This document shows, in pieces, positions 1 to 35,958 of a stretch of 35,958 nucleotides of DNA. The position numbers and the translations under genes were made by a program. Where the stretch lies: positions 2,544 to 38,501 of the forward strand of contig JBHLJY010000024.1 in NCBI GenBank assembly GCA_048887225.1, given 5' to 3'. Source of the DNA: Candidatus Hodarchaeota archaeon (GTDB lineage Archaea; Asgardarchaeota; Lokiarchaeia; Sigyniarchaeales; SOKP01). The notes under the pieces were generated by a model that searched no databases, was not told the origin of the DNA, and worked only from the letters and a program-made list of their open reading frames with translations. Within the stretch, counting starts at the first letter, position 1. The number at the start of each line of letters is the position of its first letter.

Positions 1-600
1 AATTGGTCCTGAAGATTAAAAATTAATTAAAAAAAAGAAAATATTTTAAATTAAAAATTAGCCAAATACATAGGACCAAAGAGAGATTTTTGGTTTTTCC
101 CCCTTTTTTTCAAAGTATCTTTGTCTTAATATCTGATATGTATGAATTCGTTTTATTATAGCATATATGATAAGCGTTCCGAAGAAGATGATTATGACAA
201 TCATATATGTAAATATCAGATAAGTTCTTGGAGAATTCAAACCTATCTCTAAAGGACCAGGGGGTAAAATAAAGAAATAAAGAACAATTGTGGTAAGACT
301 CAAAACAGAAAGTATAAAGAAGACTATAAAACCAAACTCAAACAATAAAGTATTTCTATTGATTCGCTCTTCTTTTGTTTCTAATGAAGTAAATTCTCTG
401 TAATCATTTTCTCTTTGATCGATTAATTCAAGAATTTTCGAAATTTTATCTCTAAATCTAATGATAAACACCTCTTTTTATAAAAATTATTTGATTATTA
501 ATGGACCATCCCTATATTAATAATTAGCGCAAATTTAGGTATTAATTTTAAAATAGATCCTTTCAGGATAAAAAAATTTTTTCAATTGGTCCTGGAGATT
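1..600 (+). repeat. 17-bp direct repeat AATTGGTCCTGRAGATT (1-17 and 584-600) flanking ORF 58..471
   Basis: 16/17 identical, read directly. Confidence 0.7.
58..471 (-). CDS. Hypothetical membrane protein (2 TM)
   Basis: 137-aa ORF with two long hydrophobic segments. Confidence 0.7.
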   Translation of the reverse strand: MFIIRFRDKISKILELIDQRENDYREFTSLETKEERINRNTLLFEFGFIVFFILSVLSLTTIVLYFFILPPGPLEIGLNSPRTYLIFTYMIVIIIFFGTLIIYAIIKRIHTYQILRQRYFEKKGEKPKISLWSYVFG

Positions 601-675
601 TTTCTCCAATAAAAATATAAATATAAACAAAATAAAAGTTTAATTATACCAAATTGTAAATAAGGTTAATTAATA

Positions 676-948
676 ATGTCAGATAAAAAATTGAATAATG
701 ACGATCTCAAAAAAATTGAAATAGGTCTTAAAGGAATAGAAGAGAGTTTTAAGCAATTTGAAAGATTTGAAAATTTGATACCTCTATTAGGGAAATATTT
801 GGATCATCTTGATGAAAAAATAAATCCTTTATTTGAATTAGCAAAGAAAGCTGAAGTTTTCTTTGGAAAAATTTTATATATAAAAAGTTTAATGCCATTA
901 TTGCAAAAATTAGAAGAAGATAAGGAAAAGGATAAGAGTTTCATTTAA
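676..948 (+). CDS. Hypothetical helical protein
   Basis: 90-aa ATG ORF, co-oriented with the next gene. Confidence 0.65.
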   Translation: MSDKKLNNDDLKKIEIGLKGIEESFKQFERFENLIPLLGKYLDHLDEKINPLFELAKKAEVFFGKILYIKSLMPLLQKLEEDKEKDKSFI

Positions 949-979
949 AAATTTATAGGAATTTTACCCCCTTAAAATT

Positions 980-1483
980 ATGACATATTCATCAGAGAGA
1001 TTAGAGAAATTAGTTAAAGAATGTATAGAATTAGATGGAGAGATTGAAGAAAAATTAGAAGATCCCTCAATAGATTTTGGTTTTCTTGTTTATTTTCCAA
1101 AAGGAAGTAAACAACCACCTTTTACGATAACTAAATTAAAAAATAAACCAATTTTAGCCATTAGATGTATGGTTATTTTACCAGAAAAAATTAATGAAAT
1201 AGATCCATTGATTAAGTTAAATTATTTTACTGAATTAAAATTAGCATATCTACTTAAGGGTAACCATTTTATGATTGATGAAAATAAAAATCAGATAGAT
1301 TTGAGAGAAAGAATATATCTTGATAGAAATTATGAATTTTCTATTGAGAGTTTTAACGAACATTTTTGGAGAATAAGATTTTGTTTTGCTTATATCAGTA
1401 TATTAGGAGAGAAATTTAATTTACATTCTCTTTTACAAGAGGAAATAGAAGAAGATAAGAGTTTTGATGATCATTATGCATAA
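980..1483 (+). CDS. DUF2299-like archaeal protein (tentative)
   Basis: 167 aa; N-terminal pattern (..EKLEDPSIDFGFLVYFP..) and acidic tail resemble DUF2299-type proteins as recalled; not searched. Confidence 0.45.
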   Translation: MTYSSERLEKLVKECIELDGEIEEKLEDPSIDFGFLVYFPKGSKQPPFTITKLKNKPILAIRCMVILPEKINEIDPLIKLNYFTELKLAYLLKGNHFMIDENKNQIDLRERIYLDRNYEFSIESFNEHFWRIRFCFAYISILGEKFNLHSLLQEEIEEDKSFDDHYA

Positions 1484-1835
1484 CAAAAAAGTTATGATAA
1501 TAATATACGAAGTAATCAGGGTAAACCCTTTAAAAAATTGCGTAAGAATTATCAGATTTGATCACTAATGATCGCCTTCGATCATCTCCAAAAAAAATCC
1601 TTGGTTCCAGGAACAATAATCATATTAATCCGTTGATTTTTGTCGGGAAAAAATGAAAAAGTTACATAGTCATTTTTTTTTTGTCGGTTTCTCCGACAAA
1701 ATAGATCCCCTTAGAGATGGGAATAAATGCATTAAAATGCTTAATTTTAAGGGGTAAGGTCGATCGAAAAAAGTCTCCCCATTTGTGCTATATAATTCTG
1801 GTCTGGAATTTGTCGTTTTTTGTCGTCTCTCTACT

Positions 1836-2130
1836 AGCTTGTAGAATCACGAAAAAGCTTGTAAAAATGCAAATTTTCTTGTAAAATGGGGTGTTTTATT
1901 TGCGTCGGATTTTTTCTTTAAGAAGGAATTAGATTAAAGAAAATGTATAAATTCTTTATTTTTAATTAATAAGACAAAAATATTGAGCGTTAAGAATTAT
2001 TAGTATTGGCTAAAAAATTTAATGCATTTTTATTTTATATAAATACAAGCTTTTTTTGATTTTTACAAGCTTTTTTTGATTTTTACAAGAAATTTTTGAA
2101 TTTTACAAGCTTTTTTTAATTTTTACAAGA
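1836..2130. repeat. Two inverted 20-bp-period arrays (3x CTTGTA; 5x TACAAG) flanking an AT-rich spacer; candidate iteron origin
   Basis: CTTGTA at 1838, 1858, 1878; TACAAG at 2044, 2064, 2084, 2104, 2124 (unit TTTTACAAGCTTTTTTTGAT). Confidence 0.85.
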
Positions 2131-2440
2131 AAAATCACGAAAACGCAAACCACTTTTTATAAATGATATAATAAATATTATAAAAATTATTATTATTATT
2201 ATTATTTCGGAATAATTAGAATAATATCGAAACATACTATCGGAACAAAAATTATCTCATTTAGTTAATCCAAATCGAAAAGCGATGAATTGACTTTTCA
2301 AAAAATCACGAAAAATGCAATTTTCATTTTTTGAGTGTTTTTTTATTAACATATTAATAAAAATCGAAAAATGTTATGGATTGATCTTGATCTGATCGAA
2401 ATCAATCATATTATCTCGAAATCAGTCATCGCAAAATTAC

Positions 2441-2507
2441 CCAGGAAAAAAATTATCCAGGAGAAAAAATTATCCGGGAGAAAAAATTATTCAGGAGAAA
2501 AATTTTT
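2441..2507 (+). repeat. Tandem 16-17-bp repeat x4 (CCAGGAGAAAAAATTAT)
   Basis: Units start at 2441, 2457, 2474, 2491. Confidence 0.9.
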
Positions 2508-2521
2508 TTATGGCCATAATT

Positions 2522-3130
2522 TTATAGTAATTTTTTTATTTCTCTAAGGTCAAAAGGAAAAGTTTTATTTCTATATCCAATCCATTTCCCTTTAAACTCT
2601 GGACAATCAGAATATAATATATTGTTATGAAATGAGACTTGTTTATCTTGCACTTGAAAATAATAAATATATGGATAAAAATTATTTGCTGGATCCTCCT
2701 GGACACCATATGAAAATTCTTTATTAGTAATCTTTTTTGCAATCTGTAATGCCAATTCTAAAAAATCTTGCTTGTCATTATATGCTTTTGCATGTGCTGA
2801 ATACTTCGATACTTCTTTTGCTCTTGTATTACGATTATATATGTATTTTAATATTAAAATTAGCTGCTCCAGGAATGACCTATTATAAAATTTTTTTCGT
2901 TTTTCATTTATTTTTTTATTGAAAATATTCAAAATTCGATGGAAATCATTTTCTAAAATTTCATAGGATTTTATAATATTATAATTTCCATCCCAAATTT
3001 TATTGATATCAAAAATAAGCGCTTTTTTTTTAGCTAATTTGATTAATCCTGAACTGAATTGATTAGGATATAAATAATAAATTGTTTGTTCTTTTTCGAA
3101 ATTTAATTGCTGCTTTAAAAGATATTTCAT
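2522..3130 (-). CDS. Hypothetical protein, C-terminal half possibly YkyB-like
   Basis: 202 aa; IYNRNTRAK...AY..K and YYFQV..KQVSFH pattern. Confidence 0.5.
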   Translation of the reverse strand: MKYLLKQQLNFEKEQTIYYLYPNQFSSGLIKLAKKKALIFDINKIWDGNYNIIKSYEILENDFHRILNIFNKKINEKRKKFYNRSFLEQLILILKYIYNRNTRAKEVSKYSAHAKAYNDKQDFLELALQIAKKITNKEFSYGVQEDPANNFYPYIYYFQVQDKQVSFHNNILYSDCPEFKGKWIGYRNKTFPFDLREIKKLL

Positions 3131-3154
3131 CTTTAAATCTAATTTACTTAAACT

Positions 3155-3487
3155 CTATTTAATTTTAATATGATTTAACATGCGATCTGCTACATATTTC
3201 GGTTTACAAAAGGGTTCGCATTTGTTTATTATCTTTAATCGCAATTTACGAGTCTCAAAACAAATTCTTTCAATTAGAAATAAGTCTATTATCGCATGGG
3301 TAAATTCATAAAAATAAATATCTTCAATCTCGAAAACCGTATCTAAAAGGAATGGTCTCGTCTTTAAGTAATCTTGAATAAAATCAAAAAGTCTGGCTAA
3401 ATAGATTTTTATCTCATTCTTTTTAGGATAATTAGCAGCTAACCATTTTTTTGTCTTCCTGAGAGAAATTTTATATATAATATTCAT
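3155..3487 (-). CDS. Hypothetical protein
   Basis: 110-aa ORF within the operon. Confidence 0.6.
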   Translation of the reverse strand: MNIIYKISLRKTKKWLAANYPKKNEIKIYLARLFDFIQDYLKTRPFLLDTVFEIEDIYFYEFTHAIIDLFLIERICFETRKLRLKIINKCEPFCKPKYVADRMLNHIKIK

Positions 3488-3497
3488 TTTATTAATT

Positions 3498-3722
3498 TCA
3501 TTTTGAGAATTTCGTTTTTGGATTTCTTATTTTTTCAATTCCTATCCCTAATAAGAAGGGGAAAATACTATTCTTTAACTTGAATGTCCGCATCGCATAC
3601 ACTCTCATTATACATCGAAATCGAAAGCATAAGAATTCAATTGCTTGAATGACATCTATTTCTTCAGGGTTTTTAATATCTGCAAACTCCACTTTCCAAG
3701 CCTTATTTCGTGCCCGACTCAA
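3498..3722 (-). CDS. Hypothetical protein
   Basis: 74 aa; TTG start overlaps the upstream stop. Confidence 0.5.
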   Translation of the reverse strand: MSRARNKAWKVEFADIKNPEEIDVIQAIEFLCFRFRCIMRVYAMRTFKLKNSIFPFLLGIGIEKIRNPKTKFSK

Positions 3723-3859
3723 ATAAAACCCAACCTCTTCAAATCTTTTTTTACCTCTCTTTTAGTATAAGGTTTAAATATTTTATTAAATAAATATTGA
3801 GATTTCTTAGATTTCATTAGTCCTTTTTTAGTAAAAAGAATTTTTAGCCATTTAATCAT
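3719..3859 (-). CDS. Small basic hypothetical protein (46 aa, not in ORF track)
   Basis: Hand-translated MIKWLKILFTKKG...KRLGFI; stop overlaps the next start. Confidence 0.45.
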   Translation of the reverse strand: MIKWLKILFTKKGLMKSKKSQYLFNKIFKPYTKREVKKDLKRLGFI

Positions 3860-3865
3860 TTCTTT

Positions 3866-4030
3866 TCAGGATCTTTTATCGTTTTTTAAATAAAAATCTA
3901 AATAAGTAAAACTTTTCTTGGAATTGCAATTAAAACAATGTAAATCAATTTGTTCTATTTTCTTTCTCAGTTTAAATGGTATTTTAATTATGTGTATGAT
4001 TCCACACTCACATTGAACTTTTATTTTCAT
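3866..4030 (-). CDS. Zn-ribbon microprotein (54 aa, not in ORF track)
   Basis: MKIKVQCECG...LHCFNCNS...; GGAGG upstream. Confidence 0.65.
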   Translation of the reverse strand: MKIKVQCECGIIHIIKIPFKLRKKIEQIDLHCFNCNSKKSFTYLDFYLKNDKRS

Positions 4031-4174
4031 TTCTGTTTAGCCTCCTTTTCTTTTATTGTCAAAAGCGCTTTATAAATTAAGATTTTTAATTGAAGAATTG
4101 AAAGTTTTTCCAATTTATTGGTATCCAAAAGCTTTTTTTTCGTTTTAGGATCGAAAAGCCATCCCATAATAGAA

Positions 4175-6598
4175 TTACCCATTCAGAAAATCACCTTTTT
4201 TTATGAAAACTTTATCTTTAACTAACGAATCAATTGTTTTTTCAATCAAATCTTTTGAATATGTAGTTTCAAGTTCAATAATCTGAACAATACTTCGAAT
4301 CTCTAATTGTCTAACGTTATTCTCCTTAAAAAGCTCAATAATATTGCCTTTAATTTTATCTTTTAAACTAGTTTTATTAATGAAGTGAGTTTTATTATTG
4401 AGGAGGTCCATTATATATCTCTTTTTCTCAATGAAATCCTGATTTTCAGCTAAAAGTGTTTTATATTTTGTATTTGATAAGTTTGTTTCATTTGAAATGA
4501 AATTTTCTAGCCTTGAGAATTCTTTTCCTAATTCTGTTTGATCGTCTCCCTGGAAATAATTTGTCTCTAAATATTCTCTTAAAAATTTTATATGCTCTCC
4601 AACTGAGAAATCTACATATAATTCTGTTAGTAAATCAAATGAATTTTGAAAAATTTCAGCAATATCAATTGTACGTTCCTTTATTATAAAATCATTATCT
4701 TGAAATGGTATAACTGTATTAATTAAATATTTCTTGAAATACTCAAGATCGCTATCATTTACTTCTTTTCTAAGTCTCATAGCAGCAATTCCTTTGAGTG
4801 TTCGTTTAATAATATCTGGTTCTCTTGGATTTAAAATAACATTTTTGTATTTTTTTTTATACGTAATTATTGAATCATATAAGCTATCAATCACTCTCTC
4901 AATTTTTATAGGAATATCGATCCCTTCAGAGTATTGCCTTTTTGCTTCAATAAAATAATTAAAAATAATCTCATCACTTTCAAGAAATTTGGGTTTATAC
5001 GCTTTGGTTCCTCTTTTTACTAATACTTTTACAATTCCTTCTGTATTTCTTGGAATCCGATAATGTAAATCAAATCGATCCAATACTGATTTTTGATCTT
5101 CTGGAAATCCCAAATTTTCTACTAACCTTTTTGAAAAATCATATGCTTCATCCTCAGAACGATAATTTAAAGCAAAACTCACAGTACCTTTTGCAGGAGC
5201 ACTAATTGTAGTTCCATCTAAGGCCCTTGTTATTTCTCCTTCTTCATAGCATTTAAAACATTCTAATGCATCAGGATCTTTTGCATATAAATATTGAGCC
5301 TCATCTATTACAAAATGCTTTTTATTATAATATGGGATTGCACCATATCTTTTCACTAAATTCTTTTCATTATTGTTTCGTTGAGCTACTGGGACCAGAC
5401 CTTTTGATGTAGTATTTTTCCCATATATAATCCCAAAATTATTTGCTCCCAATTTTTCTTTAAAGGCCATAGCGATTTTAGATTTCATTGTTCCTGAATG
5501 ACCTGCAACAATAGAATTTAACCCATTTCTGATATTTGTATATGAATCGCTTGTTATAAATCCTAAAGAATAACATAATTTAATTGGAAAAAAGTTTATA
5601 ATATTTTGAGAATAAGGATGGATTGAATCTATAATTTTATTACAATACAGAGAATCTTTAGCCAAATCCTTTTTAATTCTTTTTACAATTTTAGGATTAA
5701 TATCATTTGTATGACCTGATTCAATATCTAATACTTCAATATAATAAAAAAGCGTTTGATCTTCTTTGTTTGAAAATAGATCTGCCGTATCCATTTTTAA
5801 AAAACCTAATATTTCTATTTCATCATTGCACGTGATATGTTTTGCTTTTTCATTAAAATAATCAATACAATGCGAAATGTAACATCTTATCTCATTAATT
5901 ATATCCTTATTTTCAAGATCTATAATTGTAAATGTTCTTTTTTCATATTTTATTGATTTTTTTTCTAACAATGCGAAATCTGATTTATATTTTGCTTTAC
6001 ATCGTTTATTTATACAAAATTTTGGAGTTTGATATTTTTCTCTTGTTTTACGATAGTAAGGGATTATCTCAAACTCATGGCCACATACTAAGCATTGAAA
6101 CATCATTTTCTCAAATTCTACCATGCGTTCTAATCCTAAAGACATAAATCGCCCTTTAAACCAAAAAATTTTTCCCTGGTCCTGAGTTAAATCTTTTTCA
6201 AAATTATCTCTTAAAGGTATTAAAAATTCCGCATCTTTATTATCTGGAATAATATGAATAATTTTTTGGCTATTATCATCTCTCAAAAGATATTTATTTA
6301 ATTCAGGCTCTATAAACTTCGCGACATTTATTAAAGCCTCTCTAAAATCTTCAAGAAAAAGTTCAGGTTCTTTGCGAAATTTTTTTAAGAGGGGTTCAAA
6401 CATACTTTCTGAAAGTAGATTTTTAAGCTTAAATCTAATAATTGGATTATTTGATCCGTCAATTGTCAATTGTTTAACTAAATCCTCAGCACATTTTAAT
6501 TTTCTAATTCTAATGAGCTCTTCACATAAATTAATATAATTAATCGGTTTCGTTGGTTTTGGTCCTGAATCCTTACTTTTACTCTCTACTATTTCCAA
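4175..6598 (-). CDS. mcm: Divergent MCM replicative helicase
   Basis: Zn finger CLVC..C-x4-C; Walker A GHSGTMKS; Walker B VIDE; arginine finger LDRFDL; sensor-2 NPRE; probable C-terminal winged helix. Confidence 0.9.
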   Translation of the reverse strand: MEIVESKSKDSGPKPTKPINYINLCEELIRIRKLKCAEDLVKQLTIDGSNNPIIRFKLKNLLSESMFEPLLKKFRKEPELFLEDFREALINVAKFIEPELNKYLLRDDNSQKIIHIIPDNKDAEFLIPLRDNFEKDLTQDQGKIFWFKGRFMSLGLERMVEFEKMMFQCLVCGHEFEIIPYYRKTREKYQTPKFCINKRCKAKYKSDFALLEKKSIKYEKRTFTIIDLENKDIINEIRCYISHCIDYFNEKAKHITCNDEIEILGFLKMDTADLFSNKEDQTLFYYIEVLDIESGHTNDINPKIVKRIKKDLAKDSLYCNKIIDSIHPYSQNIINFFPIKLCYSLGFITSDSYTNIRNGLNSIVAGHSGTMKSKIAMAFKEKLGANNFGIIYGKNTTSKGLVPVAQRNNNEKNLVKRYGAIPYYNKKHFVIDEAQYLYAKDPDALECFKCYEEGEITRALDGTTISAPAKGTVSFALNYRSEDEAYDFSKRLVENLGFPEDQKSVLDRFDLHYRIPRNTEGIVKVLVKRGTKAYKPKFLESDEIIFNYFIEAKRQYSEGIDIPIKIERVIDSLYDSIITYKKKYKNVILNPREPDIIKRTLKGIAAMRLRKEVNDSDLEYFKKYLINTVIPFQDNDFIIKERTIDIAEIFQNSFDLLTELYVDFSVGEHIKFLREYLETNYFQGDDQTELGKEFSRLENFISNETNLSNTKYKTLLAENQDFIEKKRYIMDLLNNKTHFINKTSLKDKIKGNIIELFKENNVRQLEIRSIVQIIELETTYSKDLIEKTIDSLVKDKVFIKKGDFLNG

Positions 6599-6611
6599 TC
6601 ACCAGGGTTTT

Positions 6612-7373
6612 TCAAAATATTGTATAAGAAATTTCAGAGGCTATTTCATATTTATCTAATAAATTCACTAAAGATTCTTTTAATTCCAGCTTTTTTTTAA
6701 TTTTATTTGGGAGCTCATTAATTTGTCCCATGACATATTCTAAGTTTTTCCTTGTATGCCATTTATATTTACGATTAGACATTGCACCAAGCCAAATTGA
6801 ATCACAGAAACGATATATCTTTTCGATTAACCACACAGGATTTTGATCAAGAAAAGGTTCAATAGAAACGCTTACTTTAAAATTTCTATTAAATGCATAT
6901 TCTAAGCATAAGAATCGGACCTCTATTAAAGGCGCTTCGCTCTCCCATTTTACAGCCATAGAATCCCATTTTGAAGTAATAGTAAATCGAAACTCTATTC
7001 TCTCTCGATATGGCTTCAAAACTTCACATAATTTTTGAATACAATTAAAATTCGGTTTACTAACTATGAGTATTTGATTTTCTGATTCATTGATAATTCT
7101 CAGGATAAATTCGATGCATTTCTCAAGATTATTGGGTGTTATATCGTGTGAAGTAAAACACATAACTCCTCTCTCATAATATTTGCTTACGTTCTGGTTA
7201 AATGCTTTTTCATTAAATATTGGTTTATCCCATCCTTCTGAGGGACACCAACCCCCATATAGAGCAATCGCTTTTGCATAACAATAAACACAGTTGTTTT
7301 CACATCCCTTATATATTCCATAGGTCTTATCAACCCATTCATGTGTACCTTTGAGCTTTTTCCCCATTTTCAC
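6612..7373 (-). CDS. Radical-SAM-fold protein (DUF5131/Gp37Gp68- or SPL-like)
   Basis: GCENNCVYCYA (CxxxCxxC); VSIEPFL motif. Confidence 0.8.
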   Translation of the reverse strand: MKMGKKLKGTHEWVDKTYGIYKGCENNCVYCYAKAIALYGGWCPSEGWDKPIFNEKAFNQNVSKYYERGVMCFTSHDITPNNLEKCIEFILRIINESENQILIVSKPNFNCIQKLCEVLKPYRERIEFRFTITSKWDSMAVKWESEAPLIEVRFLCLEYAFNRNFKVSVSIEPFLDQNPVWLIEKIYRFCDSIWLGAMSNRKYKWHTRKNLEYVMGQINELPNKIKKKLELKESLVNLLDKYEIASEISYTIF

Positions 7374-7564
7374 ACCATCTCTGTTGATATTGTATTGGAA
7401 ATTTCAGATTCTATTTTTTGACCAGTTATTTTTAATGAATGTTTAAATTCGCAATTCAAACAAATTGATACTTTATGCTTTCTACATTTCTCAGGATATT
7501 TACATTCGCAAGAAATATACATATTAAATTCAATCCATTTGTATAATTTTATTTCCATCCTCAA
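7370..7564 (-). CDS. Cys-rich microprotein
   Basis: CEC..C..CLNC; overlaps both neighbours. Confidence 0.55.
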   Translation of the reverse strand: MRMEIKLYKWIEFNMYISCECKYPEKCRKHKVSICLNCEFKHSLKITGQKIESEISNTISTEMV

Positions 7565-7748
7565 ACCATCTCTCTTGATTTTTTATAAAATAATTGATAA
7601 AATCTTTAAAGTCGTCAATATCTCCATGAGATAACATAAACCTCATTAATAATGAAGCAGCTTTTTTTTCTGAAATTCCAAATTCGCTAACTACTTTTTG
7701 AATCGCTTCCTCAAAATTATTATTTTCTAATTTTTTAGGTGTCCACAT
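7530..7748 (-). CDS. Hypothetical protein
   Basis: 72 aa, translationally coupled. Confidence 0.6.
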   Translation of the reverse strand: MWTPKKLENNNFEEAIQKVVSEFGISEKKAASLLMRFMLSHGDIDDFKDFINYFIKNQERWFEDGNKIIQMD

Positions 7749-8066
7749 CTATTTTCTCCTATAGCTCCTTTTTCTTTCTTTCTTTTTCAAATTCGAGATA
7801 TTCATTAAATCCCCCTTTCTAAATTGGGTATCCAAGATATTTATTACATCCTTACCAAGAGCATTCGAGACCTTTTTTAACTCTGATTTCGTTAATGGTT
7901 TATAATTGCGAATTATTTTATCTAAGAAACGGATTGCTCCCTCAATTTTACAAAATTCCTTAATCTGCTGTCCAATTGGACACTTATAACAATCCCCATA
8001 TTCTTTCGAATATTTTTTACAAAAATCTACTAAATAATTATGCAAATTTACAATAATTTGAATCAT
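7749..8066 (-). CDS. Cys-containing hypothetical protein
   Basis: C..CYKCP..C pattern, basic tail. Confidence 0.6.
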   Translation of the reverse strand: MIQIIVNLHNYLVDFCKKYSKEYGDCYKCPIGQQIKEFCKIEGAIRFLDKIIRNYKPLTKSELKKVSNALGKDVINILDTQFRKGDLMNISNLKKKERKRSYRRK

Positions 8067-8224
8067 CTTTTTACTTCACTTCCACTTTCCTTAACAATCC
8101 ATTGACAATTACATTTAGAGCATTTTTCTTCCTTTAATTCCTCTTCTGATAAATGTGAGTCGCATAAAGGACAAATTTTAGGAATACCTATAACACTTTT
8201 TACAAATGCCCATCTTGCAGTCAT
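8063..8224 (-). CDS. Zn-ribbon microprotein (53 aa, not in ORF track)
   Basis: MTARWAF...CPLC...CSKC; ATGA overlap with the next gene. Confidence 0.65.
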   Translation of the reverse strand: MTARWAFVKSVIGIPKICPLCDSHLSEEELKEEKCSKCNCQWIVKESGSEVKR

Positions 8225-8227
8225 AGC

Positions 8228-8626
8228 TTATTGCTCTTTATTATTGTTTTCTTTTATTTTATCAGAGCATTCTTTACTACACGAAGATAATGGTGTTGCA
8301 GCAGGTAAACCATTATTATCTGTTGTTTGAATTATCTTACCACAGACAGGACACTTTTGAAAATAAAAACCATCACAATACTTCCTCATAACAAACGTGC
8401 AGATTTCACATATCATAGAAATTGGCATAAAAATATATCCATTATTGGGATTTTGACACCTACAGCAATGTGTTTTGTTCAAAAGGTCTGCACAGAAATG
8501 ACCACACATATGTGTAAATCCTTTTGATAATGCAAATTCATTTATTTGAACCATTTCATACATCACCTTTTTTTTACCATATACCTCTTTTGGATTTAAT
8601 AGGTATAAGTCCTTTGTAAATAACAT
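8228..8626 (-). CDS. Multi-Cys Zn-finger protein
   Basis: CGHFC, CCRC, CEIC, CPVC, CSKEC. Confidence 0.7.
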   Translation of the reverse strand: MLFTKDLYLLNPKEVYGKKKVMYEMVQINEFALSKGFTHMCGHFCADLLNKTHCCRCQNPNNGYIFMPISMICEICTFVMRKYCDGFYFQKCPVCGKIIQTTDNNGLPAATPLSSCSKECSDKIKENNNKEQ

Positions 8627-8780
8627 CTAACTCCTTTCCAACTTCAATTATAAAAAGAAATGCTTTACAGCTTTTACATAAATAACCAACTTTTTCCCTA
8701 TTAGAGCCATCATGTCTAATGAACATTGAATACATTTTACCATTACAATTGGTGCATTTTGGCATTTTATATGCTGGCAT
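8574..8780 (-). CDS. Zn-ribbon protein
   Basis: CTNC...CKSC. Confidence 0.65.
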   Translation of the reverse strand: MPAYKMPKCTNCNGKMYSMFIRHDGSNREKVGYLCKSCKAFLFIIEVGKELDVIYKGLIPIKSKRGIW

Positions 8781-8955
8781 TATTTTTCACATCATGCTCT
8801 TTATTATTTTTTTCTTTTTTTAGCTGCTTTTCTTTCCATTCTTTCATAAATTTTTTAAATTCTGATTCTTTGATCCCTAATTTCGTATCTCGATCTTCCT
8901 TCTTTTTGAATTTCTGTTCCCAATCGAAATAGGAATCGGCCACTGGGTTAATCAC
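8767..8955 (-). CDS. Small charged protein
   Basis: 62 aa, coupled. Confidence 0.5.
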   Translation of the reverse strand: MINPVADSYFDWEQKFKKKEDRDTKLGIKESEFKKFMKEWKEKQLKKEKNNKEHDVKNNASI

Positions 8956-9076
8956 CTTTACTTGCCAACTCCTCTTTTAGTTTCTCTATTTCATCTATTG
9001 TCTCAGTGATCTTCTGCTTATTGTCCTTATACAATTTTAGCAGCTCCTCTTCAGACATTTTTTCTATTTTTTCCAT
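8948..9076 (-). CDS. Small coiled-coil protein (42 aa, not in ORF track)
   Basis: MEKIEKMSEEELLKLY...; GGAGG upstream. Confidence 0.55.
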   Translation of the reverse strand: MEKIEKMSEEELLKLYKDNKQKITETIDEIEKLKEELASKGD

Positions 9077-9101
9077 TTAATCATTCCTCCACTAATCTTT
9101 G

Positions 9102-9137
9102 GACCAGGCAGGTATATCGCAACCTGAAGACCTGGTC
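9102..9137. promoter_or_regulatory. GC-rich bulged inverted repeat in an intergenic region
   Basis: GACCAGG-CAGGT-(8 nt)-ACCTG-AAGA-CCTGGTC. Confidence 0.55.
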
Positions 9138-9182
9138 ATGGTATATATAAAAATAAAAAAAAAATTGAAATATAATTTAAAT

Positions 9183-9470
9183 TTACAACTCTGCATTTCC
9201 AAGTTCCCTTAATTTGATTTTTACATTTCCTTGAATGATTGTCTCTTCATGCAAAATAATCTGTTTACTCGTTTTTGATGTATTATTGTCGTTAATCATT
9301 GTTTTGGGATTTATATTATTCAATTTTATTGCTTTGAATTCTCTAATTATTTTCTCTCGTATGGCCTGTCTACCCAATTCTGCCATTGTCGGAAAAACTG
9401 CATTTTCTCCTACTAATTGTTCCATTAGATCGAAGTAACCTTTTTCCATCCTAGCTCCTACAACTTTCAA
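9183..9470 (-). CDS. RHH (CopG/Arc/MetJ-type) DNA-binding protein
   Basis: VVGARM..FPTMAELGRQAIRE. Confidence 0.7.
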   Translation of the reverse strand: MKVVGARMEKGYFDLMEQLVGENAVFPTMAELGRQAIREKIIREFKAIKLNNINPKTMINDNNTSKTSKQIILHEETIIQGNVKIKLRELGNAEL

Positions 9471-9708
9471 TTTGTTTCACTCCTGGAATTAAATTTAATT
9501 TTAGATCATTTTTTTCCTCAAAGAACCCCAGTAGCTCTAATTCTTCTCTCTGCTTTTGAAGAAATTCTCTTAATGCCGTTCTTACAAATTCTGAACGACT
9601 GGGAGTTATTTTAAGATCTATCAGCTTCAAAATATTTTCATCGTAAAGATCTGGAATATTTATTGTAATATTCTTCATCGGAGCTTTTCCTTCTTTTTTT
9701 TTAGGCAT
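9451..9708 (-). CDS. RHH (CopG/Arc/MetJ-type) DNA-binding protein
   Basis: NITINIP..PSRSEFVRTALREFL. Confidence 0.85.
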   Translation of the reverse strand: MPKKKEGKAPMKNITINIPDLYDENILKLIDLKITPSRSEFVRTALREFLQKQREELELLGFFEEKNDLKLNLIPGVKQIESCRS

Positions 9709-9711
9709 CTT

Positions 9712-10032
9712 TTAAGACCATCTCTGTGGACTTTTAATTATTAGGGAGCATTCCTCTGCTAAAATTGGCATCCCTTCTCTATCTAAATTGTCTCTTACAA
9801 AATCAATCGGTTGATTAAATTTTTCACTGATATGGTGTATTAATTTTTCTCTTTGCTCTTTTGTTAATAAATCCAAGTCAAGTGAATACACTAATACTTT
9901 TTTATGATGAGGTGTATTTGCATAGTGTGGTGTTGGCGATTTCACTTTAACGATACTTGTGCCAAACACCTTCATGAAATCTGGATACCTTTTACTCTTG
10001 CTGCTTATCATCACTTCAAAATCCTTTCCCAT
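9712..10032 (-). CDS. Hypothetical protein
   Basis: 106 aa with RBS-like GGAAGTGA. Confidence 0.7.
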   Translation of the reverse strand: MGKDFEVMISSKSKRYPDFMKVFGTSIVKVKSPTPHYANTPHHKKVLVYSLDLDLLTKEQREKLIHHISEKFNQPIDFVRDNLDREGMPILAEECSLIIKSPQRWS

Positions 10033-10045
10033 CTATATCACTTCC

Positions 10046-10282
10046 TTAATTTCGCTTTTTCTTTTTTTCAAAATCAAGAAATAATTCCAAATTATGCTCT
10101 AATGTCTTTAACCCAAAAATTATAACCTGATCCAACAATTTATGCATCAATTTCTCGAAATTCTCTGCTTCTATATTAATCTCAGTGATAAGATTTTCTT
10201 TAATCGTTTGAATCTCAAATTCTCCTGTTAGTCTAAGTTTAACCCCCTTCATAATCTCTTTTTCATTGGTCTGTAAGCTCAA
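10046..10282 (-). CDS. Hypothetical protein (start revised to TTG 10282)
   Basis: In-frame TTG preceded by GGAGG; the track start at 10354 lies inside the upstream Zn-ribbon ORF. Confidence 0.55.
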   Translation of the reverse strand: MSLQTNEKEIMKGVKLRLTGEFEIQTIKENLITEINIEAENFEKLMHKLLDQVIIFGLKTLEHNLELFLDFEKKKKRN

Positions 10283-10415
10283 TTTCCTCCTCTCTGTATC
10301 TTCTATTCTTTTTATAATTCTTATGATAATTCTTGTCCGATCCGCAAACTTCACAGGTATAATTTATGAAATTATTATCAATCAAATTCCCGCAAATAGG
10401 ACATCTAAAAGGCAT
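10263..10415 (-). CDS. Zn-ribbon microprotein (50 aa, not in ORF track)
   Basis: MPFRCPICGNLIDNNFINYTCEVCGS...; GAGGTGA RBS. Confidence 0.7.
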   Translation of the reverse strand: MPFRCPICGNLIDNNFINYTCEVCGSDKNYHKNYKKNRRYREEEIELTDQ

Positions 10416-10662
10416 TTTGAATCTCACCTCTCCTATTTATCATTTCCTCAACTTCTCCATCATTTCTCTTAGCTTTTTTTTCGATTTTGCTAATCAAGAA
10501 CTCAGTTTCGCAATCTATCAGTTCATTATATTTCTTAGCCATTCGTTTTCCTTTACAATGATAAAATTTCTGAGTTTTCGGATCAAAATACTTATTTCCA
10601 GCAATTTCATATGTTATATCCTCTATTTCTTTCCCATCGCAAAAAGGACATCTAATTCCCAT
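10405..10662 (-). CDS. Zn-ribbon protein
   Basis: CPFC...YHC. Confidence 0.65.
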   Translation of the reverse strand: MGIRCPFCDGKEIEDITYEIAGNKYFDPKTQKFYHCKGKRMAKKYNELIDCETEFLISKIEKKAKRNDGEVEEMINRRGEIQNAF

Positions 10663-11089
10663 TTTGAATCTCTCCTCTCATATTTGGATTTTGCTCAAAA
10701 TCTTCCTGATGCCTATAGTGATGGCAATAGTCACTGTTGCAGGTATAAGGCCAATGACATTCAAGCATATGTCCGTATTGACATCGAATATGACAGACCA
10801 TAAGATTTGTGATATCCATATGAATCTGTGGACAATAAAAAATGGGATTTTTCTTCTGATCCTTTAATCTGAACATACGCATGATATTTCTTTTATTAAT
10901 CTCTTCCATTGTCGGGTAGTCATCTCTGATTAACTGAACCTCTTTCTCTATAAGATACCTAAGAATTATATTAGGAGCAATTCTATCCTTCTTTTGCTGT
11001 CGCTTTCTTAATTCCATCAGTTTATTTAGCATTTCCGTTGTCTTTTCATCCAATTCAAATTTTCTTTTTGCTCTTCTAAACATTATCAT
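10652..11089 (-). CDS. Putative RHH protein with C-terminal Cys/His-rich domain
   Basis: N-terminal RKFELDE..NIILRYLIE; C-terminal CPQ..CHIRCQYGHMLECHWPYTC..YCHH. Confidence 0.6.
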   Translation of the reverse strand: MIMFRRAKRKFELDEKTTEMLNKLMELRKRQQKKDRIAPNIILRYLIEKEVQLIRDDYPTMEEINKRNIMRMFRLKDQKKNPIFYCPQIHMDITNLMVCHIRCQYGHMLECHWPYTCNSDYCHHYRHQEDFEQNPNMRGEIQNGN

Positions 11090-11117
11090 CTCCTGAAATC
11101 ATTATTTTTTAGTAAAA

Positions 11118-11248
11118 AGCCCGTAGGCTCCCCGAAAGAGATTTTCGGGGTTTTCAACCAAGAAAGGGTATGGGTTTTAGGTAGATTTAAATGGAGCCCT
11201 GGAGCTAAAAATATAACCTTAATGGAGGTAAGATTACTACCTTTCTTG
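11118..11248 (-). ncRNA. Candidate structured RNA / leader
   Basis: 9-bp stem 11159-67/11240-48, 8-bp hairpin 11130-11150, and c(UACG)g tetraloop hairpin 11118-11129 on the minus strand. Confidence 0.4.
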
Positions 11249-11286
11249 TGTATTGTTTTTATTAATTTTTCACTCATCTTTTTCAA

Positions 11287-11463
11287 TCAACACCTTACAA
11301 CTCTATGTTTTCCATACATTAATACAATATAAGTTTCTAAGGTGGTAAATCCATTTTTTAAAAGGCGTGTGGTTAAATTTCTACAATTATTACAAATAAC
11401 AGCCGTATTCCAAATAGGTCCTAATCTAATTCTACCACAAACAATACATTTAATTGGTTTCAT
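11287..11463 (-). CDS. Zn-finger microprotein (58 aa, not in ORF track)
   Basis: MKPIKCIVCG...ICNNCR... Confidence 0.6.
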   Translation of the reverse strand: MKPIKCIVCGRIRLGPIWNTAVICNNCRNLTTRLLKNGFTTLETYIVLMYGKHRVVRC

Positions 11464-11479
11464 CTTTTTTGACCTATTT

Positions 11480-11836
11480 TTAATTTTCTTCCTGGATAAT
11501 TTGTTTTTTAACTAATTTTTCTCTAATTTTATCTTCTGGAATACTCCCCTCTTGTAAGGGATTTATAAGGTTAAAGTTCCTGAGTTCTAACCTCTGTTTT
11601 ACTTTTTCTAAATCATTATCTATTCCGTTTTTAATATAGTGTTTAATGGCTTCTGAAATGTTCGTATAAAGACCATACTTTACAAAGGTCTCTATTATCT
11701 CTTTATCCAATACAAGCCAATGAAAACTAAATAAAGTGTAATTAGGATTTTTTTGACCGTTCCAACGCCCACGTCGCGGTCCAAATTTAGTATATTTCTT
11801 GGAGATTTCTTCTATAATTTTCTCTTCGATCATCAT
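11480..11836 (-). CDS. RHH-like protein
   Basis: FSFHW..GLYTNISEAIKHYI. Confidence 0.6.
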   Translation of the reverse strand: MMIEEKIIEEISKKYTKFGPRRGRWNGQKNPNYTLFSFHWLVLDKEIIETFVKYGLYTNISEAIKHYIKNGIDNDLEKVKQRLELRNFNLINPLQEGSIPEDKIREKLVKKQIIQEEN

Positions 11837-12195
11837 AACGCACCTCTCTTCTTCATTTTATGAAGGATATTAATCGTTGCTTTCACAGCACCAGACCATC
11901 CCCCGCCTCCCCTTTCCTTTTTGTAGTGCTGCTTATAAAGATAACGAGTTGATCCATGACGAAAAAATTGTTCACATTCGATATCTTCATTCATATATTT
12001 CTTAGCAAAACTCATAATATCGTTATAATCAGGAACCTCGAATTTTTTGACTTTTTCTTGTTTCTGTAATGTTGCTCTTGCTTCTGGTCTTTTATTTTCT
12101 GTTTTTGTAGATCTCTCCGAAGATTTAGAACCTTCAGGGGTTATTTCTTTTTCTTTTAATTGAGCTTTCAGTTTATCTTCCCAAGCACTACTCAT
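11833..12195 (-). CDS. Hypothetical basic protein with disordered N-terminus
   Basis: 120 aa, overlaps both neighbours. Confidence 0.65.
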   Translation of the reverse strand: MSSAWEDKLKAQLKEKEITPEGSKSSERSTKTENKRPEARATLQKQEKVKKFEVPDYNDIMSFAKKYMNEDIECEQFFRHGSTRYLYKQHYKKERGGGGWSGAVKATINILHKMKKRGAL

Positions 12196-12601
12196 TTAAA
12201 TACGCCTTTACTGTTTCTATTAATTTTGAATCTATTTTTCTATTTAGAAGTCCTAAAAGCTTATTGATAATCGATGTCGGATATTTAATCTCAAAAATAT
12301 CATCAAATAAGGAGATCAATTGTCTGCAACAACTGTTAATTTCAGTTTGCTTTCTTGTACGTACATCACCATCACTTGCAGGGCCCTTGGATCCTTCAAG
12401 TGTACGTACAATCACATCTTCATTTTTTATGAATGTACGTACAATATCCAATATGTACGTACTAAGCCTTTTATTTTGCTTTTTCGCCTTTTCTAGTAAT
12501 TTTTCCTTAAAATCTGAGTTTATGCGTACGTACAAACGATCATTTTTTTCTCCATCTGTACGTACAACACTATCATTGATTTTATTTTGTACGGACATCA
12601 C
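12188..12601 (-). CDS. RHH-type DNA-binding protein carrying an internal palindrome array
   Basis: RLYVRINSDFKEKLLEKAKKQNKRLSTYILDIV. Confidence 0.75.
   Translation of the reverse strand: MMSVQNKINDSVVRTDGEKNDRLYVRINSDFKEKLLEKAKKQNKRLSTYILDIVRTFIKNEDVIVRTLEGSKGPASDGDVRTRKQTEINSCCRQLISLFDDIFEIKYPTSIINKLLGLLNRKIDSKLIETVKAYLNE
12356..12597. repeat. Seven copies of palindrome TGTACGTACA (four exact, three with one mismatch)
   Basis: Starts at 12356, 12401, 12434, 12454, 12525, 12557, 12588. Confidence 0.95.
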
Positions 12602-12633
12602 TTAAAGATCACACTCTTAAATATTAGCAATTT

Positions 12634-12846
12634 TTAGGTGTTGATTTTTCCCTTTAACTTACCCATCAATTCTGAAAAGGGGATCTCTGATATCTGTTTT
12701 AATGCAAATCTCATAACCTCAGAATTGCTCCTTATTCCAGAAGCGTTTTTGAGATCTGAAAATATCTTATATAATTCATCATCGGGTTTTATGGAAATCC
12801 GTAGTTCAATAGCCTCTTTTTTTGTATTATTCGCATTATTTTTCAT
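12634..12846 (-). CDS. RHH-like regulator, first gene of the early operon
   Basis: ELRISIK..GIRSNSEVMRFAL. Confidence 0.75.
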   Translation of the reverse strand: MKNNANNTKKEAIELRISIKPDDELYKIFSDLKNASGIRSNSEVMRFALKQISEIPFSELMGKLKGKINT

Positions 12847-12986
12847 TTTCTTACACTTTTTTTAAATTTTTTTAAGTAACAGATCCTTTTTTTCATATTT
12901 AAATTTAGTGTAAAAAAGTGAAATAAAAAGACAATTTTTAATTTATTCGCAAAAACTTAAAATTTATGTAAATCCAATTAATAATT
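12847..12986. promoter_or_regulatory. Divergent promoter / switch region
   Basis: 140-bp AT-rich gap between divergent paralogous RHH genes; TTACACT (12851) / AGTGTAA (12907) inverted pair. Confidence 0.55.
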
Positions 12987-13178
12987 ATGGCTAAAAATGA
13001 CCAAAATTTACCTGACATTAAGATACGATTGAATATAAAAGCAGAAAAAGATAACCCAATTTATGATTCCTTTTTAACTATTAAAGAATATTTGGGACAG
13101 AGACTTAATACTGAAGTTATAAGATTCTGTATTATGAGGGCCTATGAAAAACTAAAAGAAGAAGGTAAAATTGATTAA
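12987..13178 (+). CDS. RHH-like regulator (divergent paralog; candidate repressor)
   Basis: KIRLNIK..GQRLNTEVIRFCI. Confidence 0.75.
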   Translation: MAKNDQNLPDIKIRLNIKAEKDNPIYDSFLTIKEYLGQRLNTEVIRFCIMRAYEKLKEEGKID

Positions 13179-13375
13179 TCAAATACGTCTCTATAAGCCA
13201 TTTCTTTACGAAAATTATAATCCTCAATTATAACATCCTTTAAGCTTTCTAAGGGAGTTATATTTTTGATTTTTGCTCTTAATTTGTGAAAAATCCAGAT
13301 ATCATTAGGTAAACCTTCTTTTAAATAATCCAAAATTTTTTTTTCGCTTTCTTTAGAAATATTATTGTTTGCCAT
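13175..13375 (-). CDS. Hypothetical protein
   Basis: 66-aa ATG ORF. Confidence 0.55.
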   Translation of the reverse strand: MANNNISKESEKKILDYLKEGLPNDIWIFHKLRAKIKNITPLESLKDVIIEDYNFRKEMAYRDVFD

Positions 13376-13484
13376 AGGATTGTTATCTTATATTCTGTTT
13401 TTTAGTAATTTTAAATCTATTTATTTATTGAAAAACCTCTTTAAGATCTTCAAAAGATCCTTGAAAATATGAAAGAATGATCTT

Positions 13485-13820
13485 TTAAAGAAAAGATAAT
13501 TCTTGATTTTTACTAGGGTTTTTTTTAATAATACCCAAATCCTTATTTCTGCTTTCTATTTCTTTTTCAATGATGAATTCACAATATTCTTTTTTCATCA
13601 CATTGAAATATGTTTCAAGATACTGAAAGTAGGGTTTATAATCGTCAGAGATTTCAATTTCGAGATTGATCGCCTTCACCTTTGAACATTTCTGTCTAAA
13701 GGTAATTTTTACTCTATCTATATAAATCCCATTATTTTTTTCTGAATTTAAGGCTTTAAATTTTTGATCATGGATCTTATTTATGAATGCATTTTTTACC
13801 TTTCTATTATAGACCGACAA
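13485..13820 (-). CDS. Hypothetical protein, possible C-terminal RHH
   Basis: NLEIEISDDY..EYCEFIIEKEI; start uncertain. Confidence 0.45.
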   Translation of the reverse strand: MSVYNRKVKNAFINKIHDQKFKALNSEKNNGIYIDRVKITFRQKCSKVKAINLEIEISDDYKPYFQYLETYFNVMKKEYCEFIIEKEIESRNKDLGIIKKNPSKNQELSFL

Positions 13821-13975
13821 GAATATTCAAAATTAATTTTTTTTCCTGGACTGATTAAACTTTAATAAGGATAAGTAAAAAAAAAATAATTAATTTTATT
13901 TTTAAAAATCGAAACCACAATGATTTTTTCATATTAGAAGTATTGTCTTAAAATCTCTGTAATACAATTTATTAA

Positions 13976-16378
13976 TTAATATTCTAAAATCCCTTTTTGT
14001 CGAATTGTCTTTTTTATAGGCGTTCTTCCAAGATTTAAGAAATCTTGAGCATTAATACTCTTTTTCTTCTTATTTGCTTCATAAAATTCAATCAATTCAT
14101 CATAAATAATTACCTTCCAACGATCTCTTCTGATCATTTCTCTAAGTAGAGGTTCTTCAAATTTATTGTAAAGCATATTTTCTCTTTTTAAAGGGATCAC
14201 TATAAATCTTTTTATGGAGTAAGAAATATTTGACCCTCTTACTACAGCATCAGTTATTTGAGTCGTGTTTTCAACTTCAAATTCACATTCAATTTTTTCA
14301 TCTTTAATCCATAATACATCGATTTCTTTAATTCTATCTAATCTTTCTAATGGTAATGAAAGTTCTGTTAAACTAAATTTTAAAGTTTCATCATCTTTAT
14401 GTGCACACCAAATTTTATACCCACTTTTTACTCCAATTTCAGCAATATAATTTATTATTATTTGATGCATTTTTTCTTCTCGTTTGAAATCTGGATTTAA
14501 TCTCCATCTTTTGTCTTTTGTTTTTATAGCATAATGCTCTAAAATAGACATCACACTTTGACTTTCAGGAGTAAGAGAATTTGGAAATTTCATGAAAATA
14601 TACTGTATAATATCATCAAATAATACTTTATCTGAACTCTTTAATACATCTAATATTGCTTTTTCAAGTCTTTCATTCAATGGTACTCTTTCTAAGAAAG
14701 AAATTTCACTTGGATTTTTTAACCACCATTTAGTACCTTTCATTAGTCCTTCTTGAATATTCACTAATATTAACTCTTTATCTAAATATTTTTTAAGTAC
14801 ATCCTTTATTTCTACTTTAGCTCCTAATAAAAGACCATTTCTTTCAAGTTCCACATCAACAAAATTAAGTAAATAAGAATAAGAAGTAGGTTCTCTGCGT
14901 TCTGCTAAAATTCTCTTTACTGTTTCAATAATAACTTTATCATAACGCATTTCATCGATATCTTTTTTATATTTTGTCCTTTCTTTCGAAGTTTTTTTAA
15001 ACCTAATATAATAATCTCCAATTGCACTTCCATAAGGTTGTCTCTGAGCTTTAACTGACACAACCGCAGGTGGTTGATAAACGATTTTTTCCATATCAAA
15101 CCCTCCAAAAACAACAGCTCTTATCAATGAATTTCTAATTCTTATACTTGTATTATGAAAAGTTACTGTCATATAACGATTTTTTTTTAGAGTTCTATAT
15201 GTTTGTTTAAAAGCTTGTCTAAGCATTCTATCATATCGAGTAAAATCTTTTTTTTGATATCTATTTATGATTATTTCTCCTTCAAAGTCGATATCATATT
15301 TTAACCATGATGCCCATAAAACACTTAATTCGAAAAATTGTATAGAACCACCATAGGGGGGATCTGTAAAAATATAATCAACACTTCGTTCGGGAACAAT
15401 AGTTTTTCTTGGAAATTTATCATTAATTAATTCAAGTGAAGAATGGTTTTTGATATAATAATCAGCTCCATTCTCTAAATCTTTAAAACTTTTAGCGGGT
15501 TTTAATTCTGAAAAATAATTGTTTGTTTCTTCTTTACCTCTTCTTATTTCTTTATATCTTAATTTAAAATACTCAAATACATTTAATTCCCAATGTTCTG
15601 GAGGAACCCAATAACTATGTGTAACCCATCCTTTGCAAATCTTTCCAAGGCTCTCATGAACATAAGGCATCATATTAGTAAATTGTGCTAATGCAGAAGT
15701 AAAAATGAATTTCATTATTTTTTTTACATTTTCATCCCCTATGGACTCAATTTCATTATAAATTGCTGAAGTAATAACAAGATTTCTATTTGAGAATAAT
15801 TCATACACAAAATCTAATTTCTCTTTTTTCATAGGTGGAAGTTTTACATTTTTAGGATACCAATGCTCAATTTCTATTTCTTTTGATTCTTTTAGATTTT
15901 TCAAATCGGTTTGAGTAAGTTTACTACGAATCCTACCATGTTCATTACATTTAAATATCTTCTGAAACGGTTTATCGTCTTTCCAAGCAGTTCCTAATAA
16001 TTTTGCTTTCTTACGACATTTTAAACATCTAGTTTCATATAGGTACATATAAACCTTCTTTACTCTTTCTACAATATTAATATATGCTTTATCTAACTTT
16101 TCCAAATCTACAGCAATTAGCGAACATTTAGTTATAAAGGTAGAAATTGGATCTAAATCAACACCGATAGCTTTACGACCTAATTTTAATGCCTCCATTA
16201 CTGTCACACCAGAACCACAAAAAGGATCAAAAATAATTTCACCTTCATTTGAATATTTTTCAATATATTTTGAAACGACATTATGAGGTTTCCTAGTCCA
16301 ATATTTATGCATTGAATACATTGGAGTATGAGTCTTAGCTATTATTGGATAATCTATATGTTCCATTTCTTTTGTCAT
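13976..16378 (-). CDS. Amino-DNA methyltransferase (probably N6-adenine) with Zn ribbon and C-terminal PD-(D/E)xK-like domain; fused RM-like enzyme
   Basis: Motif I FDPFCGSG; CLKC..C..H; motif IV TDPPY; C-terminal IDVLW..FEVE. Confidence 0.85.
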   Translation of the reverse strand: MTKEMEHIDYPIIAKTHTPMYSMHKYWTRKPHNVVSKYIEKYSNEGEIIFDPFCGSGVTVMEALKLGRKAIGVDLDPISTFITKCSLIAVDLEKLDKAYINIVERVKKVYMYLYETRCLKCRKKAKLLGTAWKDDKPFQKIFKCNEHGRIRSKLTQTDLKNLKESKEIEIEHWYPKNVKLPPMKKEKLDFVYELFSNRNLVITSAIYNEIESIGDENVKKIMKFIFTSALAQFTNMMPYVHESLGKICKGWVTHSYWVPPEHWELNVFEYFKLRYKEIRRGKEETNNYFSELKPAKSFKDLENGADYYIKNHSSLELINDKFPRKTIVPERSVDYIFTDPPYGGSIQFFELSVLWASWLKYDIDFEGEIIINRYQKKDFTRYDRMLRQAFKQTYRTLKKNRYMTVTFHNTSIRIRNSLIRAVVFGGFDMEKIVYQPPAVVSVKAQRQPYGSAIGDYYIRFKKTSKERTKYKKDIDEMRYDKVIIETVKRILAERREPTSYSYLLNFVDVELERNGLLLGAKVEIKDVLKKYLDKELILVNIQEGLMKGTKWWLKNPSEISFLERVPLNERLEKAILDVLKSSDKVLFDDIIQYIFMKFPNSLTPESQSVMSILEHYAIKTKDKRWRLNPDFKREEKMHQIIINYIAEIGVKSGYKIWCAHKDDETLKFSLTELSLPLERLDRIKEIDVLWIKDEKIECEFEVENTTQITDAVVRGSNISYSIKRFIVIPLKRENMLYNKFEEPLLREMIRRDRWKVIIYDELIEFYEANKKKKSINAQDFLNLGRTPIKKTIRQKGILEY

Positions 16379-16514
16379 AAATTAAATTTACTTTTCTAAT
16401 TATTTATTCTTTAAGATTAATTATTTTTTCGGTTCCAGGATAAATAAAACTTTAATTTGAAATTTGAATTTTATAAAAAGAAAAAAAATATTAATTATTT
16501 TTTTTAATATAAAA

Positions 16515-16910
16515 ATGAAAGAAGTATGGTATCCTGATTTCGATGATATAATGGAAGTTTTTAGAAAATTGCTAGATAGATTCAGAGATTTGAGAAAGGA
16601 AAATCTAATGGATGAGAGAGCAATTAAAAGCATATTAGATAAAGTGAGATATGGATTGCCTTTTAAAAGTTCTGATTTCTGGGAAAAAGTAGCGATTCTA
16701 TGGCATGATATTAGTTATGAACATCATTTTTCAAATGGAAATAAAAGAGTGGGTTATTTTGCTATGCGATTATTCTTAAAGAAGAATGGATATAAACTCA
16801 AGAAAATCTCTGATGAGGAAAAAATTGATTATTGTCTCGAAATTGCGAAAGGAAATATGAATTATAACGCAATTGTCTTATGGTTAAAAATTAATAGTGA
16901 AAAAATATAA
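16515..16910 (+). CDS. doc: Doc/Fic-family toxin (start revised to ATG 16515)
   Basis: HHFSNGNKRVG matches the Doc-type HxFx(D/N)GNKR motif. Confidence 0.85.
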   Translation: MKEVWYPDFDDIMEVFRKLLDRFRDLRKENLMDERAIKSILDKVRYGLPFKSSDFWEKVAILWHDISYEHHFSNGNKRVGYFAMRLFLKKNGYKLKKISDEEKIDYCLEIAKGNMNYNAIVLWLKINSEKI

Positions 16911-16938
16911 ATTAATGAATTAATATATATCAAGTGAT

Positions 16939-17094
16939 ATGAAAATACTTGGAAGAAATACAGAATCGCATCTTTCTAGAAAAATAGATGTAGATAGTAA
17001 AGAAAAAATTAATGACAGAAAAGATACCAAGAAGCAAATTAATAAGATATATAAAGAAGATAAGAATATCTTTAAAAAATTATCAGAACTCTAA
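16939..17094 (+). CDS. Putative Doc antitoxin (51 aa, not in ORF track)
   Basis: MKILGRN...KIYKEDKNIFKKLSEL; C-terminal helix resembles Doc-neutralising tails; immediately downstream of doc. Confidence 0.6.
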   Translation: MKILGRNTESHLSRKIDVDSKEKINDRKDTKKQINKIYKEDKNIFKKLSEL

Positions 17095-17173
17095 TTTTAT
17101 TTAATTTGAAACAATTATAAAAAAATATGATTTAGATTGAATTAATTTTTTTTATAGTGCCCTGGAGAATTTT

Positions 17174-17320
17174 TTATTTTGTTCCTCCATGGATTTTCTG
17201 TAGTTTCTTTGCTTTATAATCTCCTTTTTTCTGATGGTGATGTTTATAACAATGTGTCATCCAGGGTTCTATTTTTCTATTACATCCTGGTTGGGCACAG
17301 GTTTTTGATTTTTTTGCCAA
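17174..17320 (-). CDS. Basic C-x4-C..C-x2-H Zn-finger microprotein (48 aa, not in ORF track)
   Basis: MAKKSKTCAQPGCNRKIEPWMTHCYKHHH...; GGAGGTGA RBS before TTG. Confidence 0.7.
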   Translation of the reverse strand: MAKKSKTCAQPGCNRKIEPWMTHCYKHHHQKKGDYKAKKLQKIHGGTK

Positions 17321-17359
17321 AATTTTCACCTCCAATTTTTTGATTTTAATTTTTTAATT

Positions 17360-19099
17360 TTAAATTGAAAACATTTTATCAATAACAATGACTACGAGAG
17401 CAGCATAAAATTCCCTGGTGATCATATAATTAGGAATCCACATAATCCAGGATTGCCGTTCCTCATTATGTCTTATTAATGAGCTTAAACTATAGAACCG
17501 TTTAAATCCAGAATAATCATAAAAAAAGACTTTTGACACCCCAAAATGGCGACATACATCAAGATCCTTCTTATACTGTTTATTTTGAATATAAGATGTG
17601 TATTTGAACGCTTTTTTAAAGGTCCCGATGAATATATATCTACGATTCCGTTTGACATTTACATCAGAGCTATAGATCTCATAGGATACTTCTTGGAAAA
17701 ACGTGGATAATGGAACCAGATTTCTTTCTGCTTCTGATTTCTCTAAATAAGCAGGTTCGTAATCTGTGGTATAATCATATTTACTCGTATCTCTGATTAA
17801 ATAATCCCAAACAGTTGGAACATTCATTGTTCTATAATTCATTGACACAGAAAAATCCCAATCTAAATCGAGAGAATAAATTGTATTTGATAGTTTGTTG
17901 TAATCATCATCTCCGTCTATTTGATCAAACATAGTTTTTAATTTAATTATGCCAATTTTTTTCTCGTCAATATGAATATCCTCTATCATATCGGATAGAG
18001 ATGATTCTAGTTTCTGTAATCGAGTATCAGACGGCATTTGATTTATTAAATACTCGCCTTTTTCAACCGTATCTTTGTTGTCTAAATCAGTATAATAACT
18101 TTTAGGAATTTCTGCGTCAACCAGAAAACCCCGCATATTATCATATCCATAATAAAGATTATTTAAAATCAACCAGGACCTAATGGTTTTGAAAATGTCA
18201 TGAAACTCATTGGCATTATCTGTGGTGAGATAGAATCCATCCCTTCCACCACCTAATACTATGTATGTAATAATTGAATGGTTTAATAAATATTCAATTC
18301 TCCGTGCTTTTTTTACTCCAAAATCATCTCCATCAATATAATGCTCTCTTAGTACAACGGCAAATCCTACATCATGGTCTCGACATAACCCAAGTGTCTC
18401 CTCATCTCTCGGAAGTTCACCTGTAGAGGCCCAAAAGATTAATTCTGGACTATTTGTTGCCTCTATTTTCACATAAGTAGGAACAGCAAATATCGTTATC
18501 GTGCTAAATAACATTATTCCTACCAGAGAATATATGATCAGATTATTTTTTAGGAAAAAATAAGCGTTTGGTTTTCTATAATCAAGATTATAATATGAAT
18601 TCTTAACAGCTTCATAGGAGCATTCAAATAGGAGAAACAATACCACTTTTGTATAAAAAAAAGGTTCACCATAACCAATTACAAGCAATGCAATTGACGC
18701 ACTTATACTTATCAAATTTACGATAAAGGTATTTTTTACAATATGCAGTCGAGATAACAGAAGTCCGATCAGGAATAACCCTAAAAAAATAATCTTTGTA
18801 ATAAAATATTCTATAGTTGAATGTTGAATAAGAGCAAAAAAAATGAAACAAAATCCTGAAATAAGACAGATTAGTGCTGAAAATAGAAACATAACTCTCC
18901 CTGAACATAAAATAATATAGGAAATCCAAAAGAAAAGAAAAAGAGAAAAAATAAATTTTCCTACAAAATACCACCATCCAACGATGGGATAAATTATTGT
19001 AAGCAATTGTAAATCAGAAGACATAATAACAATAAATAAATATATCAGAATAATTGAAATTGCTACTTTACTCACAACAATGTTTTTCTTTAATGACAT
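17360..19099 (-). CDS. Multi-TM protein with large soluble domain, possibly glycoside-hydrolase-like TIM barrel
   Basis: About 6-7 N-terminal TM; alternating beta/alpha region with GFLVDAE; hydrophobic C-terminus. Confidence 0.55.
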   Translation of the reverse strand: MSLKKNIVVSKVAISIILIYLFIVIMSSDLQLLTIIYPIVGWWYFVGKFIFSLFLFFWISYIILCSGRVMFLFSALICLISGFCFIFFALIQHSTIEYFITKIIFLGLFLIGLLLSRLHIVKNTFIVNLISISASIALLVIGYGEPFFYTKVVLFLLFECSYEAVKNSYYNLDYRKPNAYFFLKNNLIIYSLVGIMLFSTITIFAVPTYVKIEATNSPELIFWASTGELPRDEETLGLCRDHDVGFAVVLREHYIDGDDFGVKKARRIEYLLNHSIITYIVLGGGRDGFYLTTDNANEFHDIFKTIRSWLILNNLYYGYDNMRGFLVDAEIPKSYYTDLDNKDTVEKGEYLINQMPSDTRLQKLESSLSDMIEDIHIDEKKIGIIKLKTMFDQIDGDDDYNKLSNTIYSLDLDWDFSVSMNYRTMNVPTVWDYLIRDTSKYDYTTDYEPAYLEKSEAERNLVPLSTFFQEVSYEIYSSDVNVKRNRRYIFIGTFKKAFKYTSYIQNKQYKKDLDVCRHFGVSKVFFYDYSGFKRFYSLSSLIRHNEERQSWIMWIPNYMITREFYAALVVIVIDKMFSI

Positions 19100-19114
19100 C
19101 TTCCTTTCTTCCCT

Positions 19115-19312
19115 TTATTTTATTTTTTTTACAATTTTATCCTTCGTTTTCAAACCAACTTTTGCTTGAGGGGGTAATTTCTTTCCCGCTTTTTTCCTTA
19201 GTGGTTTTTCATATTTCTCGGATTTCTTTATTCCTTTCTTTATATCTGCTTTTGTTGGCTTTTTCGAAGGTTTTTTTCTACAATTTTTCTTTTTGGCCAT
19301 AATTTTATTCAC
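19115..19312 (-). CDS. Lys-rich basic protein (histone-H1/protamine-like); true start may be ATG 19300
   Basis: MAKKKNCRKKPSKKPTK...; very high Lys content. Confidence 0.65.
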   Translation of the reverse strand: MNKIMAKKKNCRKKPSKKPTKADIKKGIKKSEKYEKPLRKKAGKKLPPQAKVGLKTKDKIVKKIK

Positions 19313-19326
19313 TTCCTATTATTTCT

Positions 19327-19414
19327 TTAAGTCAGCCGACTTATAACCTAAATTATAAGTCAGCTTATCTAAAATTACCGTGAATTTTTCTTATTTTTAG
19401 GTCAGCTAACTTAA
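19327..19414 (-). promoter_or_regulatory. Intergenic quasi-palindrome x3 / alternative RNA helices
   Basis: GTCAGC core at 19331, 19359, 19401; 14-bp and 13-bp competing stems. Confidence 0.6.
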
Positions 19415-19416
19415 GA

Positions 19417-19650
19417 TTATTTCTTTTTTTTAGGTCCTGGTCTTTTCTTTTGCTTCCTTTCTTGTTTTCTTGTGCCTTTTTTAGCAATTTCCTTATTAGT
19501 CCTTCGTGGATTTCTTGTATGAGCTTGGTTCCTATGAGCCTTTGATCTACCCATATTATATCCCCCAACTGGATGCGCTTTTCTTCGATGAGGTTTGCTT
19601 GTTTTTACAGGTATTTTTTTTGGTCGACCTTTTTTTTTCTTTTTTGCCAT
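19417..19650 (-). CDS. Extremely basic protein with AT-hook-like motif; candidate nucleoprotein
   Basis: KKKKGRPKK at the N-terminus, KKRPGPKKKK at the C-terminus. Confidence 0.75.
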   Translation of the reverse strand: MAKKKKKGRPKKIPVKTSKPHRRKAHPVGGYNMGRSKAHRNQAHTRNPRRTNKEIAKKGTRKQERKQKKRPGPKKKK

Positions 19651-19651
19651 T

Positions 19652-20911
19652 TTAAATCATTCCTTTTTCTTTTTTATATGATACTTGTGATTCTTTATCA
19701 CTCTCTTCTAATTCTCTACTAACGAAGAGTTCATTTTTATTAATATAGAAAATCTTGCCACATAATTTACACCATACTCTTGGGTTATTAAAGATAATAT
19801 GCAAGTCTCTAGGCTGATATTTTTGATGATTACCACAATTGGGACATGTAACATTAAAAATACCATTTATGCCTAAAATTTTTATCTTATATGTTTCTTT
19901 TTCTTTGATATGTTTATAATTTCTTTTTGCTCTCCAAATTATTTCAGATAAATCATTCCTGGTAACATAGATTATTTCCCCTTTTTTCTCTAATTCATCC
20001 AATTTATACAATATTTCTCCTTTTAATTCGTTAATTGTATAGTCGTCTAATTGAAAGGATGATAAATAATCTACAAGCAGATTTCTCTGATCTCTATATC
20101 TATCAATTCCTTCAATAATCTTAAATTTAAAGGGTAAATCCTTCCACTTAGGATCCGTTGAATCAAATTCAATGAAACACCCTTTTTTTTGCTCATCTAC
20201 GATAAATGCATGTTTTCTAGCTTCATAATCAGTTAATCGTTTAGATCTAACTTGCCAATCTTTTAATTCGTCTTGAATTTCTTCGTTTATTTCATACATT
20301 TTACAGGCTAATTCATCATGAGATTTTAAGATAGTAAACATACTGAAATCTTTTCTTATTCGTAAATCTACAGCTCTTAAACTCTGCACCAATAGAGCAC
20401 ATATTACAATCCCCCCTAAATTCCCTTTTCTTCTTATACATTCATCCTGTAGTTCATGTGCTATTTTATAAAATATTTGTGTTAATTTTTTATTACCAAA
20501 AGGATCCCGTGCATCCAAATAATTAATTTGATCATCTAAGACAACAAAATGCACAGGTGTTTCAGAATGTGCTATTGCATATACCAATCCATAAAGGTCA
20601 TCAGCAATAAAAAAATCAATGTCATCTAGCCAAACTTCATAAGCTTTATTGGCTAGATATTTAGTAGTTAATGATGTTTTTCCAATTCGAATGATTCCAT
20701 CCACTATAAAAAGTTTAAATTCGAAATGCCCTGATGGTAATTCTTGATCTTCAGGGATACAAAACGATTCCTCTTTAAGATATTTATCAATATCTCGAAT
20801 TTCTATTTCTGTATTCCCGTATTTTTTCAAAAAGACACTATTATTTAATATATCTCCATAGAGAATAATGCCACAAACAATTGATAAGATAATTATATAT
20901 AATTGGATCAT
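19652..20911 (-). CDS. Membrane-anchored P-loop ATPase (Zot/pI- or FtsK-HerA-like) with C-terminal Zn ribbon
   Basis: N-terminal TM; GIIRIGKT; VVLDD; LLVQSLRAVDLRIR; CPNC..CKLC. Confidence 0.75.
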   Translation of the reverse strand: MIQLYIIILSIVCGIILYGDILNNSVFLKKYGNTEIEIRDIDKYLKEESFCIPEDQELPSGHFEFKLFIVDGIIRIGKTSLTTKYLANKAYEVWLDDIDFFIADDLYGLVYAIAHSETPVHFVVLDDQINYLDARDPFGNKKLTQIFYKIAHELQDECIRRKGNLGGIVICALLVQSLRAVDLRIRKDFSMFTILKSHDELACKMYEINEEIQDELKDWQVRSKRLTDYEARKHAFIVDEQKKGCFIEFDSTDPKWKDLPFKFKIIEGIDRYRDQRNLLVDYLSSFQLDDYTINELKGEILYKLDELEKKGEIIYVTRNDLSEIIWRAKRNYKHIKEKETYKIKILGINGIFNVTCPNCGNHQKYQPRDLHIIFNNPRVWCKLCGKIFYINKNELFVSRELEESDKESQVSYKKEKGMI

Positions 20912-21630
20912 TCTGAACTCAACCCTCTTTCTTTTTTTAGTCTTTTTTGTTCTTCATAAAATCTATTGGCCTTTTCTTTATTTCTTTTTTGTAAATTCTT
21001 TTCCCGTTTAATCTTATTTGCTCTCTCAAACAATTCCTTTAATTGTTGTGTGATTGGATTTCCCATATCAAATCCATGCGACATCTGTGGTGTGGCCTGC
21101 AGTTCCTTAAGCAGTTTTATTATGTCCTCAAGAGCCCTATTCTGATCATCACGCTTTTCCAATGTATCAAGATATAGTGTGCTTATTTTACTAAAGAATT
21201 CTCTAATTTGTTCTTTTACATTATTATATTCCCGCAATTCTGTTTTATATTCAATTTCTTCTCCTTTCTCATCTAATGTTTCAATTTCTGTTAATTTTTG
21301 ATATTTTAAATGTCCTAATTCTGATTCTATCTCATCTTTAAGTGTATCCAACTCCAGGTCCAAGAAAAGCTTATTTTGTTCTATTAAGCAATAGATCTCA
21401 TCTAGTTTTTCCTCAAGATTATTAGTTTCTCTAAATCTTTTTCTAATCTTAGCTAAAGTATAATCTGAATTAGATTCATCACTCATTTGCTTGATAATAT
21501 TAAAAAAATAAATGATAACTGTCTTTGTATCCTCTAACTCATTGATATAAACTAAAATATCATTCAAATCAATTTTTTTGAGTTCTTCGAGACTCATTTT
21601 AGTTATATCTATGGTGTTTTTATCCTTCAT
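20908..21630 (-). CDS. Coiled-coil protein
   Basis: E/K/L-rich heptads; ATGA overlap with the ATPase. Confidence 0.75.
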   Translation of the reverse strand: MKDKNTIDITKMSLEELKKIDLNDILVYINELEDTKTVIIYFFNIIKQMSDESNSDYTLAKIRKRFRETNNLEEKLDEIYCLIEQNKLFLDLELDTLKDEIESELGHLKYQKLTEIETLDEKGEEIEYKTELREYNNVKEQIREFFSKISTLYLDTLEKRDDQNRALEDIIKLLKELQATPQMSHGFDMGNPITQQLKELFERANKIKREKNLQKRNKEKANRFYEEQKRLKKERGLSSE

Positions 21631-21635
21631 GTTAC

Positions 21636-23534
21636 TTAATCCTTGGTAAAATCTGGTTCCAATTCCTCCTCCTGAGTAGTTAATAATAATGGATTGTTAA
21701 TTTTTTTAATAGAATAAACTAAAGCTTCATTTCTCGCTTTCTCTATTTCATATTTCGTTTTATAATCTCCACTATCTTTGATGTCTTTGGATTTATGATA
21801 GTTATCAAAAGCGTATTGAGCTGCTTTTTGCACATTTCCACATTCTTTATATCCCATTAGAGCCAAAGAGACAAGATCAACAATAGTATTTTCGTCCACA
21901 ATTGTTTTTTGATAGATTTTAACAATTTTATCATTGATAATTGAATTAATATGTCTATTTATGTCATCTAACTGATCTCGTGCGGTTACATATTTCTTAT
22001 CTAATTTAATGTATTCTTCACGAGATTTCGCTTTCTTTAATTCATGAATGGATTTGATATTATCAATATGATTTTGCCTCATGATTGCTTCCTCTAAATC
22101 ATGTTCAGGAATAATATCAACTTTAGGATTGGATACCTTTATATCACTGACTTTTTCATCCTTTCTTAAATCTTCAACATAAAATAATGACTTATCTTTT
22201 TCATCTTTAGGCTTCTTTGTTTCTCCTTCAGTAGTTGTTTCTAAAATGTTATAATTCACATCACAGATATAATTAATTTTATCATACATAACTTGGTGCC
22301 GTATTACTGGAATTTCAGTAATTCTCACATAAAGTTGATTTCCATCCTTATCTTTTACAGGTTCTTTCTTATAGACGATCTGACCTTTTTTCTCTCCTCT
22401 CTTATAAGTCTTTTTAACCTCATTTGTATCTTTCAATACTTTTTTCTTCTCATATTTCACATAACTATGTAATTTATTTGCGACAGAAACACCAGGAATA
22501 AGACAGGAAAATGTACGATAAATTACAAACATCACTCTATTTGCAAATGTTTTTACCCTCTCTTGTTCATATAAGATAACATTCTCTGGCACTTCAACAC
22601 GGTGATAGATTATTTCAGCATAATAATTGAACAACCCCCAATTCATATAGGTATAAGGTTTCTGAAGAGCATATGGCATAGGAGAATAGGCCTTTTTTAA
22701 TCGTTTCCATTTTTTAAAATATAATTCATACCATCCAGGAATATCTTCACTTGTAACCTCATAGGAAAATCTACCAGCATAAAAATGCTTTCCTCGGACG
22801 TTTTTATAAAACACATATGGCCTGCCAATATATCTATATAAAACGAATGCGGCATAAATACCCCAGAGAAGGATAAAAAACCAATTATCCTTTCCCCAAT
22901 TATTAAATGCGATCATACCAGAAAAGATTGATGGGGCATCTGGAGCAACTTCCCCCTCATCATCGTCATCATCGTCATCATCACCTGTAGGAGCATCGGT
23001 TATGGGTGGATTAGTTGAGGGTATCTGGGGAGCTACACTTAACACAAAAATATAATCTCTAATTAAAATCCAAAAATTATTAGGAATGATATCCATTGGC
23101 AAAGAAAATTCAACTGTGTTATTTACAAAAATCTTTTCTATGAACGGATTATTGATACCTGGATAAAGATCAAATGAATAACTCTGATTATTTATAATGG
23201 CCTTTATTGTAATCATGTCAGTTAAAACAAAATCGTATGGAGCTGAAAGATATATATAGTGATAATCTCGATTATTAGCATAATAAAGCTGATATCCCTC
23301 TCCTGTGAAAATCTGATCATAACCCTCGTCTTTTAACCCATCTATAATTATATTATTAGCATAGGAAGATGTCGTTAGTTGATTTGGATTTGGATTCTCC
23401 TTCTCACTTGAACTCGAATTCTTTTGTGGAATATTTCTAATTCCCATACTCAGGACCATAAAAAAGATTAATCCAAAAATAAACATCCCAAATACAAATT
23501 TACTTTTGCTCAATTGGTTTCTTTCCTCCAGCAA
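21636..23534 (-). CDS. Two-TM protein with external beta domain, acidic linker and large cytoplasmic region
   Basis: N-terminal TM; IIIDG motif (DOMON/CBM9-like, tentative); poly-Asp; second TM; C-terminal coiled coil. Confidence 0.7.
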   Translation of the reverse strand: MLEERNQLSKSKFVFGMFIFGLIFFMVLSMGIRNIPQKNSSSSEKENPNPNQLTTSSYANNIIIDGLKDEGYDQIFTGEGYQLYYANNRDYHYIYLSAPYDFVLTDMITIKAIINNQSYSFDLYPGINNPFIEKIFVNNTVEFSLPMDIIPNNFWILIRDYIFVLSVAPQIPSTNPPITDAPTGDDDDDDDDEGEVAPDAPSIFSGMIAFNNWGKDNWFFILLWGIYAAFVLYRYIGRPYVFYKNVRGKHFYAGRFSYEVTSEDIPGWYELYFKKWKRLKKAYSPMPYALQKPYTYMNWGLFNYYAEIIYHRVEVPENVILYEQERVKTFANRVMFVIYRTFSCLIPGVSVANKLHSYVKYEKKKVLKDTNEVKKTYKRGEKKGQIVYKKEPVKDKDGNQLYVRITEIPVIRHQVMYDKINYICDVNYNILETTTEGETKKPKDEKDKSLFYVEDLRKDEKVSDIKVSNPKVDIIPEHDLEEAIMRQNHIDNIKSIHELKKAKSREEYIKLDKKYVTARDQLDDINRHINSIINDKIVKIYQKTIVDENTIVDLVSLALMGYKECGNVQKAAQYAFDNYHKSKDIKDSGDYKTKYEIEKARNEALVYSIKKINNPLLLTTQEEELEPDFTKD

Positions 23535-24057
23535 ATGTAATTATGATAACTATTACAACAAAAAATAGTGCTAAAACCCATACAACAAAAAATACTATAA
23601 AATTCAGTGTATCAGGAGCAAAAAGATACCACAAATATCCGATTAGCAAATAGATTAACATTACTGTAATATAGCTGAAAACCTTATACTCCAGTACTTT
23701 AAAATTAGAAATAATTCTCCCTAATATAAGTAGACTAATTGGTGCACATATAGTCATAAGAAAAGTCCCCCAGTCTAATATATCTAACGTAGTTAAATTT
23801 GTAAAAATTCCTAAACTATATAATGTATACCCGAAATAATAAACAATCAATAAAACCCTTAGAGTTTTACAGATTTTTGATTCAGGAATTGACAGGATTT
23901 TAGCAAGAGTTAATACTCCTATTATCCCAACGGTTAATGTACGTAAAAATGAACTACAATACCAAAATACGATTGGAACAATAAAATCCATTGGAGCATA
24001 AATAAAATTCAAGATCCCTACTAAAACCTCTACAAGATTAGCCATTTTCATAATCAC
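23500..24057 (-). CDS. Integral membrane protein (about 5-6 TM)
   Basis: Almost entirely hydrophobic 185 aa. Confidence 0.75.
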   Translation of the reverse strand: MIMKMANLVEVLVGILNFIYAPMDFIVPIVFWYCSSFLRTLTVGIIGVLTLAKILSIPESKICKTLRVLLIVYYFGYTLYSLGIFTNLTTLDILDWGTFLMTICAPISLLILGRIISNFKVLEYKVFSYITVMLIYLLIGYLWYLFAPDTLNFIVFFVVWVLALFFVVIVIIITFAGGKKPIEQK

Positions 24058-27000
24058 CCCTTTTTAATTTTCTTAATTTTTTTTTTTGGTTTATATCTGT
24101 TTTTTTTTAATAATTGTTCTCTTTTTGATTTCTTAATCCAGAAGAAATATTTTACAATTTTATCCAAATTAATAAAGTCTTTAATCTTATTATCAGTATA
24201 TCTAATTGTAATGTATATTACTCCAAATCCTATCAAAACAATAGCAATAATTAAGAAAAGCCAGGCATAATTGGCCATTCTTTCAATCTCATAATTAATA
24301 ACAATCTCATTCTTTCCTTCGTCCAAATCCATATTTACAATCATATAGTAAATTCTGTCCTCAACTGTGTAATACTCAACAATCTTATCACAATCAACCT
24401 CATCCTCTAATTCCTTGATCATGTTTTGTTTGTTATAATAGTCAGTTTCCTCAATATAGAAAATAAAATCAATATTATCGAGTCTATATTTTGCATATAT
24501 TTTATACACAACTTCTCCTGAGGATTCTATTCGTTTTAAATTAGAGAGAGGATTCGTCTTAAATTTAAGAAAAGCTGTAGTAATCCCTGTTCCAAATCCA
24601 GCACATTCAAAATATCCGTTTGTTTGGATATCATAATATTCATTTCCGTAATGTATTCCATCTAATTCCCAATCCGATTCAATATTTACCCTGAAGGCCT
24701 CTGAATATTTAGGAATTTCTAAATATCCTATTATATATTCATTCAAGTCCTCCCAATTTGCCTTTTTGATTGACCTCCACTCTTCGGCTGTTTCTCTTAT
24801 TTTCCATTCCTCATCTGATATTTTAAACCCATCTTCATTAATAACAAAACTAAAGGAAATGACAGGAGCAGATGAAGTCCCTTTCAGGATAATTGTTTGC
24901 TGTGATGTTGTAAAATTAATATGAGGTAATTCAAGAATGTAAGTCAAATCTGATTGTGTTGCATTATTATCCCAATTTTCCGCATATAACCCCTGGGATT
25001 TTAAATCCAAAACAATTGTTACATTATTTATATCTATTGGTGCTTGATATGTGATCTTTATCTCACAATAGGTCCCGTTATCTGTGAGGATCTCAAAATT
25101 TACATAATTATCCCAATCAATCCAATATGATGTGCTTGCAGTAAAGAAATCCTCTGAAAGACAGGATTTCTCAAAATAGTAATTATTATTTTCAATTGTA
25201 AAAGAAGAATATGGAACAGTTGTAGATGTTCTATTGTGATATAAACTTACTGTTGAAATATTTAAAGAATTATGAAAATACCAATAAGAAAATGTTCTAT
25301 TTGGTGTTAAATATTCTCTAAATTGTACTGTGTTTATATCTGTTCTTGGTTCATCTGTAAGTTGTATTCTATCAATCTGAGATGTATCCATATGAGTAAA
25401 TAATATCGAGAAATCATTATTATTATAATATGTATCTCCAACAAGATCAGATATTGTAAATCTACTTCCTGAGATGGCATAATTTGAACTCTTATCATTA
25501 TCAAAATAAAATTCCGTAAAATTAGAAGGATAATTAAAAATAGTGGCGTTATCAAATTTGATTGAAAGAATATCACTAGTTGCACCAAATGTGTTTGTAT
25601 GGGTTAAATATCCAGTATATGAAATCGCCTGTGTATAATTTAGTTTTAAGACAATACTCATGTCAAAAGTTGCTGTATTATTATTTGCAATGGTGAAATT
25701 ATTTGTCCAGTTAATCTGTATAAAATTATTAACTACGGGATAATTATTTACTGTTAAACTGAAATCTGTACTATTTACTGCTCTTAGAATTGGTCTTACT
25801 TGAAAGCTCTGTAATTTCCAACCTGAAGTGTAGTCCTTTGTTCCGTTAAAGGACACATTTAAATGATAAAATCCAATTGTATATGAAATATCAAAAGGAA
25901 GGTTATATGTGATATTTCCATAACTATTTGTTATTCCAGAACCATTAACAATATAATTTCCTCCTGGATCTTCAATGGTATAATTAAGTAATTTATTTTG
26001 AAGTGGGTTATTATATAAATCTCTCAGAACAAATGTGATATTCATTTGTTCGTCCTGATAATAACTCGAATAGAGATTATTAATGTCTAATATTGTTGTT
26101 CTTTCTATAAAACTTAATCCAGTAATATTACACCAGAAACTATCATTATACTCACCTATTACAAGGATAGAGATATTATAAACTGTTTCTACATTGTAAT
26201 TAACAGTAAAATTGAACTCATATTCATAAATTGGATAACTGGAATTAGAATATTGATGTATATAATCAGTAGAATTATCATAATATACATCCATTATTGA
26301 ATATTCCGTATCCAAATGAACAAATACAGTATTAGTTTCACCAATCAAACAGGGATTTTTATAACCAGTACTAATTGAAATCCGATTCCAAATAGTAAAA
26401 TTACAGGTCCATTTTTCCCAGTTTGAATAATTATCATAAAAAGTTAAATTTAGCTCATAAAATCCACATGTAACATTCGAAAACTCAAATGATTGTAATG
26501 TATTATTTAATAATGTCCCATTATGAAGTAAATATATCGTATCATCAAATTTTTGATGAATCTCTATATGATCTATATATCTGTCTGATGCTTTCCAATA
26601 AACCGAAACCTCTTGATGAGAAATTACTAGTGTATCAATCCAAATTGCTTGAACTTTAAAAAAATCTGAATCAAAATCATATAAAGTTAAATTATCTAAT
26701 GTAAAATTACTTGGATTACCTGCTAAATAAAATTCAATATAAAAACCTTTAAATCTATTTTTTCCTAATCCATTTAATACAGAAGTTATATTTAAGGTAA
26801 AATATATATCAGATTGTGTTGTATTATAATTATAAACTACAGAAGACCATCCAGATTCATGCTCTATTGAAATATTAAAGTGTAGAAGTGAATGATTAAT
26901 TGAATTGAAAAAATTATAAATTCCTGCATCTGTGCTAGGATCAAAACTAAATGTAAAATTAAGAATCCAATTTCCGTTCATTTCCTGTAATGAATCTAAA

Positions 27001-30000
27001 TTTAGAATTGGATTATATCTAAAATATTGGTAAATTTCTGTCACTTCTCTCATTCGTAAATTATCCCCTTCATTATATTTTGGATGAGAAACTTCAGAAG
27101 GAGCATCAGTATAAGCATAATAAGTTCCTGAACCTCCAGTAGTCTGGACAAGTAAAGCAGAAACCCCAACAATTTGATTCTGAACCATATTCATATTATC
27201 AATCATTTTAATATTGTCTATATATACATCATAAGTATTATCCACTCTCCAAACTGCTTTAATATGATACCATGTATTACTTACAACTGATTGAATTTCA
27301 TGCTCAGTAAAACCACTATCAAGATAATATAATTTTGAATTACTTATCCTAAGAAAAAAATTATATTTTGTTGGTTCGGCAAAGATCCATTGTTGGCTTT
27401 TTGAAACATCACTACTTCCAATATAAAGTTCTACTGTTCCACTGGTTCCTGGTGTATCAAAAGAATGAACAATATAAGGAGTCATTCCTACAACATTATT
27501 AAGTCTAAGAACTTTATTATGATCTTGCCAATTTACTATAATTACTTCTGCCCCATAGAGTTCTGATGAGTCAACCCAAGAAGGATTAGTTTCTCCAAGA
27601 GATTCCCAATTCAGATTATCTGGAAAATTATCATAATAAGATGTATTTAACAAACATTTAAAGAAAATGGTATAATTGAGGTTTGAATTTAACTCTAAAA
27701 GTCCATTTGTAATATTAAACATAACTGTAAAATTTGGAACATTTAAAGAATCAAATTCAAAATCGAGAGAAATCTTATGCCACGCCTCGTCTTTAATTAA
27801 TGTGTAACTGTTTGAATCATAATCAAACTGAGCAAATTCACTATATTTCGTATAATTGGAATATCTATACTGAAATTCAATTGTAACATTATATAATTTC
27901 TGATAACTACTATATCCATCATACCGATCTAAAAAGGTAAAATCAATCTCCTTTGTAATTGTACTATAGATTTCTCCACTCGTTTTTGTCCAATTTACCA
28001 GAACACTCAATTTATCGATATACAATTCAAAATCAGTTGCATTATAGCCATACCATTTTAATCTTATTGTATTACTCCCATCATAATGACTCGAATTCAA
28101 TGTAAAATAAAGATTATAAAAATTATCTTTATTAGTAGAACTATTTACTAAATTCCATACAGAATTAACCCAATTCCATATCGAAAAACTAATTTCAATT
28201 GATTCATTTGTTTTTTGAGAATAATATAACTGAATAAAATCAATTGTATCATTTGTTTGCATCCCTGTGGTTGCAAAGGTAAATTCAGAGGTAAAATTCA
28301 ACTCTAAATCAGATTTTTTAGAATAAATTAAGATGGCATCAGCAGTTCTATCAACCACAAACCAGTGAGTTGAATTCGCAGAAATACCCATTGGATACTT
28401 CCCATGACCAATATAATAACTTACTCCAGTATAATCCCAATTAGAATCATAGATAAAAACAGAAAGATGTTCATAACCAACCATAAAGAAGTGTGTTCCA
28501 TTAAAATAAACTCCAATACCATTTCCATCTTGTCCAGAAACATCATAACTAATCCCTGTATAATCAAAAGTAGAATTATATACAAAAATCTTATTATTAG
28601 CTCCTCCTTTAAAAAAAAAGTGTGTTCCATTCCATGCCAGTCCATGAAGAGTCCCATCTTGTCCAGAAACATCATGACTAACTCCTGTATAATCCCAATC
28701 AGAATCATAGACAAAAAATCTGTCTTCTGTATTTCCTCCTACAAAAAAATGTGTTCCATTAAAGCAAATAGCAAATGGAGTCCCTGTTTCACTCGAAATA
28801 TCGTGACTAGTTACATATGTCATCCTTTCATCAAATTCACGAATAGCATTAAATTGATTCCCTGTTATAAAAATATGAGTTCCATTTGTGGTCATTCCAA
28901 GAGGATCTCCATCACCAGCACTAACACTAATTCCAGTATAATTCCATTCTATAAAACCAGCATTGAAAATAGAATAATCTGAATCAATATCCCATAATGA
29001 ACCATTTTGAGTTTGTGTTCCATTTACAAAACTAAAACTGGTATTTGATGGAACACTCGAATCCGAACCAACATTTAATATAGAAGTTAAATTCACTCCA
29101 GTATTATCAAATGAACTTGAAATATATTCTGAATTATAAGTATGAACCCAACTTGTCCAATCTTCGTAATTTAACTCTTGAGGAAATTTATTTTGCATAT
29201 ATAAATAATCTGAAACAGTATAAGTGCTATTATAACCATCTAGACCACCATAATTGTGAGACATATAAGTATTTAAAGTATTGAAATATTCTGAATAGAC
29301 ATTTTCATATCCAGAACCATCAGAATCTTCAAGAAAACTTCCATTCTGATTTGTTTGATAATACCTCTGACTCCAACTCACATCTTCATTACCATAAGAA
29401 CCAGAACCAGAACTATATCCAGATTGATCTTGACTATAATCTGGTGTGTAATCTGGTAAATACTCCAGATTACTAAATGTAAGATTCGCATGTTCAGGAT
29501 TCCATCCAGAAGGTAAAATAATAGAATATAAATGATTTCCGTTTATATTATAATAAGTTAGTATATTTGAAATGCCACTCAAATAAATATTTGAAGTACC
29601 AGAACCAAGAGAATTATATAAATAATGTAATGGAAGATAAATTTCTTCAATAAGGATAATCTCTAAAAGAAAGATATTTCCTGTATCTTGCGAAACAGGG
29701 GGAGATAGAGAACAAGGATTAGAATTTCCCTTGTCAAGATTGTTTAAATAGATTTTTTTAATATTCAAATTAGAATCAAAAACCATTTGTTCTATATAAA
29801 TTAGATGATCTGATTCAAGTTTGAATCTTTTTCTTAAATAAGTTTTAGAAATTATTTCTAAATCAAATGTAAAAGTAAAATCCACAGTAATATTTAACCT
29901 AAAATAGACTGCCTCTGTGGTGGTAATTAATAAAGATGGAGGATATGTACTTAAAAGAACAAATCCAGAATTGTATGTAGAATCTATACACTCTTCCCCA

Positions 30001-31415
30001 TTAATTGTTAAAGCAACCTCAGTTGCTACTCTCCATGTATTAGAAGAATATAATATAACTAAAGTCATATTAATCTGTACATTTGGAAGTGAAAGATCAA
30101 AAATGAGAGTTAAATTCTGTTCTGGAACTATTATATCATTGATATAATCATATTGAGAGAACATACTTGAATCAAAATAAAATATAGCATCTCCACTTGT
30201 TTCAGATGTATTTAAATTAGAAATACTCGAATCATATAATAATGTAAAATTTTCATAATAATCAACACCTAATTTTTGATAAGTAAAATTACTTACATAA
30301 ACATCAAATAAAGATCCTTGATGATATCTATAAACTTTATGTTCATAAATATCTGGTATATAGAAACTAAAACCATCCCAAGCTATACCAACTGGTTCAC
30401 TGCTTTCATCTCCACTAAGTTCATAAAGATTATAAGAAGTATATTCAGTAAAATCTGAAGGATATTTATAAACATATGCATCACCATCTGTAACATAAAA
30501 ATATTCTCCATCCCACTCTATTGCATATGGAAAATCATTCCCACCTAATGCTCCAACATCATAAGATGCAATTTCACTTCTAAAATCAGAAGGATATTTA
30601 TTAATTTCATCTATATTCTGATCTATTACATAAAAATATTCTCCATCATAACAAATTCCATAATAAGTCCCTGGTCCACTAATACTCCCAATATTATATG
30701 TAATATAACTGCTAAAATCAGAATTATATCTAAAAACATAGTCATAAATATCATCTGTAATATAAAAATATCCTCCAACCCAAACTATTCCAAGTGGTGT
30801 GTTTGTAGCTGGAATACTATAATAAGTTATATAACTGCTAAAATCTGAAGGATATTTATAAACTCTCTTATATTCTCTATCCATTAAATAAAAATATTTT
30901 CCATCCCAAGTTATATCATAAAGTTCAGCTGGTGTGCCAACACTATAAGATTCTATAAGTCCACTAAAACAAGAATAATTTCTTGTAAAAGTAATATTTA
31001 CTTGGATTGTTGTATCAAATTGTGCAGAAAGTGTATAACCATTTATTCCATCTGTTGTATTTAATGTAAAATTACCTGTCAACCCATCAGTTTTATTATA
31101 GGAAAATGAATCTGTACTATTATAAATTGGAAGTTGAATATTTGAGACATCAATTCGTGTAGAATCATGAGAAAAAGGCCCAATATCTAATTCTGGTTCA
31201 TCCCAAAATGTATATGTTCCTGCTTGCATTAAAGTTGAATGGATCTCAGTTGAATCTGTTTTTAAAGTGCAATGTATTGTGGTTTCTATATCTTCATCAT
31301 TTTGTTTACTAGCCAAAGAATTGTTTACAAGAAACAATAAAGTAGATATAAAAATAGAAGATATGAGAAGAGCTAAAATAAAACCTTTTTTTATACTTCT
31401 TTTTTTTACTTTCAT
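24054..31415 (-). CDS. Giant surface glycoprotein/adhesin: two 5-repeat beta-propeller regions, LamG-like and Ig-like regions, C-terminal TM
   Basis: Signal/TM N-terminus; G(I/L)xWDG.YFY repeats and NGTHFF repeats; many NxS/T sequons; C-terminal TM plus Lys-rich tail. Confidence 0.8.
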   Translation of the reverse strand: MKVKKRSIKKGFILALLISSIFISTLLFLVNNSLASKQNDEDIETTIHCTLKTDSTEIHSTLMQAGTYTFWDEPELDIGPFSHDSTRIDVSNIQLPIYNSTDSFSYNKTDGLTGNFTLNTTDGINGYTLSAQFDTTIQVNITFTRNYSCFSGLIESYSVGTPAELYDITWDGKYFYLMDREYKRVYKYPSDFSSYITYYSIPATNTPLGIVWVGGYFYITDDIYDYVFRYNSDFSSYITYNIGSISGPGTYYGICYDGEYFYVIDQNIDEINKYPSDFRSEIASYDVGALGGNDFPYAIEWDGEYFYVTDGDAYVYKYPSDFTEYTSYNLYELSGDESSEPVGIAWDGFSFYIPDIYEHKVYRYHQGSLFDVYVSNFTYQKLGVDYYENFTLLYDSSISNLNTSETSGDAIFYFDSSMFSQYDYINDIIVPEQNLTLIFDLSLPNVQINMTLVILYSSNTWRVATEVALTINGEECIDSTYNSGFVLLSTYPPSLLITTTEAVYFRLNITVDFTFTFDLEIISKTYLRKRFKLESDHLIYIEQMVFDSNLNIKKIYLNNLDKGNSNPCSLSPPVSQDTGNIFLLEIILIEEIYLPLHYLYNSLGSGTSNIYLSGISNILTYYNINGNHLYSIILPSGWNPEHANLTFSNLEYLPDYTPDYSQDQSGYSSGSGSYGNEDVSWSQRYYQTNQNGSFLEDSDGSGYENVYSEYFNTLNTYMSHNYGGLDGYNSTYTVSDYLYMQNKFPQELNYEDWTSWVHTYNSEYISSSFDNTGVNLTSILNVGSDSSVPSNTSFSFVNGTQTQNGSLWDIDSDYSIFNAGFIEWNYTGISVSAGDGDPLGMTTNGTHIFITGNQFNAIREFDERMTYVTSHDISSETGTPFAICFNGTHFFVGGNTEDRFFVYDSDWDYTGVSHDVSGQDGTLHGLAWNGTHFFFKGGANNKIFVYNSTFDYTGISYDVSGQDGNGIGVYFNGTHFFMVGYEHLSVFIYDSNWDYTGVSYYIGHGKYPMGISANSTHWFVVDRTADAILIYSKKSDLELNFTSEFTFATTGMQTNDTIDFIQLYYSQKTNESIEISFSIWNWVNSVWNLVNSSTNKDNFYNLYFTLNSSHYDGSNTIRLKWYGYNATDFELYIDKLSVLVNWTKTSGEIYSTITKEIDFTFLDRYDGYSSYQKLYNVTIEFQYRYSNYTKYSEFAQFDYDSNSYTLIKDEAWHKISLDFEFDSLNVPNFTVMFNITNGLLELNSNLNYTIFFKCLLNTSYYDNFPDNLNWESLGETNPSWVDSSELYGAEVIIVNWQDHNKVLRLNNVVGMTPYIVHSFDTPGTSGTVELYIGSSDVSKSQQWIFAEPTKYNFFLRISNSKLYYLDSGFTEHEIQSVVSNTWYHIKAVWRVDNTYDVYIDNIKMIDNMNMVQNQIVGVSALLVQTTGGSGTYYAYTDAPSEVSHPKYNEGDNLRMREVTEIYQYFRYNPILNLDSLQEMNGNWILNFTFSFDPSTDAGIYNFFNSINHSLLHFNISIEHESGWSSVVYNYNTTQSDIYFTLNITSVLNGLGKNRFKGFYIEFYLAGNPSNFTLDNLTLYDFDSDFFKVQAIWIDTLVISHQEVSVYWKASDRYIDHIEIHQKFDDTIYLLHNGTLLNNTLQSFEFSNVTCGFYELNLTFYDNYSNWEKWTCNFTIWNRISISTGYKNPCLIGETNTVFVHLDTEYSIMDVYYDNSTDYIHQYSNSSYPIYEYEFNFTVNYNVETVYNISILVIGEYNDSFWCNITGLSFIERTTILDINNLYSSYYQDEQMNITFVLRDLYNNPLQNKLLNYTIEDPGGNYIVNGSGITNSYGNITYNLPFDISYTIGFYHLNVSFNGTKDYTSGWKLQSFQVRPILRAVNSTDFSLTVNNYPVVNNFIQINWTNNFTIANNNTATFDMSIVLKLNYTQAISYTGYLTHTNTFGATSDILSIKFDNATIFNYPSNFTEFYFDNDKSSNYAISGSRFTISDLVGDTYYNNNDFSILFTHMDTSQIDRIQLTDEPRTDINTVQFREYLTPNRTFSYWYFHNSLNISTVSLYHNRTSTTVPYSSFTIENNNYYFEKSCLSEDFFTASTSYWIDWDNYVNFEILTDNGTYCEIKITYQAPIDINNVTIVLDLKSQGLYAENWDNNATQSDLTYILELPHINFTTSQQTIILKGTSSAPVISFSFVINEDGFKISDEEWKIRETAEEWRSIKKANWEDLNEYIIGYLEIPKYSEAFRVNIESDWELDGIHYGNEYYDIQTNGYFECAGFGTGITTAFLKFKTNPLSNLKRIESSGEVVYKIYAKYRLDNIDFIFYIEETDYYNKQNMIKELEDEVDCDKIVEYYTVEDRIYYMIVNMDLDEGKNEIVINYEIERMANYAWLFLIIAIVLIGFGVIYITIRYTDNKIKDFINLDKIVKYFFWIKKSKREQLLKKNRYKPKKKIKKIKKG
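28330..28920 (-). repeat. ~129-bp coding repeats (propeller 2 blades)
   Basis: ccatcttgtccagaaacatcat recurs at 129-bp spacing; tgtgttccatt x3. Confidence 0.8.
30330..30930 (-). repeat. ~42-44-aa coding repeats (propeller 1 blades)
   Basis: YKYPSDF / DGEYFYV recurrences. Confidence 0.8.
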
Positions 31416-31933
31416 TTTTCTAAATTGATCACCCCTTTTTTCACATAATTATGAAAATCTAAATTAAATAAAATAAATGAAAATACGAAAATCGTAAAAA
31501 ATGTTAATATAAATAATTCAGAATTTAAATCTGGAGTATGTTTTAATAATAAATATCCATCCCCACATTCGATAATAGGACTTATAGCCCAACTCAATTC
31601 TTCAACAAAGAGCATCACCCAAGAAGCAAAATAACTCCCAAGAATCCTTTTCTTTTTTCCATAATATAAAGAAATTAAAATACATGGTAAATCAAAAAGA
31701 CTCCCACTAACAGCAAAAATTCTATATGCATTTGCATCATATACGATTGGATCAGAAATGGCTGTCGCCACTCCTAGAGGATGAATAAACAATTCCACAT
31801 TTTTAAATCCTAATAATACTGCAGAGAGATAATGCCCAAATTCATGTATAAATGTAAAAAATACTATTTGGATAAAAAAGATTAATCCATTAACTAGAAT
31901 TAATTCAATTTTTCTCTTTGTCTGTTTTTTCAT
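31412..31933 (-). CDS. M50-like intramembrane zinc metalloprotease
   Basis: IHEFGH (HExxH) at the end of TM1; AVSGS; GDG third-ligand motif. Confidence 0.8.
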   Translation of the reverse strand: MKKQTKRKIELILVNGLIFFIQIVFFTFIHEFGHYLSAVLLGFKNVELFIHPLGVATAISDPIVYDANAYRIFAVSGSLFDLPCILISLYYGKKKRILGSYFASWVMLFVEELSWAISPIIECGDGYLLLKHTPDLNSELFILTFFTIFVFSFILFNLDFHNYVKKGVINLEK

Positions 31934-31937
31934 TTTT

Positions 31938-33731
31938 CTACACCCCGAGAGTAGCTAAAACGAACATTACAGTGAAAATATTATACCCTGCATGGGCCCA
32001 GATACTTGATTGATAACCTGAACTCATATGAAGTAATATGAAAAAAAGGCCTACACAAAATAGAATACCAAATAATCCACAAACATAAAATTCTACAAAT
32101 GAGATCCCTGTATTATAATTTAACATAGGGAAATGTAATAACGAAAATCCAAATGCAGGTAAAAAAACACCAAATGCAATAAATAAAATTGCGGGATTCC
32201 TTCTACCTAACACAGCTTTCTTCTGGAGATATATCACAGGAACTTTATTTTTTATTCTTTGTTCTTTTTTCTCCAAATAATCAACCGTATATTGGATTAA
32301 AGCAAATAATGTTTTGTTCTTTTGAACATCTGGTGCTTTTAGGATTTTTTTCCATGTTTCTTTTTGACCTTCGATAGAAGCTAATTTTCTCTGTCTATCC
32401 GATTCATATTCTATTTTAACTTTTTTATTGACTTTTTGTAAAATAATACCAAAGACCAATCCAGGACAAAAAACGAAAAAGAATAAAGATTCTGCTGGAG
32501 CCACAAATAAAACCTGAATTGCCACATAAGATATATCCCGATGCAATTCATCGTTAGAATATGCATTTAAGGTCTGTTGTGTAAAGAATGACATAATTAA
32601 TCTTAATGTTATAACTCCTAGAAGTGTCCCAAATAGAGTATTTTTGGCAGTTGACCGTTCATAAAAGATCTTCTCGTTTGTGGTTAATGATAATACACAT
32701 GCAACAATAATAACAGAATATATTCCAAAATAACCTAAATAAATATAATCGGTGGCTGGATCATGTCCAAAATTCCTTCCATAGCTTAAAAATAAAAACC
32801 ATCCGAAAAAAAGAATGAATGCTAGGATTACGTACATTCCTAAATCCACATCAGAAAAGTGTCTTTTTTCCTTCTTTTCCTTATCCTTTCCAAAGAGGTC
32901 ACCAATTTTTTTTACAAGATAATTTTCCATCTTTGGTTTAGTCATAAAAATAGCAAAAATTAGACATGCCCATGTTATAACAGTAGGAAGCATATCATGA
33001 ATCGCATAAATTCGCTCTGTATAGGTCATTGAATTTAATTCTTGATAAGAAGAATCTAATGAAAGATTAATATCATTTGATTCAAGAGAAGGGAGAGTTG
33101 GTATTTCGCCAAATTCATAATTACCCCCTGGATCTAAAGCTTTAAATAGGTCTTCTAATCCGCTTAATATTTCATTAATTATATCTAAAAGTTTTCTAAT
33201 TAGATTGTAAATCATTGAAGGAATTGAAATTATGAAATTAATTAAAGAAATATAAAACTTTCCTATATCTGCAATTGTTCCTCCTGTTGGATCAGCACCA
33301 ATTACTACTAATACAAATAATACAATAAATAGTGCACCCATTAGCAATAATCCTTTTACAAATAACTTAGCAGCAGAGCTGACCTTTCCCATAATTATTG
33401 CAATTATAATCATGATTGTAAAAAGGAAAGGAATACCATAGTAGACGAAAACGACTACTATTTTCATTCCAGTGTTTACATAGCCCTGCATTGCGTTTGC
33501 ATCAAATGTTTGAGATGCATCAAGTGTAAACATCTGGTGTGGAATAAAGATAAAAGGAAATAAAATAACCAAAAATAATTTTAAATTAAAATTATACTCC
33601 TCAGAATTAAGTGATATACATAAAAAAATAGCAGGGAAAAAAAAAGCAAACACTTTAAATCCTAAAGGCAAGAATATTAAACCAATTAACCCGAAAAGAA
33701 ATCCGAGATAAGCATAATAACAGTTCCTCAT
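31938..33731 (-). CDS. Polytopic membrane protein with C-terminal CPBP (Rce1/Abi)-like protease domain
   Basis: VAPAESLFF (degenerate EExxxR), FSLLH, WAHAGYN. Confidence 0.7.
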   Translation of the reverse strand: MRNCYYAYLGFLFGLIGLIFLPLGFKVFAFFFPAIFLCISLNSEEYNFNLKLFLVILFPFIFIPHQMFTLDASQTFDANAMQGYVNTGMKIVVVFVYYGIPFLFTIMIIIAIIMGKVSSAAKLFVKGLLLMGALFIVLFVLVVIGADPTGGTIADIGKFYISLINFIISIPSMIYNLIRKLLDIINEILSGLEDLFKALDPGGNYEFGEIPTLPSLESNDINLSLDSSYQELNSMTYTERIYAIHDMLPTVITWACLIFAIFMTKPKMENYLVKKIGDLFGKDKEKKEKRHFSDVDLGMYVILAFILFFGWFLFLSYGRNFGHDPATDYIYLGYFGIYSVIIVACVLSLTTNEKIFYERSTAKNTLFGTLLGVITLRLIMSFFTQQTLNAYSNDELHRDISYVAIQVLFVAPAESLFFFVFCPGLVFGIILQKVNKKVKIEYESDRQRKLASIEGQKETWKKILKAPDVQKNKTLFALIQYTVDYLEKKEQRIKNKVPVIYLQKKAVLGRRNPAILFIAFGVFLPAFGFSLLHFPMLNYNTGISFVEFYVCGLFGILFCVGLFFILLHMSSGYQSSIWAHAGYNIFTVMFVLATLGV

Positions 33732-33773
33732 AAATTACCCTTTTAAAGTGTTTTAGATTTAGAATTTTAAAGA

Positions 33774-35078
33774 TCACTTTCGCTTTGTTTTTGGAGAAAT
33801 CCTAATGAACCTAGATAAAACCAACAACCCTCCAAGTACACCCGCAAATATTACAGCAAATAAAATGATTGCTGTTGCACTAGTTTCTTTGGTTGTATCG
33901 TCAGAATCAGAATGGACACTAGGTGCAGGTATTATTACTGGTTCAGGACCATCACTAAATATAGGGTAATTATCAACTGCTCCAGCAGTACCGCCAATAC
34001 TATAAGGGGTATCGCCAATGGAATCATCATTTTCATCAACACCGCTATAATCACTCCAGATGTTCCCGATGGTTCCATAATCCCACGCATTGGGTAGAGT
34101 AGAATTATCAACAGCATTCACAGCATCAGGCTCAGCGCCATTATCAGCATCATTCTCAAAAGTATTAAAATAAATTGTATTGTTTACACTATCTCCATTA
34201 TCCTCTGAAATCAAAACTCCTACAACAGTGTTATTTTTAAATTCTCCACCAGTTATAATACAGTCATCAGAATCATTTAAGACCAACCCTCTAAGGTTAA
34301 AGTTGGCTTGGATTGTCATATTATTAGAGTCTGAATCTTCTAAATATAATCCATCTAAGTTTGTACTAAAATAGCTCCCTGAGATCCCATTATAAGTACA
34401 ATTCGCTAAGTATCCACCATCATCTCCATTCACACTAAAATTACAGGTCCCGATAGTATTTACAACACTATTTATCATGTGTAAACCATCATCTCCATTC
34501 CCTGTTGCTGTAACCCCTGTTAGAGTTGTTATATTAACATTCTCCATTATGATCCCATCTCTACCATTATTAGAGAAATAACAAGTATTAACGGTACCAT
34601 TTTCTACATTATAAAGAGATAAACCATCGCCAGTAGCATTCACATTAGTAACGGTTACATTGTGTAGAGTAAAAAAGACACCAGAATTTAGAATTTGTAA
34701 TCCTGCTCCAGTATTATTAACTGAAATTGTCATATTCTCAAGCAAATAAGGATCTCCTTCCGTACCTGAACCACTGCACCATTCTTCTGCAGAAGCTGTA
34801 GTCCAATTATAATTCGATACACCATCGCCAGTAGCATTTATAACTATGGCTGATTCGAAAGACCATGATCCTGCAGATTTAGGTTGTTTGTTTTCAATAG
34901 TATTAGGTGTTTGAAAAGCAGAATTTACACTCTTATCTTGAATTTGAGTAAAAGTAGAAAAAATAGAGAGAGCTAAAAGAATTACTCCAAAAGTAACTAA
35001 AAGACTTGTCTTTCTTTTTGAAAAATTCATTTTCATCTTCATCTCCTTTATTTTTACATTAACATTCCTGTATACCAA
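33774..35078 (-). CDS. NosD/CASH right-handed beta-helix surface protein with C-terminal TM; true start probably 35030-35042
   Basis: WCSGSGTEGDPY, repeated N..DG..L, GNIWSDY.G.D...D.IGDTPY. Confidence 0.85.
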   Translation of the reverse strand: MVYRNVNVKIKEMKMKMNFSKRKTSLLVTFGVILLALSIFSTFTQIQDKSVNSAFQTPNTIENKQPKSAGSWSFESAIVINATGDGVSNYNWTTASAEEWCSGSGTEGDPYLLENMTISVNNTGAGLQILNSGVFFTLHNVTVTNVNATGDGLSLYNVENGTVNTCYFSNNGRDGIIMENVNITTLTGVTATGNGDDGLHMINSVVNTIGTCNFSVNGDDGGYLANCTYNGISGSYFSTNLDGLYLEDSDSNNMTIQANFNLRGLVLNDSDDCIITGGEFKNNTVVGVLISEDNGDSVNNTIYFNTFENDADNGAEPDAVNAVDNSTLPNAWDYGTIGNIWSDYSGVDENDDSIGDTPYSIGGTAGAVDNYPIFSDGPEPVIIPAPSVHSDSDDTTKETSATAIILFAVIFAGVLGGLLVLSRFIRISPKTKRK

Positions 35079-35545
35079 CCTAAGGCACCAAAACCGAGCA
35101 AAGTACCAGAGAAAATAACTGATCTGAAGAATTCCTGTCCCGCAACTGCATTATAGAGTAGAACAATGATTATGATTATAAAAATAATTGGTATAATCAA
35201 TATTTTTATTGCAATAGAAATATCTATAAAAGAACTTGCATCAAATATCATAAAAGTTCCAACAGTGACAGCAAAACTAAGATATAATCCAACAGCTAAA
35301 GCAATTGCGAGTATAATTCCGCTTTTATTTGGAGCTAAAATAAGAGCAGGTAAACAGATAAGAATCCAGGAGACAATGATATATAATCCACGTTCATGTC
35401 GAGGTGCAGGACTATTTTCAAAGTTTAGCCGTCCATTTATAACTAAGATATATAAGTATAATCCAAGAAAGATGATTATACCACTTACAATTCCAAGGGA
35501 TAGGTTTTTTAGGTTGATCTCAAATTTAAAAGATTTTTCTGACAA
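35054..35545 (-). CDS. Integral membrane protein (about 5 TM), first gene of the membrane operon
   Basis: Hydrophobic 163 aa. Confidence 0.7.
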   Translation of the reverse strand: MSEKSFKFEINLKNLSLGIVSGIIIFLGLYLYILVINGRLNFENSPAPRHERGLYIIVSWILICLPALILAPNKSGIILAIALAVGLYLSFAVTVGTFMIFDASSFIDISIAIKILIIPIIFIIIIIVLLYNAVAGQEFFRSVIFSGTLLGFGALGWYTGMLM

Positions 35546-35958
35546 TTCTATTTCACTTTGGTTAGATTTTTAAATTATTTTTAAATATTAATTGGGAATC
35601 GATGCTTATAAACTTGTGTGCAAATGTTTTGCAATGTATTACACCATTGATCTATTAAAATATTTTCTTAATGAAAATTATTAAGACTAAGAATATTCTG
35701 TAAAGAATTATAACCAAAATCAAGAAATATATGATTAGATTAAAGATTTCAGAATTTTTATTAAAATTTTTATTTTATGGAAAAAATTAGATCTTAGAGG
35801 AAAATAAAGATTTGCATTTTAAAACATGCCTATAAAAAAATTAATTTTTTTCCTTGTGATACTTTTCTTTACACTTGCTCAATATTATTCCTCTAATATT
35901 GATGACTTGTAATAAAATGTAATACATTTAAATACTTTTAATTCATATAATGATCAAC
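35546..35958. promoter_or_regulatory. AT-rich upstream region with palindrome AAATGTA-A-TACATTT (35915-35929) and related AATGTATTACA (35633-35643)
   Basis: Non-coding, upstream of the 18-kb operon. Confidence 0.35.

Follow-up and report, generated by a model that had tools for sequence, protein, structure and literature searches.

Spaced short sites within the gene of an RHH protein in an Asgard archaeal mobile element: candidate docking sites for its own product

The gene and the sites it contains

The window, as we call the whole stretch of 35,958 nucleotides analyzed here, belongs to a mobile element of a Loki-type Asgard archaeon and has on its minus strand a long early operon that reaches the gene of an MCM helicase (4175-6598). 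Its second gene, at 12188-12601, encodes a protein laid out as an N-terminal tail, an RHH domain, a flexible linker and a predicted C-terminal helical dimerization domain. Two more small RHH-like genes (12634-12846 and 12987-13178) adjoin it, and the gene downstream codes for a product of 120 aa with no match in Pfam or PHROG. The morphogenesis genes of the element lie apart from this early/replication module, at 17-35 kb, and a non-coding stretch of about 1 kb contains, at 1836-2132, three CTTGTA and five TACAAG boxes with an exact 20-bp period, inverted around some 160 AT-rich bp. Inside the RHH gene, seven sites of the TGTACGTACA type are spread over 242 bp (12356-12597), at the positions where the initial annotation had placed seven palindromes. 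The seven sites stand, four being exact and three carrying one mismatch, but only four of them are perfect palindromes.

12188..12601, minus strand: gene of the RHH protein, 137 aa from the GTG at 12601 or 136 aa from the ATG at 12598 (open reading frame list)
12422..12550, minus strand: predicted RHH DNA-binding domain, codons 18-60 (HMM alignment to AtaR/KacA)
12197..12352, minus strand: C-terminal helical domain, codons 84-135, conserved across the family (family alignments), with zero sites inside
12356..12365: site 1, exact TGTACGTACA, D-VRT, aa 79-82, linker
12401..12410: site 2, exact TGTACGTACA, I-VRT, aa 64-67, linker
12434..12443: site 3, exact TGTACGTACA, I-VRT, aa 53-56, RHH helix 2
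12454..12463: site 4, one mismatch, TGTACGTACT, STYI, aa 47-50, another frame
12525..12534: site 5, one mismatch, CGTACGTACA, LYVR, aa 23-26, RHH beta-strand, in the third frame
12557..12566: site 6, exact TGTACGTACA, V-VRT, aa 12-15, N-terminal tail
12588..12597: site 7, one mismatch, TGTACGGACA, coding strand ATG TCC GTA CAA, MSVQ, overlapping the ATG

The 8-mer GTACGTAC is retained in the one-mismatch sites at 12454 and 12525. Relative to the coding sequence, the seven sites fall in phases 2, 2, 2, 0, 1, 2 and 1, so that all three frames are occupied, and the peptides written across them (DVRT, IVRT, IVRT, STYI, LYVR, VVRT and MSVQ) agree with the first reading. Their spacings of 45, 33, 20, 71, 32 and 31 bp had been described as mostly near multiples of a helical turn, which is only moderately true for the window array alone. 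The enrichment analysis that the initial annotation called for gave a clear answer: 0.21 matches with up to one mismatch are expected per window, none of 100 dinucleotide shuffles of the window reaches 8, and the sole further one-mismatch match outside the array lies at 23938. The remark that no full copy occurs elsewhere in the window can be extended to the whole genome of 3,271,338 bp, in which exact TGTACGTACA is found only in those four copies and GTACGTAC occurs 11 times, 6 of them inside the array over a stretch of 210 bp. The identical array sequence is present in a second assembly (a Logan contig), probably built from the same reads.

Selection on the DNA of the array

From the use of all three frames it had been proposed that selection acts here on the DNA rather than the peptide, and codon choice bears this out. 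The arginine codon CGT, which is rare (10.8% usage), is present in 4/4 VRT sites, whereas four of the five arginine codons outside the sites are AGA or AGG; similarly, both tyrosine codons within sites are TAC (18.8% usage) and both outside are TAT. When the same protein was recoded with the codon usage of the genome, the mean was 0.29 sites (up to one mismatch) with a maximum of 4 in 5000 trials, and codon shuffles of the gene gave an expectation of 0.05, as against the 7 sites observed. The rare in-site codons and the synonymous-recoding test together show that the DNA, not the peptide, is under selection in the array. In a codon alignment of five homologues (30-54% amino acid identity), site columns are 79% identical compared with 53% elsewhere, and third codon positions are 75% identical within sites compared with 37% elsewhere, about twice as conserved. 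We also considered VRT as a functional peptide repeat and rejected it, as the sites lie in three frames, not every copy is coding and conservation extends to third codon positions; in the proteome, VRT is not enriched (63 occurrences observed, 56 expected).

The protein family, its arrays and its reading residues

The window protein has no match in Pfam at E 0.1, but against PHROG it matches the Arc-like repressor PHROG 582 (E 1.7e-5), and its homologues match the NikA-like, TacA1 and DUF6290 profiles, all below gathering scores; every one of these profiles is an RHH profile. A search of the PDB with the family profile returned AtaR as the best match (E 0.011), with KacA at 0.1, 56B at 0.16 and Mnt at 0.52, and RHH proteins made up the best match and 6 of the 12 among the chains listed. 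As a monomer the protein was modeled poorly by AF2 (pLDDT 59), with helices at residues 29-41 and 46-69. The homodimer model, by contrast, scored 0.61 against 0.00 for the best of 3 controls, on a scale whose mark is attained by 20 of 30 proteins solved as one-chain pairs and by 1 of the 23 that were solved as single chains. Between the homodimer runs at least 85% of contacts agree, the pLDDT of the partner is at least 71, and the modeled interface takes in residues 17-29, 31-68 and 84-135, the C-terminal domain being predicted as a second dimer interface. Because RHH dimers are well represented among solved structures, this pass may come partly from the memory of the model. An Atlas search for structural neighbors of the C-terminal domain gave none that was informative. 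As far as the sub-threshold profile matches and the dimer model indicate, then, the protein is a DUF1778/TacA-like RHH protein with a C-terminal dimerization domain.

Its best sequence matches among solved structures are KacA, AtaR and TacA (DUF1778; PDB 5ZGN, 6AJM/6GTS), autoregulators whose dimers are bridged into higher-order complexes and which share with it an R-x-x-x-R reading head in the beta-strand. In the window protein this strand reads D-R22-L-Y24-V-R26-I-N, and its LYVR portion is encoded by the site at 12525-12534. The crystal structure of KacA with DNA has operator arms TGTACGG, nearly the same word as the window site; in it R12 touches the G of TGT and R8 of both subunits touches the central C:G and G, and either R8A or R12A abolishes binding (PMC6698736). 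KacA R12 and R8 align to R26 and R22 of the window protein, and the DNA-contact residues of KacA together align to R22/Y24/R26. The two systems differ in that KacA uses one bipartite promoter operator spanning the transcription start, whereas the window has 7 sites within coding sequence, and in that the KacA C-terminus binds a downstream-encoded GNAT toxin, whereas the C-terminal domain of the window protein is a self-dimerizing helical module in the model. No GNAT gene was found downstream of the window gene; the downstream gene is not conserved, and the genes in that position differ between homologous loci.

Homologues, distant ones, were obtained with an exhaustive HMMER search (a word-indexed protein search returned only the window protein). 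All 11 metagenomic loci fetched with a full-length family gene have TGT-N4-ACA arrays (N3 in L142), in or beside that gene, in several frames and mostly as V-x-T codons, with 5-9 sites per array compared with 7 in the window. The density of TGT-N4-ACA is 7.7 per kb in family genes, as opposed to 0.23 in their flanks and 0.17 in the genome. Fourteen more distant N-terminal RHH matches in Asgard genomes, which we took as controls, have no such arrays, and the density at their loci is 0.32 per kb. Over the window and the homologues the site centers are ACGT, GCGC, GATC/CATC, CAAT and ACGG, distributed among the homologues as follows.

L015: site center GCGC
L016/17, L018, L021 and L139: site center [CG]AT[CG]
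L019 and L020: site center GATC
L022: site center ACGG
L140, second gene: site center CAAT, 9 sites
L142: site TGTCGGACA

Most sites in the relatives are non-palindromic and share one orientation (TGTCATCACA, TGTCAATACA, TGTCGGACA). The site overlapping the start codon recurs, with MSVQ, MSSQ or MSVH as the encoded peptide, and some sites fall outside coding DNA: four are intergenic in L019, one is 23 bp upstream in L021 and three are upstream in L075. The array itself shifts among relatives, lying in the gene, in the next gene or between convergent genes. Spacings over all loci concentrate around 20-25 and 30-35 bp (a 10.5-bp period gives a Rayleigh R of 0.40), a statistic that overstates significance because homologues inherit common spacings by descent. 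Beyond the family, RHH genes with R-x-[DE]-x-R strands in unrelated viral contigs hold TGTACGTACA arrays inside themselves, L075/L091 having five VRTK repeats besides the upstream sites and L084 three in-gene sites. The GTACGTAC pair pattern is in no genome among 100 relatives, a close homologue of the window protein is in none of 60, and a search via the MCM protein for relatives of the element found none among the genome contigs or viral contigs searched. One candidate, P0003 (2723 aa, 14 matched stretches), was discarded as an unrelated coiled-coil repeat protein.

These comparisons bear on the idea that the repeats act in the mRNA, their palindromes pairing with one another to control translation or stability, or else as targets of a methyltransferase or restriction enzyme, which we consider exceedingly unlikely. 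The sense RNA of the array does fold at z = -6 relative to shuffles, but any repeated palindrome would trivially give a low folding energy, and the sites of most relatives are non-palindromic in a single orientation, some of them in non-transcribed or intergenic DNA. The centers ACGT, GCGC and GATC are classical tetramers of methylation or restriction, and an N6/N4 methylase gene (an 800-aa DNA methyltransferase) lies 1.4 kb away, with another in L020; against this, the non-palindromic centers and the invariant TGT/ACA flanks are unlike a Type II target, and GTAC occurs outside the array only slightly less often than at the genome rate.

The initial annotation had asked whether homologous genes carry palindrome arrays of their own that co-vary with RHH beta-strand residues, and they do: the arrays differ, and the differences track the reading residues. 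R26 and the outer TGT/ACA are invariant across the family. Residue 22 is R wherever the center contains CG (window, L015 and L022), and is K, Y or H wherever the center is [GC]AT[GC] or CAAT (L016, L018, L019, L020, L021, L139 and the second gene of L140). L142 breaks the simple rule, with residues K/S/R and a site with a 9-bp, CG-containing center, and the co-variation as a whole rests on few, related lineages.

This co-variation argues that the binder is the family protein itself. The sites might instead be bound by another protein, either a neighboring small RHH protein or one of the GntR-type winged-helix class, a possibility that we regard as improbable. GntR-type operators follow the pattern (T)GT-N-AC(A), and Bacillus AraR, of the GntR family, has operators with TGTACGTACA as their core, although the resemblance is one of words only, and our literature search on the exact 10-mers returned only AraR operators and chance occurrences in primers. 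The same palindrome occurs in pairs between HTH repressor genes in the viral contig L040, and the 70-aa neighbor of the window protein attains the RHH_1 gathering score. However, only the family gene is linked consistently to arrays across loci, the site center co-varies with residues of the family protein, no GntR match is present among the neighboring ORFs, and the beta-strands of the neighbors, judged from their translations, have no R-x-x-x-R reading head. KacA, moreover, is a direct structural precedent for the family protein. The suggestion that the array is bound by the RHH protein it encodes is therefore probably right, given the homologue arrays, the co-variation and the KacA half-site. 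Most likely the gene is also a landing pad for its product, because related elements show the same arrangement with the palindromes re-spelled.

Possible roles of the array

The reading we favor, with modest confidence, is that the palindromes are the cognate docking sites of the RHH protein encoded around them and likely serve an immunity-type or autoregulatory roadblock or silencing complex. One RHH dimer would occupy each 10-bp site with its paired beta-strands in the major groove. On the scheme taken from KacA, R26 of each subunit would contact the G of the outer TGT/ACA and R22 of both subunits the central CpG, and Y24 may tune the reading of the site center. Most sites are separated by two to four helical turns, and the dimers could be joined by the flexible linker and the C-terminal second interface into a higher-order nucleoprotein complex, which would extend over the first 240 bp of the gene that encodes the protein. 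Because this gene heads a long early operon with the MCM helicase gene at its end, negative feedback would be the most likely effect, the roadblock or silencing complex throttling the replication genes. An element-specific 'immunity' might be an added outcome, since relatives have changed the site center and the reading residues together.

Of the three functions first proposed for the array (a parS-like centromere in the gene, an autoregulatory roadblock and an iteron array), roadblock or autoregulation appears to agree best with the conserved location of the gene, at the front of the early operon: the window, L019 and L140/L141 all have the family gene in the initial 1-1.5 kb of a long unidirectional operon, beside a divergent promoter region. 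Classical promoter occlusion is not supported, because no promoter in the element has a copy of the site, and because the homologous family genes have Shine-Dalgarno sites and lie inside operons. There is a TATA-like AATATTTAA about 25 bp upstream of the ATG in the window gene. We weighed an internal leaderless promoter whose transcription start would lie under site 7, but did not adopt it, in view of those Shine-Dalgarno sites and the operonic packing. The 'stoperators' bound by gp71 of mycobacteriophage L5 are sites in and between genes that block elongation and define immunity specificity. They differ from the window sites in being asymmetric, oriented with transcription, genome-wide and bound by an HTH repressor, whereas the window sites are symmetric, clustered in one gene and paired with an RHH protein.

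The main rival, to our judgment rather doubtful, is a centromere-like role in segregation or anchoring, in which the RHH-coated array would couple the episomal circle to a motor, a membrane or the chromosome and the site center would be the incompatibility determinant. An array of five to nine spaced sites over 240-590 bp is more usual for a centromere than for an operator, specificity diversifies between relatives, and the position of the array relative to genes is not conserved; a cis site that works independently of position, for example a centromere, would account for a moving array no less well than a roadblock does. Omega of pSM19035, ParG of TP228 and ParR of R1 and pSK41 are centromere binders and repressors whose RHH dimers sit on arrays of short repeats, with specificities that differ between plasmids. 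Their repeats are contiguous and upstream of the operon, with a ParA or ParM partner alongside, whereas the window sites are spaced 20-71 bp apart, in the protein's own codons and without a partner NTPase. SegB of Saccharolobus is likewise an archaeal RHH protein that forms higher-order complexes, on short palindromes that are mostly intragenic (83.7%) and clustered around its own locus (PMC12284271). It differs in its partner, the adjacently encoded ParA-type SegA, for which the window element has no counterpart, and in its sites, 13-bp TCTAGA-S-TCTAGA words scattered over the chromosome as opposed to a tight array in a gene; no sequence relationship of the window protein to SegB was detected. 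Against a centromere, a six-frame search of the whole genome found no CbiA or AAA_31 (ParA/SegA-type) ATPase on the contig of the element (C24), with 11-13 matches elsewhere, none is recorded on the longer homologous contigs, Pfam scans gave no ParM-like or TubZ-like gene, and the element is able to integrate, so that partition is not strictly needed.

Cis sites lying in the gene of their own binding protein are known from the lambda ori in gene O, P1 pac in pacA, Bacillus subtilis parS in spo0J and the pT181 ori in repC, and in the lambdoid phages it is the part coding for the linker that contains the ori sites, which co-vary with the N-terminal domain. The window shares the placement of these sites, but the folds and functions are others and the element has no terminase or ParB. 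By this analogy the array could be a replication origin in an initiator-like gene, the RHH protein recruiting the MCM helicase via its C-terminal domain: dyad-symmetric sites lie in the linker-coding part of the gene of a two-domain DNA-binding protein, gene and MCM share an operon, and specificity co-varies between relatives as it does in lambdoid phages. We hold this to be very unlikely, because a separate and much more origin-like region exists at 1836-2132, which also disfavors the iteron array of the initial annotation. Besides, no distinct AT-rich unwinding element was found adjoining the array, and in L019 and L140 the sites are largely outside the gene.

The comparison with pac leads to a further reading, in which the RHH-array complex would mark element DNA for loading into a vesicle-like particle. 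Known pac sites occur inside terminase small-subunit genes, and the pac of phage P1 is made up of seven short Dam-site repeats within pacA. Contigs of tailed phages have the same palindrome array as the window at the front of the packaging module: the L084 RHH gene, with its in-gene sites, overlaps the beginning of the gene for the terminase small subunit, which is followed by the large subunit and portal, and L051 has seven sites just upstream of the large terminase gene. In the window and its homologues, however, the gene belongs to the early/replication module, away from the morphogenesis genes, and the element encodes no terminase, so we think packaging quite unlikely.

Docking sites for the encoded protein, the reading we prefer, would carry several implications. 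The same 240 bp must serve both a protein fold and a lattice of protein-binding sites, a natural case of dual coding in which the comparative data show protein and sites changing together; in the window, if self-binding is true, one of the sites encodes LYVR, the very strand by which the protein reads them. The alignment to KacA also yields a testable recognition code for DUF1778-type RHH proteins, anchored on a solved structure, in which residue 22 would specify the central dinucleotide and R26 the outer G. More tentatively, we propose that the gene is self-addressed, an RHH code and a multi-site landing pad forming a stand-alone, NTPase-free module of element identity in Asgard archaeal mobile elements. 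If this is true, the module would set immunity or incompatibility, and possibly segregation or anchoring, and new specificities would arise by coupled changes in two beta-strand residues and four central base pairs that are themselves codons of the same protein. We found no description in the literature of intragenic self-site arrays for RHH proteins, and to our knowledge no regulator-operator pair has been characterized in Asgard mobile elements, so the array gives a first handle on their regulation or maintenance. From its recurrence in unrelated phage contigs, the arrangement of an RHH gene with its sites inside it may be a general design that has been overlooked, one linking cis site and trans factor in compact mobile genomes.

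A palindrome array within an RHH gene

We located four exact copies of TGTACGTACA in the window, at 12356, 12401, 12434 and 12557, and three copies with one mismatch, at 12454, 12525 and 12588, against 0.21 matches expected from shuffles of the window, which confirms the seven palindromes that the initial annotation had described. All of them are confined to the first 246 bp of a minus-strand ORF (12188-12601, the array gene), predicted to encode a 137-aa ribbon-helix-helix (RHH) protein. The exact 10-mer is absent elsewhere in the 3.27-Mb genome, the four copies in the window being the only ones, and 6 of the 11 genome-wide copies of GTACGTAC fall in the array. Numbered by coordinate, sites 1-7 lie in phases 2, 2, 2, 0, 1, 2 and 1 of the ORF and encode DVRT, IVRT, IVRT, STYI, LYVR, VVRT and MSVQ, respectively. 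When the same protein was recoded synonymously with the codon usage of the genome, a mean of 0.29 sites and a maximum of 4 arose in 5000 trials, versus the 7 observed. Arginine is encoded by the rare codon CGT (10.8% usage) in each of the four VRT sites, and both in-site tyrosines by TAC (18.8%), while AGA and TAT are mostly used in the rest of the gene; the VRT tripeptide is not over-represented in the proteome (63 observed, 56 expected). These counts, expectations and codon choices demonstrate that the array is real, far beyond chance, and that constraint acts on the DNA and not on the peptide, as had been proposed from the use of all three frames.

Arrays in homologous loci and in viral contigs

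An exhaustive HMMER search returned about ten distant homologues of the array protein (the family), metagenomic in every case, and the DNA of all of them was compared. Every locus with a family gene carries a TGT-N4-ACA array in or beside that gene, in more than one frame, and the words differ among loci; homologous genes thus have palindrome arrays of their own, a possibility raised in the initial annotation.

Site words at homologous loci (L-numbers are metagenomic or viral loci compared with the window)
L015: TGTGCGCACA
L016/17, L018, L021 and L139: TGT[CG]AT[CG]ACA, five or six sites each
L019: TGTGATCACA, four intergenic copies where two genes converge and one inside the family gene
L020: TGTGATCACA, six sites, of which two fall in the following gene
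L022: TGTACGGACA
L140, second gene: TGTCAATACA, nine sites spread across two genes
L142: TGTCGGACA, a 9-bp variant

The layout is conserved among L016/17, L018, L021 and L139, with two sites in the N-terminal tail and three in the linker, separated by a gap of 133-136 bp where the RHH is encoded. At L019:1944-2051, the four exact intergenic sites occupy non-coding DNA exactly between two convergent genes, one of them homologous to window ORF 13485-13820, and adjoin the divergent promoter region that heads the family-gene operon. L140:946-2348 (JGI 3300026184) and L141 have two RHH genes in tandem, the first fused to a MUG113/T5orf172 nuclease-like domain (P0011) and the second a true family member, whose nine sites extend into the following gene and encode DVNT, NVDT, SVNT and EVNT in its lysine-rich beginning. 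Across loci, sites in the commonest frame encode V-x-T (VRT, VIT, VNT, VMT, VLT, VDT).

Family genes contain 7.7 TGT-N4-ACA words per kb, compared with 0.23 for the DNA flanking them, 0.32 for 14 control loci whose RHH proteins are more distantly related and 0.17 genome-wide. When the codons of five homologues were aligned, identity was 79% in site columns versus 53% elsewhere, and 75% versus 37% at third codon positions; judged from this alignment, the conservation at synonymous positions is a phylogenetic footprint. Only the family gene is common to all loci, the neighbouring genes being different. Two preferred site spacings, of 20-25 and 30-35 bp, emerge across loci (Rayleigh R 0.40, 10.5-bp period), consistent with same-face binding, with a p-value that is overstated because the homologues are not independent. 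The repeats could also act at the RNA level, as the favourable fold (z = -6) would have it, or be restriction or methylation targets. We consider both readings weak: the low fold energy is a trivial result of palindrome repetition, and against both stand the words of the relatives, which are non-palindromic and mostly co-oriented, with TGT/ACA fixed.

Moreover, pairs of TGTACGTACA separated by 8-38 bp were found in at least 101 IMG/VR stretches of 33-72% GC (L038-L117), including a recurrent group at about 70% GC with three sites spaced 23 and 34 bp and one at about 38% GC with five sites between HTH repressor genes (L040). TGTACGTACA is a widely reused operator word. An unrelated 46%-GC viral contig (L075:11127-11700, IMGVR_UViG_3300024433_000773, mirrored in L091:340-920) has an architecture like that of the window: a protein of 158 aa that combines an Arc-like RHH at its C terminus (strand R-L-D-L-R) with a lysine-rich linker containing five VRTK repeats, all written as GTACGTACA, with three further exact TGTACGTACA sites just upstream. 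Both arrays lie less than 350 bp from a contig end. L084:71-3947 (IMGVR_UViG_3300036851_000186) encodes a 92-aa RHH-like protein (strand R-L-E-L-R) with three in-gene sites, all VRT. These contigs are independent support for an RHH protein with sites in its own gene. The L084 gene overlaps the start of the terminase small subunit gene, followed by the large terminase and portal genes, and in L051 a large terminase gene is immediately preceded by seven sites (4664-4846). The sites of these two contigs may serve pac/cos recognition or late-operon control. By analogy, a packaging signal is suggested for the window as well; against this, its array gene belongs to the early module, well away from the morphogenesis genes.

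We found no description in the literature of in-gene self-sites for RHH proteins or Asgard elements. Binding proteins of other folds are known to have cis sites within their own genes (lambda O/ori, P1 pacA/pac, spo0J/parS, repC/ori), and possible further cases are a GGTATACC array in an archaeon and a GAAC/GTTC lattice on a plasmid.

The array protein and its probable recognition of the sites

The window protein has no match in Pfam and matches PHROG 582, "Arc-like repressor"; its homologues give sub-threshold matches to NikA-like, TacA1 and DUF6290, all RHH families, and the family profile matches the solved RHH domains of AtaR (E 0.011), KacA, SIRV 56B and Mnt. A homodimer model scored 0.61, versus 0.00 for the best of 3 controls (contact agreement of at least 85%, pLDDT of at least 71), a mark that 20 of 30 proteins with structures solved as one-chain pairs attain, and 1 of 23 with single-chain structures. 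In the model, residues 17-68 (RHH strand and helices) form one interface and residues 84-135 (C-terminal helical domain) a second. Disorder is predicted for the tail (1-17) and linker (62-81). The protein is predicted to work like DUF1778 RHH antitoxins, and to be a distant relative of them. A TacA/KacA-type antitoxin was rejected, since a GNAT toxin is lacking and the C-terminal domains differ.

In the profile alignment, R22, Y24 and R26 of the window protein correspond to R8, D10 and R12 of KacA. In the KacA-DNA crystal structure, one RHH dimer binds each operator arm, TGTACGG; within the arm, R12 contacts the guanine of TGT, the R8 residues of the two subunits the central C:G and G, and D10 the C, and R8A or R12A abolishes binding (PMC6698736). 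This arm is nearly the repeated word of the window, and site 7 and the L022 sites match it exactly. Throughout the family, neither R26 nor the outer TGT/ACA varies; residue 22 is R where the site centre contains CG (window, L015, L022) and K, Y or H where it is [GC]AT[GC] or CAAT. The co-variation with strand residues proposed in the initial annotation thus holds for residue 22, with L142 as an exception to the simple rule. Together with the viral parallels, this indicates that the 137-aa protein probably binds its own gene, one dimer per site.

Genomic setting and a proposed regulatory role

The window is most of a 38.5-kb contig, C24, whose other main features are, in window coordinates:
1836-2132: origin-like structure, in a non-coding stretch of roughly 1 kb
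4175-6598: MCM helicase gene
13976-16378: N6/N4 DNA methyltransferase gene (800 aa, long C-terminal extension)
16464-16910: Fic/DOC gene, divergent from and adjoining the methyltransferase gene

We also identified a radical-SAM-like gene and a beta-helix protein. The same methyltransferase on L005 has a weak NmeDI_C match among precomputed Pfam hits. A direct repeat of about 60 bp (ATATTATTCCTCTAATATTGATGAC...) near both ends of C24 (contig ~59-120, outside the window, and window ~35882-35944) would fit att sites of the element or the junction of its circular form.

The origin-like structure has three (A)GCTTGTA boxes (CTTGTA core) and five TTTTTACAAG boxes (TACAAG core), each at an exact 20-bp period, the groups being inverted about ~160 AT-rich bp; copies of AATCACGAAAA start at 1845, 2133 and 2304, with a further repeat, of 17-bp period, at 2431-2505. 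Because of this separate region, it is unlikely that the array is a replication origin, and with it the iteron reading of the initial annotation. Its centromere reading is possible: the archaeal RHH protein SegB has palindromic sites that are mainly intragenic and clustered near its own locus (PMC12284271), and the position of our arrays is not fixed relative to genes. Nevertheless, while the use of arrays is shared with RHH centromere-binding proteins and SegB, their partner NTPase is missing from the element and from longer homologous contigs, and a six-frame search of C24 found no ParA/SegA-type ATPase.

We favour a regulatory role, in line with the roadblock or autoregulation that had also been proposed. 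The closest characterised relatives of the array protein are autorepressors. Nearly all genes of the window are on the minus strand, and the array gene is the second of a long early operon running from the divergent promoter region 12847-12986 to MCM; in the window, L019 and L140/141, the family gene lies at most 1-1.5 kb into a long unidirectional operon adjoining such a region. A TATA-like AATATTTAA about 25 bp 5′ of the array-gene ATG (12602-12640, minus strand) could be an internal promoter, and between the two, within the end of the upstream RHH gene, there is a half-site-like GTGTGATC. Classical repression fits poorly with two observations: sites are absent from all promoters, and the family genes, which lie inside operons, are preceded by Shine-Dalgarno sites. 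The mechanism would therefore be an elongation roadblock or a silencing complex. A protein array at the head of the operon would throttle all downstream genes, MCM included, and the diversified site specificity of the family may, by analogy, resemble heteroimmunity.

Follow-up and report, generated by a model that had tools for sequence, protein, structure and literature searches.

The window, the whole 35,958-nt stretch of DNA analysed here, contains between positions 17174 and 35545 an operon of 13 co-oriented ORFs, all on the minus strand. Neighbouring genes overlap by 4–35 nt or are separated by gaps of 1–42 nt, the sole exception being a gap of 104 nt between two genes for basic proteins. 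By hydropathy scan, 10 of the 13 products have hydrophobic segments. The picture drawn in a preliminary description, that of about 13 abutting or overlapping, co-oriented genes encoding mostly membrane proteins, is thus borne out.

The first gene (35054..35545) encodes a 163-aa protein with four hydrophobic helices, for which neither Pfam nor PHROGs gave a match and the host genome holds no paralog. Its place in the operon makes it a candidate for a virion membrane protein or for the major structural protein. It is followed by a 434-aa surface protein (33774..35078) composed of a signal/anchor, a right-handed β-helix (Pfam Beta_helix, E 1.4e-12; NosD, E 1.2e-11) with 16 sequons in the protein, and a C-terminal anchor; numerous paralogs of this β-helix protein are present in the host genome.

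Do the next two genes encode proteases, as the preliminary description held? The 597-aa polytopic membrane protein (31938..33731), with about 11 hydrophobic segments, contains the CPBP motifs FxxxH and HxxxN, while the first motif (EExxxR) is reduced to AE; the CPBP-like reading comes from motifs only, Pfam returning no family even at E ≤ 10. The small 173-aa membrane protein (31412..31933), whose gene overlaps the start of the adhesin gene by 4 nt, is a putative M50B-like metalloprotease with the motifs HEFGH and GDGYLLL. Its weak Pfam matches, Peptidase_M50 at E 0.0056 and M50B at E 0.018, both fall below the Pfam cutoff; a host paralog (L026:1069-1668) has the same two motifs, HExxH and GDxYxLL. 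The pair of proteases is putative.

The adhesin, or spike, is a protein of 2453 aa (24054..31415) with an N-terminal signal/anchor, repeat propellers, β-sandwich domains, a C-terminal anchor and a basic tail. It contains 79 N-x-S/T sequons, and the hydropathy scan located both anchors, in agreement with its earlier description as membrane-anchored. Directly after the giant spike gene, here and always in the seven loci of alignment A5, lies the gene for a polytopic membrane protein, in this case of 185 aa (23500..24057). Then comes a bitopic protein of 632 aa (21636..23534; alignment A4, six loci, down to 21% identity), laid out as a signal/anchor, a β-rich outer domain of about 150 aa, an acidic linker, a membrane helix and a charged cytoplasmic domain of about 390 aa. 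Searches of PDB, Pfam, PHROG and Atlas gave no match to it. The fourth member of this series, an acidic, helical, coiled-coil-like protein of 240 aa (20908..21630; alignment A7, 11 loci), belongs to a family always encoded immediately upstream of the ATPase, with whose gene it shares an ATGA overlap and is translationally coupled.

The ATPase itself (419 aa, 19652..20911) belongs to the FtsK–HerA superfamily and carries in its C-terminal part a helical/HTH-like repeat together with a zinc ribbon. It has both Walker motifs, A (GKT) and B (VLDD), and the Q..D..IR stretch singled out earlier falls where an alignment of 59 family sequences is most conserved, the Q being invariant and the R nearly so. 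To which ATPases is it related? The predicted structure (pLDDT 90.7) has an FtsK–HerA fold with a RecA-like core and resembles VirB4, STIV2 B204 and HerA. With Foldseek, the best match of the model in the PDB is the genome-packaging NTPase STIV2 B204, and the matches in BFVD are mostly archaeal-virus and A32-like packaging ATPases; a protein of a Nitrosopumilus spindle-shaped virus also matches structurally. Using hhalign, the family profile matched His1 ORF16 at 90.9% (E 1.1e-6, 110 columns) and HRPV-1 VP8 at 83.4% (E 8.4e-6, 134 columns), compared with 0.8% for a control, the element's own MCM. The parallel drawn earlier with spindle-shaped viruses (pI-like ATPase) and pleolipoviruses (NTPase) has thereby gained profile matches.

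C-terminal HTH domains occur in many members of the ATPase family, and one is annotated in His1 ORF16 as well; some members with HTH domains give weak STAND/AAA NTPase scores. The core measures about 250 aa, the VirB4 N-terminal domain is absent, and the likeness to the VirB4 C-terminal domain concerns the ATPase core only, at the level of the fold. The ATPase had been called TM-anchored. A hydrophobic N-terminal segment is indeed found in the present copy and in the distant relative L024, but it is absent from the three closest homologs; the anchor is not conserved among the nearest relatives. The protein is likely a DNA translocation or morphogenesis motor.

Beginning 1 nt past the ATPase stop is the gene for a highly basic protein of 77 aa (19417..19650; pI 12.0, 43% K+R), followed by one for a Lys-rich basic protein of 65 aa (19115..19312; 43% K+R). 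The last gene of the operon (17174..17335) encodes a basic 53-aa protein with a zinc-finger-like Cys/His cluster and weak PHROG HNH/Zn matches. The three tiny basic proteins announced earlier are therefore present, and all are basic. Between the second and third lies the gene for a 579-aa protein (17360..19099) with six membrane helices and an outer domain of about 370 aa. Its host paralog (L019:4741-6354; 30% identity over 371 aa, E 6e-53) adjoins a chromosomal sugar-nucleotide (NAD) epimerase gene, and a glycan-related surface function is for this reason likely, judging from gene neighbourhood.

Is the operon part of a fixed chromosomal locus? L002, a piece of the same scaffold, shares 77 nt with the end of the window (100%) and 600 nt with its start (99.8%). 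Adding 1,648 bp from it closes a circle of 37,606 bp. The added segment carries an RHH/wHTH gene and the gene for a tyrosine integrase (L002:667-1692; phrog_1 integrase match, E 2.5e-30), about 600 bp from the att core. This 19-bp core, ATATTATTCCTCTAATATT (35882..35900, unstranded), is attP in the circular form and is seen in alignment A6 in three states: at the circle junction at the window end, at the host–element junction (L002:59-77) and in empty attB sites. The flanking sequences change precisely at its edges. Empty attB sites occur in three congeners (G167, G168 and G169) with 96–99% identity to the host flank. The attB site is the 5′ end of a host γ-carbonic-anhydrase-like gene, the core lying just upstream and reaching into the start codon. 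Since the core is present in the circle junction, in the host–element junction and in the empty sites, we conclude that the element integrates and excises. It is a mobile element of about 37.6 kb from a Loki-type Asgard archaeon, of which the window is a nearly complete copy, and it exists both as a chromosomal insertion and as an excised free circle. Of 400 Asgard genomes, 5 were matched by the ATPase profile, and none of nine congeners was; this too speaks for a mobile replicon and not a fixed chromosomal locus.

Besides an MCM helicase of its own, the element encodes a DNA methylase, a Doc toxin and RHH regulators. The MCM-family replicative helicase (807 aa, 4175..6598, minus strand; Pfam MCM, E 8e-11; phrog_10371, E 2e-16) is 23.5% identical to the host MCM. 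With the host placed in the Promethearchaeota (Loki-type), the proposal of an MCM replicon in a probable Asgard archaeon is supported. A divergent pair of small RHH-type regulators (12634..13178, unstranded) has homologs of both members in the related element L013, and an adjoining RHH protein of 137 aa gave an Arc-like PHROG match.

How far is the operon conserved? The order giant spike, membrane protein of about 190 aa, protein of about 450–630 aa, protein of about 260 aa, ATPase was found on at least 11 further contigs, all distinct. L003, L007, L016, L018, L024, L027, L028, L037 and L038 preserve it, L013 in part, and homologous giant proteins head the module in L003 (73% identity), L016, L024, L027, L028 and L038. 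Linkage to MCM was found three times (L013 and L037 are among the loci) and linkage to an integrase in L013. Further genes recur around this core: a β-helix gene in the module of L028, homologs of the 579-aa protein after the ATPase in L003, L007, L015, L016 and L017, and, again in L003, a homolog of the 77-aa protein (88% identical) and, at the contig end, a partial homolog of the 53-aa protein (81% identical). A search of IMG/VR and a phage collection gave no relative of the family, a point against the viral interpretation. Gene order shows the membrane operon to be a conserved module with the ATPase at its centre.

Host paralogs were found for the β-helix protein, the M50-like protein and the outer domain of the 579-aa protein, and part of the operon could therefore be surface cargo. 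Extended to the whole, this would make the adhesin, the β-helix protein, the proteases and the glycan-related protein a set that remodels the envelope of the lysogen for adhesion, exclusion or partner interaction, with the ATPase serving partition or regulation. The many β-helix paralogs in the host, the position of the 579-aa paralog beside a sugar epimerase gene, the frequency of giant surface proteins in host-type genomes, and the weak STAND/AAA scores and HTH domains of some ATPase relatives all speak for such a role. However, for none of the five core genes from spike to ATPase does the host genome hold a paralog, and the specific relatives of the ATPase are the virion-associated His1 ORF16 and HRPV-1 VP8. 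Moreover, the core is strictly syntenic among otherwise dissimilar elements and moves with replication genes, which is the pattern of a morphogenesis module and not of exchangeable cargo. We regard the cargo explanation as quite improbable.

If the module serves morphogenesis, what is the structural protein? Pfam and PHROG searches of every ORF tested gave no match to capsid, portal, terminase or relaxase families, in agreement with the preliminary description, nor to VirB6/VirB8-like channel parts, pilins or prepilin peptidases. VP21/VP1-like capsid proteins usually escape notice unless sensitive profile or structure methods are used. Three small proteins were considered as candidates resembling VP21 or SSV VP1, those of 163 and 185 aa and a 137-aa protein with two hydrophobic helices (58..471, minus strand), the second candidate small structural protein; a PHROG search gave no match to any of them. 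BLASTP of the 137-aa protein against His1 VP21 gave no similarity, its sensitivity for such proteins being low. The gene for this protein lies within a 583-bp unit bounded by direct repeats of about 40 bp. A conjugative type IV secretion system was considered and rejected, as relaxase, VirB4 N-terminal domain, VirB6/VirB8 and pilin families were all missing in the Pfam and PHROG searches.

A Varidnaviria-type virus, icosahedral and with a membrane, comparable to skuldviruses, Fylgjavirus or STIV, might escape detection if its jelly-roll capsid protein were too divergent in sequence. DJR viruses of Lokiarchaeia have been reported (bioRxiv 10.64898/2026.02.13.705702), which together with the numerous A32-like packaging ATPases among the BFVD matches would fit. 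On the other hand, the Pfam/PHROG sequence-family search gave no jelly-roll major capsid protein in any ORF. Nearly all module proteins are membrane or helical proteins, and the sole β-rich domain, the ~150-aa one of the 632-aa protein, is membrane-tethered. STIV2 B204 (PDB 4KFR-4KFU) and the A32-type ATPases belong to membrane-containing icosahedral viruses, whereas here no jelly-roll capsid gene is recognised and the ATPase, sited within a membrane-protein operon, adds a helical/HTH-like C-terminal part as well as a zinc ribbon. A virus of this type is highly unlikely.

Could the element be a non-viral integrative plasmid? The operon would then be an apparatus for contact-dependent or vesicle-mediated DNA transfer, in which the giant adhesin links donor and recipient cells and an FtsK/TraB-like ATPase with a DNA-binding C-terminus pumps the double-stranded DNA of the element either through the membrane or into plasmid vesicles, as with pR1SE. 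Streptomyces TraB has a layout like that of the present ATPase. The hydrophobic N-terminus (of this copy and of L024), the FtsK–HerA core and the C-terminal HTH amount to an FtsK-like layout, and no capsid protein was found with Pfam or PHROGs. An Atabeyarchaeia plasmid of 20.8 kb that encodes an integrase, RHH, a CAAX-like protease and seven membrane proteins has been interpreted as putatively conjugative or akin to a secretion system (PMC11529989). Yet the ATPase profile matches the virus morphogenesis ATPases His1 ORF16 and HRPV-1 VP8, the top Foldseek match in the PDB is a viral packaging NTPase, the ~250-aa core is without the VirB4 N-terminal domain, and relaxase, VirB6/VirB8, pilin and prepilin peptidase families gave no Pfam or PHROG match. 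We consider the plasmid interpretation unlikely, though deserving of attention.

CRISPR-targeted circular Asgard elements of 9–85 kb, often with an integrase and with no MCP, share RHH regulators, many membrane proteins and, in one case, a CAAX-like protease with the present element; their descriptions mention no spike-to-ATPase module, VP8/ORF16 tie or att site (PMC13700489; PMC11529989; 10.1101/2021.07.29.453957, where they are termed 'enigmatic MGEs'). Wyrdviruses have an adhesin, a conserved gene block and then an ATPase without membrane anchor, their replication modules vary, and they are at most 20 kb and either encode no replicase or use pPolB or a rolling-circle endonuclease, not MCM (bioRxiv 10.1101/2021.07.29.453957). 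Again compared by description, those of Asgard archaea resemble the present element in the adhesin-to-ATPase block and the host group, but differ from this 37.6-kb, MCM-encoding element in size and replicase.

Outside the Asgard archaea, the comparison is with haloarchaeal systems. The Halorubrum plasmid pR1SE, of which Erdmann et al. reportedly gave an account in 2017, is said to be a capsid-less replicon whose membrane proteins sit in the vesicles that carry it, and to be able to integrate into the host chromosome. By description, the likeness is that of an integrating replicon without capsid gene that encodes membrane proteins; the differences are the haloarchaeal host and the absence of any reported giant spike or of a known link to a VP8-like ATPase. 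With the Halspiviridae (His1, AF191796) the element shares an ORF16-type ATPase with C-terminal HTH, but PHROG and BLASTP searches detected no VP21-like, two-helix capsid protein of about 80 aa.

The element also resembles the Pleolipoviridae, some of which are temperate and carry integrases. In pleolipoviruses as here, the spike, which has a signal peptide and is anchored at its C-terminus, is followed by small and medium proteins and then the ATPase; the profile of the present one matches VP8, no capsid protein is recognised, and relatives swap replication modules. In HRPV-1 (FJ685651) the series is VP4, ORF5 (57 aa), ORF6 (181), ORF7 (270) and VP8; in L027 it is spike, 57, 192, [450], 260 and ATPase. 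By hydropathy scan the spike has the topology of VP4-type proteins, with signal peptide and C-terminal anchor. The hhalign comparisons of A5 (185-aa family) with ORF6 and of A7 (240-aa family) with ORF7 stayed below 1% probability, with single-sequence templates of limited sensitivity; the colinearity may therefore be analogy. Pleolipoviruses differ in having haloarchaeal hosts and genomes of 7–17 kb, against an Asgard host and about 37.6 kb. The present spike is about five times larger, the bitopic protein of about 450–630 aa is extra, replication is MCM-based, and among the several small polytopic proteins no VP3-like protein was identified.

We favour, at a probability of roughly 55%, a temperate virus-like Asgard element with an egress or transfer module of the pleolipovirus/halspivirus type, its particles and major structural protein being putative. 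A new kind of temperate, capsid-poor virus is most likely because the operon's DNA-pumping ATPase is akin to the ATPases of pleomorphic and spindle-shaped viruses. Of the original proposal, an enveloped virus or plasmid-vesicle system, the mobile MCM replicon and the virus-type ATPase module stand; the major structural protein was not identified.

How might such a temperate virus leave the cell? The spike, the β-helix protein and several small polytopic proteins would enter the host membrane, and the 632-aa bitopic and 240-aa helical proteins would bring the ATPase to a membrane patch. Gripping the element DNA through its C-terminal HTH-like/zinc-ribbon part, the ATPase would push the DNA, wrapped in the small basic proteins, into a lipid-containing particle formed by budding or extrusion, which would exit without lysis. 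The spike would then attach the particle to a new cell and mediate entry.

More tentatively, and with some doubt on our part, the element may be the first representative of a family of temperate Asgard viruses, so far undescribed but widespread, with a lipid envelope and a pleomorphic or spindle-like shape. If so, budding would be driven by a DNA-translocating ATPase of the VP8/ORF16 type on a new bitopic membrane scaffold, a giant glycosylated spike would be matured by element-encoded membrane proteases, and protamine-like proteins would be used in DNA packaging. The two-protease feature was observed in the present element only. Basic proteins after the ATPase are found also in the distant relatives L024, L013, L021 and L027.

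Scaffold C24 of the source MAG, an assembly of 3.27 Mb that is 98% complete with GC near 0.30, is made up of a 2,443-bp piece (L002), 100 N and the window (G000:C24:2544-38501). L002:59-135 is the window's last 77 nt and L002:1784-2383 its first 600 nt. Since L002 matches both ends, the window together with a further 1,648 bp closes as a circle of 37,606 bp. On this extra segment lie genes for a tyrosine integrase of 341 aa (phrog_1, E 2.5e-30) and an RHH/wHTH-like protein of 161 aa.

If the element is a circle with an integrase, where does it integrate? Positions 1-58 of L002 are unlike the window; read in reverse, they are the start of a conserved host gene, MPIIMPSPQTGKEPQIHE..., for a hexapeptide-repeat, gamma-carbonic-anhydrase-like protein. 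On searching L002:1-135 against 135 genomes of the host's family, positions 1-77 were found at 96-99% identity in three congeners (G167, G168 and G169), the similarity stopping at position 77. The att alignment (A6) contains host-left, a 19-bp core and host-right at the empty attB of the congeners; host-left, core and element-right at the integrated junction in L002; and element-left, core and element-right at the attP of the window end, where window 35824-35958 joins L002 from position 136 on. The core, ATATTATTCCTCTAATATT, takes in the host gene's ribosome-binding region and reaches two bases into its start codon. A tRNA target was rejected: ARAGORN and Rfam found no RNA gene either at the junction or in the congeners, and insertion is at the 5' end of a protein-coding gene. 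Since all three att states were found, integrated and excised (or concatemeric) forms were both present in the assembled sample. We conclude that the element, as assembled, is whole and forms a circle, and that it is an MCM replicon which integrates into and excises from the chromosome of a Loki-type Asgard archaeon. Its exact att site is thereby defined in integrated, excised and empty states. There are now handles for detecting induction by PCR and reads and for assigning hosts to related orphan contigs, and genetic tools for Loki-type archaea are conceivable, for example an integrase/att pair with an MCM replicon.

Tetranucleotide usage is near that of the host (r 0.993, against 0.995-0.998 among host contigs), and 99% of words were found in one sediment sequencing run, probably the source. 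No CRISPR array was found in the MAG. A possible secondary attachment site lies at G000:C3:71408-71479, where the 5' region of the host gene recurs as a paralogous copy with 85% identity to L002:6-77 and with most of the att core. A 137-aa two-helix membrane gene (58-471) lies within a 583-bp unit bounded by ~40-bp direct repeats, CAGGATAAAAAA..AATTGGTCCTG[A/G]AGATT (window 1-600, L002:1760-2443). At the end of L002 this unit begins anew after the second repeat, which points to a variant with a tandem duplication or to an assembly branch caused by the repeat. Elsewhere in the MAG, L020:4747-5584 (G000:C34:16746-17583) encodes another RHH protein, which shares 31% identity with the 161-aa one of the element, and after it a 114-aa fragment resembling the integrase N-terminus; host FtsZ and SPFH/Band 7 genes are neighbours. 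The locus seems to be what is left of a related integrated element.

The minus strand carries nearly all genes of the window. The tightly packed, co-oriented block of 13 genes in the preliminary description was borne out: 13 ORFs run from 35545 down to 17174. Neighbours overlap by 4-35 nt or lie 1-42 nt apart, with a single gap of 104 nt as the exception. A hydropathy scan placed membrane segments in 10 of the 13 products. Besides a signal/anchor, the 2453-aa protein carries 79 N-x-S/T sequons, and its C-terminal anchor bears a basic tail. Three small products are strongly basic, and the 434-aa protein contains a right-handed beta-helix (Pfam, E 1e-12). Two proteases had also been proposed. 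The 597-aa protein as a 'CPBP' protease found no Pfam support even at E<=10. The M50 call on the 173-aa protein is weak, its HExxH segment being sub-threshold (Pfam, E 0.006), although a host paralog that shares both HExxH and GDxYxLL lends the reading some backing. Both putative proteases were seen in this element only, among the module loci recovered. Outside the operon, Pfam recognised the MCM (4175-6598, minus strand; E 8e-11) and a DNA methylase (E 1e-21). For a 253-aa protein directly after the MCM gene (6612-7373, minus strand) the radical-SAM match was weak: below cutoff in Pfam (E 4e-4), with phrog_13321 at E 3e-10. A Doc/Fic-family toxin gene (16464-16910, plus strand) lies between the methylase gene and the operon and is read from the opposite strand; it matches Pfam Fic at E 1.6e-8 and the Doc-like toxin phrog_577 at E 4e-17. 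No Phd-like partner was found, and a 51-aa ORF is next, at 16939-17094.

PHROGs added no family for the operon beyond those of Pfam. As first described, no ORF tested matched a capsid, portal, terminase or relaxase family in either collection. A cryptic jelly-roll virus appears very improbable to us.

What is the 419-aa ATPase (19652-20911, minus strand)? It matched no Pfam or PHROGs family itself. The Walker A/B and Q...R stretch noted at the outset are among the conserved columns of its family alignment. Its proposed membrane anchor held in part: a hydrophobic N-terminus is present in this copy and in one distant homolog but absent from the three closest homologs. An initial AlphaFold2 model from 4 sequences was discarded (pLDDT 44); that from a 59-sequence alignment reached pLDDT 90.7 and pTM 0.84. 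With Foldseek its top PDB match was B204, the virion genome-packaging NTPase, and its top BFVD matches were an unnamed viral protein, one protein each of an uncultured archaeal virus, a mimivirus and a Nitrosopumilus spindle-shaped virus, and many A32-like packaging ATPases. In profile-to-sequence comparison the family profile matched His1 ORF16 at 90.9% (E 1e-6, 110 columns, from Walker A through the D.R..M..N...Q...R motif) and HRPV-1 VP8 at 83.4% (E 8e-6, 134 columns), against only 0.8% for the control, the element's MCM, another P-loop ATPase. We conclude that the ATPase belongs to the DNA-translocase superfamily and that its nearest sequence relatives are the ATPases of pleomorphic and spindle-shaped archaeal viruses. 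C-terminal HTH domains are frequent in the family, and His1 ORF16 is annotated with one; the window copy ends in one helical repeat, then a zinc ribbon. Compared with P0002-P0004 and P0024, the C-terminus is modular: a ~40-aa helical unit (..ELKGEL.YKLDELEK....YVTRNDLSEIIWRAK..) occurs once in the window copy and two or three times in these relatives, the CxxC...CxxC ribbon standing where they have further copies.

A word-indexed search of 5.8 billion proteins returned only three ATPase homologs; when 1.84 billion cluster representatives were searched exhaustively with a profile, 72 came up, 24 of them at E<=1e-30. In every context recovered the gene order is identical: giant surface protein, ~180-205-aa polytopic protein, ~440-630-aa protein, ~240-317-aa helical protein, ATPase. 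This conserved five-gene module is now defined on many contigs. The loci comprise a Promethearchaeota MAG (L003, 73-89% identical), short contigs (L005, L007, L015-L018; 35-57%), L024 (13.6 kb), a 34-kb Promethearchaeota contig (L027), contigs of 122 kb and 27 kb (L028/L029), L037 (9 kb, with MCM), L038 (41 kb, with PCNA) and L013 (20.4 kb, with an integrase, an MCM at 29% identity and homologs of the RHH regulators). The 632-, 240- and 185-aa family alignments cohere down to about 14-21% identity, and a beta-helix protein lies within the module also in L028. The module is thus conserved and travels with replication genes. Scans of IMG/VR and tblastn of a phage collection found no relatives, PDB sequence profile searches with the ATPase core and the 632, 240 and 579 families gave no match, and the 632-aa protein had none in Atlas.

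Downstream of the ATPase stands a homolog of the 579-aa protein in some loci and one to three basic proteins in others; basic partners are thus frequent, not universal. Small basic genes as a universal part of the module were rejected, since in L007 and L016 the 579-aa homolog follows the ATPase with none of them in between. Several of the basic proteins share a motif like V.V..Y.R.DGTKV..H.R (L024:10774-12111, L013:13926-14825, L021:2612-3097, L027:11516-12238), which may be a DNA-binding hairpin. It occurs three times in L024, in paralogs; the window's 77-aa protein bears merely a loose resemblance to it.

Could the operon be a fixed chromosomal locus, unlinked to replication genes? ATPase profile matches are sporadic (5 of 400 Asgard genomes, 0 of 9 congeners), the core genes have no paralog elsewhere in the MAG and the attB of congeners is empty. 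Together these exclude it.

The gene sizes of HRPV-1 (VP4 spike, 57, 181, 270, VP8) parallel those of L027 (spike, 57, 192, 450, 260, ATPase), but for its ORF6 and ORF7 no similarity to the 185- and 240-aa families could be detected. Wyrdviruses are described with an MCP, an adhesin, a conserved five-gene block, a pI-like ATPase without membrane anchor and interchangeable replication modules (10.1101/2021.07.29.453957), a layout similar to the element's; a VP21-like capsid protein, in contrast, was not detected in the element (PHROGs; BLASTP of the 137-aa protein against His1 VP21). The cultivated Loki virus FylV1, with its DJR capsid (10.64898/2026.02.13.705702), and the NMV viruses (10.64898/2026.08.12.739948) are different. 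Circular, integrase-bearing Asgard elements without capsid genes have been reported and left unassigned (PMC13700489; 10.1101/2021.07.29.453957). On this comparison we regard the element as carrying a putative module of the pleolipovirus/halspivirus type in a host group new to that type; of the five genes at its core, four are new. It ties the 'enigmatic' capsid-less circular Asgard elements to a morphogenesis ATPase of that type. To our knowledge few Asgard viruses are known, and the reported types are only tailed, icosahedral, spindle-shaped and filamentous.

What might the module build? We favour, at a probability of about 0.55, a lipid-containing particle made by budding or extrusion. The giant glycoprotein would be its spike, the bitopic 632-aa and helical 240-aa proteins would dock the ATPase, and the basic proteins would coat the DNA. 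Were such particles confirmed, membrane budding and fusion would be open to study in the archaeal lineage closest to eukaryotes. The main rival is a non-viral transfer device that would work by adhesin-mediated contact or through plasmid vesicles, driven by a pump like TraB/FtsK; an Atabeyarchaeia plasmid that encodes membrane proteins and a CAAX-like protease has been interpreted as possibly conjugative or secretion-like (PMC11529989). Such a device fits the ATPase fold, and the lack of any recognised capsid protein, equally well; we consider it unlikely yet deserving of weight beside the particle. Three operon proteins have host paralogs, as cargo that remodels the host surface might; this reading we hold to be distinctly doubtful. 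One such paralog, of the 579-aa protein's outer domain (L019:4741-6354, on G000:C8; 30% identity, E 6e-53), adjoins an NAD-dependent sugar epimerase/dehydratase gene, a neighbour that hints at a glycan-processing role for this uncharacterised family.
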